From Clostridia bacterium (GTDB taxonomy: Bacteria; Bacillota; Clostridia; UBA1381): a stretch of DNA of 62,019 bases. The position numbers were made by a program, and so were the translations under genes. The stretch covers positions 1 to 62,019 of the forward strand of contig JAXEIW010000042.1 in NCBI GenBank assembly GCA_034101885.1, in the 5' to 3' direction. Positions 1-62,019 of the stretch are shown here, piece after piece (the stretch's first letter is position 1; the number at the start of each line of letters is the position of its first letter). The notes under the pieces were generated by a model, which was not told where the DNA came from, made no database searches, and saw nothing but the letters and a program-made list of their open reading frames with translations.

Positions 1-37
1 ATCAAAAATATATTTTTTATCCCGTCAGGTATGATAA

Positions 38-70
38 CCCTGTCGTTTTGTTAAACGGCAGGGCTTTATC
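38..70 (+). terminator. Possible rho-independent terminator of a + strand gene lying left of the window
   Basis: 8-bp stem CCCTGTCG / CGGCAGGG with a 10-nt loop, followed by CTTTATCC. One pair is G-U and only works on the + strand RNA. The T tract is weak. Confidence 0.3.
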
Positions 71-187
71 CATTAATAAATAATGCTCACTGAATAAATG
101 CGATTTTCAATCGCATTTAGAAAAATTATGACTATTGTCAAAATTTTCGTGTAAAATCAAAGATTTTACACAGTTCGCATTGATAAA

Positions 188-333
188 GTCTGTTGAATTA
201 AATATTTTGGTAGCAAAATATTTATTCATGGTGCAAGGATTTTTTGCAAAAATGCACAAAATCCTTGTACCAAAACAATGCTGAAACGCTTGTAAGCCGC
301 TGTGCGGCTGCGTTTCATAATTGTTCATCAGTC
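188..333 (+). repeat. Copy 1 of a ~145-nt composite palindromic repeat (hairpins A, B, C)
   Basis: Aligns by eye at roughly four in five positions with 561-704. Hairpin A is AAATATTTT-loop-AAAATATTT. Hairpin B is GGTGCAAGGATTTT...AAAATCCTTGTACC. Hairpin C (273-325) is AAACAATGCTGAAACGC...GCGTTTCATAATTGTT with the inner stem AGCCGC-TGT-GCGGCT. Confidence 0.8.
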
Positions 334-409
334 TTTATTATAGCAAATGCCCCTTGTATTTACAACATCTGCACCGCCTTAATTTCTGCTCTTTTGTGAC
401 ATTTTAAAA

Positions 410-449
410 GCATAATTATGATACGGCTGTTGCCCTATCATAATTATGC
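410..449. repeat. Perfect 14-bp inverted repeat (stem-loop) between the two repeat copies
   Basis: GCATAATTATGATA - 12 nt - TATCATAATTATGC. There is no adjacent T tract, so it is not a canonical terminator. Confidence 0.7.
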
Positions 450-560
450 CGAAACAACGTATTACTTTTTTAATATGGAAAATACTTTACTTCAGAGTTC
501 GATTTTACCAAACACTTATGTCCGGTATAGCAGCATCAAAACAAATTTTCTTAGATAAAT

Positions 561-704
561 TCTGCCGAAATAAATATTTTGGGAACAAAATATTTATTCA
601 TGGTTCAATTTTTTTTTCAAAAACGCACAAAACCCTTGCACCCAAACAATTCTGAAACGCTTGTAAGCCGCTATGCGTCTGCGTTTCATAATTGTTCGGC
701 AGTC
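561..704 (+). repeat. Copy 2 of the ~145-nt composite palindromic repeat
   Basis: Same order of hairpins A, B, C as 188-333. Hairpin B has a decayed 5' arm and hairpin C lies at 644-696. The 5' end CTGCCGAA is complementary to the 3' end TTCGGCAG. Confidence 0.8.
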
Positions 705-995
705 ATTAAATAAATCCGATATTCTGCACACTAACCGTAGCTTTCAGGGTGGTAATAAGCTGGCACAAGCCCACGGAAAATACACAATAGGAACTATTTT
801 GCGTCTGACTGAAGGCAGTCTTGCTCCGGTTTCTTGCCTTGACCAAGAACCGATTCAGTGCGAATGCAGCAATGTCTGCGCAACACTTCCAATTCGGCAA
901 GGGCTGAATAAGGTAATAAATGATCATCTTGATAATATAACATTGCAAGATATATTAGATCAGCAAAAAGAACTCTATTACAACGATTATATGAT

Positions 996-1349
996 TTAAT
1001 GTGTAAACAGACATAGGACATAAAAACCCCTGTCTGTATGCCTATCCATATACTCCAATGTTTGCGATAAGGTTTTTGATTGCTTTCTCATGGCTTTTGT
1101 GGCATACACCTCTTGTAATATCTCATATGCTCGGTCTGTTAGCGGCATAGTACGATAACAGGTTTGTGTCTTTGGTTTTCCTACTCTCCAACAACCTATG
1201 CTATGTCTATAAATTAACGTCTTATTTACGGTTAATGTGCGATTATCCCAATCTATATCGTCCCATGTTTATCCAACCATTTCGCCTGTACGCAAACCCG
1301 TTTCAAGCATTAGAGAGTATTGGTGATAGTTATGTGACCGCTTCGTCAC
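996..1349 (-). pseudogene. Tyrosine recombinase / phage-type integrase remnant, N-terminally truncated with an internal stop
   Basis: The minus-strand frame reads ..HNYHQYSLMLETGLRTGEMVG*TWDDIDWDNRTLTVNKTL..GKPKTQTCYRTMPLTDRAYEILQEVY.. The TGLRxGE ... W.DID motif is the integrase Arg-I region. There is an in-frame TAA at 1269-1271. The N-terminal part is missing because the remnant abuts the aminotransferase stop at 1351. The catalytic HxxR/Y region downstream is not recognisable. Confidence 0.7.
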
Positions 1350-1350
1350 T

Positions 1351-2544
1351 TCAAATAACTTCTTTTAAAGCCTCTCCCAGACGTTTTATTCCTTCCTCAA
1401 GCTTTTCCGGTGTTGCCGAGGAATAATTAAGTCTGAACATATTTGAAGGTGCTTTCATATCTATCGCAAAATTTGAACCGGGTACAATTGCCACCTTCTT
1501 CTCCAATGCCTTATTAACTAACGGCGTTATATCTGTTATACCGGGACATTCGCACCAAATGAATATACCGCCGTCGGGAACAGTCCATTTTACTTTATTT
1601 TCCGGGAAATATTTTTCCATACTTTCAAGCATTACCGAACATTTCTTTCCGTAAAGCTTTCTGTTTCTTTCGATATACTCATCAATATTATATTTTTTCA
1701 TAAATTCAACACACATAAGCTGCGTCAAAACAGGGGTATGTACATCGTTTACCTGCTTTAATATCTCAATTTTTTCCAAGATTTCAGGTGCACCGACCAA
1801 ATATCCCAAACGCATACCCGGTGACAAAATTTTTGAAAAAGATCCTACATATACAACTCTGCCCTCTGTATCGAGAGATTTAATTGTTGGAACATCCTTG
1901 CCGTTAAATCTTAAATCTCCGTAAGGATTATCCTCTAACACCAACACATCATATTTATTTGCAAGCTCGATAAGCTTTTTTCTTTTTTCAAGCGACATTG
2001 TAACACCGGTAGGATTCTGGAATGTCGGAATTGTATAAATCATTTTTACATTTTCATTATCTTTTAAAGCCGTTTCAAGCTCCTCCATATTCATTCCGTC
2101 ATTCTCAACCTTAACTCCCACCAGCTCACACTCGTAGGTTCTGAAGGCATTAAGACTTCCTATAAAGCTCGGACTCTCAACTATTATTTTGTCACCTTTA
2201 TTAATTAGTGCTTTGGCGGTAAGGTCTATTCCCTGGTTAGCTCCCGTCATTATCAAAATCCGGTCGCTGTCCTTTATTGAATTAACTTTCTTTGCTCTTG
2301 ACGCAGCGCACTCACGCATTGCCGGCACACCGTCCGTTGTTCCGTATTGAAGCGCCCCGGCCGGATTTTTTTCAAGTATATCTTTTGCAATTTCGGCAAG
2401 CTCTTTTCCGGGAAATAACTCCGAAGCGGGATTTCCTCCTGCCAATGATATAATTGACGGATCTGCCATACGTTTAAACATCTCTCGTATTGCAGAGCCT
2501 TTCATCGGTTTAACTCTATCCGAGTAAAATTTTTCGTAATTCAT
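1351..2544 (-). CDS. PLP-dependent aminotransferase, class I/II (AspC/LysN-like)
   Basis: Motifs SLAGGNP, YTIPTFQNPTG and SFSKILSPGMRLGY (PLP-lysine SxSK). The start is moved to the ATG at 2544 (MNYEKF), which is preceded by GGAGGA. Confidence 0.85.
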   Translation of the reverse strand: MNYEKFYSDRVKPMKGSAIREMFKRMADPSIISLAGGNPASELFPGKELAEIAKDILEKNPAGALQYGTTDGVPAMRECAASRAKKVNSIKDSDRILIMTGANQGIDLTAKALINKGDKIIVESPSFIGSLNAFRTYECELVGVKVENDGMNMEELETALKDNENVKMIYTIPTFQNPTGVTMSLEKRKKLIELANKYDVLVLEDNPYGDLRFNGKDVPTIKSLDTEGRVVYVGSFSKILSPGMRLGYLVGAPEILEKIEILKQVNDVHTPVLTQLMCVEFMKKYNIDEYIERNRKLYGKKCSVMLESMEKYFPENKVKWTVPDGGIFIWCECPGITDITPLVNKALEKKVAIVPGSNFAIDMKAPSNMFRLNYSSATPEKLEEGIKRLGEALKEVI

Positions 2545-2612
2545 AATAATCCTCCATTTTGCAGCAGTTCTGATCAAAACACAAATTTCAAAAAAGCCGC
2601 ATAATTTATATT

Positions 2613-4286
2613 TTATTTAATCTTTGCCCAAGAATCCTTAAGGGCAACAGTTCTGTTTATAATAATACTATCCTCCGTGCTGTCCTTATCAACGCAAAAA
2701 TAACCCATTCTCAAAAACTGAAAGGTATCGCCCGGCTTTACATCTGCTAAATTCTTTTCAAGCTTACAGTTATCAAGAACCTCCATAGAATTGGGATTGA
2801 GATTTTCGATAAAGCTTCCTACCTTGCTTTCATCGGACGGATTTTCAACGTTAAACAGTCTGTCATAGAGTCTGACCTGTGCATTTATGGCGTGAGCGGC
2901 GCTTACCCAATGAATGGTACCCTTTACCTTTCTGCCGTCGGGCGACTGTCCTCCCCTTGTTTCGGGATCATAAGTACAATGTACCTCGGTAACCTTTCCG
3001 TTTTCATCCTTCACGCAGGAAACCGCAGTAACATAATAAGCGCTCTTCAAACGAACTTCTTTACCCGGTGCAAGTCTGAAATATTTTTTCGGTGCGTCCT
3101 CCATGAAATCGTCCTCTTCGATATAAAGAACCTTTGAAAATTCAACCTTTCTTGTACCTGCTTCGGGATTTTCCGGATTTACTTCAACCTCTATTTCTTC
3201 AATCTTATCCTCAGGATAATTGTCTATTATTAATTTTATCGGTCGAAGAACTGCCATCGCCCTCGGTGCTTTTTTATTTAAATCCTCTCTGACACAATGC
3301 TCCAAAAGGCTGAACTCAATAACGCTGTTTGCTTTTGCAACGCCTATACGTTCGCAAAAATCCTTTATTGCATCGGCTGTATATCCTCTTCTTCTCATGC
3401 CGCATAGCGTACCCATTCTCGGATCGTCCCAACCGGAAACTATTCCGTCATTTACAAGCTTCAAGCACTTTCTCTTGCTTGTCAGCGTATAGTTGAGATT
3501 CATTCTTGCAAACTCAATCTGACGTGACGGTTCTTCAAAATCCAGCTCCTTTAAAAACCAATCATAAAGCGGTCTGTGATCCTCAAATTCGAGCGAACAC
3601 AGCGAATGTGTCACTCCTTCCAAGGTATCGGAAATAGGATGTGCAAAATCATACATCGGATATACGCACCATTTGTCACCCGTTCTGTGGTGTGAGGCAT
3701 GGAGTATTCTGTATATTACGGGATCTCTCATATTAAGATTGGGCGATGACATATCGATTTTTGCTCTTAAAACCTTTTCACCGTTCTCAAATTCACCCTT
3801 TGTCATTCTTTCGAACAAATCGAGATTTTCCTCAATACTTCTGTTCTTATAAGGGCTTTCCTTTCCCGGCTCCTTCAAGGTGCCTCTGTACTCTCGTATT
3901 TCATCGGCAGACAAATCGTCCACAAACGCTTTTCCCTTTTTTATAAGCTTAACGGCACAATTATATATCTCGTCAAAATAATCGGAGGCATACAACACCT
4001 TATTCCATTGGAATCCGAGCCACTTTATATCCTCCATAATAGCGTCAACATACTCAACATCTTCCTTTGTAGGATTGGTGTCATCCAATCTCAAATTACA
4101 GATTCCGTTATATTTCTGAGCAGTTCCGAAATTAATGCAAATTGCCTTTGCGTGACCTATATGAAGATAACCGTTGGGTTCGGGAGGAAATCTCGTCTGA
4201 ACTCTGTTGTATACTCCGTTCTCCAGGTCTTTATTAATTGCGTCGTGTATAAAATTCGTGCTTACAAATTCAGTATTATCAGCCAT
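2613..4286 (-). CDS. glnS: Glutaminyl-tRNA synthetase
   Basis: 557 aa. [14 protein letters not shown] (HIGH) and LTSKRK (KMSKS-type). GGAGGA lies 7 nt upstream of the ATG, inside the end of gltX. Confidence 0.9.
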
Positions 4287-4289
4287 TGA

Positions 4290-5948
4290 CTATTCCTCCT
4301 TCAATTTATCTATTGCCAAATCAAATCTTGTCATAACTTCTTCACGTCCCAACACCTGCAATATCTGATATAAATCAGGTGTGTTTCTTCTTCCCGTTGC
4401 AGCCACTCTTATTACAGAGCTCACATCACCCACATGTCCTTTGAACTGTTCCGGATTTTTCTTATAAATTTTAGGTGCTTTCGCATATCCCAACGCTTCA
4501 GACATATCTCTGACCCTCGGAAACCAATCATCGGCAATATCATCGTGATTATATACCTTTTTATATTCCTCAAGAATTTGTATCATATCAAGCTTTGAAA
4601 GATTTTCGGGGAATTCATATTCAGTAGGTCTTTCAAAGAAATACTTTGTATACTGAGGAGTATCCTCCCATTTTGTAATATCCTTTCTCGGCTTTTCATT
4701 TCCGCGCTCTATTGCAAAAATACTCTTTGAATATTCCTCGTCCCTTATAAGCGTTTTATAAAAATCATCGTTATATTCCTTTGCCCAAGCCAAAACCTGT
4801 TCATATACCTCTTCCGTTGTAAGCTTTGATATATATGTCTTGCTTATATCGGTTAATTTTACAAGGTCAAACAATGCCCCCGCCTTACTCATATGAGAAA
4901 ACTCAAATTTAAAGTCCTCCATAGGAGCATCGGGATTTTCGCTTCGCCATTGCTCATAGTTGGAATTTGCAATTGTAAACAAATATTCAAGAACCGCTTT
5001 ATACGGATAACCCACCTCATGATAAAAGCTTACCGCAGCTTCCGGATCCTTTCTCTTTGACAACTTTCTTTTTCCCTTTGTTACTTCGTCCTCTTTCATA
5101 ATAGGAGAAATGTGCGCATATTTCGGTGCTTCAAATCCAAGAACTTCAAAAAGCTGTAAATGTATTGGTATTGATGAAATCCACTCATCACCTCTGATAA
5201 CATAGGTTGTGCCCATCAAATGGTCATCAATTGCGTGGGCAAAATGGTATGTGGGTATTCCATCCGTTTTCAAAAGCACGACATCGAGAACATTTTCCGG
5301 CATTTCAATTCTGCCCTTTATTCCGTCATCAAACGCTATTCTTTTATTTTCATCTCCGGGAGATTTTAACCTTACCACATACGGCATACCGTTTTTTATA
5401 TTTTCCTCAATCTGCTCATAGGTTAAATCTCGGCATTTTGCATATTTTCCGTAATATCCGGGATTTTCTTTGTTTTTTTCCTGTTCCTCACGAACCTCAT
5501 TCAATTCCTCCGCACTGCAGAAGCATGGATATGCAAGTCCCTTTTCCACAAGCTCCTTACAGTATGTTCTGTAAATTTCAGCTCTTTGACTTTGAATGTA
5601 CGGAGCATAATCACCTACCGATTCCGTTTCCGAAATCATACCCTCGTCAATTTTTATGCCAAAATCACGAATACCCTTTACAATACCCGTAACACCGTTT
5701 TCTACCTCACGTTTTTTGTCGGTATCTTCTATTCTTAAATAAAATACTCCGTCTGTTGTGTGTGCAGCTCTTTCCGATACAAAGGCAGCAAATAATCCTC
5801 CTATATGCAAAAATCCCGTGGGGCTCGGAGCAAATCTTGTTACCTGCGCTCCCTCCGGCAGATTACGTTTCTTATATTTGTTTTCATAGTCCATATAGGT
5901 ATTGTTTATATCCGGAAACAAAAGCTCCGCTAATTTTTTATTATCCAT
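4290..5948 (-). CDS. gltX: Glutamyl-tRNA synthetase (long form, 552 aa)
   Basis: RFAPSPTGFLHIGG (HIGH variant), KLSKRK (KMSKS) and RIEDTD. The stop is 3 nt before the glnS start. Confidence 0.9.
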   Translation of the reverse strand: MDNKKLAELLFPDINNTYMDYENKYKKRNLPEGAQVTRFAPSPTGFLHIGGLFAAFVSERAAHTTDGVFYLRIEDTDKKREVENGVTGIVKGIRDFGIKIDEGMISETESVGDYAPYIQSQRAEIYRTYCKELVEKGLAYPCFCSAEELNEVREEQEKNKENPGYYGKYAKCRDLTYEQIEENIKNGMPYVVRLKSPGDENKRIAFDDGIKGRIEMPENVLDVVLLKTDGIPTYHFAHAIDDHLMGTTYVIRGDEWISSIPIHLQLFEVLGFEAPKYAHISPIMKEDEVTKGKRKLSKRKDPEAAVSFYHEVGYPYKAVLEYLFTIANSNYEQWRSENPDAPMEDFKFEFSHMSKAGALFDLVKLTDISKTYISKLTTEEVYEQVLAWAKEYNDDFYKTLIRDEEYSKSIFAIERGNEKPRKDITKWEDTPQYTKYFFERPTEYEFPENLSKLDMIQILEEYKKVYNHDDIADDWFPRVRDMSEALGYAKAPKIYKKNPEQFKGHVGDVSSVIRVAATGRRNTPDLYQILQVLGREEVMTRFDLAIDKLKEE

Positions 5949-6043
5949 ACTTTTTTATTTTATCTCCTTTCGTATAATCGGTACAATAATTTTCCCATTA
6001 TTTATTTTTGTATGTATATACAAATACAGCATTATATTACTAT

Positions 6044-6072
6044 ATTATACCTTTTAAAGCGAATAATATCAA
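6044..6072 (-). promoter_or_regulatory. Sigma-A type promoter for gltX-glnS
   Basis: The minus strand reads TTGATA - 17 nt - TATAAT. It lies ~95 nt upstream of the gltX ATG and downstream of the nifU terminator. Confidence 0.55.
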
Positions 6073-6173
6073 CTGTTTTTTTTAAAAAAGTTCTAAATAT
6101 ACAAGTTTTTTTTTAATGTTTTTCTCTTTTTCGGTATTTTTTTTATATATTCAAACCGAAATACACATAAGAT

Positions 6174-6213
6174 TCAAAAAAAGACTCAAGTTCCAAGGAG
6201 TTGAGTCTTTTTT
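6174..6213 (-). terminator. Rho-independent (bidirectional) terminator after nifU
   Basis: 9-bp stem AAGACTCAA / TTGAGTCTT with an 11-nt loop, flanked by an A run on one side and a T run on the other. It starts 11 nt after the nifU stop. Confidence 0.75.
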
Positions 6214-6223
6214 GATATGCATT

Positions 6224-6664
6224 TTACATATTATGTTCATCTTTTTTGCTGCATTCGGAACAGCATCCCGGACAGCTATGAGTATCTTCAAATTCTATTC
6301 CGTTTTTCTCACAGTAATCGGCAATTGCGGCGTGAATAGCCTCCTCCGCAAGAACGGAGCAATGTATTTTTTCCGGGGGCAAACCGTCGAGAGCCTCCAT
6401 AACCGCTTTGTTTGTAAGCTCAAGCGCCTCATGAATTGTCTTTCCCTTTACCATTTCGGTAGCCATAGAGCTGGTGGCAATAGCCGCACCGCAGCCGAAA
6501 GTTTTAAACTTTACGTCCTTAATAATATCGCCCTCAATATCCATGTATATTTTCATAATATCTCCGCATTTTGCGTTTCCTACCTGTCCAACCGCATTGG
6601 CATTTTCTATTTCTCCGACATTTCTCGGATTTGAGAAATGATCCATTACCTTTTCACTATACAT
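6224..6664 (-). CDS. nifU: Fe-S cluster assembly scaffold, NifU/IscU N-terminal-domain type, with a Cys-rich C-terminal tail
   Basis: GNAKCGDIMKIY, FKTFGCGAAIA and IHCSVLAEEA supply the three scaffold cysteines. The start is moved to the ATG at 6664 (MYSEKV), behind GGAAAGGAAG. Confidence 0.9.
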   Translation of the reverse strand: MYSEKVMDHFSNPRNVGEIENANAVGQVGNAKCGDIMKIYMDIEGDIIKDVKFKTFGCGAAIATSSMATEMVKGKTIHEALELTNKAVMEALDGLPPEKIHCSVLAEEAIHAAIADYCEKNGIEFEDTHSCPGCCSECSKKDEHNM

Positions 6665-6741
6665 AAAAATCTTCCTTTCCATTTTGCAATATTACAAAAA
6701 TTCATATTTTCCTAAGCATTGTTTTCCGTATTATCCGAAAT

Positions 6742-7929
6742 TTATTTTTGAGCCTTTAACACTTCTTCATAAAGAGGCGACATCATTCTCAATCTTTCAA
6801 CTATGGGCGGCAAAACCTCCAACACATAATCTATATCCTCATCGGTGGTATCATCTCCCACACTCAGTCTTAATGAACCGTGAGCAATTTCATGAGGTAA
6901 TCCTATCGCAAGCAAAACATGAGAAGGATCGAGAGAGCCCGATGCGCAGGCACTGCCGCTTGACGCCGCAACGCCCTTCATATCAAGCATCATCAATATA
7001 GATTCACCCTCAATATATTTAAAGGAAAAGTTTACATTATTGCAAAGTCTGTCCTTCCCGACAGGTCCGTTTAATTTTGCATAAGGTATTTTTTCCGATA
7101 TACCTTTAATAAGCTTATCTCGTTTTCTTTCCATTTCCGCAATATTTTTCTCGAGGTCGGCTGTAGTCAATTCAATAGCCTTTGCAAGTCCCGCAATTCC
7201 TGCAACATTTTCGGTTGCTGCTCTCTTTCCTCTTTCCTGACCGCCGCCGTGAATAAGATTTGAAATTCTTATTCCGTTTTTGATATAGAGCACACCGACG
7301 CCTTTCGGACCGTGGAATTTATGAGCCGACAACGAAAGCATATCAACTCCCATATCCTCAACATTAATAGGCATATGACCGATTGCCTGAACCGCGTCTG
7401 TATGAAATATTATATTATGAGCCTTTGCAATCTTTGAAATCTCTTTTATCGGCTGAATTGAACCGATTTCATTGTTTGCGGTCATAACAGATATTAATAT
7501 CGTTTTGTCGGTAATTGCATTTTCCACATCTTCCGGATTTACTATTCCGTTTTCATCAACCGGCAGATAAGTAACATCAAATCCATGCTTTTCCATAAAC
7601 TCACAAGCACCCAAAATAGCATGATGTTCTATCGAGCTTGTTATGATATGATTGCCCTTGTTTTTGTATGCATCGGCAATTCCCTTTATTGCCCAGTTGT
7701 CCGCTTCGCATCCCGAACCTGTAAAATATATTTCATTTACCTTTGCTCCGATAGCGTCCGCTACCGTTTTACGAAATCCGTAAACCGCCTTTTCCGTTAT
7801 TCTGCCAACCTCATAAAATTTTGAAGAAGGATTTCCGAAATAATCCGTATAATACGGAAGCATTGCGTCCAAAACTTCTTTTTTCATATAAGTTGTGGCA
7901 TTATTATCTAAGTAAACCGATCTATTCAT
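6742..7929 (-). CDS. nifS: Cysteine desulfurase (NifS/IscS class)
   Basis: SAHKFHGPKGVG (PLP lysine) and SSGSACASG (active-site Cys loop). The start is moved to the ATG at 7929 (MNRSVY), behind GGAG. Confidence 0.9.
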   Translation of the reverse strand: MNRSVYLDNNATTYMKKEVLDAMLPYYTDYFGNPSSKFYEVGRITEKAVYGFRKTVADAIGAKVNEIYFTGSGCEADNWAIKGIADAYKNKGNHIITSSIEHHAILGACEFMEKHGFDVTYLPVDENGIVNPEDVENAITDKTILISVMTANNEIGSIQPIKEISKIAKAHNIIFHTDAVQAIGHMPINVEDMGVDMLSLSAHKFHGPKGVGVLYIKNGIRISNLIHGGGQERGKRAATENVAGIAGLAKAIELTTADLEKNIAEMERKRDKLIKGISEKIPYAKLNGPVGKDRLCNNVNFSFKYIEGESILMMLDMKGVAASSGSACASGSLDPSHVLLAIGLPHEIAHGSLRLSVGDDTTDEDIDYVLEVLPPIVERLRMMSPLYEEVLKAQK

Positions 7930-7949
7930 AAAAATCAACTCCTATCATT

Positions 7950-7995
7950 TGAATAGACATTCAATGTAAAATTATAACATTTGAACATCTATTCA
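7950..7995 (-). promoter_or_regulatory. Inverted repeat in the nifS leader (RNA hairpin or operator pair)
   Basis: TGAATAGATGTTCA - 18 nt - TGAATGTCTATTCA on the minus strand. It gives 14 pairs, two of them G-U, only in the minus (transcribed) sense. It begins at about +1 of the predicted promoter. Confidence 0.35.
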
Positions 7996-7998
7996 TAT

Positions 7999-8027
7999 AT
8001 TCTACAACATTGTCCTCACTTTGTCAA
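7999..8027 (-). promoter_or_regulatory. Sigma-A type promoter for nifS-nifU
   Basis: The minus strand reads TTGACA - 17 nt - TAGAAT. Confidence 0.6.
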
Positions 8028-8195
8028 TATATTATACCAATAATCTGTAAAATATATTAAAAAAAGCTATACTTTTTTTATTTTTTAGTATATAATAGTA
8101 TATGTAATATATAAATCAAATTTACAAAAATATTTTTTTGTGTTTATACTTGGATTGAAACCGAGAAAAATACAAATTCAAGGTGGATGATTTTA

Positions 8196-9356
8196 ATGAA
8201 AACAGCTGTTATAATCTGTGAATACAATCCCTTTCACAACGGGCATAAATTTCAAATTGATGAAGTAAAAAAAGAATATAATGCCGTAATATGCATTATG
8301 AGCGGTTCCTTTGTTCAGAGAGGCGATATTGCCATATACGATAAATGGACACGAGCCGAAGCCGCTTTGTTAAACGGTGCGGATTTGGTTATTGAGCTGC
8401 CGGTATGCTATGCTCTTAATACCGCCGAAAGATTTGCATACGGCGGCGTATTTCTTGCGAACAGCCTCGGCATTGCGGACGCTTTATATTTCGGTTCGGA
8501 ATCGGGAGATATTGAACGTATGAAGGCAGCTGTTGATTTGTTGACCAACGAACCGGAAAATATATCAAACGACATAAAAAATCTTGTTTCAAGCGGCATG
8601 ACATATGCAAAGGCAAGAGAAATATCTTTCAGCAAGCTTATTCCCTCCTCTTTGCTCAGCGAACCAAACAATATTTTGGGATTGGAATATATAAAAGCAT
8701 TGAAACAGCTTAAAAGCACTATTCAGCCGAAAACCATAAAAAGGGTAAGCTCACACTACCACGAAACCGAACCAACCTCAAACAGCACTTCGGCTACCGC
8801 AATAAGAAAAATCATAAAAAATAATATTAATTATTCCGTATATGTACCCGAATCCGCAAACAAGCTTTATGAAAATGCTTCCATCGCCGATATTGAAAAG
8901 TTAAATACCTTGCTTGTATATTTAATACGGACAAAATCATCAAAGGAAATATCCGAAATAAACGAGGTATGCGAAGGACTCGAAAACAGAATTATTTCCT
9001 CTGTAAAATATGCAGATACCTTCACGGGAATATGTGACTATGTAAAGTCAAAAAGATATACACTTTCGAAAATACGCAGAATAATGATGTCTTTGATTTT
9101 AAATATTGACAAGTCTTTTTCCTTTACAAACCCTCAATATGTTCGTATTCTCGGAATGAACGAAACAGGAATAAATCTTCTGTCCGAAATAAAAAAGCAT
9201 TCTCCCCTTCCCATAATTACAAAAGCAGCAGACTTTAAAGGTAAATTTGAACAGTTGGAAAAAGACATACTTTCTACCGATATACATTCATTATGTACCG
9301 ACGGAGAACACACAATAGGGCTTGACTACTTGAAATCTCCGATTATATTGAAATAA
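8196..9356 (+). CDS. tmcAL: tRNA(Met) cytidine acetate ligase (YlbM/UPF0348 nucleotidyltransferase)
   Basis: N-terminal ICEYNPFHNGH (HxGH nucleotidyltransferase motif), ~387 aa. The ATG at 8196 is 9 nt after AAGGTGG. Confidence 0.7.
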   Translation: MKTAVIICEYNPFHNGHKFQIDEVKKEYNAVICIMSGSFVQRGDIAIYDKWTRAEAALLNGADLVIELPVCYALNTAERFAYGGVFLANSLGIADALYFGSESGDIERMKAAVDLLTNEPENISNDIKNLVSSGMTYAKAREISFSKLIPSSLLSEPNNILGLEYIKALKQLKSTIQPKTIKRVSSHYHETEPTSNSTSATAIRKIIKNNINYSVYVPESANKLYENASIADIEKLNTLLVYLIRTKSSKEISEINEVCEGLENRIISSVKYADTFTGICDYVKSKRYTLSKIRRIMMSLILNIDKSFSFTNPQYVRILGMNETGINLLSEIKKHSPLPIITKAADFKGKFEQLEKDILSTDIHSLCTDGEHTIGLDYLKSPIILK

Positions 9357-9379
9357 TTTAATTTAAATCAATAAATAAT

Positions 9380-9429
9380 AAAGGCTTTACTTTTAAAAAA
9401 TGTGCTACATTTTTCTGTAAAGCCTTTTT
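9380..9429 (+). terminator. Rho-independent terminator after tmcAL (extended hairpin, usable in both directions)
   Basis: AAAGGCTTTAC ... GTAAAGCCTTT outer stem with the inner stem AAAAATGT/ACATTTTT, followed by TTTTG. Confidence 0.6.
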
Positions 9430-9456
9430 GCTTTATATATACTTGTTTTTATAAAA

Positions 9457-10290
9457 TTATATTTCTTTTTGTATTCTGCTTAAATTTTCAAATGCTTTCG
9501 ACGCTTTTTCATCGCTGATTTCTTCCGAAATTATAGGTATATCGATTTTATATTCTTTAAGCTTTTTAAATATAAGCTTATAATTTAATATGCCTTCTCC
9601 CGGTATCACATTTTTCACCGTATTGTTTTCAACAATAAAATCTTTTGCGTGAATAACGATAATCTTATCCGCAAAAAGTTCGAAAGCATTCTCTATTATT
9701 TTATCTTGATTTTGATAATTTCCGATATTTATGTAATTTACCGGATCAAAAATAACTTTAACATTTTCGGAATTTAAATCCCTAATGAGTTTTGCCATTT
9801 TTGCCGGAGTATTTATGACAAAGCAATGAACGCCTTCAATTCCGATATTAACATTATATCTTTCAGCTTCACATACAAGCTCGCCTAAATTTTTCAAAAG
9901 ATGCGTATACGCTTCTTGCGTATTGTTAAGCTTGTCCGACATAACATCGCCGTAAAATCCTGTTTCCGTTCCTACCGCATAAGGTTTTAGTATACTTGCA
10001 TATTTTATTTTTTCTTTAAATTTTTCAATATCTTTTTTTAATTCTTCGGAATTTGACGATGACGGATTGATGTAGCTTCCGAGTATGGCAATTTTCATGC
10101 CGTCCAATTCTTTTTTCAAGTTTTTGGCGTATTCCTCCGTAAATTTTCCGAATTCAAAGCCTTCTACACTTTTTTCCAACACCAGCTGCAAATAATGTAT
10201 ATCTTCATCAAAACATTTTTTACAAATATTGCTTAACCCTTTCGCCGCAACATCATGCGCTCGTATTCCTTTTTTCATAATTATTACCAT
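9457..10290 (-). CDS. Sugar phosphate isomerase/epimerase (xylose-isomerase-like TIM barrel)
   Basis: Pattern NIGIEGVH, VIFDPVNY, VIHAKDF, ~277 aa. The start is uncertain: ATG 10290 lies behind GGAAGG, and ATG 10278 is the alternative. Confidence 0.5.
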   Translation of the reverse strand: MVIIMKKGIRAHDVAAKGLSNICKKCFDEDIHYLQLVLEKSVEGFEFGKFTEEYAKNLKKELDGMKIAILGSYINPSSSNSEELKKDIEKFKEKIKYASILKPYAVGTETGFYGDVMSDKLNNTQEAYTHLLKNLGELVCEAERYNVNIGIEGVHCFVINTPAKMAKLIRDLNSENVKVIFDPVNYINIGNYQNQDKIIENAFELFADKIIVIHAKDFIVENNTVKNVIPGEGILNYKLIFKKLKEYKIDIPIISEEISDEKASKAFENLSRIQKEI

Positions 10291-10352
10291 TAACTCCTTC
10301 CACAAAACCGGATTTAAAAGAAAGCCGTCAGATTTTTAAATATATTAACTAA

Positions 10353-10381
10353 ATTATAACACACTGTATTTTAAAATTCAA
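10353..10381 (-). promoter_or_regulatory. Sigma-A type promoter with extended -10 for the isomerase gene
   Basis: The minus strand reads TTGAAT - 17 nt (ending TGT) - TATAAT. It lies just downstream of the terminator at 10402-10434. Confidence 0.6.
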
Positions 10382-10401
10382 TAGATTTTACATATTAACT
10401 C

Positions 10402-10434
10402 AAAAAAATCCAACACTTGAACGAAAGTGTCGGA
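10402..10434 (-). terminator. Rho-independent terminator ending the GH5...RraA operon
   Basis: Minus RNA is UCCGACACU-loop-AGUGUUGGA followed by UUUUUUU. The single G-U pair exists only in the minus sense. Confidence 0.8.
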
Positions 10435-10456
10435 CTTTAACTATTGTATGTTTCTG

Positions 10457-11365
10457 TTACAGCGATGACTGCGTATCGTTCGGATCTCCGTTTATTGCCA
10501 AATCATATTCCTCCGACCAATCAAGTCCTCTGTACTGTTCGGCTCTGTCATCCTTTTCGATAAAATCCATAAGCAAATCAAGCATTTCCTTTGTCCATGT
10601 ATTACGGTCTATCTGCGCTGTTGTAAATTTATTTAAGGTTATCATTTCAAATCCGAACATATCCTTAACCTGTGTCTTTGCAGCACCGCCAACAACCTCT
10701 GCAACCAGGTGACTGGGTATAAAAAGAACACCTCCGCCCGCTCCGAATACAACATCTCCCGGCAGACATATTGCATTACCTATTCTTGTGGGTGCGTTAT
10801 ATGAAAGCATTATAAAATCGCGTATCGGCGTTGGATCAATTCCTCTGTAATACGCCTGAATATTTTCAACCTTATTCATCTGTTCGGTATCGCGTATTCC
10901 TCCCCATATTACAGCGCCGCCGTTTTCATTTTTTGTTTTATTCTTAATTGCTGTTGTGAGATTGCCGCCTATAAAAGTTCCCTTATATATCTTGTCATAC
11001 ATATCTATTACAGGCACATCTCCCTCCATAAGATTATCAATTACCCACTGATTATATGTACCTGTTCTGTTTTCCGCACGTCCCGTATCCTTTACCACTT
11101 CATCGAGATCCGGGCGATATGGACAATATGATGCCGTAACCGCTCTGCCTATCAACTTTCTGCCGTCATTATGCAGCGTTTGAAATCTCCCCTCAAACTG
11201 ACTTTCGTATCCCTTTACAAAAATAGGCTTCCAAACCTCCTCAAGAGTAAGATTTTTTAAGGCTTTAAGGTATTTGTCCTCCACCTTCGGTCTGCCGTCG
11301 GGTAGTCTTTCCCCTTTCCACTGCGGTGTAACGTCAATAATATCCTCTCGTACATTAAACTTCAC
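10457..11365 (-). CDS. RraA-family protein (class II aldolase / 4-hydroxy-4-methyl-2-oxoglutarate aldolase-like), long form of 302 aa
   Basis: GGAVIWGGIRD and LPGDVVFGAGGGVLFIP resemble the RraA/HMG-aldolase signature. It has a GTG start with GGGAG upstream. Confidence 0.5.
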   Translation of the reverse strand: MKFNVREDIIDVTPQWKGERLPDGRPKVEDKYLKALKNLTLEEVWKPIFVKGYESQFEGRFQTLHNDGRKLIGRAVTASYCPYRPDLDEVVKDTGRAENRTGTYNQWVIDNLMEGDVPVIDMYDKIYKGTFIGGNLTTAIKNKTKNENGGAVIWGGIRDTEQMNKVENIQAYYRGIDPTPIRDFIMLSYNAPTRIGNAICLPGDVVFGAGGGVLFIPSHLVAEVVGGAAKTQVKDMFGFEMITLNKFTTAQIDRNTWTKEMLDLLMDFIEKDDRAEQYRGLDWSEEYDLAINGDPNDTQSSL

Positions 11366-11394
11366 TGTAATTTGCTCCCTTCATAATAGTTTTT

Positions 11395-12123
11395 TTAAAT
11401 TTTCATTCCGCCATCTATAAAAATATTTTCTCCCGTAATATATCTTCCGCTGTCTGAACAAAGGAGTAATATCTGTCCCACACAGTCAGCTGCCTTTCCG
11501 GCATATCCGCACGGAATACCCTCTAAAACACTTTTTGCATAGTCGCTGTCTGATAATGCCTCGGTGTTTCTCGGAGTTTCTATAACGCCCGGTGCAATAT
11601 TATTTACTGTAATACCAAAAGGCGCAAGCTGCTTTGCAAGATTTCTTGCCATATTTTCCTGAGCGGCCTTTGACGCGGCATATACCAGCATATCCTTATG
11701 CGGCTTTTGCTGCTGAACACTGCCTACAGTTATAATTCTTCCCCAATTCTGTTTCTTCATATAGGGTGCATACTTTTGAATTAATTTAAGCGACGCTTTA
11801 AAATTCACCGCAATTTGTTTATCAAATTCATCATCTGTAATTTCATTCCATGCTTTTCTGTATTGAATTGAAGCATTTAAAATCAGAATATCAATATCTC
11901 CCGTCGCAGCATACAGTTTTTCTGCGCAATCGGATTCGGATAAATCAACCGTTACCGGAACCGCATTACAAATTTTTTTTGCCGCAGAAACCGTCTTTTC
12001 TTCACTCGACGCACCGTTCACAAAAACAAATGCTCCAAAATCCGCAAGACATTTCGCCGCCGAAAAACCAATTCCCTGTGTAGAACCGGTAACAAGAGCT
12101 TTTTTCCCTTTTAAATCAAACAT
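11395..12123 (-). CDS. Short-chain dehydrogenase/reductase (SDR)
   Basis: TGSTQGIG (TGxxxGxG), NASI and YAASKAA (YxxxK). Confidence 0.9.
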   Translation of the reverse strand: MFDLKGKKALVTGSTQGIGFSAAKCLADFGAFVFVNGASSEEKTVSAAKKICNAVPVTVDLSESDCAEKLYAATGDIDILILNASIQYRKAWNEITDDEFDKQIAVNFKASLKLIQKYAPYMKKQNWGRIITVGSVQQQKPHKDMLVYAASKAAQENMARNLAKQLAPFGITVNNIAPGVIETPRNTEALSDSDYAKSVLEGIPCGYAGKAADCVGQILLLCSDSGRYITGENIFIDGGMKI

Positions 12124-12213
12124 ATAAATTCACCAACCTTTCTTTTATAGGTATTCAACAAAGCTTGCCTATTGTTCAACGTAATATGTAATAACATTTT
12201 TTCTTCTGAAATT

Positions 12214-12900
12214 TCAATATAATTTATTAAGTGTATCTATCAAAACTTTAATTATATACTCATATCCTTCATTCGTAGGATGTGTTCCCTCAAAAGTAAG
12301 TAACGGCAGATTGAATCTGTTAAAACCGCTTTCCGAGTACATATCTGCCACAGGACATGAATAAAATGCACCTATCTTCTTTATTGCTTCCACATAATCA
12401 AAAATTCTGTAGCCGCTTTTATTAACAGATGAAATATCATGTTTAGGAACATCACCTTTTCTATGTGTTGTATCTTTATGCATCGGAGTCATAAGCACAA
12501 CTTTCATAAGTGGATTTTGTTTGTAAATGTAATCCATAAGCTCACAAAAAGCTCCTATAAATGTATCTTCATAAGTTACCGTATTCGTATCAGGCATATC
12601 TCCTATTTTTGTTCCTCTGCTGAAATCGTTTATGCCTACAGCTATAACTGTTATATCCGCACACGATAAATCCTCATTAACCACAATGGATTTTTGATCA
12701 TTAATGCCATGTCCTCCCACTGCCGTATTCTTTACCGTTTCCATCCCTGTTCGTTCCTCAATCAAGGTCGGATATCCCCTGCAAATTTCTCCAAGCTTAT
12801 CATGATTATATAATATATTCTGATAATCATACTCATGTCCATCTTGTGCCATAATACTGTCACCTATAAAAAATATCTTTTTTCCTTTTAAATGATTCAT
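12214..12900 (-). CDS. Cytoplasmic SGNH/GDSL hydrolase
   Basis: Blocks FIGDSI, GGHG, GINDF and THPTNEGY, with no signal peptide. The start is moved to the ATG at 12900, behind GGAAAGGA. Confidence 0.8.
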   Translation of the reverse strand: MNHLKGKKIFFIGDSIMAQDGHEYDYQNILYNHDKLGEICRGYPTLIEERTGMETVKNTAVGGHGINDQKSIVVNEDLSCADITVIAVGINDFSRGTKIGDMPDTNTVTYEDTFIGAFCELMDYIYKQNPLMKVVLMTPMHKDTTHRKGDVPKHDISSVNKSGYRIFDYVEAIKKIGAFYSCPVADMYSESGFNRFNLPLLTFEGTHPTNEGYEYIIKVLIDTLNKLY

Positions 12901-12971
12901 TTTAATTTCCTTTCCACCACTCTTATGCAGCACACATTAATAACATAAAAACTTTCTCCTGTGATTTTCTG

Positions 12972-13910
12972 TCACATACTGTCCAAAATTCCTTTCAGAT
13001 AACCTATAGCAAAAAGCCTTCCCATTGCTGTATATCCTGCCGTTTCCTGTTTTTCTCCTGCCATCAGCGGGACATGGTCAACTCTTATCGGCACATCTAT
13101 TCCGCATTTTTTGTAAAGCCTTATTATGTCCGGCATATCTATAAGACCGTTATCATGAAAAGTTTCTCGGAATTTGTATTTATTCCCCAATGCATTTCTG
13201 AAATGAACAAAGAAAATTTTGTCAGCAAGCTTCGGTATAATATCATACAGATTTTCACCCATCATAAGATATGTTGCCTGACACATTGTAACGCCGAGAT
13301 TGGGACTGCTTACAATGTTTACAGCCTTATTTATATTTTCATAATTTATCATAATTCTTTCAACCTCCCCCAGTCGCTCCAAAGGAGGATCGTCGGGGTG
13401 AAGTGCAAGTTTTATATTATATTTTTCTGCATACGGTATTACGGCTTTTATAAAATACTCATAATTTTCCCACAATTCATCGGCAGTAATTTTGCAGTCG
13501 TTTGGTTTAAACTCGTCAATATCAAAACCGGTTACCTGCGCATCACCGCGCTCCTTAATATTATCGGAGGTTCTAAGCCAACCAATATGCGCCATCCAGT
13601 TGAAACATATGGTTCTTATATCAAGCTCATTCATATATTTCATCATAATTATAACCTTTTCTATGCACTCATCACGCATGGTGTCACCTGTTTTAATATG
13701 ATCATGCAGCTCATTGGGCATTGGTTCAATAACAACAGGTTTAATTCCGAAATCACTAAAATTATTATACACCGCCTTCCATTGCGAAAAATCTGTAATA
13801 TCAAAATCACTATTCTCCGGCAGTCTTATAACACCGTGCTCCACTCCGCATTGTTTTGCATAGTCCCATGTCAAATCATGTCTGCTTTTAAAATAATCTG
13901 TTAAAATCAT
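12972..13910 (-). CDS. uxuA: Mannonate dehydratase family protein (short UxuA)
   Basis: Collinear matches to E. coli UxuA: IRTICFNWMAHIGWLRTS, FIKAVIPYAEKYNIKLALHPDDPP, GVTMCQ, FFVHFRN, IRVDHVP and GYTAMGRL. The ATG at 13910 lies behind GGAGGA. Confidence 0.8.
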   Translation of the reverse strand: MILTDYFKSRHDLTWDYAKQCGVEHGVIRLPENSDFDITDFSQWKAVYNNFSDFGIKPVVIEPMPNELHDHIKTGDTMRDECIEKVIIMMKYMNELDIRTICFNWMAHIGWLRTSDNIKERGDAQVTGFDIDEFKPNDCKITADELWENYEYFIKAVIPYAEKYNIKLALHPDDPPLERLGEVERIMINYENINKAVNIVSSPNLGVTMCQATYLMMGENLYDIIPKLADKIFFVHFRNALGNKYKFRETFHDNGLIDMPDIIRLYKKCGIDVPIRVDHVPLMAGEKQETAGYTAMGRLFAIGYLKGILDSM

Positions 13911-13950
13911 AGCAATCCTCCATTCTTCCGCCATGCGGCGGCACAAATCT

Positions 13951-14055
13951 AATGTGAAAAAGAAGCAAGCAGGTCGCTCGAAAGACTGCCGCCGACGTAT
14001 GTGTATACTTCAAGGCAGGCTTTCGAGATGAGATGCGCCGCTTATTTTTCACATT
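13951..14055 (-). other. 105-nt GC-rich imperfect palindrome (long intercistronic stem-loop) between GH38-like and uxuA
   Basis: Outer arms are AATGTGAAAAAGAAGC / GCTTATTTTTCACATT (15 of 16). Inner arms are CTCGAAAGACTGCC / GGCAGGCTTTCGAG (13 of 14). It is much more GC-rich than its surroundings and has no U tract after it. Confidence 0.6.
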
Positions 14056-14061
14056 AATACC

Positions 14062-17000
14062 TCATATGTTTTCTTTTGTATATGCTGAAAATTCCTTACT
14101 CATCTCACCGCACACACCGTCACTGTTAACCGCACATACCTTATAATAATAACAAGTATGATCTTTTAAATCTTTGTCAACATACCTTCCGACCACATAT
14201 TCTTCAGGAAGAATGTCAGCCACAAATGTACTGTCGTTTGCTTCAAAATTTGCCACTTCGCTTCTGTATAATTTGTAATGCGAAAAATTCGGTTCAATAT
14301 TGTGTCCCCATAAAAGATATAACTGTCCCGGATTTTCACCTCTTGCCGCACGCGGTTCCGTTATAAGACCTGTATACACAGAACCGATAGGAGCCGGTAC
14401 CTTTTCATTATATTTATATTCCTCGATTTTGCGTTCGTCAATTAATATATTTTCCGAACTCAAACGATATGTTATAAATCCGTTGCTTTTACCGCCGGTA
14501 TAAGAACGCTCATCTACTGTGTTTCTTACCGCATTTACCTCAATATCCGCAATTTTACTCAATAATATCTTTTCGTCTTTGCCATAAAATCTTGCAATAA
14601 TACCCTTTCCGTCATCTGCGCGCTTTAACGTAATAAGTCTTAAATCTGTTTTAAAATCAACAAAGCTTTTTGAGGTTTCCGGTAAAAATCCTTTTTGTTC
14701 CGCAATATCAACAGAACAAACAGGATTTGCATATCTTTCCGCAATTTGTGGTATTTTTGCTGTTTTATAGTTTCCTGTATAGGAAGTAATTGAAAATCTG
14801 AATCTGTAATTTAAATGACTTCCGCCGGGTGAGTGCATTTGAAGCCAGTCATTTGCAGCATAGACATACATTTGCGAGCCTTCTCCCGCATTTGCAAAAT
14901 CTGTTTTATCGGAATGTATATGATCAAATTCAACCAATTGGGAATCAAGCATCATCAATGCTGCTCCAAAATTATCGTTTTGACTGCAACACCATTCATT
15001 TACCGCCATATACACATCTGTTCCGTGTCCTGTTACATCCTTTGCATATTCCGCTGTCGTTCCGTTTAAATGACAGATTCTATCCGCATTTTCAACCAAG
15101 AAAGGAAATGCAAAGTAGATATAACGATAATATCTGTTATTGTTAATCATATCCTTAGCATGATAAATCTTATTATCTATATCGATTCGTTTTTCAAAAT
15201 TTAACAGAACTATTTCCTGAATCATGTCACATTTTAACTGCTTATGTGTAGTCTTAATTTTAACAATGGTTTTTTCCTGTTCCTCTGCCACCTCAAATTC
15301 CGCTTTTTCACAAACGAAAAATGTTTTATGATTATCATTTGTGTAAACCATTTCATTTGCGCCGTATAAACAGTTTTTATCAATCAGCTCTCTGTTTAAC
15401 TCTTTATCGAAAATTGATTTTATCGCACCGTTTTCGGAAAATGAAACTCTGTAAAACTTATTTTCAATTATAGGCAAACTTACCGTTTTTTTCACCGTTT
15501 TCTCTGTCTTTAAAAAGCTCGATTCGGAAACTGTGGTATATCCCATAGGCGGAACAGTTACAAATTCATACTTATCATCCTTTTCAATAAGCTCTGTTCT
15601 GTTTTGCAGTGTTTGATTAAATACAACGGTTTTATTCTCGTCAGTCATAATCTTTGATGCAATATAACATACGGCATCCGACATTTCTTTTTTTGCTGTC
15701 TTTGCTGCCTTGTCTATCCAATCATTATGCTGCATCCATGTTTCATACACTCTTCTGCCCTGATATCCGCTCGTTCCGTAGGAATGTTCATCGTTATATA
15801 AAAGATAATCCCAAGCTCTGCGAAAATCAGTTGACGGATATTTATATGTGTTGCCGACAAGTGAGGCGATTGTAGACCATTTTTCTGCCGTAGGCAATGT
15901 TCTGTCCGCCTCAAACTTTTTAGACAGAATTTCAGGTGTTGATATGGGATGTTGATACCAACCGCCTGTGATGTCACCTTTTAAAACCGGAATTTTATCG
16001 TCATATTTATTTTTCAAAATTTCAAAAGGCTTATCAGGATTACCCAAAGTCCTGATTTGCGGAAACTTCCATTTTTTATTCCATTCTTTAATAGTTTTTG
16101 TCAGGTTAAGACTTGGTTTCTGATCATCACCATAACAAGCGGCAAGCCATATATCGTATGGATATTTTCTTTCCATATCCGGCAGCATTTTTGATATTTT
16201 CTGTTCCATTACACGTATTGAATGTTCACTGACTTCTTTTGAAGGATATATTCCGAATGCTTCGCATCCCCATTCATACTGTGCGCTTCCCCAAACCAAA
16301 ATATGGTTTTTATTCTCATCTTCCCAATAAAAAACCATTGGCAGCTCCGAATCATAACGTACATCTATCCTTGAGCCGCCTCCGCCGGCGTTTGTTGACC
16401 ATAGACAGCCTGCAGATATAGTCCTGTCCATATCCCAAACGGTTGAGGGCAAAGGATTCCATTGATTCGGTGCAAATATAATATTTTTAATTCCTGCTTC
16501 TGTATAAGGTTGTATCAAAGATGCCGACAGCCCGTTATTGTCAATCATTGACATGGTTTCGCTGCTTATATCCCATTCCTCCGATAAACGTTTTTTCTCA
16601 TATGCGCTTCGACACATTTCTTCCAACCCGTATGTTTGTGTATGATTTCCTGCCACTGCGCAGCAAACGCCTATCTTATCTTTTTTTATGTAATTATTGA
16701 CAAGATTTTTTTTATCATCAGAACCTCGATCCATTCGGTAATTATTTAAAAACCAAGTGCCCTCCATTGTATAACGGTATTGATCGAGTTCCTCTTCGTT
16801 CTTTGTTTCATCGCAAAGCTTCATTGCCTCATCCGTAAATTTGCTGCTGTTAGCTCTCTGAATATATTGCGAATTATGCAAGCCTATGTCTGTATGAGAA
16901 GAAATCATTATATAGAAAGTCCATTCCCTCGGTTTTGTCCATACAGTACAACATTCATACACTGCATTTTTATTTTTGTCCGTAATTCTCCAAACAGCAT

Positions 17001-17217
17001 TAAACTCATTCTTCTGAACAGGCAGCATAACATATGTCTTTCCTTTTCCGCTTGCAAAGGCTATCGGAATGTTTTCTGCAATTGTTTTTCCGTCATTGTA
17101 TACATTCAAAAACAAATGCACTGTCGTATTTACTATATACTCTATTGTTATTAACTGTAAATTTTCTTCGGTTACCATCGATACCGTATTAATTTTTAAT
17201 TCTTTTATTTTAATCAT
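14062..17217 (-). CDS. GH38-like glycoside hydrolase (putative alpha-mannosidase) with C-terminal FN3 domain and no signal peptide
   Basis: FYIMISSHTDIGLHN (the HxD metal site of the GH38 N-domain) and MIDNNGLSASLIQPYTEAGIKN (compare DPFGHS...AGI). The C-terminus SHYKLYRSE...YYYKVCAVNSDG is FN3-like. Confidence 0.5.
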   Translation of the reverse strand: MIKIKELKINTVSMVTEENLQLITIEYIVNTTVHLFLNVYNDGKTIAENIPIAFASGKGKTYVMLPVQKNEFNAVWRITDKNKNAVYECCTVWTKPREWTFYIMISSHTDIGLHNSQYIQRANSSKFTDEAMKLCDETKNEEELDQYRYTMEGTWFLNNYRMDRGSDDKKNLVNNYIKKDKIGVCCAVAGNHTQTYGLEEMCRSAYEKKRLSEEWDISSETMSMIDNNGLSASLIQPYTEAGIKNIIFAPNQWNPLPSTVWDMDRTISAGCLWSTNAGGGGSRIDVRYDSELPMVFYWEDENKNHILVWGSAQYEWGCEAFGIYPSKEVSEHSIRVMEQKISKMLPDMERKYPYDIWLAACYGDDQKPSLNLTKTIKEWNKKWKFPQIRTLGNPDKPFEILKNKYDDKIPVLKGDITGGWYQHPISTPEILSKKFEADRTLPTAEKWSTIASLVGNTYKYPSTDFRRAWDYLLYNDEHSYGTSGYQGRRVYETWMQHNDWIDKAAKTAKKEMSDAVCYIASKIMTDENKTVVFNQTLQNRTELIEKDDKYEFVTVPPMGYTTVSESSFLKTEKTVKKTVSLPIIENKFYRVSFSENGAIKSIFDKELNRELIDKNCLYGANEMVYTNDNHKTFFVCEKAEFEVAEEQEKTIVKIKTTHKQLKCDMIQEIVLLNFEKRIDIDNKIYHAKDMINNNRYYRYIYFAFPFLVENADRICHLNGTTAEYAKDVTGHGTDVYMAVNEWCCSQNDNFGAALMMLDSQLVEFDHIHSDKTDFANAGEGSQMYVYAANDWLQMHSPGGSHLNYRFRFSITSYTGNYKTAKIPQIAERYANPVCSVDIAEQKGFLPETSKSFVDFKTDLRLITLKRADDGKGIIARFYGKDEKILLSKIADIEVNAVRNTVDERSYTGGKSNGFITYRLSSENILIDERKIEEYKYNEKVPAPIGSVYTGLITEPRAARGENPGQLYLLWGHNIEPNFSHYKLYRSEVANFEANDSTFVADILPEEYVVGRYVDKDLKDHTCYYYKVCAVNSDGVCGEMSKEFSAYTKENI

Positions 17218-17332
17218 AGTTTCTTACCTCATCAATAAAATATAATATCAAAATTATGTTAAATGACTTTTTCCTCTATATTATTATGTATGTAACTATT
17301 TTCATTTTTTTATACTTTTCAAATTTATTCGA

Positions 17333-19009
17333 TTAACAATTGTTTGATTCAATTTTGAAAATTGTACCGTATAATATATTTTCAAATTTTATTTTATCCT
17401 TATCGATACTTATTTTGGTGCTGTCGTCCTCCCATATTTTATAATCAATTACCGTTTTTCCGGGCAATGAAATCGATTTTTCCTCTACTGATTGAGGTTC
17501 TTTCAAATCTCTTAAAACATTTTTCCAGCTATCGGATTTGTTTCGGATAAATCCCAAGCTAACGGTTTTTCCCTTTAAAATAAATATATAAAGTTTATCA
17601 TCGGAAAAATCCTGCGGTTCAAATTCCTCATTTTGAAAATCAACACTGTTAAGCATATTTTTAAGCGGCTTGTAATACTTGTAAAGATTTTTTGATTCAA
17701 CATACCTCTCGTCCCAGTGCCATATATTTCCGCATCCTGCGCATCCCAAAAACACAGGTGTATATACACAGTCAACAAAAATCATACCTCTGTCATCACA
17801 TGAATAATATTTAAATTCTCCGCTGTGATGATTGTTTACTGCACCTGTTTCCGCAACAAAAAACGGCATATTTTCTTTTTTTACACGTTTTACCCCGTAC
17901 TGAAGCATTTCTATCGGATTATTTCTTGTATCTGTATATATTCCACCCTGATCCAAATAGCGGTGCATTTGTTTAAAATCACATTTATTCCAGCAAAATG
18001 CATTGTAATTTCCAAGAACCTCCTCCGAATCAAGACTTCCTATTGAATTTGTTACCATCGTATCGGGAAAAAGTTTTTTTACCTTCGGCAGCATTTCTTC
18101 ATTCCATGCGTAAATTTCCGAATAGAGCTGTCCCCATTCTTCACCGAGGCAATTCATTTCATTCCAAAGCTCTATGGCAAAAATTTCGGTATCAGCGGCA
18201 TATCTTTTTGCAAATTCCCTTATTTTATTCAGCCATGCTTCTTTCCATTTGTCGCTTGTAAGCCACTCTTTTGCACTACTGCATTTTTCACCGTTCAGAT
18301 ACAAATTTTTATTAAAATATCTGAAAACATTTGAATTGTTTTTCTTGTCGTAAAAAAACCACCTAAACTGATCTATGGTCAGCTTCAACTTGATACCGTA
18401 TTTTTTTGCCAAGTCCAAAAGCATATCAATTTTTGTAAACTGTGCAGCATCAAACACATCGGCTTTTTCTGTATCGGGTGAAAAATAATCATGCCCCATC
18501 CACACTCTTGCAACATTTACTCCGTTCTCCGAACATTTTTTAAACCATCGCTCATATTGTCTTAATCCCATATATTTAACATTACCGCTAAGCCCAAACT
18601 CTTTACCGTCAGAAACACCGCAGGCTCTCGGGAAAGCCGTATTTATTCCTACAGAGTAAAAAGATGTTCCGTCCGAATATGAAAAATATCTTTTATCCTT
18701 TCCGTTTACTCCTATAAACCCTTTTTTGCAATATCCCTTTGCTGTAAATTCTTCCTTTTTTATTTTTCCTTTTTCTGATGTTGTTTCAAGAGTATATCGT
18801 CCTTCTTCTTTTACCGTTAATCTTATTTTATACGATACTTTGCCGCATTTACTTAAATGCTCAATTCCCTCCTCATCATATATAAGCTCTATTGGCTGAT
18901 ATTCAAAAGGATATATTTCTGTTTTTCTTCCTTTATCGTCAATCAGAAAGCATGACTTTATTTGCTCACAGTATTCTCTTTCGATCCTTTCATAACATTT
19001 TATTTCCAT
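17333..19009 (-). CDS. GH5-like glycoside hydrolase (mannanase/mannosidase-type TIM barrel), cytoplasmic
   Basis: FAIELWNEMN (Asn-Glu acid/base), PFFVAETG (nucleophile Glu) and VARVWM. There is no signal peptide. GGAGGG precedes the ATG. Confidence 0.6.
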   Translation of the reverse strand: MEIKCYERIEREYCEQIKSCFLIDDKGRKTEIYPFEYQPIELIYDEEGIEHLSKCGKVSYKIRLTVKEEGRYTLETTSEKGKIKKEEFTAKGYCKKGFIGVNGKDKRYFSYSDGTSFYSVGINTAFPRACGVSDGKEFGLSGNVKYMGLRQYERWFKKCSENGVNVARVWMGHDYFSPDTEKADVFDAAQFTKIDMLLDLAKKYGIKLKLTIDQFRWFFYDKKNNSNVFRYFNKNLYLNGEKCSSAKEWLTSDKWKEAWLNKIREFAKRYAADTEIFAIELWNEMNCLGEEWGQLYSEIYAWNEEMLPKVKKLFPDTMVTNSIGSLDSEEVLGNYNAFCWNKCDFKQMHRYLDQGGIYTDTRNNPIEMLQYGVKRVKKENMPFFVAETGAVNNHHSGEFKYYSCDDRGMIFVDCVYTPVFLGCAGCGNIWHWDERYVESKNLYKYYKPLKNMLNSVDFQNEEFEPQDFSDDKLYIFILKGKTVSLGFIRNKSDSWKNVLRDLKEPQSVEEKSISLPGKTVIDYKIWEDDSTKISIDKDKIKFENILYGTIFKIESNNC

Positions 19010-19031
19010 ATAAATCCCTCCGCAATCTATG

Positions 19032-19045
19032 TAGAAACGTTTCTA
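19032..19045. promoter_or_regulatory. LacI-family operator O1 upstream of the GH5 operon
   Basis: Perfect 14-bp palindrome TAGAAACGTTTCTA with the central CG typical of LacI/GalR operators. It lies ~13 nt upstream of the GH5 SD. Confidence 0.7.
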
Positions 19046-19052
19046 TAAATCG

Positions 19053-19087
19053 TAAAAATTATTGAACCCGCTCTATATCGGGTTCAA
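19053..19087 (-). terminator. Stem-loop terminator directly after lacI-family gene
   Basis: TTGAACCCG - 8 nt - CGGGTTCAA starts 3 nt after the stop and is followed by UAAUUUUUA. Confidence 0.55.
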
Positions 19088-19089
19088 TA

Positions 19090-20088
19090 TTATTTTACCG
19101 ATTTACCCTCAACAATTTCACACTTTATTTTCTCAAAATCATCAGTCGTCTTATCATTAATAATATTAATAAGTATGTCGGTTGCCCTTTGTGCAATCTT
19201 AAATATAGGTATTTGCGAACAGGTCAGCGGCACATGCAAAAACTGAGAATAATTCTCAATATTTGCGGCAACAATCGAAAAATCATCGGGAATTTTAAAG
19301 CCGTATTCAATCGCCTTATCCATAATTTTTTTTGCAGTATCGGATTTGTTCGCCACCACTGCCGAAAAACCTTCCATAATTTCTTTATCAATGTCATTAA
19401 TATCAATCATTCTAAAATTCAGTCCGAATTTTTCCATTGCAATCTTATACCCCGTCATACGTTCATAATTTTCGGGATAGTCCTCAGAAATTTTCGGCGT
19501 AACATAAGTTATATCCTTATATCCTCTTTGAATTAAATATACGGCTGCCGTATAAGTGGCATCAAAGAAATCATACTTAAAATAACACGGCTTATCTGAA
19601 TCAAGCGACGTGTTAATAATAACATAAGGAACACCTGCCGCCTCCATTCTTTTTATATGCTCCTCCTCGTTTATCACATACTCCGACTTTACAGGCGCAA
19701 TAAAAACAATTCCGTCAATTCTCCTGTTTTTATAATAATCGATGTATGAATAATCATTAACATTTTTATTTGAAACAGGACATATTACCACTGAATATTT
19801 ATATTTGTTTGCCGTCTCCACTATTCCCTTCAGATTTTTTACAAACACATGATTATGTATATCCCAAAAATTTACTATACCGATTGAATAAGACTTCTGA
19901 ACCCTCATTCCGCGGGCAATATTGTTTGGAACATAATTAAGCTTTTTTGCCGCATCTTTAATAAGCTTTACTGTATTTTCAGAGTATTTTTTTTTGGTTG
20001 AGCCGTTTAACACATAAGAAACCGCCGATATACTTGTCCCTGCTTCCCGTGCAACATCTTTAATAGTAACTCTTTTTATAATTTTCAC
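19090..20088 (-). CDS. LacI-family transcriptional regulator
   Basis: HTH VTIKDVAREAGTSISAVSYVLNG plus a periplasmic-binding-protein-like core. The 5' part of the 382-aa ORF (to 20238) is rejected because a consensus promoter lies inside it. The start is set to GTG 20088, and AUU 20082 is possible. Confidence 0.8.
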   Translation of the reverse strand: MKIIKRVTIKDVAREAGTSISAVSYVLNGSTKKKYSENTVKLIKDAAKKLNYVPNNIARGMRVQKSYSIGIVNFWDIHNHVFVKNLKGIVETANKYKYSVVICPVSNKNVNDYSYIDYYKNRRIDGIVFIAPVKSEYVINEEEHIKRMEAAGVPYVIINTSLDSDKPCYFKYDFFDATYTAAVYLIQRGYKDITYVTPKISEDYPENYERMTGYKIAMEKFGLNFRMIDINDIDKEIMEGFSAVVANKSDTAKKIMDKAIEYGFKIPDDFSIVAANIENYSQFLHVPLTCSQIPIFKIAQRATDILINIINDKTTDDFEKIKCEIVEGKSVK

Positions 20089-20091
20089 CTC

Positions 20092-20109
20092 TGTAGAAAC
20101 ATTTCTACA
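20092..20109. promoter_or_regulatory. LacI-family operator O2 overlapping the lacI transcription start (autoregulation)
   Basis: TGTAGAAA-CA-TTTCTACA has 8-bp perfect arms and the same half-site as O1. It sits between the -10 box and the start codon. Confidence 0.65.
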
Positions 20110-20113
20110 AGCT

Positions 20114-20142
20114 ATTATAGCATAGATAAATTTTATTGTCAA
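20114..20142 (-). promoter_or_regulatory. Perfect consensus sigma-A promoter of the lacI-family gene
   Basis: The minus strand reads TTGACA - 17 nt - TATAAT. Confidence 0.75.
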
Positions 20143-20265
20143 CAATAAATTTAAAATTTGTAATTTTATTTTAAACATATGCATAAGATTTATTATCACC
20201 GCCGAATTATCAAAACATACTTTAAAAAAAACAGTCATTGTTATACGGCGGAATGGGGGATTTTT

Positions 20266-20865
20266 ATGAAGATAAACACTTTTTATGTAAATGAAAAGAA
20301 ATATTTAATAAAATGGATATATATTGTATTCGGATTACTATGTATAGGAATTACTGTCGGCGCCGTATATTGTTCTATGCTTAAAACAGCATCTTCCCTT
20401 TCTGTCAGCAATTATCTGAAGAATTTTTTTTCTTCTTATAATATAGAGGTAGACAAGTTTGCCTCCTTTAAAAGCTCTGTGTTTGAGAGCATAAAATTTT
20501 TTACAATTATTTTCTTATGCTCTTACATAAAGCCGGGCATAATAATAATCTGCGGATGTGCAGCCTTAAAGGGATTTGTTTCGGGATTTACGATTGCTTC
20601 ATTTATAAAATTCTATAAGGTCAAAGGGCTTCTTGTTTATATGTGCCGCCTGCCGTCAACCCTTTTCTTTATTCCTGCTTTTGTTTTTTTCTGTGCTTAC
20701 TCGATAATTTTCTGCATTAACAGACAAAAATCAGAAAAAAATAAGGTAAAAAAATACATATTGTTGTCATTTTGCTGTCTTACAATATTTTGTATTACTT
20801 CATTTTATGACGGCTATATTTCCACAATATTTATGAAGTTAGCAATTCCGCTAATCACAAAATAA
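20266..20865 (+). CDS. spoIIM: Stage II sporulation protein M (integral membrane)
   Basis: ~200 aa and multi-TM. The LKGFVSGFT...LPSTLFFIPAF pattern matches B. subtilis SpoIIM (LKGIVVGFT...LPQNLFLIPAY). It is adjacent to xerD, and the two genes also lie close together in B. subtilis. The ATG at 20266 lies behind GGGGGA. Confidence 0.6.
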   Translation: MKINTFYVNEKKYLIKWIYIVFGLLCIGITVGAVYCSMLKTASSLSVSNYLKNFFSSYNIEVDKFASFKSSVFESIKFFTIIFLCSYIKPGIIIICGCAALKGFVSGFTIASFIKFYKVKGLLVYMCRLPSTLFFIPAFVFFCAYSIIFCINRQKSEKNKVKKYILLSFCCLTIFCITSFYDGYISTIFMKLAIPLITK

Positions 20866-20921
20866 AAAGTTTTTTTAAAAAATTTTATCTATTTTTCCAA
20901 AATATAAATAGTATTTTTTAC

Positions 20922-20950
20922 TGTACAAATCAAAAAATATGTGCTATAAT
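20922..20950 (+). promoter_or_regulatory. Candidate sigma-A promoter (extended -10) for xerD
   Basis: TGTACA - 17 nt (ending TGC) - TATAAT, ~100 nt upstream of the xerD ATG. Confidence 0.4.
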
Positions 20951-21050
20951 AATAAAGTACCCTAAATTTTTGATAATATTAATTTAATGTTTTGGTAACG
21001 ATATATAAATATTTGATATACATTTGTAATCTTAACAAGGAGGTTATTTC

Positions 21051-21935
21051 ATGCTTGAATATGTAGATGATTTTGCTTATTTTATGGATAATACAAAACA
21101 CAAATCCATAAATACCATTCAGTCCTATAAAAGGGATGTATCACAGTACATAAAATACCTTAACACTAACGGCATAACCGATATATCAAAAACAACAAAA
21201 ACTACCGTTTTGACATATTTGATGAATTTACAAAATCAAGGAAAGGCATCTTCGACAGTTTCGAGAACTCTTGCCTCCCTGCGTTCTTTTTACCTGTTCA
21301 TAGTTCAGACAGGCACCAAAATGTCCGATCCCACAAAAAATCTCGAAGCACCTCATGTAGAGAAAAGGCTGCCTCAAATTTTATCGACTCAGGAGGTTGA
21401 TCTGCTTCTTGAACAGCCTGCAAAGAGCGATCCTAAAGGAATCAGAGATAAAGCAATGCTTGAATTATTATATGCAACAGGTATACGGGTATCAGAGCTT
21501 ATCTCTCTTGAGCTTCATGATATTAACTTATCTGTCGGATTTATAAACTGTCATTCCGGCAAAAAAGAAAGAATTATTCCAATAGGCAATATTGCAAAAT
21601 CCGCTTTAAATAATTACATAGAAAACGCAAGAAACGAAATGATTTCATCACCCGATACAACGCTTTTATTTGTTAACTGCAACGGTACCGGGTTATCGCG
21701 CCAAGGCTTTTGGAAAATAATAAAACAGTACGGAAAACAAGCTAATATAACCTGCGATATAACGCCTCATACTCTAAGACATTCCTTTGCCGCTCACCTT
21801 TTGGAAAACGGCGCCGATTTGAAATCAATCCAGGAAATGTTAGGTCATTCCGATATTTCTTCAACACAGATTTATTCTCATCTAATGAAAAGTAAGCTTA
21901 AGGATGTTTATACAAAAGCGCATCCCCGTGCATAG
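21051..21935 (+). CDS. xerD: Site-specific tyrosine recombinase XerD
   Basis: LSRQGFWKIIK and HTLRHSFAAHLLENGADLKSIQEMLGHSDISSTQIYSHL (the R..HxxR..Y catalytic set). AAGGAGG precedes the ATG. Confidence 0.9.
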   Translation: MLEYVDDFAYFMDNTKHKSINTIQSYKRDVSQYIKYLNTNGITDISKTTKTTVLTYLMNLQNQGKASSTVSRTLASLRSFYLFIVQTGTKMSDPTKNLEAPHVEKRLPQILSTQEVDLLLEQPAKSDPKGIRDKAMLELLYATGIRVSELISLELHDINLSVGFINCHSGKKERIIPIGNIAKSALNNYIENARNEMISSPDTTLLFVNCNGTGLSRQGFWKIIKQYGKQANITCDITPHTLRHSFAAHLLENGADLKSIQEMLGHSDISSTQIYSHLMKSKLKDVYTKAHPRA

Positions 21936-21950
21936 ATTTTACTGTAAAAA

Positions 21951-21999
21951 AAGTGCTGACTAACGGTTTTTCCGGTTAATCAGCACTTTGTATTTTTTT
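21951..21999 (+). terminator. Bidirectional rho-independent terminator between xerD and the convergent DUF4250 gene
   Basis: ~15-bp imperfect stem AAGTGCTGACTAACGG / CCGGTTAATCAGCACTT, with an A run before it and TGTATTTTTTT after it. Confidence 0.75.
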
Positions 22000-22013
22000 A
22001 GGTATAATACATA

Positions 22014-22187
22014 TTATTTATATTGGTTTAAATCTTTAATATATTCATATCCAACGCTTTCGAGTTTACTGTCAATAATTTCTTTTTCCACCCCGAAATC
22101 ACTACAGAACTCTTCTATGCTTTTATATTTATCTCTCAATTTTGTATTCACAAAGCTTAAAAGTATAATAGGATCTTCCGGTAACAT
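22014..22187 (-). CDS. DUF4250-like small protein (57 aa); not in the supplied ORF track, which lists nothing shorter than 60 aa
   Basis: My own translation is MLPEDPIILLSFVNTKLRDKYKSIEEFCSDFGVEKEIIDSKLESVGYEYIKDLNQYK. GGAGGAAATAT precedes the ATG. The LP.DP..LLS.VN..LRD.Y pattern is as I recall it for DUF4250. Confidence 0.6.
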   Translation of the reverse strand: MLPEDPIILLSFVNTKLRDKYKSIEEFCSDFGVEKEIIDSKLESVGYEYIKDLNQYK

Positions 22188-22205
22188 ATATTTCCTCCGT
22201 GTATG

Positions 22206-22751
22206 TTATGAAATAACATATTCTTTTATAATGTTGTTATTAAAATCTTTAATGGTAAATTTACCGTTTTCGTATATCATGTAAGTCTTAGGATTATTTT
22301 CCTTAGGCAACGATACCGAACCGGGATTTAAATATATATAATTTTCTCTTTTTTCAGCAGACAATACATGAGTATGACCGCATATCATAATATCATTGTT
22401 TTTTATTTTCAACTTGTTTTCATTATTGAAAATATGTCCGTGAGTTACAAACATCCTCCTATTGCCGTCAAGAATAACAACATAATCGGAAAGCATAGGA
22501 AAATTCAAAACCATTTGATCAACCTCGCTGTCACAGTTTCCTCTGACAGCCGTTATATGTTCCGAAACAGAATTTAATATTTCTATTACTTTTTTCGGCT
22601 CATAATTTTTCGGCAAATTATTTCTCGGTCCGTGATACAGCAAATCTCCGCATAAAACAAGATTATCTGCTTTTTCCTCATAAAATTTTTTCTTTAAATT
22701 TTCACAATCCGCGGCATCGCCGTGAATGTCCGATGCAAATAATATTTTCAT
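22206..22751 (-). CDS. yfcE: YfcE/MJ0936-family metallophosphoesterase
   Basis: SDIHGD, CGDLLYHGPRN, GNCD, THGH and GHTH. Confidence 0.85.
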   Translation of the reverse strand: MKILFASDIHGDAADCENLKKKFYEEKADNLVLCGDLLYHGPRNNLPKNYEPKKVIEILNSVSEHITAVRGNCDSEVDQMVLNFPMLSDYVVILDGNRRMFVTHGHIFNNENKLKIKNNDIMICGHTHVLSAEKRENYIYLNPGSVSLPKENNPKTYMIYENGKFTIKDFNNNIIKEYVIS

Positions 22752-22821
22752 AAAAGACCTCCATTACGCCCCTCACGGCGTACAAATACTATAACAATCA
22801 AAAGTACCTCTCTCATTATAT

Positions 22822-24198
22822 TTATTGTTCGTTTGATGTGTAATCTATATTTACAAATTTTGTATATCGTCCCTGCCAGCCCAATTCAAATTTACCGGTC
22901 GAACCGCTTCTTTGCTTTGCAATAATTACTTCCGCAATATTTTTTTTCGTCGATTCCGGATTATAATAATCATTACGATACAAAAACATTACCAAATCAG
23001 CGTCCTGCTCTATCGCTCCCGATTCACGGAGATCTGAAAGCATAGGTCGTTTATCACTTCTTGATTCACTTGTTCTTGACAGCTGCGATAATGCAATAAC
23101 AGGGATATCAAGCTCTTTTGCAAGAATTTTTAAAGATCTGGAAATCTCTGAAATTTCCTGTTGACGGGATTCTGTTCTTCCTGTCCCCTGCATCAGCTGC
23201 AAATAATCTATAACTACCAACCCAAGATTTTTGGTTTGCTTTAATCTCCTGCACTTTGCTCTGATTTCAGACACCGAAATCGATGAGGTATCATCTATGT
23301 AAATAGGTGCTGCGGATATTGTATCTATTTTTGAACAAATCTGCATCCAATCATCAGCCGTAAATTCACCGTTTCTTATATTTTGAGAATCAACCAAAGC
23401 CTGTGAACAAATAATACGATTGACAATCATGCTTTTTGACATTTCGAGGTTAAATATCGCTACGGGTATATTATTATCAATTGCCGCATTTTCGGCAATA
23501 TTTACCGCAAAGCTCGACTTACCCATACCCGGACGTCCGGCAATTATTATCAATTCACCGCCGTGCAACCCGCCCGTTGCATTGTTAATACAGTTAAACC
23601 CTGTCGGTATACCCGTAACATTCCCCTTGTTAAGAGAATTTTGAACCATGTCGTCATAGGCAGTCATCATTATATCGCTTATATGTACAATGTCAGACTG
23701 TTCCTTGTCCGACGCAACATCCAAAATCATCTGTTCCGAACGGTCAAGTATTCTGTCGGTTACGTCATCTTCATCGTATGCCATGTTAAGAATACTCTGT
23801 GTATTATAAATCAAATGACGAAGGGTAGCTTTATCCTTTATAATTTTAGCGTAGTACTCAACATTCCCCGTAGTAGGCGCATTTACAACCAGCGATGTAA
23901 GATACTGAATATTTCCCACTGCGTCAAGCTTGTCATGAAGATTCAAACGCTCTGTCACCGAAACCATATCTATTTTTATATTTTCATTGAACAATTCAAG
24001 CATAACGGCAAAAATTTCTCTGTTCTGACTGAAATAAAAATCGTCCGGCTTAAGTATCTCACAAGCAGCACTTACCGCAAGAGAGCTTGAAAAAAGGCTT
24101 CCCAAAACGGATTGCTCCGCAATCTTGCTGTGAGGGAGCTGCTTATCCGCAAAATTCAATGACAAATTTTTTTCTTTATTTTGATTATTTTCTGACAT
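22822..24198 (-). CDS. dnaB: Replicative DNA helicase
   Basis: Walker A GRPGMGKSSFA, VIDYLQLM and SQLSR. The start is moved to the ATG at 24198 (MSENNQ), behind AGGTGA. Confidence 0.95.
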   Translation of the reverse strand: MSENNQNKEKNLSLNFADKQLPHSKIAEQSVLGSLFSSSLAVSAACEILKPDDFYFSQNREIFAVMLELFNENIKIDMVSVTERLNLHDKLDAVGNIQYLTSLVVNAPTTGNVEYYAKIIKDKATLRHLIYNTQSILNMAYDEDDVTDRILDRSEQMILDVASDKEQSDIVHISDIMMTAYDDMVQNSLNKGNVTGIPTGFNCINNATGGLHGGELIIIAGRPGMGKSSFAVNIAENAAIDNNIPVAIFNLEMSKSMIVNRIICSQALVDSQNIRNGEFTADDWMQICSKIDTISAAPIYIDDTSSISVSEIRAKCRRLKQTKNLGLVVIDYLQLMQGTGRTESRQQEISEISRSLKILAKELDIPVIALSQLSRTSESRSDKRPMLSDLRESGAIEQDADLVMFLYRNDYYNPESTKKNIAEVIIAKQRSGSTGKFELGWQGRYTKFVNIDYTSNEQ

Positions 24199-24351
24199 AT
24201 TTTTCACCTGTAAATAAAGATAATACTGAAATATGCAATAACAAAATATTTGTTATTGCATAAACAACAGTACATTAAATATTATTCAATAACAGACATT
24301 AGTCCCTATTCTCTTTCATATCTGATGAAAGGAGAATTTTTTGTCATGCAT

Positions 24352-24801
24352 TTATTTTGTTTCCTTTACTTCAACCTTTAATTTTGCCGTAACACCCGGA
24401 TGAACCTTAACATCAACTGAGGTTACACCCAATGTTTTTATACCGTCCGGCATAACAAATTTCTTTTTGTCAATTTTTATATGGTGCTGCATGGTAAGAG
24501 CCTCGGATACATCCTTTGATGTTATTGAACCGAAAAGCTTTCCGTTATCTCCTGCCTTTGCCGAAAGCGTCACAACCGCTTCATCTATCTTTTTAGCTGT
24601 TGCCTGTGCTTCTTCAAGCTCCACCTGCTGTCTGTATTCCCTGCTTTCCTGTTGGCTCTTCATAACATTTATGTTTTCTTTTGTTGCTTCCTTCGCCAAA
24701 TTTCTCGGTAGCAAAAAATTTCTTGCATATCCGTCAGATACATTTATCAAATCACCTTTTTTGCCCTGACCTTTTACATCCTGATTTAAAATAACCTTCA
24801 T
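24352..24801 (-). CDS. rplI: 50S ribosomal protein L9
   Basis: MKVILNQDVKGQGKKGDLINVSDGYARNFLLPRNLA. The start is moved to the ATG at 24801, behind GGAGGA. Confidence 0.95.
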   Translation of the reverse strand: MKVILNQDVKGQGKKGDLINVSDGYARNFLLPRNLAKEATKENINVMKSQQESREYRQQVELEEAQATAKKIDEAVVTLSAKAGDNGKLFGSITSKDVSEALTMQHHIKIDKKKFVMPDGIKTLGVTSVDVKVHPGVTAKLKVEVKETK

Positions 24802-24910
24802 AGTATATCCTCCATTCCGCCGCCGAAAGCGGCACATAATCAAGAAGCAATATAATAACATTGCTCAATTTGTATATTTTCTTCCGGCACAAACCGAAAA
24901 TATAAATAAC

Positions 24911-26908
24911 TTATTTTTTGTTTTCTTCAATATATTCTTTTATTGTGTCCTTAAGTCTTTCTCTTGCCTCGGTTACCGATACATTTTTAAGCTGACATCC
25001 CGCAACCGTCATATGACCGCCCCCACCAAGCTTTTCCATTATTATCTGCACATTTATATCTCCGAAGGATCTTGCCGACAAACAAGCTCCGGTTTCTCCC
25101 GGATATATAACAAAAGCAGCTTTAATACCGGAAATATTGAGCATTTCATCCGCAGCCTGTGAAGAAATAACACGCATATTGTTAAATCCGTCTTTGCAAA
25201 CCGAAACAGCAATATCACTGTTCCAAATTTCCGTCTTTTTAACAATTTCAAGACGCTTTATATAATCGTCATAAGAAAGATTAAACAGCCTTTTGACCTC
25301 CATGGTATTAACACCGTATCGCTTTAAATAAGAAGCGGCTTCAAAGGTGCGCACTCCGGTTTTTGTAACAAAATTTTTTGTATCCATTAGTATGCCCATA
25401 TATAAAGCCTTCGCTTCAAATGCAGACATTTTCTTCCTGTCATCTATATACTGCAATATTTCCGTTACCATTTCACAGGTCGATGAAGCATACGGTTCAA
25501 GATACGACAGGGATAGATTATCTATAAATTCCGTGCTTCTTCTGTGATGGTCAATAAGTACAATTTTACTTGCAATATTTAATAAATTCTTTTCCGGAAG
25601 CATAGACGGTCTGTGAGTATCAAGAACTATAAGAACGCTGTCCTTTGTTATTATCTCTTCTGCCGCATTAGGTGAAATAACGACATTTTGATATTCCGGC
25701 ATTTTCATCATCTCATCATACATCGGCTTCACGGCAGGTGAATTATCCAAAATAATGAAGGAATTTGTGTTTAAAAGCCGACAAGCGCTCATCATTCCGA
25801 TGCTTGCTCCGAAGCAGTCATAATCGGCAGCACTGTGTCCCATAAAAAATACCTTATCGGCATGAGTTATGACCTCTCTTAATGTTTTTGCAAACATTCT
25901 TGTCTTTACTCTGGTACTTTTTTCATAGTCTTTGGCTGTTCCGCCGTAAAATTTAAACTGTCCGTGCTCCTTTATTGCAGCCTGATCGCCGCCTCTGCCC
26001 CATACCATTTCAACGGCATTTCTTGCATAGCTTTCATTTTCTATCAGATGGTCGCCTGTTCCTATTCCTATGCTTATAGTTATCGGCTCTTTTATTTCAT
26101 CGCCTATTGCCCTGATATTTTCCAAAATATCAAATTTTGTTTTTATATAATTTTCAAGATACTGATGTTCAAAAAATACAAGGTATCTGTCGGAATCGGT
26201 TTTCTTCATTACACCTTTTCCCTCGGCAACCCATTTTGAAATAACGCTGTTTATCTTACCGATTGTTTCCTGACTTTTATTGTCATCCATCGATTGAAAC
26301 ACATCATCATAATTATCTATGGATATAATCGCAACATCCACCTTTTCATCCATATGAAGCTTTTGCGCATTTAATTCTTCCGTCTTATCATCAAAGTACA
26401 ATAAAACCGAATACTGTTCATTTTCATTTTCTTCTTTTCTCTTGATTATATTTCCCAAAACATTATAATACCGTCCGTTATATTCAATATTAAAATTAAT
26501 GGAATCGGTAGATTTTAATATTTCTGTCCATTTTAATGCCGGAATAAGCTCCGGCAGCGACACGTCATACAAAGCATTCTGCGACAGCATTTGTGAAACC
26601 ATTTCGTTAAACCAAACAATTTTTCCGTCAATGCTCAGCACAACCATCGGCAAAGGAAATCTTGACAAAACCTCATTTGCCATATTACCGCTTTTCTCGG
26701 TAATAATCGACATAAATTCTGCCATTTCCCTGCTGCGTGTCTTTGAAGATGAAACCATATATACAATAATAAATATGCTTGCAATAAATTCTGCGGCAGC
26801 AATACCTATATTATCTTTGCAGATATTCAATACACCGGCAATACACAGCATTACAATACACAAAAACGGTATATTATATTGTGTATGCCTGTTATATGTT
26901 TTTTTCAT
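24911..26908 (-). CDS. gdpP: GdpP/YybT-type DHH-DHHA1 phosphodiesterase (cyclic-di-AMP phosphodiesterase)
   Basis: Two N-terminal TM helices, HSAADYDCFGAS, VLIDHHRRS (DHH) and GGGGHMTVAG (GGGH). The gene order gdpP-rplI-dnaB matches B. subtilis. ATG 26908 lies behind GAAAGGA, and ATG 26974 is the alternative. Confidence 0.85.
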   Translation of the reverse strand: MKKTYNRHTQYNIPFLCIVMLCIAGVLNICKDNIGIAAAEFIASIFIIVYMVSSSKTRSREMAEFMSIITEKSGNMANEVLSRFPLPMVVLSIDGKIVWFNEMVSQMLSQNALYDVSLPELIPALKWTEILKSTDSINFNIEYNGRYYNVLGNIIKRKEENENEQYSVLLYFDDKTEELNAQKLHMDEKVDVAIISIDNYDDVFQSMDDNKSQETIGKINSVISKWVAEGKGVMKKTDSDRYLVFFEHQYLENYIKTKFDILENIRAIGDEIKEPITISIGIGTGDHLIENESYARNAVEMVWGRGGDQAAIKEHGQFKFYGGTAKDYEKSTRVKTRMFAKTLREVITHADKVFFMGHSAADYDCFGASIGMMSACRLLNTNSFIILDNSPAVKPMYDEMMKMPEYQNVVISPNAAEEIITKDSVLIVLDTHRPSMLPEKNLLNIASKIVLIDHHRRSTEFIDNLSLSYLEPYASSTCEMVTEILQYIDDRKKMSAFEAKALYMGILMDTKNFVTKTGVRTFEAASYLKRYGVNTMEVKRLFNLSYDDYIKRLEIVKKTEIWNSDIAVSVCKDGFNNMRVISSQAADEMLNISGIKAAFVIYPGETGACLSARSFGDINVQIIMEKLGGGGHMTVAGCQLKNVSVTEARERLKDTIKEYIEENKK

Positions 26909-26997
26909 AATATAATAATCCTTTCGGGAATCACTGTTTAAATCTGCTTTTGTATCATTTAATGTGATTTTCATATAAAACCATCAATTATATCACA

Positions 26998-27026
26998 ATT
27001 GTATCACATTTCTTCCTTTTAGTCAA
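26998..27026 (-). promoter_or_regulatory. Sigma-A type promoter for gdpP-rplI-dnaB
   Basis: The minus strand reads TTGACT - 17 nt - TACAAT. Confidence 0.55.
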
Positions 27027-27214
27027 CAGAAAAATTTATTTCAAAACAATATAGTCAAATATTTGTTGAAAAAGCTGATTTTTTTCTCAAATGTAAATCA
27101 TACCCATATTCAATTATCCGTTTTGAGGAATCCGGCTTCTTTTCAGATAAGAAATATAAAATTAACATAAAAGAACATCCTTAATTCCACGTAAACCTTT
27201 TATAATATTATAGC

Positions 27215-27279
27215 AAAATCCGTATTCCCGTAAAAGCTAAAATGTTGATAAAATCAGCTTTGACAGATATACGGATTTT
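27215..27279 (-). terminator. Long bidirectional hairpin terminator downstream of the GH2 gene
   Basis: AAAATCCGTAT ... ATACGGATTTT (11 bp) with the inner stem AAAGCT/AGCTTT. The T run is strong on the + side and there is a U4 on the minus side. Confidence 0.5.
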
Positions 27280-27437
27280 TGATTTTTTTATTATTGCGAC
27301 AATTTACATAGTTCTGATTTTTTGAGAAAACTTATATTTATGGCTGCTTAACAATTTCACACAAATATTTTCTCTAAACCATTTGTTCAGTAGACATTAT
27401 ATTAAGTTGCCTTTTATGTTTCTTTTCATCACACACA

Positions 27438-30317
27438 TTATCTGCAATCAAAATTCTCTTTTACCTCCGCAATATTTTTTTTGATATACGTTTTTGAGAG
27501 AGCTTCGGTTTTAATATCATATTCTGTGTTTTCAAAAACACCGTCGTCTTTTTTCATTACAAATACAAATCTGAAGCTGTGCGGTTTAAGCTCATATTCT
27601 TCCTCAGGGTTAGGTCCGCAGGAAGCACTTCCCAATCCTCGGTTTTTATAGTCTATATACAAATATGTTCTGTCGGATTTTTTTATTTCGCCCTTATGCT
27701 GTGCTTTCATCAGTTCCTCAAAGCTGTAATCATGTACGCTGAATTCATAAGTATCGCATCCTATAAAGGATATTCCTCCGATATTAAGAAAATACGTATC
27801 ACATCTGTTTCCGTTTTCCTGCGGTCTTTCATATTCCACACTCATATCCGAAATATTTTGAGTATATTTACCGAAAATTGCACTCTGCTTTCTATCGGCA
27901 TAATTCTCATGGATACCTCTGCCATACCATTCAACTTTATCACATTTGGGCATTTCCAACGCAACACCTATTCTCGGCAAGATTTCCGGCATATTACCGT
28001 AAGGTTCTCCCGTTACTGAAATCATTATTCTTCCGTTTTTGTAAACCCGGTATTCAATTTCGGCAAAAAATCCTACAAATTTACCCTCCGGAAGTATCTT
28101 TCCCTTAAATTTAAATATTACCTCATCTTCTTTCTCAACAGTACTGCTTTCCTCTGTGAAGAAATTAAAATATCTAAGTAAAGCATTATCCCATGTCTTT
28201 GTGATTGTTTCATGTTTGTCCTTTATTCCGTCATTGTCGGTCGGTTTTCTGTAGAAATTGAGTTTTATCGGTGTATCAATATATACCTGTCCGTCAAGAA
28301 GATATTTTGAAATCATTCCGTTTTTAAACTCTATTTCAAAATTATCTCCCTCAATTCCTTTTTCTGTAATATTATAGCTAAACTTTTCCTTAATAAATTT
28401 ATCCTTAGGCAGCTTATATGGTAATTCGACCTGTTTAATGTCATCACCGAGTATTATATTTACTCTGTAAACAGAACCATTCTTCATCTGTTTCGGTGTA
28501 ATATCAAAGGTCTTGCTATGTCCCGGGAACAGATCAAGAATCTTTTCTCCGCTTTCTATTACGGTAAAATCCTCCATTAATTCCCATTTAACAGCCTTTA
28601 TGCTTGTAAAATCATTTGTGTTTGTAATCTTTATTCCGTTGTCATACTCACACCATATAGGCGACAATACATATTTAAGTTCCTTTAATGACGGCTTAGG
28701 TATGCCGTCCGAAAAAACAAAACCATCCAAATTAAAATTATACGCATGATTTGCCTCTCCAAAATCTCCGCCGTAAAGATATGTTCCATCCTTTAAAAAT
28801 CCATGATTTTTAAATTCCCATACAAACCCACCGGCAAAGGTTTTGTAATGATATATCATTTTCCAATACTCACTCAAAGCTCCGGGGCCGTTTCCCATTG
28901 CGTGGGCATACTCGGTCAAAATAACAGGCTTATCACACAATTTATCCGTTTCATACTCAATCTGTTCCAACATCCATATCGGGCAGTATCCGCACTGTCG
29001 AAAATCGGTATATTGGGGTATATGCGTATCGTCCTGTACATGCAAAATAGGTTTATTTATGTACCTTGTTCTCAAATATTCGGCACATTTTACAAGATTA
29101 TCTCCGCTCCCGCACTCATTGCATATAGACCAAATAACTATACAAGTCTCATTTTTATCTCGTTCATACATTCTTTCCACTCTGTCCATATATGCCGAAA
29201 GCCAGTTTTGATCCTTACTAAGATAACCTTGGTCGCCTGTTACTCCGCAGCCATGGCTTTCAAGATCTGCCTCATCCATAACATAAAAGCCCATCTCATT
29301 ACAAAGCTCATAAAAAAACGGTTGGTTGGGATAATGACTGCAACGTATCGCATTCACATTGCTTTTCTTTAACAGTTCAAGTTCTCTTTTAGTTGTTTCG
29401 TAATCAATTGCACGTCCGTTATCAGGCAGATGTTCATGTCTGTTTACTCCCTTAAGCTTTATAGGAGTTTTATTTATGCAAAGTGCACCGTCAATTATTT
29501 CAACCTGTCTCAAACCAACCTTTTTTGTATGCCTTTCAATCAATTCATTTTTATAATACAATTCTATAACAACCTCATATAAATTTGGTGTTTCCGCATT
29601 CCACAAGCATGGATTCTCAATTTTGAAGGTATGATTTTTGTCATGAGTGATTTGATTGTCTGCCAATACCCTTATACTCCAATCTTCCTTTAGGTCAACG
29701 TCAACATTTACCTCAATTTCAGACATTGTTGTCTTTATTGTATAGTCCCAAATACTCACATCATCAAGTAAAATCAGATATACTGCTCTGAAAATTCCGC
29801 TTGCAAGGAACATATCCTGTGCTTCCAGATAGCTTGCATCGGAATATGTATACACCTTTACATACAAAGAATTTTCTCCTTCATGCAAAAACTCTGTTAT
29901 ATCAAACTCATGAGGATTGCGGCTTCCCTTTGCAAAACCTGCCTCTTTATCATTTACATATACATAAAACGCATTATCTACACCGTCAAAATGCAGAATT
30001 GTTTTTCTGCTCACCTTATCTAAAGTAAATTTTCTTCTGTATTCACCTATCGTATTATAAGTCCCTATATACGGCGGATTGAATGGGAAGGGATAATCAA
30101 CATTGGTATATCTCGGTATTCCGTAACCGTGATACTGCCACATCGAAGGCACAGCTATAGTCCCCCAAGCTCCATTATCATATCTGAATTCATATTCTCC
30201 GCACAAATCAAAAATTCTCTTTTCGGGCTTTATTATACTTCTTGCCGGCAAAGCATTAACCGATGCCACCGCCGGTTTTTCTATGCAATTGATATCTTTA
30301 ACCTCGTTTTCGTTCAA
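27438..30317 (-). CDS. lacZ: GH2 beta-galactosidase (LacZ-type), cytoplasmic
   Basis: NAIRCSHYPN, IVIWSICNECG and ILTEYAHAMGNGPG (the LacZ nucleophile motif). The TTG start overlaps the upstream stop as TTGA. Confidence 0.85.
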   Translation of the reverse strand: MNENEVKDINCIEKPAVASVNALPARSIIKPEKRIFDLCGEYEFRYDNGAWGTIAVPSMWQYHGYGIPRYTNVDYPFPFNPPYIGTYNTIGEYRRKFTLDKVSRKTILHFDGVDNAFYVYVNDKEAGFAKGSRNPHEFDITEFLHEGENSLYVKVYTYSDASYLEAQDMFLASGIFRAVYLILLDDVSIWDYTIKTTMSEIEVNVDVDLKEDWSIRVLADNQITHDKNHTFKIENPCLWNAETPNLYEVVIELYYKNELIERHTKKVGLRQVEIIDGALCINKTPIKLKGVNRHEHLPDNGRAIDYETTKRELELLKKSNVNAIRCSHYPNQPFFYELCNEMGFYVMDEADLESHGCGVTGDQGYLSKDQNWLSAYMDRVERMYERDKNETCIVIWSICNECGSGDNLVKCAEYLRTRYINKPILHVQDDTHIPQYTDFRQCGYCPIWMLEQIEYETDKLCDKPVILTEYAHAMGNGPGALSEYWKMIYHYKTFAGGFVWEFKNHGFLKDGTYLYGGDFGEANHAYNFNLDGFVFSDGIPKPSLKELKYVLSPIWCEYDNGIKITNTNDFTSIKAVKWELMEDFTVIESGEKILDLFPGHSKTFDITPKQMKNGSVYRVNIILGDDIKQVELPYKLPKDKFIKEKFSYNITEKGIEGDNFEIEFKNGMISKYLLDGQVYIDTPIKLNFYRKPTDNDGIKDKHETITKTWDNALLRYFNFFTEESSTVEKEDEVIFKFKGKILPEGKFVGFFAEIEYRVYKNGRIMISVTGEPYGNMPEILPRIGVALEMPKCDKVEWYGRGIHENYADRKQSAIFGKYTQNISDMSVEYERPQENGNRCDTYFLNIGGISFIGCDTYEFSVHDYSFEELMKAQHKGEIKKSDRTYLYIDYKNRGLGSASCGPNPEEEYELKPHSFRFVFVMKKDDGVFENTEYDIKTEALSKTYIKKNIAEVKENFDCR

Positions 30318-31651
30318 CTCAATTTAACATTTTTAAAACAAATAACAGGAAGCTGCGTATCCAAATCGATAATTATATACTGAGGATTTGCACCGCAGTG
30401 TATTTTTATATGTGTTTCATTTTCAATCTTTCTTTCAGTCTTTATGATGATTTTATTAATATTAACGCTATAATCAACCGAATTATTTTTTCCCTTATTA
30501 TCCTCAATACATATGGGAAGCAAATCCGCCGAAGCATTAAAGGTATATAAATTTCCAACAACATTTGAAAAGGTTAATTCTATTTCATCTGACTTAATTT
30601 TTTTAGCCTGCACAAGTTCCGGGGATTTATATGCCTTTACTTTATTATATATTACATCCAATGCAAGCATTGCAGCTCTCTCGCCAATTGCCCTGTTAGA
30701 AGACACACTGTTGTGAATATCGTCCGACATGGTTTTTAAATCTATTGTTGGTATTACATATACGTTTTCCGCCTTATATGGCATCTGACGCTGAATTTCC
30801 CTTATATTTTCATATCCTTCATCCTTCAACTCCATATCTTTACCCGCAAAAAATCTGTTAAGCTGAAATGTAATAACCGGCAATGAATCATCTTTAAAAA
30901 TTTGTCTTATTGTATTAAGATAATTCATAAATTTTTCTTCATAATCATCGAAGTTGTTGAGAACCGCCTCATTGCATCCCTGATACCACAGCACTCCTTT
31001 TATTTTCCCAATATTTTCTCTTCTGATCTTTTCGATATGCTCACCGCCGCTAATCCATGAGGTTATGGGTGAGCCGCCTATCGCCCTCGGAATAATTCCT
31101 ATAGGATAACCCAGCTTTTGTGTAAGCAGCTTTGCAAAAATCATAAACGGATTATGTAATCCACCATCTCCGAAAGGATGGCAAGCCATCTCCCAATGTC
31201 CTTCGGAATCAAGCTTGCGGACATTCATGTCAGGAGAATCAAAATGCAGTCCGTGGGCTCTGCCCTGCGCATTGCTTTGACCTGTTATTATGTATATATC
31301 TCCAACACCTATATGGCACGCCGCATTATTTATTTCCCATTTTATAAATTCATTCCCGTCAAAAAACACATTTTTCATTTGTATTGCGTAAGGTCCTCCT
31401 ACAGGAATATCTTTAATTGTACATTCCCATTTGCCGTTCTCTGCCTTTGCCGAAATCCACGGAGATAAAATTTCGCCTGTCCTTTCATCAACGCATCTTA
31501 CTTCTGCTCCGTAAAACATTTTAAAAAATTTTTTTTCCATTTCCAAAACCGGATTAACAAGCCAGCCGTCAGCCTCACCACTGATACTTATATCAGCTTT
31601 TCCGTTAATCTGTTGAAATACCTGCCAGTTTTGTATTCCGTAAACTTTCAT
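30314..31651 (-). CDS. Sialate/carbohydrate O-acetylesterase-like (SASA/DUF303), cytoplasmic
   Basis: ITGQSNAQG (GQSN), VLWYQGCNE and SDDIHNS (DxxH), with no signal peptide. Confidence 0.7.
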   Translation of the reverse strand: MKVYGIQNWQVFQQINGKADISISGEADGWLVNPVLEMEKKFFKMFYGAEVRCVDERTGEILSPWISAKAENGKWECTIKDIPVGGPYAIQMKNVFFDGNEFIKWEINNAACHIGVGDIYIITGQSNAQGRAHGLHFDSPDMNVRKLDSEGHWEMACHPFGDGGLHNPFMIFAKLLTQKLGYPIGIIPRAIGGSPITSWISGGEHIEKIRRENIGKIKGVLWYQGCNEAVLNNFDDYEEKFMNYLNTIRQIFKDDSLPVITFQLNRFFAGKDMELKDEGYENIREIQRQMPYKAENVYVIPTIDLKTMSDDIHNSVSSNRAIGERAAMLALDVIYNKVKAYKSPELVQAKKIKSDEIELTFSNVVGNLYTFNASADLLPICIEDNKGKNNSVDYSVNINKIIIKTERKIENETHIKIHCGANPQYIIIDLDTQLPVICFKNVKLS

Positions 31652-31831
31652 TTGTATACATTCCTTTCCGTGCCGTCAGGCACAACTATTAATATTAAAC
31701 AATGTTGTTTTTAATATGGTGTACATTTTAATATGCAAAATATAATGTTAAATCACTTAAATCATGAATAAGTTTGTTTTCTTCTTAATGACTCTTCATA
31801 TGTGCGCCACATTTTATACCTGATTAATGCT

Positions 31832-31864
31832 TTAAAAATTGCCGATGGCATATGCCATCGGCAA
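31832..31864 (-). terminator. Strong rho-independent terminator ending the giant surface-protein operon
   Basis: 26-nt perfect palindrome TTGCCGATGGCATATGCCATCGGCAA followed on the minus RNA by UUUUUA. Confidence 0.85.
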
Positions 31865-31866
31865 TA

Positions 31867-31914
31867 AGTCATTTACTTATTCTCAAAGGAAGTCATTTAC
31901 TTGTTCTCAAAGCA
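31867..31914. repeat. 24-bp tandem duplication spanning the stop codon of the SGNH esterase gene
   Basis: AGTCATTTACTTATTCTCAAAGGA / AGTCATTTACTTGTTCTCAAAGCA (22 of 24 identical). Confidence 0.8.
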
Positions 31915-33780
31915 TTCAATTATTTCGCCCAATCTGAATAAATATTTGTCACTTGTCGGATCATCAACAACAACCAATACATTATGCTCTTCTCCGTCAT
32001 TCGGAAGCATTATCCAGTTGCTTGTATAATACATTGTGCTTATAGTGGAATAACACGATAATTTTTTCGTTGTGTAAATCTCACCGTCTATATATACGTT
32101 TGCATCGCTTCCGTGCTCACTGCTTACATATTGCAGGCAAAACTTCTTTGCGGATGTATTAAAGGAGAATGACGCACTTTGTGAATTTTCGGTCTGCATG
32201 ACTCCTCCCACAGCTCTCGGGAAAATAAAGCTCTGCGAAGGGATTTTATCTGTTGTAACAGAGGTTGTATAAGGATTTTCAGAATTATACAAGGTCCATT
32301 CTCCAAAATAGTTTATTCTTTCATCAGAAGCATATACCCTTTTATAAACCGTATTCTCATCATCGGTAAACATCCATTGGCTTTGATTTTCGATTCTTTT
32401 TATATATGCACTCATATTTGTATTAAGTGCGTTTTCTATTGCATCGGCAAAAATAAGATATCCTGCTTCACGAGGATGTACATCGTTTGCCACATAATAA
32501 CCTACTCTATAGAGGTAATCTGTAAAGGTTTCGGCTTCGTTCTTATTTTCTTCATAATCGCTGTACATATAATCGTAAATATTTACCGATCCCAAGCCGT
32601 AATATTCCGCCACTTCATTCTTTTCATTAACACCGTTCAGCCAATTGGTATATCTTTCACTGTCCTTGTTCTGCGGCAGCGGGGCATTCACAAAGATAAC
32701 CGCCGGTTCCTTTTCCATAGCTCTGCATCTTTGAACCATGTATTCCATGTATCTTTTATTTCCGGAATTTCCCAAGCCTCCGCCTGAATCGTTTACGGCA
32801 AATTCTATAAATACAATATCGGGGTTACTGCTTAAAATATGATTATCAAATCTGTATGCTCCGCATGTTGAATCTGTTCCTCCCAATCCGGCATTAACGG
32901 CATGTATTGTCTTATTTGGGAATTTTTCGCCGAAGTATTCGATAATTTGATTTGTCCATTTGTTTGAGCTTGTCGGCAAACTTGTACCCACATAATCAAT
33001 TTCCCCCGCAGTAAGTGAGCCGCCGATAAAAGCTATATTCAGCTCGCCGTCTGCCGTATAGTCTATATTTCCTTCCGAATCGTAAAAATTATCTGCTGCA
33101 TATGTTTTACTGCGGAGCATATCCACCTTTCCCAAAGGAATCATCTCATCCGTTGTCCATGCAAATACCTTAACACACTGTGCATTGTTTGAAGGGACAT
33201 AGTTTACGGTTTTTGAATCCTTTTCGGCATAGCTTACATTTTCTACGCTCTTTTTAACATCAATGAGCTTTTCGTCCGCATCAAATTCCGCAATCATAAA
33301 ATTATATGACTTATCAAAATTCAGCTTATTCTCTGCTGTAATCTTTATAACCGAGTTTTCTCCGTTATTAATATACTTAAGTCCGCTGCCGCTTATAATT
33401 TCAAGAATAACATCAAAATTCGGCTTGCATACCGTCTGCTTTGTAACAAATTCCGAAACATCGTCATTTCCCACATTTATATGCAGCTTGCACTCATTGT
33501 AATTGACGCTGTCCGGCAAAAGGAATTTCTTTGAAAAGCTTCCCTTTTCAATTGTCACCTGGTCGATATATGCTATGGCACCTTCTTTGTCTGTAAGCAA
33601 AACAGTTGCCGCAGTTCCGTCTGAGTATGTCAGCATACTCATATCGCCCTCAAGATAAACAATATTGCTTGCGCTGTTAAGAACAGTACTTACGTCTGCG
33701 TCAAGTGCAAAAACCGTATGTGGAATTATATTTGCAATCAACATTAAAACACTTGCAAATATTTTTGTTTTCATCTTCAT
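31897..33780 (-). CDS. Secreted SGNH/GDSL esterase with N-terminal Ig-like modules and a C-terminal beta-sandwich
   Basis: Signal peptide MKMKTKIFASVLMLIANIIPHTVFA. SGNH blocks FIGGSLTAGE, GLGGTDS, FAVNDSG and NDVHPREAGY. Confidence 0.75.
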   Translation of the reverse strand: MKMKTKIFASVLMLIANIIPHTVFALDADVSTVLNSASNIVYLEGDMSMLTYSDGTAATVLLTDKEGAIAYIDQVTIEKGSFSKKFLLPDSVNYNECKLHINVGNDDVSEFVTKQTVCKPNFDVILEIISGSGLKYINNGENSVIKITAENKLNFDKSYNFMIAEFDADEKLIDVKKSVENVSYAEKDSKTVNYVPSNNAQCVKVFAWTTDEMIPLGKVDMLRSKTYAADNFYDSEGNIDYTADGELNIAFIGGSLTAGEIDYVGTSLPTSSNKWTNQIIEYFGEKFPNKTIHAVNAGLGGTDSTCGAYRFDNHILSSNPDIVFIEFAVNDSGGGLGNSGNKRYMEYMVQRCRAMEKEPAVIFVNAPLPQNKDSERYTNWLNGVNEKNEVAEYYGLGSVNIYDYMYSDYEENKNEAETFTDYLYRVGYYVANDVHPREAGYLIFADAIENALNTNMSAYIKRIENQSQWMFTDDENTVYKRVYASDERINYFGEWTLYNSENPYTTSVTTDKIPSQSFIFPRAVGGVMQTENSQSASFSFNTSAKKFCLQYVSSEHGSDANVYIDGEIYTTKKLSCYSTISTMYYTSNWIMLPNDGEEHNVLVVVDDPTSDKYLFRLGEIIECFENK

Positions 33781-33883
33781 ATCTTTTTCCTTACCTTTCC
33801 GTCGGTGTTTGACCTATATGCGCCACACCCTGCAAACAGAGTATGACGCATAACTGTATTATCTGTATTATCTATATTATTTG

Positions 33884-36235
33884 TTATTGGGCTGATGCTA
33901 TAGGCATACAATTGCTTAAATTATTCCAATAGAATACTTTCATCACTGTCGGTATTCCTGTCGTGTCGCTAATCTCAACAGGGATTTCCTTTGTTTCATA
34001 CGGTGAAACAGAAATATTTTCATAAACAGCCGTTCCCAAAAGCTTATTATATTCGGAATATACCGCTGCAACTATAATTCCGTCTGCCTTTCCGTCAACT
34101 GTATTAGTTATAACGGCAGTAGCGGTTTTTGCATTCAAGTCAATGTCCTTCAGCTGCACAGAACAATTGGTTACTCCCACAATTTCCTCTGTACCTGTCT
34201 TGTCTGCAAACTTATACACAACAAAATCATCAAGTTCAACTCCCGCTATTCCAAAGGATATACCAAATACGCCCTTATCGTTCAAAGCAACGCCCTCTGT
34301 TCGCTGTGTGTATTCAAACTTTCTTCTGTTTACAAAATTGCTGTCCATAACCTCTATAACCCATTCTGCCTTTCCGTCGGCATAATAAAGTCTTGTATGA
34401 AGGTCTTTACCCAAAAACCACTCATCCGAATAAAATGTACTTCCTGCCGATGATGCTCCTGTTTTCATGTCTATTCTTTGAAGGTCATATGGTTTTATAT
34501 TTCCAAACACACTATTAATTCCTACAGAGCCCCATACACCTTTATCCGAATCTCTGTCGATGGTTCCGTCATCTGTCATTGGAGCATTCAAATATATGTT
34601 AAAAAGATTATAATTTCCCAAGGAAGTTTCCGGCATCGTTATATCTGCCTCAACATAATATCCGCTTTCATCAACATAATCGGCTATATTATTCGGAATG
34701 AATCTTCCTCCCTGACCTCCCGCTATAAATTTACCGTTCGACAGTTCTCCCGAACATCTGCTTGTATTCCACTTACCGGTTAGTGTTGATTCACTTGTAT
34801 AATTGAAGTCATCGGCAAAAACAGTTTCAAATTTAAACTTATACTCCTTCGACGCATTTAACGTTCCGGTACTGTTTTTTATACCATCCACAACAAGGCT
34901 GTATGTCTTATCCAGATAATCGGTAAAATAATAATCATTCGGCAAAGCAAGTGTAACCCTTTTACCGTCATCGGAAACTGTTTTTTGAACATTCACGTTC
35001 TGTCCCATACAATACAGTGAAATCTTATTAAGCTCCTGCGCGTCTACCGCACTGCTGAAATCCACCGTAATGCTCTTGTTCTTAACTACACCTTCTGCCA
35101 TTCTCAATACATAATCGTTGTTAACATTATATGAAAGAACATCAAAGGTCGGATCGGGTTCTTCCGAAATATCGTTAAACTTATATACAAGATAATTATC
35201 AACCTTTACTTTTGCATATGATCCGCAGTACATACCGAATGCTCCCTGTGTATTCAGGCTTTCTTTTTCAAATATAAAGGAACGTCTTGTCCCGGTATAT
35301 GTGTCATTATCCTGTAAAACGTCTGCAATCAGTTCTCCCACACCGTCTATATAAGATGCTCTCAGATGCAGCGGACGCTCTGTTAATCCCACCCCCGAAA
35401 AATATGAGGATACCGGAGTAACCGAACCGTCTTCATTGACAGTCGGCGTTTGTACATTACCCGTAAGCATATCAATTCTCTTTGCTATAACTGCTGATTT
35501 TGACAGTGAAATATTATTCGTTCCAATACCTGTAAAAATATTATCGGAATTATTAGTATCAAAGCCGTTTGAATTATTGTCAGCAAAATTAAATACAAAG
35601 TTAAAATTATTCTCGTCGCTTGCATACGGTTCATTTAATTGTGTGACATCCGCTTCAACATAATAATTCCTCTGTTTCAAAAAATCCGCATAAGCTTTCG
35701 GCCATATTCTTCCGTTTCCGCTCAAAATCAATGCTCCGTCTTCCAGTGAAGGAGTATTTTTGATCTCCCAGACATTTCTCAATTCTGTTTCGCTTGCATA
35801 ATCAAAGCCGTCATAAAAAATCTTTTCACATTCGAACTTATAGCTTGCAGAAACAGTTTCTTCTCCGGCTTCATCAGCCACACTATCTATATTGATTTTA
35901 TAGAAGCTGTCGAAATTATCCAAAAAATCAATTTGTTCCGGTAAAATTACCGTTACCGTCTTTTTATCGGCAGACAACGTCTTTTCCGTCTCTACGAGAG
36001 AATTGTTTTTTAAGAATGTAATTTTACTTAGGTCATTTTCATTGACCGCCTCGGAAAAGGAAATGTCTACAGTCTTATTTGTTACCGCTCCGGCAACGGT
36101 TTTCATAATGTACTCGTTGTTCACCTTATAACCTTCAACCGCAAAGCTGCCGACAGCATCTTCTGACGCAGCAAAGGTGGAATACGGTGTAGCCATCATA
36201 ACACCTGCCAGGATACCTGCTAAATTTTTTTTCAT
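33884..36235 (-). CDS. Secreted protein of unknown function with an internal duplication ((Ig-like + jelly-roll) x2) and a C-terminal beta-sandwich module
   Basis: Signal peptide ..GVMMATPYSTFAAS. There are two collinear ~330-aa repeats (FAVEGYKVNNEYIMK...IFYDGFDY...VDNYLVYKF and FDVLSYNVNNDYVLR...VFADDFNY...LDDFVVYKF). ATG 36235 is preferred over GTG 36244. Confidence 0.6.
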   Translation of the reverse strand: MKKNLAGILAGVMMATPYSTFAASEDAVGSFAVEGYKVNNEYIMKTVAGAVTNKTVDISFSEAVNENDLSKITFLKNNSLVETEKTLSADKKTVTVILPEQIDFLDNFDSFYKINIDSVADEAGEETVSASYKFECEKIFYDGFDYASETELRNVWEIKNTPSLEDGALILSGNGRIWPKAYADFLKQRNYYVEADVTQLNEPYASDENNFNFVFNFADNNSNGFDTNNSDNIFTGIGTNNISLSKSAVIAKRIDMLTGNVQTPTVNEDGSVTPVSSYFSGVGLTERPLHLRASYIDGVGELIADVLQDNDTYTGTRRSFIFEKESLNTQGAFGMYCGSYAKVKVDNYLVYKFNDISEEPDPTFDVLSYNVNNDYVLRMAEGVVKNKSITVDFSSAVDAQELNKISLYCMGQNVNVQKTVSDDGKRVTLALPNDYYFTDYLDKTYSLVVDGIKNSTGTLNASKEYKFKFETVFADDFNYTSESTLTGKWNTSRCSGELSNGKFIAGGQGGRFIPNNIADYVDESGYYVEADITMPETSLGNYNLFNIYLNAPMTDDGTIDRDSDKGVWGSVGINSVFGNIKPYDLQRIDMKTGASSAGSTFYSDEWFLGKDLHTRLYYADGKAEWVIEVMDSNFVNRRKFEYTQRTEGVALNDKGVFGISFGIAGVELDDFVVYKFADKTGTEEIVGVTNCSVQLKDIDLNAKTATAVITNTVDGKADGIIVAAVYSEYNKLLGTAVYENISVSPYETKEIPVEISDTTGIPTVMKVFYWNNLSNCMPIASAQ

Positions 36236-36413
36236 TTTGTTCACTCTCTTTCTTTATAATAAATTTTATATATAGTTTTACAAATTTATATATTTTCTGA
36301 AGGTGTATATTCCGCTGTCATAAATTTGTATAAACTTTATATCTTAAGTATACAATAAAATTCGGAATTGCGCCACGGACAATTTGGTATAAAACGGACA
36401 AATCAAATTTTTT

Positions 36414-38144
36414 TTAAAGCAAATCACATATTTTACTCAAAACTGCCGCTGCCTCCGCTCTTGTGGTATTTCCTTTAGGCTTAAAGCTGCCGTCATGATA
36501 ACCGTTTACAAAACCTAAAGACAGTGCTTCCTCAATATAATTAACCGCCCAATCCTGAACAGTCGTATAATCTGTAAAGCTTGTTATACGAATAATAATC
36601 TGCGGCTTTTCATTTTTAAGCTCATACGCTCCCATTGCAATCTTAACCATTTCATCACGGCTTATGGGACTGTTAGGTCTGAAAACTTCATCATGAGAAA
36701 TCAAATTGCTGTCAAGCGCAGCTTGTATATAACCTGCATACCAATCTTCTGCCTTTACATCTTTAAATGAGCCGTCATATTCGGCAACGCTGAGATTAAG
36801 TATCCTTACAACCATTTTGACAAACTCCGCTCTTGTAACATTTCTGTCGGGATAAAACTTTCCGTCGCTGTACCCGCCTATAATATTTTTGTCCAGAAGC
36901 TTATTAATATGGCTTTCCGCCCAGTGAGATGTCACATCTTCAAATCTTTTTTTATCCTTTTCACTCACCTCCGGAACAAAGCTGTTCTGACTGCCTGTGT
37001 TGTCCGCTGCCGGTTTTTGAGTATAGCTGTTGGTTCCGCCGTTGTATCCTCCGCTTCCTCCACCGTTTCCTCCGTCCTGACTCTGATTTGCAGCCCTAAT
37101 CGTTATTGTTACAGGCTCAGAATCAGATGACGCGCCGTCAACACATATGCTTTTAATTACAAAATCTTTTATAATCACATCAGAAGTAATAGAGCTGCTT
37201 GATGTTCCGCTCAAATTAAGATTAATTTTATTATCTTCCTTTGATGCGCTGACTTGCAGCTTTAAACCGGAAGGCAAAGCCGAATGTGTATAATGTAAAT
37301 CCTTGGTTAAAAGCCTGTCAACAGCAGCTTTTCTTGTCAATATCTGCAATTCCTTTGATGATGTTGAAGTATTCACCTGTGTTTTATTTGACATATTAAA
37401 CACAATTGTGTTGCTGTTCAGATTAACTTTCTTCGAATAGTCAAAGGAATAAATCTTGACTCCGTCAATAACCGCCGAATCGGTATTTGCCGCTCCTCCG
37501 GTAATAATATTACTTTTTATCTTGATTTGAACAGGAACGTCCTCTGTAAACTTTTCCCCGGTGTTTCCGGAAAAAGATATGATAAGCGTATTTTTATTCT
37601 CTCCGTAAAGCGAATAGGAAAACTCTTTCGGAAGATTATAAAACTCAACACAATCAGACGGAATACTGCCTGACAGAATTTCCGCATTACTAAGCTTAAT
37701 TCTTATTAAATTAAAATTCTCATCCAAGGCGCCCGTTTCCTCTGTTAAAAGCTCTCTGTTAAGCAGCACGGCACCGATAGGCGCAACCCTTTCGCTAAAG
37801 GGTACAGTAAACTCAAAGCTTTCCTCCGCTTCTCTGCAGGACACCGCCGCAGTATAGCTGCCATTTGAATATTCCGATACGTCAAGCGCAAAGGAAAAAT
37901 CTCCGCCCTTAACCGATTTTGTCATATCCGCGTCGATAATATTCCCATCCTTTTTTACAATTAACCCTACAGGGGCTTCCGCCCCTATATTACAATTGCC
38001 GTTTATCATAAGCTTACTGTTGACGCTGTCCTTTACCGTATTTGAAATATTAACGGTAACGTCTGCGTCGGAAAATGCAAAAACATTCGTAAAGGAAAAA
38101 ATCATACACAGCACAACCATGCAGGAAATTGATTTTCTTAACAT
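36414..38144 (-). CDS. SLH-domain cell-wall-anchored protein (three C-terminal SLH repeats)
   Basis: It has a signal peptide and a G/S/N-rich linker GGNGGGSGGYNGG. The SLH repeats are FEDVTSHWAESHINKLLDKNIIGGYSDGKFYPDRNVTRAEF, FKDVKAEDWYAGYIQ... and FTDYTTVQDWAVNYIEEALSLGFVNGY. ATG 38144 has correct SD spacing. Confidence 0.8.
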   Translation of the reverse strand: MLRKSISCMVVLCMIFSFTNVFAFSDADVTVNISNTVKDSVNSKLMINGNCNIGAEAPVGLIVKKDGNIIDADMTKSVKGGDFSFALDVSEYSNGSYTAAVSCREAEESFEFTVPFSERVAPIGAVLLNRELLTEETGALDENFNLIRIKLSNAEILSGSIPSDCVEFYNLPKEFSYSLYGENKNTLIISFSGNTGEKFTEDVPVQIKIKSNIITGGAANTDSAVIDGVKIYSFDYSKKVNLNSNTIVFNMSNKTQVNTSTSSKELQILTRKAAVDRLLTKDLHYTHSALPSGLKLQVSASKEDNKINLNLSGTSSSSITSDVIIKDFVIKSICVDGASSDSEPVTITIRAANQSQDGGNGGGSGGYNGGTNSYTQKPAADNTGSQNSFVPEVSEKDKKRFEDVTSHWAESHINKLLDKNIIGGYSDGKFYPDRNVTRAEFVKMVVRILNLSVAEYDGSFKDVKAEDWYAGYIQAALDSNLISHDEVFRPNSPISRDEMVKIAMGAYELKNEKPQIIIRITSFTDYTTVQDWAVNYIEEALSLGFVNGYHDGSFKPKGNTTRAEAAAVLSKICDLL

Positions 38145-38156
38145 TTTCATACCTCC

Positions 38157-41100
38157 TTATCTTTCCATGCAAACCACAAAAGCTGCCGTTCCGTCAATAA
38201 CAACCATATAAATATCCTCCGAAACAGCTTCTGTTATATCTGTTTTTTCAAAGAAAGAAAACGTTTTGTTTGTTTTCACCACAACACAGTTCTGTGCAAT
38301 CGGAGTCCATTTTTCCTCACCGCTCAAAACCGTTTTTATATTTGCATCTCGATAGGCCGAGGCAACGCCGTAATATTTATATTGAAAGGTTGTTTCGGAA
38401 GAGCTTGTCTCGTCAGATTCGTTGAGCTTTAAAAGCTTTCTGATTACAATTGTTTTACTGTCTAAAAGAGCTCCCTTTCTGAAATATATAATATCGCCTT
38501 TTTCTACAATATTATTGTTGTATTTCAGTTCTTTTTCCGAGGTTACATATGATGTCCCCGATGTATCGTATATCGTATAAGCATATTTGACGGCTTCATC
38601 CTCTTCATCATATATCTGAGATATTTCTCCCACAATACCGCTGTAGCTCTTTGAAACGGCCGTATTGTTAATCGGAGATGTTATTAAAACAAATTCAGCG
38701 TTAGGTCCGTCATTAATTGTCATAACCTTTGTCGAATTAAACACAACACCGCCCAATTGTGATTTGGTAATAACAGTGGGATCAAAATTAAGTTCATCGT
38801 CACAGGTTATAAGAATTTTATCACTGTTAAGCTTATAATACTGTCTGGTTTTTGTTTCGGAATCCTGACCTAATATTATATTATAAGTCGAATTATATGC
38901 AACGTTATCCGATATGCTAAAGCTGTAATCCCAGGTCACTTCATTTATTTCCCTGATTTTATTCCCCTTGATTATAAACTTGTACAAGCCGCTTCCGTCA
39001 GTCTTTTTTGCATTTGCAACAGCTGTTTCAAAGGACACTCTCGGATAGAAAATATTTTTATCCGAAGAATTATACACCAACTGTTCCTTTTCAAGTTTTC
39101 CGTCCTCTATAACCCCTACAGACATAACTTTTTCGCCGTCATCATTTTCATCTACTCTTCCGAATACAATTCCGTAAACCTCTCTGTTTATACCCTCCGT
39201 ATACATATATCGCGCTCTGCCCGACATATCGGTTATGATAGTGACCTCCGCCGATATATAATCGCTCACCTGTTCATTTGAGGAATATGAAAAGCCGTTA
39301 TTTTTACTTATATAAAATTCCTTGTCCGAAATATATATCCTTTGATCTCCTATTATAAGAGCATCACTGCTCACACCCGAAAGAGTACCCTCAAAACAGG
39401 CATCCGAGCCGAATATATAAATTACACCGTCAATCTCTGCATAGTCTATAACCATTCCTTTTTTTATGCCCGAAAAAGAGGTTTCCTTCCCGTTAACAAC
39501 TGCCACTATCCTTTTATCCTCTGTTGAAAACATACTTACATCGTCTTTATCCTTTTGTATTCTTATGCCGTTTCCCACCATGTTTTCTATAAGTCCCAGT
39601 ATATTTACTCTGTAATCATCTGCGGCATTTCCGAATATTTCAAGCTTTACGACAGCGTTGTCTTGAATTTCGACTCTTACATATCGGTCAACTATATCGA
39701 TAATATCATCAGCTGCGGCCTTTGTTCTGTTTAAATATACCTCAAGCTTTGATTTATTAATCGTCAATGTATCCTTATAATCAAAAAATGAAATCTTAGA
39801 CAGTTTTTTTACTGCCACAGGCTCTGTCTGCCGGTTGTTGTATTCCGATATAACTCCGTAAAACACCTCAGAATTTTTATAAGGATACATATACTCAACC
39901 GTTTCATCGTCTAACCACAGATATTGAGTTGTACCCTCTATATTAAGCTGGGTAATTCCTTTTGCCAAGGTGCAGCTGTCTATACTGCCGTCCTCCACAG
40001 TCTCATAAGTAATCTGTCTTAAATCTGTATCTGCCAGCCGAATCTTTACCAATTTCTCATCAAGATGATAGCAATCCTTAAGAATAGTGTAGTCCTCGTC
40101 CGGCATTAATGTTATCTTTTCCGCACCCGTAACATTTATCTTTACCATGGGAGCGGTAAGAGCATTTACAAGCAGTGCAGCCGCGTCCTTTTGCGTCAGA
40201 TATTGATTTATGCTGATTACATTTATATCGTCAAGCAGTTTCTTTGAATATGCCAAATTAATATAATTTCCGTTTCCCAAATCCTTATATCCCAACAGAT
40301 TGCATATCACCGTAACAGCTTCTTCAAGAGTTATTTTCCCGTCAGGGCGAAATTTTTCTCCGGACTTTCCGTCTATAATTCCCATTTCATACGCTGTTTC
40401 TATAACATTTCTTCCTGCATGATTCTCCCCGACATCACTATACGGAAGCTCTGCACCGCTGCCCGATATGTTTATATTTTTAAGCAGCAAAGCGCTTGCT
40501 ATAAACTCATATTTATTTGGATATGACTTTTCATCGTATTTCTTCATGTTGCCGTACAGAGCGTCAAGGTATGTAAGCTTACGGATATTTTCGTTATAAA
40601 GCTTATCTGTTGACTTCTGAGTATTATTTCCCTCATATTTATAAATCTTTATATCGTCTATATCCATTTCATAATTTTCCTCGGCCAGGCTGAATTTTAT
40701 ACCTGTCAGACTTTTTCCCGCAAATCTCGGAGCTGCCTGACTCAGGCTATTCGAATCAATATACTTTGTTATAAGAACGTTGTCCCAATAAAAGCTGATT
40801 TCCGATGTTTCTGTATTAAATATAAATTTCAGGCTGTTCCACCGGGACTTTATATTTCTGTAATCGATATATGCCGTTCCCAGTGTATGATACCCTATAT
40901 CTTCTCTGACCGGATAACATAATGCATCGTTACCATAACCGTGCGAAGACCTTATTCTGATATTTGACGGCCAGTATAAAAACTCCGTAAACTCACCGTT
41001 ATCAAATTGAAGCGAAACAACCGGTGTTGAGTTGTAGCTTGATTTACACTTAAATTCAAAAACAAAGTTTCCTTCCGTTTCGGTCACAACAGTCGGCTGC

Positions 41101-41306
41101 TTATTGTCATCGGGATTATACCACACATTCATACAGCTTCCGCCGTTACCGCTTACAATTGAATATTCGCCCGAAATGTCAATGCTGTTTTCAAAGGTAC
41201 ATTCATAAAAGCTTCCGCGCATTTCTTCTTCATATGCGTAACCTGTAATTACTGTCGAAGCTAAAAACATAACCGCTGCAAGAATACAGCTTATAATTTT
41301 ATTCAT
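38157..41306 (-). CDS. Secreted 1049-aa protein with N-terminal jelly-roll module and an internal SLH-like region
   Basis: Signal peptide MNKIISCILAAVMFLASTVITGYA. Jelly-roll brackets FYECTFEN...IDDIKIYKY. SLH-like YSDVGENHAGRNVIETAYEMGIIDGKSGEKFRPDGKITLEEA. The start overlaps the upstream stop by 8 nt. Confidence 0.6.
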   Translation of the reverse strand: MNKIISCILAAVMFLASTVITGYAYEEEMRGSFYECTFENSIDISGEYSIVSGNGGSCMNVWYNPDDNKQPTVVTETEGNFVFEFKCKSSYNSTPVVSLQFDNGEFTEFLYWPSNIRIRSSHGYGNDALCYPVREDIGYHTLGTAYIDYRNIKSRWNSLKFIFNTETSEISFYWDNVLITKYIDSNSLSQAAPRFAGKSLTGIKFSLAEENYEMDIDDIKIYKYEGNNTQKSTDKLYNENIRKLTYLDALYGNMKKYDEKSYPNKYEFIASALLLKNINISGSGAELPYSDVGENHAGRNVIETAYEMGIIDGKSGEKFRPDGKITLEEAVTVICNLLGYKDLGNGNYINLAYSKKLLDDINVISINQYLTQKDAAALLVNALTAPMVKINVTGAEKITLMPDEDYTILKDCYHLDEKLVKIRLADTDLRQITYETVEDGSIDSCTLAKGITQLNIEGTTQYLWLDDETVEYMYPYKNSEVFYGVISEYNNRQTEPVAVKKLSKISFFDYKDTLTINKSKLEVYLNRTKAAADDIIDIVDRYVRVEIQDNAVVKLEIFGNAADDYRVNILGLIENMVGNGIRIQKDKDDVSMFSTEDKRIVAVVNGKETSFSGIKKGMVIDYAEIDGVIYIFGSDACFEGTLSGVSSDALIIGDQRIYISDKEFYISKNNGFSYSSNEQVSDYISAEVTIITDMSGRARYMYTEGINREVYGIVFGRVDENDDGEKVMSVGVIEDGKLEKEQLVYNSSDKNIFYPRVSFETAVANAKKTDGSGLYKFIIKGNKIREINEVTWDYSFSISDNVAYNSTYNIILGQDSETKTRQYYKLNSDKILITCDDELNFDPTVITKSQLGGVVFNSTKVMTINDGPNAEFVLITSPINNTAVSKSYSGIVGEISQIYDEEDEAVKYAYTIYDTSGTSYVTSEKELKYNNNIVEKGDIIYFRKGALLDSKTIVIRKLLKLNESDETSSSETTFQYKYYGVASAYRDANIKTVLSGEEKWTPIAQNCVVVKTNKTFSFFEKTDITEAVSEDIYMVVIDGTAAFVVCMER

Positions 41307-44300
41307 ATAAAGCTACCTCCCCTAAAAACTTATTGTCACTGTCAACAGCAAATACTTTTATGCTGCTTTCCTCCGTTGCGGTGCGATTAAACTTCAGTTC
41401 ATTACCTGCACCAAAGTCAATTTCTTCTCTGATAATTTGCTTTGTAATACCATTTTCCCTGAGTACTGCAATATAATATAGCTTTTCAGATACTTCCTCG
41501 GCAATATCTGCCGCCAGAGAAACCGATACCGCATTATTCTCAAGTCTCTGTACAATTTTTCCCTCTGAGTTATAGTATACCGCATGGGCAATTACATAGT
41601 TTTTGGTATATTTCGGTCTTAATGGATATTGATAATTTAACAACAGTCTGTATCCGTCCGTAGTTTTAATTTCATTTCCGATATACAGAAAATATGAAAC
41701 ATTTTCAAGCAGCGGTGTTTCTGTTTTTAAGGTATAGGAGAAATCATCCTTGTTGTATGCGCCGCTGTAACCTACATCATATCCGTTTTCGCTTATTATT
41801 CTTACTGTTGATTGTCCGATAGAGTCGGCATCAATATCTTTGCTGAAATTTATTTTTATTTCATAAATTCCCTCTGTCAAATCGTTTATTGCCGAAAGTT
41901 CTTCGAAAGATTTCTCAACGCCGTTTTCGCCCGTTACGGTTACTCCGTTTACCTTTAAAGTCCCCGGATCACTGAATTCGGCGCGTTTAAAGAAATTAGT
42001 TGTGCTGTCCGATTTGATTACCAGTCTTTCTCCTTTGCGCACGGAATATTGTCCCAATGCGAGATAGGAAAGTTCGTCTTTTTTAGGAAATTCCAGTCCT
42101 GTGAATGTTTTAAGCAAAGTTTTTTCTCCGCTGCTTTGCTCGCTGTAAATATAAAAATTAACCTTTGCAGTATCGGAATGTCGTTTTGCACCGTAAAATC
42201 CTGCTTTAACCGTTGTATCTGTTTCATATATACCGCTTTTAAAGAAAATCTCATTGCCCGCCGCATAAGTATAATATCCCAATTCTCCCGTTCCTTCCAT
42301 TTTCCAGCCCAGCTCTGTAAAAGGCTCTGCAATACAGCCTTCATCGCCGGCATTAACATATACAGGCTTATAAATTTCCGAAGGAGTATCGGTTATAACC
42401 GTATAAGCATAATACTTGTTGTCTGCCGACGCATATTCGGGATATACTCTTACTGTTTCACCGCCGCTTATTGTTCCGGAGGTGATGTTTTTCATTTCCT
42501 TTGAATACACCTCGAAATAACCATTGTTTTCGGTTTTAAGAGCAGAAGTAAATTCGCTTATACTTGTGCCGTATTCGACTTTGTCTATTGTCATTTTTGA
42601 AGAATCAATCTCGTATATACCGCTTGTCAGCGCTTCCCTTTTCATTTCTTCGGGAATTATTACCGAAACATTATATTTTCTTTCATTGCCGGATTGCGCC
42701 GTTACCGTCAGCACAAAATTATTCTTTATAAGCTCCTCCTTTGAAAAAGGACTGCCCAAAACGGCAAATTCAGGTATTTCTATCTTTTTTCCAAATTCTC
42801 CCCAGCTTGTTCCGTATACCGCATTATCAATTGCGTTCACGAGTTCTCCGTTATATTTAAGCCAATTTTCATCAGAAGGAGGATTAACGCCGAGAGTATA
42901 AGATGCAAGTATATTTTCACCCTCAAACACCTTTAAAATATCCCCATCAACAATTACCGAGTCTACTGTTTCTTCGGCATTTCTGTATATCTTAAGCGTA
43001 ATTATATCGGCTCTTGTTATTCTGTTCAAAAATTCATTTTTGTTTTCGGCATAAGGAATATCGGAAATTATTTCGTTTTCTAAATCAATGCTGTACGGCT
43101 TTGAAACTTGTATGTAATTATCCGCATTTATTGTATAAACCTTAGATACGGTGCTATCAATAAGCTTGAAAACCGTAACCTTATCGCCTGTAGCCGCTCT
43201 TGACTCATCACTCTTTTCAAAGCTATATCCGCAGTCAAAAGGACATTTGATTAGGTTCTTTAACTCACTGTAGGTTATTCCGTATGAAACATTAATTACA
43301 TTATCCTCTACAACAAGCTGTTCCGATATAATAACGGGGACTGTAGGCACAAAACTCATATCCTCCGCCGTAACGGTACACTGAATACCGTTAACAGTTA
43401 CAAGATATTTTCCTTCTTTCAAAAAATACAAGCCTTTTACCGCCAATTTTCCGTATTCCGGATAAAACACATAATCTTCTTTCACAACTTCCTCTTCATT
43501 TACATATATTGATGTAATTTCTTCAATATCGGAAATTTCAAATATTTTATCCTCACCCGCAGAAAAATCATTTTCATCACACGCCTTAAATCCGTGTGCT
43601 GCACGTTTATTTTCCAAAGTATCAAGTTCCTCTTTTGCCTCAATCAATTTTTGGGAATTTGTTATTCTTTGTTTAATCTCTGAGTCAAGCTCTTCAAACT
43701 GATTATACAATTCGATTATCGCATCCCCGTCAAGGAGAGATACATCAGCTTTGTCAGGAAGCAGTTCGATTCGGTTAATAATATCCTTATAGAATATATA
43801 GTCAACTTCATCCTCATTCAGTTCTTTAAACGTATATATTGCTATGTTATCAATGTAAACCGACGTATTTGCCATACGGTTTTTAAAAGCTATTTTAGGC
43901 TCTAAAACAGCAGACGCTTCAAATTCTATACTTTCGGTGTCTTCTCCCGCTGTTATAAACACCTCTCCCGTTTTATTGTCAACTCTTGTTTTAAAGGAAA
44001 ATTCCGAGCTGTCCGATACTATTTTATCCTTATCTCCGATAATGGTATAATTTTTATCTTCAACGCCGTTTGTTCTTATGGAATATGTATTTATTCCGTT
44101 ATTTACACTTACCAACGGAACCGAAACGCCGTTTCCGTATAAACTCCCCACCGATAAACCGGGATGAAATTGTGTACCTGAAACTCCTGTCTCTATTTCG
44201 CCCTCAAAAACATACTGCTTCAAATTTTTCAGGTCATTGTTAAGAGTTGTGGGCAATACATTGTAAATCTTCTTTGGTATCGCAACGGAGCTGTTAATCA

Positions 44301-44757
44301 TCTTCATCCGTTTATTGCCGTTTTCTTCCTCCAATAACAGCAGTCCGTTGTTGCCTGCGTCAGCGCCGCCGGCACATGACATCCATTCCTCATATATTTC
44401 ATCGCTGTCTGTATAGCTTTCAAAATCCTCCGTAAAATAGCTTTTCAGCATAAAATATTTTATATTTTGCTCATCACCGTTGTTGATAATAAGTTCATAC
44501 GTTTCATTAAAAGCAAGCTTATTAGCAAAACTTGCATATGCCTTATTTTCATCAACGGTTAAAGTGACATTCTGCACCGGAAAGTTTCCACTGCAAGCAA
44601 TTGCCGTAACCGAAACTTCTTCCGGCTGTCCGGAAAATTCAAGCTCTATATAATCTCGTTCCGCATATAAAGATATAAGCGTTGCTTGCGCCGACACAAT
44701 CGGGAAAGCCGATATTAAAATCGTTAGTGTTATTAAAACAGAAAAAAATCTTTTCAT
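41299..44757 (-). CDS. Secreted 1152-aa protein of unknown function (Ig-like + jelly-roll N-terminus, paralogous to that of the 1685-aa ORF product)
   Basis: Signal peptide MKRFFSVLITLTILISAFPIVSAQA, then YAERDYIELEF...FMLKSYFTEDFESY...GADAGNNG...VYIDNIAIYTF. No SLH was seen. ATG 44757 lies behind AAGGGGTGG. Confidence 0.6.
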   Translation of the reverse strand: MKRFFSVLITLTILISAFPIVSAQATLISLYAERDYIELEFSGQPEEVSVTAIACSGNFPVQNVTLTVDENKAYASFANKLAFNETYELIINNGDEQNIKYFMLKSYFTEDFESYTDSDEIYEEWMSCAGGADAGNNGLLLLEEENGNKRMKMINSSVAIPKKIYNVLPTTLNNDLKNLKQYVFEGEIETGVSGTQFHPGLSVGSLYGNGVSVPLVSVNNGINTYSIRTNGVEDKNYTIIGDKDKIVSDSSEFSFKTRVDNKTGEVFITAGEDTESIEFEASAVLEPKIAFKNRMANTSVYIDNIAIYTFKELNEDEVDYIFYKDIINRIELLPDKADVSLLDGDAIIELYNQFEELDSEIKQRITNSQKLIEAKEELDTLENKRAAHGFKACDENDFSAGEDKIFEISDIEEITSIYVNEEEVVKEDYVFYPEYGKLAVKGLYFLKEGKYLVTVNGIQCTVTAEDMSFVPTVPVIISEQLVVEDNVINVSYGITYSELKNLIKCPFDCGYSFEKSDESRAATGDKVTVFKLIDSTVSKVYTINADNYIQVSKPYSIDLENEIISDIPYAENKNEFLNRITRADIITLKIYRNAEETVDSVIVDGDILKVFEGENILASYTLGVNPPSDENWLKYNGELVNAIDNAVYGTSWGEFGKKIEIPEFAVLGSPFSKEELIKNNFVLTVTAQSGNERKYNVSVIIPEEMKREALTSGIYEIDSSKMTIDKVEYGTSISEFTSALKTENNGYFEVYSKEMKNITSGTISGGETVRVYPEYASADNKYYAYTVITDTPSEIYKPVYVNAGDEGCIAEPFTELGWKMEGTGELGYYTYAAGNEIFFKSGIYETDTTVKAGFYGAKRHSDTAKVNFYIYSEQSSGEKTLLKTFTGLEFPKKDELSYLALGQYSVRKGERLVIKSDSTTNFFKRAEFSDPGTLKVNGVTVTGENGVEKSFEELSAINDLTEGIYEIKINFSKDIDADSIGQSTVRIISENGYDVGYSGAYNKDDFSYTLKTETPLLENVSYFLYIGNEIKTTDGYRLLLNYQYPLRPKYTKNYVIAHAVYYNSEGKIVQRLENNAVSVSLAADIAEEVSEKLYYIAVLRENGITKQIIREEIDFGAGNELKFNRTATEESSIKVFAVDSDNKFLGEVALYE

Positions 44758-44773
44758 GCAAACCACCCCTTTT

Positions 44774-47700
44774 TCAGTTGGAATTATTTCTCAATTTATA
44801 CTGTCTTATCTCTCCGTTACCCGAAATAACATTTATATATTTTGCCAACTCACCATCAAGAATATATACCGAAGCATATTTCCCTGATGGGACAGCCGTA
44901 ACCGCAAGAGCATCAAGTTCTTTCTTTGAATACTCGGTATTATAGCTGTAGGTATCTGCGGAGAAATCTTTATATTCCTCACCGTTTATTAAAATATCGG
45001 AAAGATAATTGTTTATTCCGTAGGTGTCGGGAGCCATAACCACAATATTATCAATGTAATACACACCCTTATCCTCCGCTCCGCTTGTAAATATCAGCTC
45101 TCTTATTTCCTCAAGCTTATTAAGCATCGGAACATTTTGTGCAACAGGCGTATTGTCAAGATACAAATCATAGCTTGACTTGCTGACATCTGCAACAAAC
45201 TTTATCGTATACCATTTATTTGCCTCCAATGTACCTACGATAAAATTTTTATTGTAATCCGCATACAACGTTCCGCTTTCGAATACGGCGGAAGCTACCA
45301 TCATTCCCGTTTTGCCGCCGTAAAGCGAAACTGCAAAATTTCCGCTCTGCGGTTCATACTTAAAATCAACGGACAGCTCAATATATTTCTGCGGATAAAA
45401 TCTCTTTTTATTCATAGCCGCCTGGGAATCAACGTCATTATACATAAGTACGGTATTGGACGGATTGTTTTCCTCTCTTACAACACGGTAATCAAATCTT
45501 TCGGGAGTGTAAAAATTAGGTGTTACATAAAAATCCGCAGGTCTTGTATCAAGTGCGTCATTTGAAAAATCATTATAATATAACAGCGACAATTTCTCAT
45601 TCCGGTATATTTTTGTACTGAATTCATTTTCCGCCTCGCGGCATTTGTATAAAACCGTTTTGTATTCTTCATTTGTCTGCGCCTGCGTCATAAGAGCTTC
45701 AATATCGTTAATCCTTGCAAGCATTTCCTTTTTGAATCCTTTGGGATATTTTCCGTTCTGCTCACCCTCGTCCGCATTTAAAAACAGTGCCTTTACCTTA
45801 ATATATTCATTTTCAACAAGCTCTTTTGTGGTAACAGTTGAAAAACTCTGTATTCCTCCGTCATTTATGCAGTTTCCTCTTCCCATTTTCCATATTGTAT
45901 TCACATACCAATAATATGTCTTATCGGGAGAAAGGTTTGTAGTATATTCCGCTGTCTGAGTTTTATATCTGTTTACGCCCACTGAAAATTGTTCATCTTC
46001 GGCAATAACAAGCTCATATGCGGAAACTCCTTTTGAGAAAATATCCTCCCATTTAAAGGTCACTTTGGTATCTACATTTTCGGCGTTCTGTGCGGGATAA
46101 TAGGTCTTTGGTCCTTCCGGCATTGAATAGAATACCGTTCTTTGAACGTCCTCCCTGAATCCGCCGTTATAAATACCGATTTCATCTATCGGTATATCGG
46201 TAAAGTCGGGAATATACTCTCTTATCTTATCAAAATCAATATCAAAGAAATTCTCAGGGTTAAAACTAAGCTCCTCGTCTGTAAAATAATGATTTCCGTT
46301 AAAGGTAGAACCCGCCGCCTCCATCTGCGGAATCTTCTTCATTTGCGTTGCATACGCAGCTTCTCCCACATTAAATACCGCGTTATTGTCCACATGTACA
46401 CCCTCTTTAGGTCGGTATTTAACCTTATCTCTGTTTATCAGCTTTTCATAATCCTCATATGCGTCGGGGAATTTTTCCTTAAGTTTAGGATAATAATCAC
46501 CGTGCAGCAGGCATACTCCGTCAAAATGTGACAGACACATTGCCGCATAATCCTCGGTATCAAGCGCAACATACTGACTTCTTTCCAATTCTCTTGTGCT
46601 TCCGTCAAGACAATATACAATATTATTCTTAAAACTGTTGTTTTTACCGCTTGACTGGAAGGGAGAATATGCGTTTATTACTATATTTCCGTACACCTCA
46701 AAGCCCGATGAACGGTCATCAAGATAAATTCCGTTTGTATAGGATTTTTTACCGCCGGGTATATCCTTTACAATGTTATATCTGTATTTATTTCCGTAGC
46801 CGATAGCTCCGGTATATGCATATAAGCCTCCGACATCATCAGAATCATAAGCAACGTTCTCCAAAACATTATACTCTACGGTGTTGCCTACACCTATAAT
46901 ACCCATACCGCCTTTGGGAACATTATATATATAATTATGTCTGAATATTGCTCCGCAATTATAGCCTATACCTGTCGCAGCGTTGCTTGTTTCAAGCCCG
47001 ACATCATGAAATATACAGTTTTCAACTAAATTATTACAATCATTTAAAAGGTACACCGAAGCTCCCGCTTTCGTATCTCCTCTCATACTAACCGCCGTAT
47101 CACCGAGATTATAAAAATTACAGTCTCTTACAGTACTGTTAATTCCCCACATATATACTCCCATCTTTGTTCCGTTGGAAAAATCACAGCCTGCAATAAA
47201 TATATTATTTCCGTGGGTTGTTATTAAATCATTTGTAGCGTATCGCCAGTCTATTTTGTACATATTTATATATTCCGAGCCGTAATCGAAGTAAGCAATT
47301 CCGGATTCAGACATAGAAATAAATAAACCCTCATTATTATCTACCGGGATAAAGCATACTTTTTTTGAAAGATAATCAATAACATAATCACCCTCATCCG
47401 ACATTTCCGATAAAAGATTATAAAAATATGCGCTTGCATCAACATTATAATTTGATGAATCTGTCGTTCTTGTTATCATAAGAGTCATATTCTCAGAGTC
47501 AATATCAGCAATTCTTCCCTGACCTACAGTAAACATTGTTCCCATTGTTCCGAAAATTCTTCCGTTAGCGTCTACGTCATCCTTATCCCAATTCAACATT
47601 CCTGGATTATCAATAAGATAATTACAATCCTTAATAACATTAGCGTCTATATTTGGATTTACCAAATCTATCGGTCCTCCAAGCTCTATTCTTCCGCTTT

Positions 47701-48832
47701 TAGGCCATTTTGCATTTGTGTATCCGGCCGATACAACATCTATAATCTGTTTGCTGTTTGTTGGGTTTTCGATATTATCGACTCCCAAATCGGCAAAATC
47801 CACATAGTAAACCTTATCATGATCGGCTTTTTTAATTCTCTTTAAAACATTTTCATCTGTAAGCTTTTTAAATCCGCTTCTCGGTATATATTTAGCTGTT
47901 GTAAACGTTACCTCCTCATTATTATAGGCGCTGTATATAACCGGACTTTCTTCCGTTCCCGAATCCTCCGCGGTAAAATTCAGTCCCTCCGGAATACTGT
48001 AAACGCCTCCCATTACAAGCACGGCAACGCCGTCTTGAGGATAACCGTTTTTCTTTATCTGTTTTACTCTTTCCTTTGCCTCCTGAATTGTCGCGTATGG
48101 ATTCTCAAAGCTACCGTCTCCGTTGATGTTTCCCGATTTTACATATATCTTTACCGCATTCTGTTTAACAGGCTGAATATACACGTCCTTTTTTGCAAGA
48201 GTGCGTACATATTCCTCCTTTTCCTTTTCAGGTTCCGGAATTTCCATATAAAATGAATCGGCATCTACAGCTTCGCTTATAAGCTCAGCCTTGAATGCGC
48301 AAAAAACTATTCTCTTGCCGCTGAAAGTTTTTATGCCGGTATATCTTGTATCATAGCCGATTGTGATATATGCGTCACCGCCGGCTTTCATGTCAAATTC
48401 ACCCAATTCAATCCAACCCTCGGGATCGGTATATGTTTTTTGTGAAAAATATGTTGACGACAGTTCTTCGTCATTTATTCCGTCATAGAAACGTGCGACA
48501 ACATCGGTTCCGTTGGAATACTGAGCGTTGTAGTAACTCAGTTTGTACTTTCCGCTTATGGTAATCTTGGGCTGAATCTTGATTTTTGCCTCTCCGCTGT
48601 TATAAAGTGAAGACTTGTAATACCCTTCCTCCGTAAGATAATCAACAGTAAGCTTACCCATACTTCCTTCACCGTCAATAATCGTTATTTCTTCGGCGGT
48701 TCGGTCGGAAATCAAAATTGTTGAGGACGTATTTTCAAGAGTTAAATCCCCAAAATTATTTGCTGCCAAGCTTTCTGCAGTGCAAATCAGCATAATTGCC
48801 GCCGCTAAAAATAAACTAAGAATTTTCTTCAT
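44774..48832 (-). CDS. Secreted right-handed parallel beta-helix protein (1352 aa) with FN3-like, jelly-roll and C-terminal cadherin-like beta-sandwich modules
   Basis: It has a signal peptide. The N-terminal cap is GDGSFENPYATIQEAKERV...VLVMGGVY...SPVIYSAY. PbH1-like repeats include GCDFSNG..VRDCNFYNLGDTAV...ENCIFHDVG...DSDDVGGLYAY. The C-terminus is LSDILINGEEYKDFSADTYSYN. Confidence 0.7.
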   Translation of the reverse strand: MKKILSLFLAAAIMLICTAESLAANNFGDLTLENTSSTILISDRTAEEITIIDGEGSMGKLTVDYLTEEGYYKSSLYNSGEAKIKIQPKITISGKYKLSYYNAQYSNGTDVVARFYDGINDEELSSTYFSQKTYTDPEGWIELGEFDMKAGGDAYITIGYDTRYTGIKTFSGKRIVFCAFKAELISEAVDADSFYMEIPEPEKEKEEYVRTLAKKDVYIQPVKQNAVKIYVKSGNINGDGSFENPYATIQEAKERVKQIKKNGYPQDGVAVLVMGGVYSIPEGLNFTAEDSGTEESPVIYSAYNNEEVTFTTAKYIPRSGFKKLTDENVLKRIKKADHDKVYYVDFADLGVDNIENPTNSKQIIDVVSAGYTNAKWPKSGRIELGGPIDLVNPNIDANVIKDCNYLIDNPGMLNWDKDDVDANGRIFGTMGTMFTVGQGRIADIDSENMTLMITRTTDSSNYNVDASAYFYNLLSEMSDEGDYVIDYLSKKVCFIPVDNNEGLFISMSESGIAYFDYGSEYINMYKIDWRYATNDLITTHGNNIFIAGCDFSNGTKMGVYMWGINSTVRDCNFYNLGDTAVSMRGDTKAGASVYLLNDCNNLVENCIFHDVGLETSNAATGIGYNCGAIFRHNYIYNVPKGGMGIIGVGNTVEYNVLENVAYDSDDVGGLYAYTGAIGYGNKYRYNIVKDIPGGKKSYTNGIYLDDRSSGFEVYGNIVINAYSPFQSSGKNNSFKNNIVYCLDGSTRELERSQYVALDTEDYAAMCLSHFDGVCLLHGDYYPKLKEKFPDAYEDYEKLINRDKVKYRPKEGVHVDNNAVFNVGEAAYATQMKKIPQMEAAGSTFNGNHYFTDEELSFNPENFFDIDFDKIREYIPDFTDIPIDEIGIYNGGFREDVQRTVFYSMPEGPKTYYPAQNAENVDTKVTFKWEDIFSKGVSAYELVIAEDEQFSVGVNRYKTQTAEYTTNLSPDKTYYWYVNTIWKMGRGNCINDGGIQSFSTVTTKELVENEYIKVKALFLNADEGEQNGKYPKGFKKEMLARINDIEALMTQAQTNEEYKTVLYKCREAENEFSTKIYRNEKLSLLYYNDFSNDALDTRPADFYVTPNFYTPERFDYRVVREENNPSNTVLMYNDVDSQAAMNKKRFYPQKYIELSVDFKYEPQSGNFAVSLYGGKTGMMVASAVFESGTLYADYNKNFIVGTLEANKWYTIKFVADVSKSSYDLYLDNTPVAQNVPMLNKLEEIRELIFTSGAEDKGVYYIDNIVVMAPDTYGINNYLSDILINGEEYKDFSADTYSYNTEYSKKELDALAVTAVPSGKYASVYILDGELAKYINVISGNGEIRQYKLRNNSN

Positions 48833-48853
48833 CCGATTTTCCTCCTTATAACA

Positions 48854-49522
48854 TTATTTGTCCAATACTTTATCCATATTTTTACAGACATTTGTCAGAT
48901 TAAATATTATTTCCGCCGCCTGCAGTCTTGTAATTGCCTTGTTCGGTTCAAAATTATCCTTAGCCCCATACAAAGCCTTATAATCGGTAAATTCAAGTCT
49001 TGGCACAAAACCCAGCATGATTCCTCTTATGATATATCTTTTAGCCCACTGCGGAATTTGCGGATAATTCTGCAAACCTCCGATTATTGTTGAAGAATTA
49101 TATTTCAGTTCTCCGTATTTGTTTTCATATACGGAAACAAGAATTTTTGCCGCCTCACACACCGTTATATTATTATTCGGTTTAAATTCGCTCCCATAGC
49201 CGTTTATAATACCTCTGCCAAAAAGACAGGAAACATCATGGTAATAATATGCATTGAAACTGACATCGGAAAATTCCGAAGTATAATTATTTTTATCATA
49301 TCCCATAGCTCTCACAACCATAGCGCAAAATTCCGCTCTTGTCACATTAACGTCCGGCGAAAATTCCGATGGACCTGTTCCGTTTATAATCCCGGCATCA
49401 TATAACGCTTCAACAGCCGGTTCAAGCTCATTTTCAGCCAGGTCGGAAAATACCCCTTGACCGAATACCGTACAGCTAAAAACAGATATGCTTGCCAATA
49501 TTAAACTTAAAAGCTTTTTCAT
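48854..49522 (-). CDS. Small secreted SLH-only protein (222 aa)
   Basis: It has a signal peptide. SLH repeats FSDLAENELEPAVEALYDAGIINGTGPSEFSPDVNVTRAEF and FSDVSFNAYYYHDVSCLFGRGIINGY, plus a third degenerate one. No other domain is present. Confidence 0.75.
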   Translation of the reverse strand: MKKLLSLILASISVFSCTVFGQGVFSDLAENELEPAVEALYDAGIINGTGPSEFSPDVNVTRAEFCAMVVRAMGYDKNNYTSEFSDVSFNAYYYHDVSCLFGRGIINGYGSEFKPNNNITVCEAAKILVSVYENKYGELKYNSSTIIGGLQNYPQIPQWAKRYIIRGIMLGFVPRLEFTDYKALYGAKDNFEPNKAITRLQAAEIIFNLTNVCKNMDKVLDK

Positions 49523-49540
49523 TATAACTTCACTCCTTTT

Positions 49541-52500
49541 TTATTGCAAAATCTTTCTTTCCGTAAGAGGACGCATTTTCTGCACCTCACTCCACACAAA
49601 TAACCTTACCTCATGCTTTTCGATATTGTTTTCAAACTCAAAATCATATTTTGACGCATTTCTCAAAATTCCTCTTGACAATTCAATAAACCGGTCCCCG
49701 TCATACATTCCCGCAAATATCCGGCATTCCCCGTTAATATTGTAAACATCGGTACTAAGCAGATTTTGGGATATTGTCACATTCTCAGCATATATATCCC
49801 CTTGAGCCGCTTTCAGTAAACGTGATGAATTGTCTATTTTGGATTTTATATCTTCAGAGAAAAATTTTGTCATATCGTCATACTCCGCTTTTAACTCCGA
49901 AACCGCTTCTTTGTCGGACAAATCAAGCATTGAAATCTTTCTTTCCATATCATCAAGCTGCGACTTTACCGTAATGTTTTCTATCTTTGCCGTTCCGGCT
50001 GCATTTCTGATTATTTGAAGTGAGTTTAGCGCTCCGGCATCTTTTAACGTTATATAATCATCCGAATATTTTTCATCTTGCTCAGTCTTTGAATATTTGT
50101 CGAGTTCTTTCCATTCTCCCATACTGTTTTTATACCATATTCTCATCTGTAAATCGTAAGGATTATATTGAAGTTTAAACTCCGTTCCGTATTTTGTATT
50201 AAAATCCCATTGGGTGTTTAAAAAATGGCCGTACGGGTATCTTGCACCCAGCTGATTTACACTGTAATTGCATATAAAATTAATGTTGTTTCCGAAACAA
50301 AGACTGATATTTCCGAATTTTTCGGCTGTCAATTTAAATTGTATTTCCAAAACATCATCATATATATAATCAAGCGAAAATCTTTTGTCTATTCCGAAAG
50401 CAATATCCAACGGATTTTTTCCGGCATTTGCACTTACAGCCTCCTCTGTTACCGAAAGCACATAATTAAGTTTTTCGTCACAGGCAACATCAAGTGAATC
50501 AGAAAGCGTTTTTCCATCGGGATAGTTTAATGTCATACTTGCAACAGTATATTTTATATCATCATCATATAAAAGTACGGCAGTGTGAATTTTAACCTTT
50601 CCGCAGTATACTTTTTCCTCCGATTCAAGCCGTACATCATACTCGCCCAACATCTGCATTACCTCATCATTTACCGACAAGGTATTTTGCGTTATAGAAT
50701 ATTTTTCCTTAGATATTAACTTATCGTTTATGTATAAATCATAATCTGACGCAGTATTGTCAAATATAAAATCAACGCTTCCCGTTCTTTCATAGACGTC
50801 GTTTTCAACAGCGGTGAGAGAATACTTAAATTCCGTTTTTGCACTCTCATATGCTGTATAGAACTCCTGCATATCCGCATATTCATTGCCCTTAAGCTTT
50901 TCACACAGCAAAGCGCTGTCTATGCTGTCATGCGTTATAATTCCGTCAATATCCTTTATTTTTTCAAGCTGCTCCGCAACCATATTCGCATCGGTTCCCG
51001 AATTTACCATTGATATAAAGCCCGAATATAAGTCACCGATATATTTTCCGTATTTGAAATACGTCTCCGGGATTTCATTCTCAGCAGCTTCGTTAACCGA
51101 TAGTGTGATGCTCGTGCTTGTACCGTAAAAGCTCTTCACAGATACTCTGTATTCTCCTGCACAGGCAAACAAATCCGCATTTATCATGAGCCTGTTTTTT
51201 TGTTCCGGGCCATTATTGTCTATAACGTCATAATTCAGATAATAGTCATAATATTCGTGCAGCTTTCTCCCGTTTAAATATACGCTCTCAATTCCCACTC
51301 CCTCGTTAAAATCAAAAACCTTGGAAGTGTTGGCGGTATTGCCGCCTATATGTCTTAGACCTATATCCTCAACGGCTTTTTCGGTGTATATTCCGATTTT
51401 TGAATAATCCTGATATTCCACTCCCAATTCCCGGGCACGACTCGGCAAAAGCTGAAAATCGCCATCGGAATAATCCGCAAATCCTATGTCGGTGTCATAA
51501 TATGTATTGTTGTAAATTCTGCCATATTTTTCGTCAACAGGTATACTGTTGCTGTCATATTCCGGCACTTTTTTTCTGAGTGATATATTAACAAACAAGT
51601 TATTATAGCATTCTGTCATTGTCTGTGTAAAGTCCGTTTTTTCATTCTTCATATAGTTAAGCGTTTCATAAAGCTGAGGAAAGCTTTCCTCCCATACCGT
51701 TATATTTTCATAAGCCGGCGGCGCAACGGTATAATAATATTTAGGATATGCACTCGGCAGTGCTATTATCTGCTCAAAATTCATTCCCTTATTTTTATAC
51801 AAAGCATATGAATTGCCGACACCGACATTCTCTACATCAATATAAATATTGTTTGAATAATAATTCGGATACAGTGCCATGCCTGTTGACGCCATAGGAA
51901 TACTTTCAATCAAATTAAACTGCATATCCTTATACATATCTCCGTTATCATAATATACAGCGGTTCTTCCCGCATACGGAGCGCTGCCGCATCTCGGATC
52001 ATCCGTACGGGTATCATGGAAATAGTTATAGCGTATTTTATCACCAAGGTTTGACCCCTGATAATTTATATATATAATTCCCATATCCTCCAAGCCCGAG
52101 CATAAACAGTCGCAAAATTCATTGTAGACAATATTTGTGTTTATTATGCTTCCGCTTATTGCGCTTCCCAAACAATACATAAACTTGTTATTTCTAATAT
52201 CAAAGTCCGCTCCCGTTAAAATAAGACCTGAACCGTAAGTGTTTGCGTAAATACCCGATTTTTTTACAACATTATTTTCAAATGTAAAATTGCAGCCTTC
52301 AAGAGTAAGCGCGTTTCCGCTTTTCACCTCACAGGCAGGATAACCGGTATTTAAAAATTCACATCCGTAAATCGAGTGATTTTTTCCGTTATATCCTGTC
52401 TGATAAAAGCTTCTGTACCCCGTTGCTTCATCGGTATTAAGAGGCTTACTGAAAATCATTTGCGATGCTGTATAACCGTATTGTCCGATTGACACTCCCA

Positions 52501-54556
52501 TACCGGAACAATTTTTAAATCCACAGTTTTTTATATCTATATACTCTCCGCCCATTATCTTTATAAAAGAGCCTTTTGTCATATCAAAACATATTCCTTC
52601 AAAAGATATGTTGCTGCAATTATTAAAGTTAAGAAAATATTTTTCACTGAAAGTTGTTACCTTTACCTGCTTATCTTTAAAATCATCTTCACTGTAAACA
52701 TATATAATTCCTTCCCTTGTTATATAATACTCGTTTTTGCAGTCAAGCTCAGATAAAACATTTTCAAAAAAATACCTGCTTCCCTTAACAGGATATACAC
52801 TCGAATCCGCACTTGCCAGCTTAACTGTCATATTTTCATTATCTATTTCAGCCACTCTGAAAGATTGATAAAAGAAATATGTACACCATGCCCCTGAAAT
52901 GAGAATATCATCGGTATTCTTCCAGTTTTTAGCATTTTCATAATTTATTTTAAATTCAGGACGGGTAAGCGTCAGTGATGAATTTTGAGGATCAACGCTG
53001 CCCTTTTCTATCACATCGCCTACAGACAGATACGTTGTATATGGGTTTTCCGGATATTTTTCATTTTCCGTCTTATTCGGGTATCTTGCCAAGTCAAGCT
53101 GAACATCGTCAATGCTCACCGACATCCTCTTTGGTATATTATTGCCGTCATACCCGGCGTTTTTTAATTTCCCGGACTTAAATTCATCAAGATTATAGTC
53201 CAGTTCATCTGCTGTTATTCCCGCCTGTTTTAAATCGTATTTATAAATTTTCCCAACGCTCGATGCAGGTATTCCTGCCTCCTGCGCTTCATCCGCTCCC
53301 ACTTTCAAAAACTCATCGGAGGAAATGCTTTTTCCGCCCTTTAAAACAGGCTTCTCATTTTCGTACGCTTTGTATGTAATGCTTGAAAATACATTCCCCG
53401 AATCATCTTGTGTAAAATCAACAGTCCTGTCTATATCATACTCGCCGCCGCGAAAATATACCGTAATATCTGTATTTTTATTTTCCATGCTGCGTATTTT
53501 ATCACGAGCACCCTGAATGGTTTTCAGCGGATTATTAATATCTCCCGAATTATTATCATCACCCATTGGAGATACAAAAATTTGTGTATTATCTTCCTCA
53601 TTCAATTCCTCATAGGCATAAATATTCAAGTTATCAATGACCGCTGTCGCATTTGTACCTCTGGTTTTGAAGGCTATTGCAGGTGTTATGGAAGAATCAT
53701 AGCTAAAGGATAATGTATCTGTTTCCTCTCCGTTAGTTACAGAACAGCTTGCCGTATTACCGTTTACAGAGGTTTTAAATCCGCAGTAAAATCCACCGAT
53801 ACTCATACTTTTGTTATCACCTAAATAGGTAATTCCATCCTCTTTAAGACTTAGATTTCTTATATAAAAGGTCATTTTGTCGGCAGATGTCGTAATATAC
53901 GGTGCCGAAAGACCGTTGCCATAATAATTTCCTACCGTCAAACCGCACTGAAGACTGCTTCCGGCGTTCAAAAGTTCTGTTTCTCCTTCAAATACAAATC
54001 TATTCAGATTTGCAAAATCCTTTTTTAAATTCAAGCTGCCTGTATTAAAGAGAAGCCGCGGAATTGCAACGGCAGTAGACGCTAAACTCATTTTCATTTT
54101 TTTATTGTCTTCTTCCGTAATAAGACTTAATGCTCCGTTGTTCCCCGCATCGGCGCCGTTTGCTCCCGAAATCCAATTTTCATATAATGCGTCACTGTTA
54201 TCATAATCTTCAAAATCCTCCGAAAAATAGGATTTCAGCATAAAAGTTTTTTTTACTCTGTAATCCTCTGCCGTTATTACAGCGCCGTATCTTTCATTAA
54301 GTAAAAGCTTTTCGGATAGTTTTGCATAAGCTCTTTTCCCTGTTGCTTCAAGAGCAACGGTCTGAACAGTTCCGTTTTTATCAACCAAATTAAGCGTAAC
54401 GGGAATATATTCCAAATCCGTATTAAATTCCAATTCTATATAATCCCGCTCAGCATACATTTCCACAAGCTCCGTACTGCTTGTGTTTTCTGCCGACACT
54501 GTAACTCCGCCGCAAAAAAACACAGCTGCCATCAATATGGATATAACTCTCCTCAA
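49541..54556 (-). CDS. Secreted right-handed parallel beta-helix protein (~1670 aa) with Ig-like + jelly-roll N-terminus
   Basis: Signal peptide (M)RRVISILMAAVFFCGGVTVSA. The cap is VSPMGDDNNSGDINNPLKTIQGARDKI...VYFRGGEY...ITYKAY. PbH1-like repeats include ISFEGICFD..IKNCGFKNCSGMGV...GLEDMGIIYINY. The start is uncertain: TTG 54556 best fits the SD AAAGGGGGGTG, and GTG 54565 or TTG 54598 are alternatives. Confidence 0.7.
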   Translation of the reverse strand: MRRVISILMAAVFFCGGVTVSAENTSSTELVEMYAERDYIELEFNTDLEYIPVTLNLVDKNGTVQTVALEATGKRAYAKLSEKLLLNERYGAVITAEDYRVKKTFMLKSYFSEDFEDYDNSDALYENWISGANGADAGNNGALSLITEEDNKKMKMSLASTAVAIPRLLFNTGSLNLKKDFANLNRFVFEGETELLNAGSSLQCGLTVGNYYGNGLSAPYITTSADKMTFYIRNLSLKEDGITYLGDNKSMSIGGFYCGFKTSVNGNTASCSVTNGEETDTLSFSYDSSITPAIAFKTRGTNATAVIDNLNIYAYEELNEEDNTQIFVSPMGDDNNSGDINNPLKTIQGARDKIRSMENKNTDITVYFRGGEYDIDRTVDFTQDDSGNVFSSITYKAYENEKPVLKGGKSISSDEFLKVGADEAQEAGIPASSVGKIYKYDLKQAGITADELDYNLDEFKSGKLKNAGYDGNNIPKRMSVSIDDVQLDLARYPNKTENEKYPENPYTTYLSVGDVIEKGSVDPQNSSLTLTRPEFKINYENAKNWKNTDDILISGAWCTYFFYQSFRVAEIDNENMTVKLASADSSVYPVKGSRYFFENVLSELDCKNEYYITREGIIYVYSEDDFKDKQVKVTTFSEKYFLNFNNCSNISFEGICFDMTKGSFIKIMGGEYIDIKNCGFKNCSGMGVSIGQYGYTASQMIFSKPLNTDEATGYRSFYQTGYNGKNHSIYGCEFLNTGYPACEVKSGNALTLEGCNFTFENNVVKKSGIYANTYGSGLILTGADFDIRNNKFMYCLGSAISGSIINTNIVYNEFCDCLCSGLEDMGIIYINYQGSNLGDKIRYNYFHDTRTDDPRCGSAPYAGRTAVYYDNGDMYKDMQFNLIESIPMASTGMALYPNYYSNNIYIDVENVGVGNSYALYKNKGMNFEQIIALPSAYPKYYYTVAPPAYENITVWEESFPQLYETLNYMKNEKTDFTQTMTECYNNLFVNISLRKKVPEYDSNSIPVDEKYGRIYNNTYYDTDIGFADYSDGDFQLLPSRARELGVEYQDYSKIGIYTEKAVEDIGLRHIGGNTANTSKVFDFNEGVGIESVYLNGRKLHEYYDYYLNYDVIDNNGPEQKNRLMINADLFACAGEYRVSVKSFYGTSTSITLSVNEAAENEIPETYFKYGKYIGDLYSGFISMVNSGTDANMVAEQLEKIKDIDGIITHDSIDSALLCEKLKGNEYADMQEFYTAYESAKTEFKYSLTAVENDVYERTGSVDFIFDNTASDYDLYINDKLISKEKYSITQNTLSVNDEVMQMLGEYDVRLESEEKVYCGKVKIHTAVLLYDDDIKYTVASMTLNYPDGKTLSDSLDVACDEKLNYVLSVTEEAVSANAGKNPLDIAFGIDKRFSLDYIYDDVLEIQFKLTAEKFGNISLCFGNNINFICNYSVNQLGARYPYGHFLNTQWDFNTKYGTEFKLQYNPYDLQMRIWYKNSMGEWKELDKYSKTEQDEKYSDDYITLKDAGALNSLQIIRNAAGTAKIENITVKSQLDDMERKISMLDLSDKEAVSELKAEYDDMTKFFSEDIKSKIDNSSRLLKAAQGDIYAENVTISQNLLSTDVYNINGECRIFAGMYDGDRFIELSRGILRNASKYDFEFENNIEKHEVRLFVWSEVQKMRPLTERKILQ

Positions 54557-54590
54557 TAACTTCACACCCCCCTTTATAAAATAACTGTTT

Positions 54591-57500
54591 TTAGTCAATT
54601 TTTAATGAATCATATATCTGAGAAAGATAACTTACAATGGTTTTTGAAACCTCACTCGAAATGTTTTGTTCATCATCAGATATAACTATTAACCCGTTCG
54701 AATCATAAGTAATCGTTTTATTGAATATTTTCTCTGCATCTTTTAAGGATAAATATAAACGGTCATTTTCTATAAATACAGGGAAAACAAGTTTTGTATT
54801 TTCATTCTTATATAACATATAGTCATTTTGAGGAGCTAATAAACAGCTTTGGACACCATCCGTTATTAACGCTGTTTTCTCGTTTTCGTCCCAGCTAACC
54901 TGCAAATTCAAACATTCGCAGATAAATCTCACCGGCAAATAGACTGCACCGTCATATTCCAGCGGAGTGACAAATATACAATCTCTGTCAATTTCCTTTA
55001 CATTTCCGTCAACTATAGCTCTTTGTGTGTCTACCGCCATAATAATATTACCTGCAAGATTTTGTTTCATCGGATCTATATACATATATCTGCTGAAAAG
55101 TCTGTCTCCGTTTTCTGACCGAACAACGGCATATAAATATTTTCCTATATCCTCATTGCGTATTTGATATGTATTTCCGTCTGCTCCGTCAATTTTCTCT
55201 GCAAACTCCCATACCTCTTCGGGCGGTGCTACCGCTCCGTTTAAATCTTCCGCATAAACCGGTTTTTTACTGCTTTTATACCATTCTGTTGTCAAAGAAC
55301 CATCATCGTTTATTGCCGAGAAAGAAGCACTTATCGTCTCTCCTGTCAATGCATATCCGCTTATTGCCGCATTGAACGGAATTGGATTTTTACCCAAATC
55401 TTCAAAAACAGGCTCGATATTTACATCGCAGTAATTTTCAATCGCAAAAAATCCTTCGTCCTCTATACGCTGTTCATCGTTATCCAGATACGAAAATACC
55501 CTTCTTCCGTTTGCAGACATAGTTATAAGTACGCCTTTGTCCACATTGATTGCCGCCAATTGAAGCGCCGTCATTTCGTTCGGTTTTATATAGATATTTT
55601 TAACAAGCGTCAGAACTTTTGAGCCGCCTGTTCTTCCCCATCGCTGAAGTTCAATTCCCGTATCCTTTATAACAATAAGGTATCCCGAATTTCCAAACCA
55701 CGAAATTTTATCCGGAGTTGCCGCTCTTAAAATAAATCCAAGCCAGTTATTTGAATCCGAAAAATCTGCCGACACATTAAATTGAATTATTTCATTAAGG
55801 TATTTCCTATCATATGCCATGGTTATAGACGGCTCTGATTTAACAAAATGCGCCTCTCTTTTATACCCACCGGTTTCGGTTTTCTCCACATCTTGGGCAG
55901 ACCAATTGTCCATATCGGCTAACGCATTGTTTAATGTAATATATTCTGCACTGCCGCTATACTGCTTTATACCCATATTCATGGATGTATCCGTTGAAAA
56001 AGTACTGTTATCCGCTGTTTTACGCACAAAGCTTTCCTTGTAACCGCCTCTCTGATTTTTAAGACCGATTTTAGCAGTATCGATTTCTTTAAATTCGGGA
56101 ATGTCTTTTTTGATTAATGAATCTTGTATAATTGTAAAATTACCGGAAGCCGCATCAACAAATCCCGGATCTTTATTATATACGGCATTATTCTCTACCT
56201 TTGAAGCGCTCCTTTCAACACCCTCTTTGTTAAGTCCCAAACCATTATTCAGTTTATCCTCAATGCTGTTGTAAACCACCGCATTGTTACAAACATCAAT
56301 TTTGTAATATTCTGCGGAATTGTTCATGTTTTTCATTTCGGCAATCTGAGGATATTTGTTTTTCCAATACTCGTTTTCTACCGGCAGCTGAGACAAATCG
56401 GCAGCAAAGGAATACTTCATAAATGTATCGGCATCCACACCGTATCCCCAAGAAAATTCATTTGTATTATATCCTGCTCCCACCGGGCTTATAACATCAT
56501 AAAAAATATTATTATTTACTCTGTTTTGTATCCAGCCCATCGCAATTCCTGCCGGAACATTTTGTATAATATTACCCTCGATATTACACCATGCAAGATT
56601 ATCGTCACAGTAAATAGCCATCTTACCCTTATAACCGTCAGCTGACACCTTTCCCGGTCCCGATGAGTTTGAAATATCATGAATATAATTATTTCTTATA
56701 CTGTTCCCGGTACAGGTAACATCTCGTCCTGAGTATATTGCCCCGCAATCCTGCGACTCAATACAAACATTATATATATCATTATTTTCTATAGTTATTT
56801 CATTTCCTCTGTAAAGTACAGCCGAGTGAGGAGCACAGCTCATTTCGCAGTTGCTTACACGCAGCCCCACGCCCGATAAGCTCACCGCCGGCTGATAGGT
56901 CTTTTTAATCATTCCCCAATTATAAAAAAGACAGTCCTCAATATAGTGGTCAGCTCTTTCAAGACTTTCTCTGTCACCTGCCGTTACTTTTACTCCCGTA
57001 TATCCTATATTTATAAAATCGCATCCGATAACTCCGAAATTCTTATCAGTCTTTTCATACCTTCCCGCTCTGTATACCGTTCCCTGTCCTATATCAATAC
57101 CATCCTTACCGATGTTTTTAAAAGAGCAGTTTTTGACAATATTATTTTCCCCTTTTTTCATGCTCATAACCGATTTCTCCGTAACACCAAAGGTGAGTCC
57201 TTCGAAAACCACATTAGATACATTTTCAAGAGTTATCATGTATTCCTTTGTAAGTGTCGGATAATATATCACCGTATTATCGCCCTCTGTGGGATAAAAA
57301 TACAGTATTGAATTTTCCGAATCAATATAATATTCTCCGGCAGTATCTATTTCATCAAGAATGTTGTAAAAATAATATGCGCTGTCCGATTTAACCCCAT
57401 AAACAGTTGTTCCGTTCAGAGTTATAAGCTTATTCTCGGTATCTATATCCGCAACAATGTTATTATCCTCCGCCCACTCAACATACCAGTAACCAAACGC

Positions 57501-58244
57501 CATAATATCTTTATTTTTTGACCATCTGTCTATTCTCTCATCACTGTAAGAAAATACCGCACCTTCCGGATTTACTTTTTCTTCATTTTTACTGTCGGTC
57601 GGCTTATCATAAACCGAATCACCCGCTTTTTTTACAATCCCGGTTTTCAAATAAACGTTTTCATTATTCTCTGTCTTATTCGGATAACGTCCCAATTCTC
57701 CGGCTGTATCACCGAAATATATCATTTTAGGCGGTGTTCCTCCGCAATATCCGAAATTGGATATTGCGGTAATGTCATCAATCCCATTTTCTTTTAAATT
57801 CACAGCACGAACATACTTTTTTGCCTTTACTGTCGGAAGTCTGTCTGTTATCTCCTTGTCCGGGAGAATAAAAGAAGATGAATCTATCGCTACACCTCCC
57901 GAAAATATGGGAGTTTCGTTCATATAAGCCTTGTAAACAATAGGGCTTTCATCGGTCCCCGAATCCTGTTCGGTAAATTCTACTGTGTCTGTTATATCAT
58001 ATATACCGTCCCTGAAATATACGGTAACTTCCCTGCCCGATAATTTATTATCCGACTTCATCTGCCGTATTTTATCTCTTGCTCCTTCCAATGTTGCAAG
58101 CGGCAAATCAATTGTTCCTTCATTTTTGTCATCTCCGAATGGAGAAACAAAAAGAGAAATCTCATTTTCAGCATATACGGGTATAGCATACAGCATAGTA
58201 AACGCCATAAAATTCGAAAGTAAGAATGCGATAAATCTTTTCAT
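54591..58244 (-). CDS. Secreted right-handed parallel beta-helix protein (1217 aa) with C-terminal copper-amine-oxidase-N-terminal-like domain
   Basis: Signal peptide MKRFIAFLLSNFMAFTMLYAIPVYA. The cap is VSPFGDDKNEGTIDLPLATLEGARDKI...VYFRDGIY...PIVYKAY. PbH1-like repeats include VKNCSFKNIGKDGI...ESQDCGAIYSGRD. The C-terminus is VDGNVKEIDRDCIFVTPLEYDGAVYLPVRFICECLNLQVSWDE. ATG 58244 lies behind AAGGAGA. Confidence 0.7.
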   Translation of the reverse strand: MKRFIAFLLSNFMAFTMLYAIPVYAENEISLFVSPFGDDKNEGTIDLPLATLEGARDKIRQMKSDNKLSGREVTVYFRDGIYDITDTVEFTEQDSGTDESPIVYKAYMNETPIFSGGVAIDSSSFILPDKEITDRLPTVKAKKYVRAVNLKENGIDDITAISNFGYCGGTPPKMIYFGDTAGELGRYPNKTENNENVYLKTGIVKKAGDSVYDKPTDSKNEEKVNPEGAVFSYSDERIDRWSKNKDIMAFGYWYVEWAEDNNIVADIDTENKLITLNGTTVYGVKSDSAYYFYNILDEIDTAGEYYIDSENSILYFYPTEGDNTVIYYPTLTKEYMITLENVSNVVFEGLTFGVTEKSVMSMKKGENNIVKNCSFKNIGKDGIDIGQGTVYRAGRYEKTDKNFGVIGCDFINIGYTGVKVTAGDRESLERADHYIEDCLFYNWGMIKKTYQPAVSLSGVGLRVSNCEMSCAPHSAVLYRGNEITIENNDIYNVCIESQDCGAIYSGRDVTCTGNSIRNNYIHDISNSSGPGKVSADGYKGKMAIYCDDNLAWCNIEGNIIQNVPAGIAMGWIQNRVNNNIFYDVISPVGAGYNTNEFSWGYGVDADTFMKYSFAADLSQLPVENEYWKNKYPQIAEMKNMNNSAEYYKIDVCNNAVVYNSIEDKLNNGLGLNKEGVERSASKVENNAVYNKDPGFVDAASGNFTIIQDSLIKKDIPEFKEIDTAKIGLKNQRGGYKESFVRKTADNSTFSTDTSMNMGIKQYSGSAEYITLNNALADMDNWSAQDVEKTETGGYKREAHFVKSEPSITMAYDRKYLNEIIQFNVSADFSDSNNWLGFILRAATPDKISWFGNSGYLIVIKDTGIELQRWGRTGGSKVLTLVKNIYIKPNEMTALQLAAINVDKGVLITMSANGRRVFSYLDNDEQRIEDEGFFAIENYCDVNIEPVFEDLGKNPIPFNAAISGYALTGETISASFSAINDDGSLTTEWYKSSKKPVYAEDLNGAVAPPEEVWEFAEKIDGADGNTYQIRNEDIGKYLYAVVRSENGDRLFSRYMYIDPMKQNLAGNIIMAVDTQRAIVDGNVKEIDRDCIFVTPLEYDGAVYLPVRFICECLNLQVSWDENEKTALITDGVQSCLLAPQNDYMLYKNENTKLVFPVFIENDRLYLSLKDAEKIFNKTITYDSNGLIVISDDEQNISSEVSKTIVSYLSQIYDSLKID

Positions 58245-58328
58245 ATTTGTCTCCTTTTTTAACATTATATTTTCAATTATTTGCATAACATCCGACCTAT
58301 CCTTAAAAAGATATGTTTATATAATAGT

Positions 58329-58371
58329 CTGCTGAAATAAATATTTTGAGAGTAAAATATTTATTCAGCAG
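58329..58371. repeat. Isolated copy of repeat hairpin A, immediately downstream of the SBP gene
   Basis: CTGCTGAAATAAATATTTTG-AGAG-TAAAATATTTATTCAGCAG forms a ~18-bp stem with a 1-nt bulge. The core matches hairpin A in 188-333 and 561-704. There is no U tract. Confidence 0.75.
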
Positions 58372-58418
58372 CCATTATATAAAATAACCACAAAATCTAT
58401 TCCATTATAACAAGTATC

Positions 58419-59909
58419 TTATTGTTCATCCTTTGACGCCAAAAATTCGTCCACCTGTCTTTGCAGCTCGTCTATAACCTTTTGATTTCCCGCTATACTT
58501 AATTTGCTCATCCATTCATCATAGTCATCATAGCGATTGCTTCCCTTATATTCACCCTGTATAGCAGATACCTGAGTAAGAATATCCGAAACACTCTCAA
58601 GATCGGGATGGAAACCAATCAGCATAGACTTGTAATCGGACGAATTTATTTCATCAAACACCCATTCTTTATATCCCTCAGGCTGATATTGGTTCTGATA
58701 GTCAAGCTCAGCATTGCCCACAACCCATTTCCATAAGCCATATTTATCATTTGCAGTTGCATATTCGGAAGAAAGGTTAGTTTCAATCCTGTCATCTCCT
58801 ACCTTTTTATAATGTTCGCCCTCAAATCCATGTACCAACAGATTATACAACTCTTTATCGGTTTGAATTAAATTTATAACCTGCATTGCAAGCTCCTTGT
58901 GCTTGCTTGACGAAAGAATACCGGTTCCGCCTGCTGACGGAGACATAGGAATATAGTATTTATCACTAACGGGAATGCTCTTTACCTCAAAGCCCAAAGC
59001 CTTGCTCTGCTGCTCGTCATACCACGGCTCATAGTTGCCGCTCCACATTACCCATCCGTCCTCTTTATACACGTTCCATTCATCGGTCGTTGACAAATCT
59101 TCTCTGTAATATCCCTTCTCTTTCCAATCTTTTGCATATTTTATATATTTTCTGTAAGCATCGGTGTCGAAAATATATTCAACCTTAGCATTGTCATAGC
59201 TTATAACATAGTTATTTACAATTGTTTCATATCCCTTATCATATAAAAGATACGGTTTTGGACCATCATTTATTTTTCCTGCCTGTTTCAGGTTTTCAAG
59301 ATAATCCTCTACTATATTGTAAAGCTTATCTGTTGCATGGACATTGCCGTAAAGTTCTGCCTTAAATGCTTCTTCATCCATATAATTTTCAACAAGTGCT
59401 TTGGGAAAAATATATGCCGTAGGCACACAAAGCATCTGGTATGTAGGTATTCCGTACAACGTTCCGTCATATCGCATATAATCCATAAACTCAGAATCAA
59501 GACTTTCACTCAATTCCTTACCATATTTCTCCATAAGTTCATCAAGAGGAGCAAAGGTTCCATTTATAACCTCCTCCGAAAAGTTTAGTCCGTATGTATT
59601 GGCTATATCGATATTTTCTCTTCCGGCTACCATAAGCATAAACTTATTGTTATATTCCGCTATAGGTATAATTTCAAAATCGACTGCCACCCCGGGAATT
59701 TTTTTCTGAAGCTCTTCATTAAATTTTGCCCATACCTTATCTGAATCCTGCTGCTTTCCGGGGCCCGGCATAATATACTTTAATCTAACAGTTTCGCTTT
59801 CCTCTCCCTTCTTTTTTGTTCCACAGCCACTCACAGCTGTAAGCGCCATAACGGCTGCAAGCATTAATGTCAGTTGTCTTTTTGTTCTCATTTTGATAAT
59901 TGCCGGCAT
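58419..59909 (-). CDS. ABC transporter extracellular solute-binding lipoprotein (family 1, LplA-like, large type)
   Basis: Lipobox LTAVSGC after a basic N-terminus, ~490 aa, following two sugar permeases. The start is either ATG 59909 or ATG 59891. Confidence 0.8.
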   Translation of the reverse strand: MPAIIKMRTKRQLTLMLAAVMALTAVSGCGTKKKGEESETVRLKYIMPGPGKQQDSDKVWAKFNEELQKKIPGVAVDFEIIPIAEYNNKFMLMVAGRENIDIANTYGLNFSEEVINGTFAPLDELMEKYGKELSESLDSEFMDYMRYDGTLYGIPTYQMLCVPTAYIFPKALVENYMDEEAFKAELYGNVHATDKLYNIVEDYLENLKQAGKINDGPKPYLLYDKGYETIVNNYVISYDNAKVEYIFDTDAYRKYIKYAKDWKEKGYYREDLSTTDEWNVYKEDGWVMWSGNYEPWYDEQQSKALGFEVKSIPVSDKYYIPMSPSAGGTGILSSSKHKELAMQVINLIQTDKELYNLLVHGFEGEHYKKVGDDRIETNLSSEYATANDKYGLWKWVVGNAELDYQNQYQPEGYKEWVFDEINSSDYKSMLIGFHPDLESVSDILTQVSAIQGEYKGSNRYDDYDEWMSKLSIAGNQKVIDELQRQVDEFLASKDEQ

Positions 59910-59998
59910 ATTAATATTTTTTTGCCGGCTGCTCCTTTCTTTATATATTTAATTATTCAGCTGTAAAAGTAATATTCTTTAAACAGCTTTATATTAAT

Positions 59999-60070
59999 GA
60001 CTGACGAACAATTCCAAAACTCAGCCGTATAACGGCTTACCGGTGTTTCAGAATTGTTTGTGTAGCAGAC
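59999..60070 (-). repeat. Copy of repeat hairpin C (reverse orientation) between permease and SBP genes
   Basis: The reverse complement aligns with 644-704: CAAACAATTCTGAAAC..GTAAGCCG.TAT.CGGCTG.GTTT..AATTGTTCG.CAGTC. The inner stem AGCCGT-TAT-ACGGCT carries a compensatory C-G to U-A change relative to copy 1. Confidence 0.75.
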
Positions 60071-60084
60071 AATATATTAAGTCC

Positions 60085-60987
60085 TTAACCCTTAACCGCC
60101 CCTATAGTAATACCCTTTGAAAGGTATTTCTGAAATACAGGGAAAATTATCATCATCGGTCCTGCTGCAATAACTGCCATGGCATACCGCATTGTTTCTG
60201 TAGGAATTGACGATGAGCTTAACAAACTGCTTCCTGTTCCTTCCTGCATTTTGGTTATGTAATCAGCCTCATTCAGAATTTTTTGCAGCAAATACTGCAA
60301 TGAAAACAGTTCGGTATCTCTTATATAAAGCAAAGCCGTATTCCAATCCTGCCATCTTGACATCAATGTCATAAATCCGAGAGTCGAAATAATCGGAACA
60401 GTAAGCGGAACAACTACATACCCGAAAGTTGCCCATTCGTCAGCTCCATCCAGCTGTGCTGCCTCTATAATTCCATCCGGCAAATCACGATAAAATGAAA
60501 CAAACATAAACACAAACATCGAATTAACCAAAAACGGGAAAATATAGATCCAGAATGTATTGCCCAAATGATAATACTGAGTCTTTACGATATAATTCGC
60601 AACCATACCTCCCGAAAAAAACATGGGTATCAAAAGAAACACTCTTAATACTGTTTTAAATTTATAGTTGTTTCTCGAAATCGGATATGCAATAAGTCCC
60701 TGTACAATCAGCGAAAGAACCGTTGACAGTAAAGAATATGCTACAGTTACCTTATATGCGTCTAAAATCTGCTTAGGATTTGTGAAAATCATTTTATATG
60801 CATCAGTGCTGAATCCTCTCGGAAGAATTGAATATCCCAGCTCACGTACCGCACTTTCGTCCGAAAGAGATATTGAAATCATCATGACCAACGGAATAAT
60901 AAATGTTAAGCTTAATGCGATCATAAAAATATGTAAAACAGGTCTCCCCAGTATTGCGCATATTGATTTCCTTTGTTTCTTCTTCAT
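60085..60987 (-). CDS. Carbohydrate ABC transporter permease (LplC/YtcP-like)
   Basis: Six predicted TM segments and the EAA loop IEAAQLDGADEWATFGYVVVP. ATG 60987 lies behind AGGGGGTG. Confidence 0.85.
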   Translation of the reverse strand: MKKKQRKSICAILGRPVLHIFMIALSLTFIIPLVMMISISLSDESAVRELGYSILPRGFSTDAYKMIFTNPKQILDAYKVTVAYSLLSTVLSLIVQGLIAYPISRNNYKFKTVLRVFLLIPMFFSGGMVANYIVKTQYYHLGNTFWIYIFPFLVNSMFVFMFVSFYRDLPDGIIEAAQLDGADEWATFGYVVVPLTVPIISTLGFMTLMSRWQDWNTALLYIRDTELFSLQYLLQKILNEADYITKMQEGTGSSLLSSSSIPTETMRYAMAVIAAGPMMIIFPVFQKYLSKGITIGAVKG

Positions 60988-60999
60988 TTTATACACCCC

Positions 61000-61944
61000 C
61001 TAAAATAAGCTCTTTGATGGTTCTATCTTTTTAATTATAAGATTTGTAATTACCAGCAAAATCATTCCCGATACACTTGAAAACAAGCTTACAGCCGATG
61101 TTCTTCCCATGCTTGAACCTGTTTGCAGCGCTCTGAAGGTATATGTATTTATTATATCGGTTGTAGGATACAAAGCTCCGACATTTCTTGTAACCTGATA
61201 ATGCAGTCCGAAATCACCGTTCATAAGACCTCCAACACCCAGAATAAGAAACATACATATCAATCCCGATATATGGGGAAGCATTATATATCTTATCTCC
61301 TGATGCTTTCTTATACCGTCGAGTCTCGCCGCTTCAAATAATTCCTCATCTATACTCAAAAGTGCCGAATAATAATACAGACTGCCCATTCCTACTCCCA
61401 TCCAGACCTTAACAACAGTCAGTATTGCAGGCCAATATCCGGCATTGTTATACCAGTCTATCTTTTGACCTCCGAACTTTTCAATAACATTATTTACCAC
61501 GCCCGTTGACGGATTTAAAAATATGTAAACTATATAAGAAACAAGCACTATAGACATAAAAGACGGTAAAATTGATGTTGTCTGATAATACTTCAATGCT
61601 ATCTTTCTTCTCACATTGTAAAGTAAAACCGCAAACAAAAAATTTGCAACTGTTGTTATAAACAAAAACCACATTGAGTATAAAACCGTATTTCTCATTA
61701 TTCTTAAAAAGTCGTTTGACCGGAATAGGAATTTAAAATTATCGATTCCTACCCACTTGCTTCCGAGTATGCCCAGATTAGGGTTAAATTTCTTAAATGC
61801 TATTATAACTCCGAACATTGGAATATAGCTGAACATAATTACAAGAATAATCGCCGGAATTGCCATAATGCTAAGCTGCAAATTATCCTTAAAAATATTT
61901 TTCTTCATATTTGAGCCCTGTTTTTTTCTTAATTTTAGTATCAT
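61000..61944 (-). CDS. Carbohydrate ABC transporter permease (LplB/YteP-like)
   Basis: EAA loop FEAARLDGIRKHQEIRYIMLP and multiple TM segments. ATG 61944 lies behind AAGAGGAG, and the upstream ATG at 61962 lacks an SD. Confidence 0.85.
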   Translation of the reverse strand: MILKLRKKQGSNMKKNIFKDNLQLSIMAIPAIILVIMFSYIPMFGVIIAFKKFNPNLGILGSKWVGIDNFKFLFRSNDFLRIMRNTVLYSMWFLFITTVANFLFAVLLYNVRRKIALKYYQTTSILPSFMSIVLVSYIVYIFLNPSTGVVNNVIEKFGGQKIDWYNNAGYWPAILTVVKVWMGVGMGSLYYYSALLSIDEELFEAARLDGIRKHQEIRYIMLPHISGLICMFLILGVGGLMNGDFGLHYQVTRNVGALYPTTDIINTYTFRALQTGSSMGRTSAVSLFSSVSGMILLVITNLIIKKIEPSKSLF

Positions 61945-62019
61945 ATCGTTCTCCTCTTTCATATTTTGCTGATTTGATCGTCAAAATAATGCAATACTGA
62001 AAATTTTAATCCATTACAG

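Follow-up and report, generated by a model that had tools for sequence, protein, structure and literature searches.

Several described systems share parts of their composition with the locus analysed here. Systems combining an SLH-anchored glycanase with an ABC importer are found in Caldicellulosiruptor, Thermoanaerobacterium, and Monoglobus pectinilyticus. The rhamnogalacturonan locus of Bacillus subtilis comprises the yesMN two-component system, the yesOPQ and lplABC transporters, SGNH acetylesterases, and a beta-galactosidase; it is not known to include SLH proteins or GH141-like enzymes. Coupling of an SLH-anchored glycanase to ABC uptake has been documented for the Xyn10A1 regulon of Paenibacillus sp. 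JDR-2 (PMC4765114). For the enzymes themselves, the nearest characterised family is GH141, represented by the alpha-L-fucosidase BT1002 (PDB 5mqp), Xyn141E of C. thermocellum, and the Wf141 endo-fucanases of Wenyingzhuangia. The family is polyspecific, with fucosidase, xylanase, and fucanase members, and the catalytic aspartates of BT1002 are D523 and D564 (PMC5593877, PMC12786026).

The window considered here (the whole 62,019-nt stretch of DNA) contains a ~30-kb cluster encoding a sugar importer, three secreted GH141-like enzymes, cell-wall anchors, and an esterase. It is probably a polysaccharide-utilisation locus of the Gram-positive kind, and its source an uncultured member of the Clostridia of gut type, whose DnaB is closest to that of a MAG (68%) and of Ca. 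Ornithomonoglobus (61%). The cluster resembles the SLH-glycanase systems in its multi-modular secreted enzymes, predicted to act at the wall, SLH attachment, ABC transporter, intracellular finishing enzymes, and, in the related loci considered below, an adjacent regulator. In those systems, however, enzyme and SLH triplet form one protein and the catalytic families are GH10, GH16, or GH13, whereas here the GH141-like enzymes are SLH-less, the anchors are separate proteins (P2, P3, and P6), and P3 and P4 represent uncharacterised accessory families. The likeness to the B. subtilis locus (an LplA/DUF3502 protein with two permeases, SGNH esterases, and a beta-galactosidase nearby) is one of analogy only, and PL11 and GH105 are absent here. 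As in cellulosomes, several secreted enzymes and SLH wall-anchored non-catalytic proteins are encoded together, but cohesin and dockerin domains were not detected.

Layout of the cluster

The core of the cluster is eight consecutive minus-strand ORFs (P1 to P8: 786, 578, 1049, 1155, 1352, 222, 1685, and 1231 aa; 8058 aa in sum), whose recomputed coordinates are exactly those of the preliminary description. They are flanked on one side by an LplABC-type ABC importer and on the other by a secreted GDSL esterase and a strong terminator:

61000..61962, minus strand, ABC permease 1 (BPD_transp_1, Pfam E 5e-16)
60085..60996, minus strand, ABC permease 2 (BPD_transp_1, Pfam E 2.4e-10)
58419..59909, minus strand, LplA-type solute-binding lipoprotein (DUF3502, Pfam E 6.5e-9; lipobox ...AVSGC)
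58318..58380, minus strand, AU-rich hairpin of 26 bp, lying between P8 and the gene for the binding protein (by folding)
54591..58286, minus strand, P8, GH141-like (Pfam, PDB profile matches, AF2, Foldseek)
49541..54598, minus strand, P7, GH141-like (sequence/profile comparison)
48854..49522, minus strand, P6, signal peptide and SLH repeats, nothing else (Pfam SLH E 1.6e-23)
44774..48832, minus strand, P5, GH141-like (sequence/profile comparison)
41299..44766, minus strand, P4, secreted non-catalytic multi-beta-sandwich protein (Pfam Big_5 E 7e-6)
38157..41306, minus strand, P3, lectin-like, SLH, and beta regions (AF2, Foldseek, Pfam)
36414..38150, minus strand, P2, SLH protein (Pfam SLH E 4e-42, three repeats)
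33884..36244, minus strand, P1, secreted, internally duplicated (Big_5 E 1.3e-10; module HMM)
31897..33780, minus strand, secreted SGNH/GDSL esterase (Pfam Lipase_GDSL_2 E 5.8e-16; signal peptide)
31832..31864, minus strand, intrinsic terminator ending the secreted-protein unit (12-bp GC-rich stem, 4-nt loop, UUUUU)
30314..31651, minus strand, cytoplasmic SASA-type carbohydrate O-acetylesterase (Pfam SASA E 2e-35)
27438..30317, minus strand, cytoplasmic LacZ-type GH2 (Glyco_hydro_2_C E 1e-75, Bgal_small_N E 7.5e-63)

All of the flanking genes proved to be what they had been called before. The closest solved structures to the binding protein are 5swa, 5suo, and 5mlt (E about 1e-21). The SASA esterase is without a signal peptide and matches PDB 9h4u (E 1.3e-16); its gene is overlapped by the start of the GH2 gene by 4 nt, and the two form a separate unit past the strong terminator. 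No two-component regulator lies within the window, the expected site, upstream of permease 1, being past its end.

Spacing between the genes is 6–169 nt, or they overlap by 8 nt, and each of the eight has a Shine-Dalgarno-like motif 5' of it. P8 probably begins not at the longest-ORF start but at M15 (58244), behind a GGAG ribosome-binding site, which gives the 1217-aa database entry P0001. P7 probably begins at a GTG, V12 (54565), behind GGGGGG, and its overlap with P8 (54591–54598) then becomes a 25-nt gap. Judged by eye, all eight N-termini fit the signal peptides earlier ascribed to them, with a basic n-region, a hydrophobic core, and an A-x-A-type cleavage site.

The terminator at 31832–31864 (dG -21.4 kcal/mol, z -5.9) is, as first proposed, the first strong one. 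A consensus scan found no intergenic minus-strand terminators within the cluster, and terminator-like sites overall are at chance level (12 observed vs 10.8 expected; 13 vs 10.0). Given this, the tight spacing, and the strong end terminator, the cluster may be co-transcribed as one unit, although the giant operon is among the weaker points of the earlier picture. The hairpin at 58318..58380 (dG -26.3 kcal/mol, z -9.1; equally good folds in 0 of 200 shuffles) may be a stabiliser or attenuator inside the operon, and the 169-nt AT-rich gap 5' of P1 may hold that gene's own promoter; at either place the transcription unit could be split.

Beta-helix proteins of the GH141 type

P8, P7, and P5 are paralogues across ~700 aa (P8/P7 30% identity, E 4e-78; P8/P5 24%, E 5e-30). 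Combined with their homologues in one profile, they match PDB 9rx2 (“Parallel beta-helix repeat protein,” 717 aa), the closest solved relative, over its whole length (E 2e-78), and BT1002, the founding member of GH141, at E 3.7e-35. The columns that align with D523 and D564 of BT1002, the two catalytic aspartates of GH141, contain Asp without exception (22 of 22 sequences); the counterparts are D513 and D561 in P8, D834 and D884 in P7, and D666 and D705 in P5. The motif (D/E).G(A/G/I)(I/L)Y, noticed earlier, is real, and its Asp corresponds to one of the catalytic residues of GH141; 9rx2 shares the active-site motifs D-x-G-x-x-Y and (Y/R)-x-D-(D/N). As single sequences, P8, P7, and P5 match 9rx2 at E 5e-19, 4e-13, and 4e-12, and BT1002 at E 7e-13, 8e-3, and 2.5e-5, respectively. 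With an AF2 model of the P8 core (pLDDT 80, pTM 0.86) as query, the best Foldseek match in a structure library without 9rx2 was BT1002 (E 8e-24, TM 0.58/0.67), with GH120 second (E 1e-9). The earlier suggestion that these catalytic families may be new is contradicted by the profile and structural matches and by the retention of both catalytic residues, and P8, P7, and P5 are distant GH141-type enzymes, with a predicted hydrolytic activity.

They share with GH141 the right-handed beta-helix, the N-terminal cap, the insertion domain, and both catalytic Asp (PMC5593877, PMC12786026). They differ in having ~16% identity to BT1002 in structural alignment, in forming a separate clade much closer to 9rx2, and in being multi-module proteins of 1200–1700 aa, whereas 9rx2 and most homologues found are single-module and of ~700 aa. 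Identity to any homologue found is at most 32%, and the Pfam GH141_M score, 17.9 bits, is below the cut-off of 27.

Outside the cores the three diverge. In P8, the signal peptide is followed by the GH141-like core (aa 45–745; Beta_helix 40.5 bits, over the cut-off), unassigned beta modules, and a Cu_amine_oxidN1 domain (aa 1105–1198, E 3.6e-15), bearing out that part of the earlier module assignment. P7 has a signal peptide and an Ig-like plus jelly-roll module, 41% identical to the N-terminus of P4, before its core (aa 340–1075), then a long beta-rich tail and a recurrent module (aa 1595–1685). P5 has an N-terminal beta module between its signal peptide and its core (aa 225–895), then FN3-like and lectin/CBM-like modules; the cadherin-like C-terminus also claimed for it is weak (PF12733 E 0.0019; 19 bits against a cut-off of 24.2).

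Anchors and other secreted proteins

SLH domains occur in exactly three of the eight proteins by Pfam, namely P2, P3, and P6, as had been reported, and in none of the enzymes. P6, encoded immediately upstream of P5, is a predicted stand-alone wall anchor. P2 consists of a signal peptide, Ig-like beta modules, a Gly-rich linker, and three C-terminal SLH repeats. P3 has a signal peptide, a lectin/ConA-like jelly roll (aa 43–223), a complete SLH domain (aa 235–395), and ~650 aa of all-beta sequence whose fold is without a match; its AF2 model (pLDDT 78) matches the SpaA and Sap SLH domains (TM 0.65–0.71) as well as lectin/DUF1080 structures. The P3 family is rare, with 23 matches at E<=1e-3 among 1.84 billion representatives.

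P4 and P1 have no match among PDB sequences. The N-terminus of P4 is paralogous to that of P7, while P1 is a tandem duplication of a Big_5 plus jelly-roll-like module (P1a/P1b E 1e-45) ending in the recurrent module (aa 692–786). The GDSL esterase, a ninth secreted protein, carries this module at aa 133–223; its closest solved structure is 6hfz (E 1.6e-13). The recurrent beta-sandwich had been described earlier and, at ~95 aa, is borne out for P1, P7, and the esterase, with leave-one-out HMM p-values (2e-8 to 5e-6) that are optimistic because the segments were chosen by motif; it is weaker for P4. Domain searches agreed with the first inspection in detecting no cohesin, dockerin, or LPXTG in the cluster proteins, and no recognised CBM scored over threshold.

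Related loci and proposed function

Other uncultured bacteria carry related loci, found on six independent contigs (L001, L002/L003, L087, L088, L089, and L090); the cluster type is not unique, and its layout recurs in other uncultured Clostridia. Importers in L089 and L090 are 47–63% identical to that of the window (permease 1, 63% and 60%; permease 2, 56% and 55%; binding protein, 48% and 47%, respectively), with P4-, P3-, P2-, P6-, and P5-like genes at 27–35% identity. Both have an AraC-type response regulator, a histidine kinase, two permeases, a binding protein, and P4-, P3-, and P2-like genes; the kinase and regulator resemble the B. subtilis rhamnogalacturonan locus, again by analogy only. 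L089 continues with an esterase, a 217-aa SLH-only P6-like gene (33% identity), and, downstream of it with a 7-nt overlap, a P5-like gene (28% identity across 1070 aa). L088 carries P4-P3-P2-GDSL. P2 counterparts are identical at 39% (L088), 35% (L090), and 34% (L089) over the full length of P2, P4 counterparts in these loci at 23–29% across about 310–670 aa, and P3 counterparts are present in all three. The analogous set in L001, L002/L003, and L087 consists of a binding protein, a Big_5 protein, two beta-helix proteins, SLH proteins, and in some a GDSL esterase (28% identity in L002). This recurrence, together with the shared importers, indicates that the genes belong together.

The earlier picture of a non-cellulosomal system, in which an ABC importer is coupled to secreted enzymes and to SLH proteins that anchor in the wall, agrees with the domains, the gene set, and the six contigs. 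Outside the cell, P8, P7, P5, and the SGNH esterase would depolymerise and de-acylate a complex glycan. The SLH-bearing, non-catalytic P6, P3 (with a long beta stalk), and P2 would bind the cell wall and, jointly with P4 and P1, both beta-sandwich proteins, keep substrate, and possibly enzymes, close to it; a wall or surface location is predicted from sequence for the secreted proteins, and the enzymes, although they carry no SLH, LPXTG, or dockerin, may be retained there too. Released oligosaccharides would be taken up by the binding protein and permeases (LplABC/CUT1 type), and the SASA esterase and GH2 would complete the breakdown.

The conserved esterase (GDSL in four of the six related loci) suggests an acylated glycan, a reasonable part of the substrate originally proposed; we would guess at an acylated heteroglycan of plant or algal origin. 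The galactose-containing, pectic/RG-like part is weak because GH2 and SASA lie past the terminator, related loci have GH3, GH94, or GH31 where the window has GH2, and GH141 is polyspecific; a pectic RG-type substrate seems somewhat doubtful. With cytoplasmic glycosidases so varied, the substrate is not transferable between related loci.

A refinement of the utilisation reading rather than its opposite, and if true a new kind of multi-enzyme assembly, would be a cohesin- and dockerin-independent surface complex in which P6, P2, and P3 are wall-bound scaffolds and the SLH-less enzymes and esterase dock non-covalently through the recurrent module or the Cu-amine-oxidase-like domain. The confinement of SLH to non-catalytic proteins, the SLH-only gene directly 5' of a P5-type enzyme both here and in L089, the co-occurrence of the P2, P3, and P4 families with the enzymes, the Cu_amine_oxidN1 domain on a beta-helix enzyme in L087, and the recurrent module on the L089 esterase and L001 and L002 proteins as well would fit this. 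P8 and P5, however, lack that module, the non-catalytic P1 has it, its segments were motif-picked, and anchorless secreted enzymes are common in such loci, so we consider a complex unlikely.

It is more improbable still that the cluster serves the cell's own envelope instead of foraging, whether by remodelling its glycans (secondary cell-wall polymer, capsule, or exopolysaccharide) or by forming an S-layer-like coat. The many SLH proteins, the very large acidic secreted proteins, and the lack of a detected classical CBM would suit such a role, as would the beta-helix folds of capsule/EPS depolymerases, but these enzymes rank lower in Foldseek and the best fold and sequence matches are to catabolic GH141 enzymes. 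The cluster is also physically coupled to an oligosaccharide importer, the L089/L090 set follows genes for a sensor kinase and an AraC-type regulator, a pair typical of loci for sugar catabolism, and cytoplasmic GH2, GH3, GH31, or GH94 enzymes and esterases are encoded nearby. A role as polysaccharide lyases or as non-catalytic adhesins is very unlikely for the beta-helix proteins: Pfam gives just a generic Beta_helix domain, and the profile matches the PL9-type rhamnogalacturonan lyase 5olq weakly (E 2e-5, N-terminal cap only, profile 26–82) and the pectate lyase 5olp at E 4e-4, but PL and GH28 signatures were not found in these proteins (3jur just E 0.024), both catalytic aspartates are invariant, and the GH141/9rx2 matches surpass the lyase matches by 30 to 70 orders of magnitude and extend over the whole core.

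Gene layout and putative transcription unit

The cluster comprises eight minus-strand genes for secreted proteins, P1 to P8, numbered from 33884 to 58286 and transcribed from P8 to P1, with coordinates exactly as in the preliminary description. A ninth secreted protein, an SGNH esterase of the GDSL type, is encoded downstream of P1 on the same strand.

Features of the locus
31832-31864, minus strand: terminator closing the GDSL esterase gene
31897-33780, minus strand: GDSL esterase
33884-36244, minus strand: P1, 786 aa
36414-38150, minus strand: P2, 578 aa
38157-41306, minus strand: P3, 1049 aa
41299-44766, minus strand: P4, 1155 aa
44774-48832, minus strand: P5, 1352 aa
48854-49522, minus strand: P6, 222 aa
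49541-54598, minus strand: P7, 1685 aa
54591-58286, minus strand: P8, 1231 aa
58318-58380, minus strand: AU-rich hairpin, 26 bp

Neighboring genes in P1-P8 are separated by 6-169 nt or else overlap by 8 nt, and a Shine-Dalgarno-like motif is found ahead of every one. As judged by eye, a basic n-region precedes a hydrophobic core and an A-x-A-type site at all eight N-termini, in keeping with the signal peptides first ascribed to them. P8 probably starts at M15 (58244), in agreement with the 1217-aa database entry P0001, and P7 probably at a GTG at 54565, later than the longest ORF; with the latter start, one of the two gene overlaps would vanish.

The flanks are also as first described. Upstream of P8 are the genes of an importer, two permeases and a DUF3502 binding lipoprotein, and beyond the terminator, in a separate unit, those of a cytoplasmic SASA-type O-acetylesterase and a LacZ-type GH2. 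The terminator has a 12-bp stem followed by UUUUU, with a folding energy of -21.4 kcal/mol (z -5.9). A consensus scan found no intergenic minus-strand terminators within the cluster, in line with the earlier claim that no strong one precedes this site. The scanner overlooked the 31832-31864 site, which was established by folding, and its total of terminator-like sites is at chance level.

The hairpin lies between the binding-protein stop codon and the P8 start (dG -26.3 kcal/mol, z -9.1), with no U-run immediately downstream. It could be a stabilizer of the upstream transcript or a read-through attenuator, leaving binding protein in excess over enzymes. In L089 and L090, two contigs of other uncultured bacteria with related loci, there is no hairpin at the matching position, and the gaps there are 23-34 nt. 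No RNA families were found in the window with Rfam.

Predicted enzymes and wall anchors

P8, P7 and P5 are beta-helix proteins, and the kinship proposed for them extends across a shared core of ~700 aa (E 4e-78 and 5e-30), making them paralogues. Pfam reports generic Beta_helix matches and GH141_M at 17.9 bits, under the cut-off of 27, whereas a homologue, P0002, clears GH141_M (38 bits). In phmmer searches, the solved "Parallel beta-helix repeat protein" 9rx2 was matched by P8, P7 and P5 with E-values of 5e-19, 4e-13 and 4e-12, and BT1002 (5mqp), the founder of GH141, with E-values of 7e-13, 8e-3 and 2.5e-5, respectively. The BT1002 similarity of the single sequences falls mainly in the N-terminal cap. 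A family profile (A1) built from the three cores and twelve homologues matches 9rx2 over its whole length (E 2e-78) and BT1002 in three segments (E 3.7e-35); the next families are GH120 (E 7.5e-7) and a PL9-type RG lyase, 5olq. The AF2 model of the P8 core (pLDDT 80, pTM 0.86) is a right-handed parallel beta-helix with an N-terminal cap and an insertion domain as in BT1002, and its top Foldseek match is 5mqp (E 8e-24, TM 0.58/0.67, 669 aligned columns), with GH120 as the next family (E 1e-9).

The catalytic aspartates are D523 and D564 in BT1002 (PMC5593877, PMC12786026), and the corresponding pair in Xyn141E is D540/D577. The BT1002 pair (chain residues 528/569, a constant offset of +5) aligns with invariant Asp columns of the family, and its counterparts in the profile alignment are D513/D561 in P8, D834/D884 in P7 and D666/D705 in P5. 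Both columns are invariant in 22/22 aligned sequences, related-locus enzymes among them. The D of the (D/E).G(A/G/I)(I/L)Y motif, picked out in the preliminary description, proved to be the counterpart of the first of these aspartates.

Given the profile matches to 9rx2 and BT1002, the Asp pair and the BT1002-like fold, P8, P7 and P5 are predicted to be distant hydrolases of GH141 type, representing neither a new fold nor a new family, and the original proposal of new catalytic families thus fails. They form a clade of their own, nearest to 9rx2. A literature search found neither a publication on 9rx2 nor a function for it, and several GH141 papers do not mention it. It is less likely that the beta-helix proteins are lyases or adhesins: Pel9A-like Pfam matches among the homologues are marginal, and with A1 the match to 5olq (E 2e-5) covers the N-terminal cap alone and that to 5olp has an E-value of 4e-4. 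Significant full-length similarity to PL1/PL9 or GH28 is absent, and GH28, whose pattern had been sought by eye without success, is represented in the A1 search only by 3jur at E 0.024.

SLH repeats occur, as first noted, in three of the eight proteins. P2 has three SLH repeats (Pfam E 4e-42) together with Ig-like modules and a Gly-rich linker. P6 has a signal peptide and SLH repeats and no other part; Pfam scores two repeats, and over its entire 222 aa it shares 31% identity with the P2 triplet. In P3 Pfam finds one repeat, but the AF2 model (pLDDT 78) divides into a jelly roll of lectin/ConA type (aa 43-223), a full SLH domain (aa 235-395; TM 0.65-0.71 to the SpaA and Sap SLH structures over ~160 aa), and ~650 aa of all-beta structure without a PDB match. 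The P3 profile also matches 6cwc at aa 233-357. Sets of about three SLH repeats make up the pseudo-trimeric domain known to bind secondary cell-wall polymer. With about three repeats each, as judged from sequence and model, P2, P3 and P6 are predicted wall anchors. Neither of the familiar attachment systems is in evidence. Cellulosomes require cohesin/dockerin modules, whereas Pfam found none in P1-P8 even at E<=5, and sortase-anchored proteins carry a C-terminal LPXTG and hydrophobic tail, whereas a regular-expression search for LPxT[GAS] in P1-P8 was empty; both absences had been reported from the first reading.

Other attachment modules had been suggested for the remaining proteins, and these fared unevenly. 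The copper-amine-oxidase-like domain of P8 is solid (Cu_amine_oxidN1, E 3.6e-15), the recurrence of a module in P1, P7 and the GDSL esterase is supported, and the cadherin-like module of P5 is weak (E 0.0019, under the cut-off). The recurrent module, of ~95 aa, forms the C-terminus of both P1 and P7, lies inside the esterase and recurs, more weakly, in P4, with the pattern ...AAVY..G.L...(K/R)(V/L)F.W......M.P(L/I); it has no Pfam match. It is also present in proteins of three related contigs, L001 (19536-21710), L002 and L089 (14134-18327). Leave-one-out HMM p-values range from 2e-8 to 5e-6 and are optimistic, because the segments were picked by motif.

P1 contains a tandem internal duplication (E 1e-45) of a unit made up of Big_5 and a jelly-roll-like module. 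Over their first ~330 aa, P4 and P7 share 41% identity, far above any other module pair in the locus, which points to a recent duplication or exchange of a module, P7 being an enzyme and P4 non-catalytic. When the putative jelly-roll modules were compared all-against-all with phmmer, the only significant pairs were P1a/P1b and P4N/P7N, and a general beta-sandwich shared by P3, P5 and P8 was ruled out at the sequence level. Sequence searches found no PDB relatives of P1 or P4, and an NCBIfam scan of P1-P8 gave only partial, SLH-derived matches.

Related loci and proposed function

In a collection of 5.8 billion proteins, P8, P3 and P2 each stand alone in their cluster, and P8 shares 29-32% identity with its best homologues. 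Analogous gene sets were found in L001 (an NCBI MAG), L002/L003 and L087, with two GH141-like proteins each plus SLH proteins. L001 and L002/L003 have a DUF3502 binding protein (the L087 contig as retrieved begins past that position), L001 and L002 a Big_5 protein of ~1000 aa, and L002/L003 a GDSL esterase; in L087 one of the GH141-like proteins also carries Cu_amine_oxidN1. P3 is not claimed as an orthologue of the SLH proteins of 900-1000 aa in L001, L002 and L087, because the similarity spans aa 277-416 only (hhalign probability 96%).

Word-indexed searches with P3 and P2 gave SLH matches only, as if P3 were an orphan. This was overturned by an exhaustive HMMER search with its non-SLH part, which brought up, from 1.84 billion representatives, 23 proteins with E<=1e-3 (P0152-P0173), eight of them full-length (about 1000-1090 aa). 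All three contexts examined are related loci, and these are the closest relatives of the window locus. One (L088) encodes a P4-like protein, a P3-like protein (31% over 1008 aa), a P2-like protein (39%) and a GDSL esterase. The other two, L089 and L090, begin with an AraC-type response regulator and a histidine kinase, followed in order by permease 1 (60-63%), permease 2 (55-56%), the binding protein (47-48%), and P4-like (28-29%), P3-like (27-28%) and P2-like (34-35%) proteins. Further on in L089 come an esterase of 1397 aa, an SLH-only protein of 217 aa (33% identical to P6) and a P5-like enzyme (28% over 1070 aa); the SLH-only and P5-like genes overlap by 7 nt. No P8, P7 or P1 counterparts turned up in the retrieved L088-L090 stretches, which are truncated. 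Another homologue, P0019, is a lone gene in an unrelated context and was set aside. Since the related contigs range from 36% to 50% G+C, recurrence over them indicates a gene set conserved across distinct organisms and, as far as comparison of sequences can tell, a functional unit. Literature searches on GH141 combined with SLH, and on Monoglobus combined with SLH, turned up no prior description of such a locus.

The best-supported reading, set against the less likely one that the cluster remodels the envelope glycans of its own cell, is a Gram-positive polysaccharide-utilization locus. Of the components of such loci, a carbohydrate transporter and enzymes are seen in the window; a regulator is out of view, as the window contains only 57 nt ahead of the first permease. 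The GH141-type hydrolases and SGNH esterase would attack a complex glycan at the cell surface, where the SLH proteins, with their lectin-like and Ig-like modules, would sit bound to the wall. The lipoprotein would capture oligosaccharides, the permeases would import them, and the cytoplasmic esterase and glycosidases would complete the breakdown. The same logic has been described for Paenibacillus sp. JDR-2 (PMC4765114), although in that system the enzyme itself carries the SLH triplet. In the present locus the anchors are non-catalytic proteins distinct from the enzymes. The architecture and coupling of the system originally outlined therefore hold, while its substrate is a weaker part.

An acetylated, galactose-containing glycan, pectic/RG-like or of another kind, had been suggested, but GH2 and SASA are in a separate unit, and related loci have GH3, GH94 or GH31 genes in their place. 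A pectic RG-type target is plausible by analogy, being consistent with both the yes/lpl locus of B. subtilis and the Monoglobus-like lineage. The one consistent hint across loci is the esterase, whose recurrence points to a target glycan that is probably acylated. Solved relatives of the accessory proteins are too distant for specificity to be transferred; the nearest are 5swa/5suo/5mlt for the binding protein (E about 1e-21), 6hfz for the GDSL esterase (E 1.6e-13) and 9h4u for the SASA esterase (E 1.3e-16). GH141 itself is polyspecific, including alpha-L-fucosidase activity on RG-II, endo-xylanase and endo-fucanases (PMC5593877, PMC12786026).

A bolder reading takes P6, P2/P3, P4 and the GH141-like set as a surface assembly of Clostridia that has not been described before and is independent of cohesin and dockerin. 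In it, the recurrent C-terminal beta-sandwich or the Cu-amine-oxidase-like module would dock anchorless enzymes onto the SLH proteins, and the rare P3 and P4 would have a new glycan-binding or catalytic function, on a glycan outside the characterized GH141 range. We regard this as improbable, and docking of the SLH-less enzymes by either module, taken separately, as similarly doubtful.

Gut Clostridia have much uncharacterized glycan-degrading capacity, and this locus is a concrete, conserved gene set. New here are a deep GH141-like clade, anchors encoded apart from the enzymes, and conserved accessory families, P2, P3 and P4, which travel with the GH141-like enzymes of related loci. If the enzymes are held by the separate anchors, this would be a new way of building Gram-positive surface enzyme complexes; if not, the polysaccharide-utilization locus would be one more of its kind, extending GH141 specificity and marking a substrate niche of a poorly sampled gut lineage.

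Genomic setting

The window is chromosomal, encoding DnaB, ribosomal protein L9, GdpP, SpoIIM and aminoacyl-tRNA synthetases. Its source organism belongs to a poorly sampled lineage: among 185,579 species genomes the best DnaB identity is 68%, to a Clostridia MAG, with further matches to Ca. Ornithomonoglobus (61%) and to ruminant and other gut MAGs (59-60%). In the DnaB relatives GdpP-L9-DnaB is retained and the locus is absent.

Other features of the window
2613-4286 and 4290-5948, minus strand: class-I Glu/Gln-type aminoacyl-tRNA synthetases, GlnRS-like and GluRS-like, 3 nt apart
9457-20238, minus strand: second carbohydrate cluster
20179-20865, plus strand: SpoIIM
21051-21935, plus strand: XerC/D-like tyrosine recombinase

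The second carbohydrate cluster encodes a GH38-like protein of 1051 aa, a 558-aa protein without a Pfam match, a LacI-type regulator, a UxuA-like mannonate dehydratase, an SDR, a cytoplasmic GDSL esterase, an RraA-like aldolase and a sugar-isomerase-like TIM barrel, which suggests uronate or mannoside catabolism. The recombinase gene, adjoining SpoIIM in a short low-GC stretch (0.32), is probably a housekeeping one.
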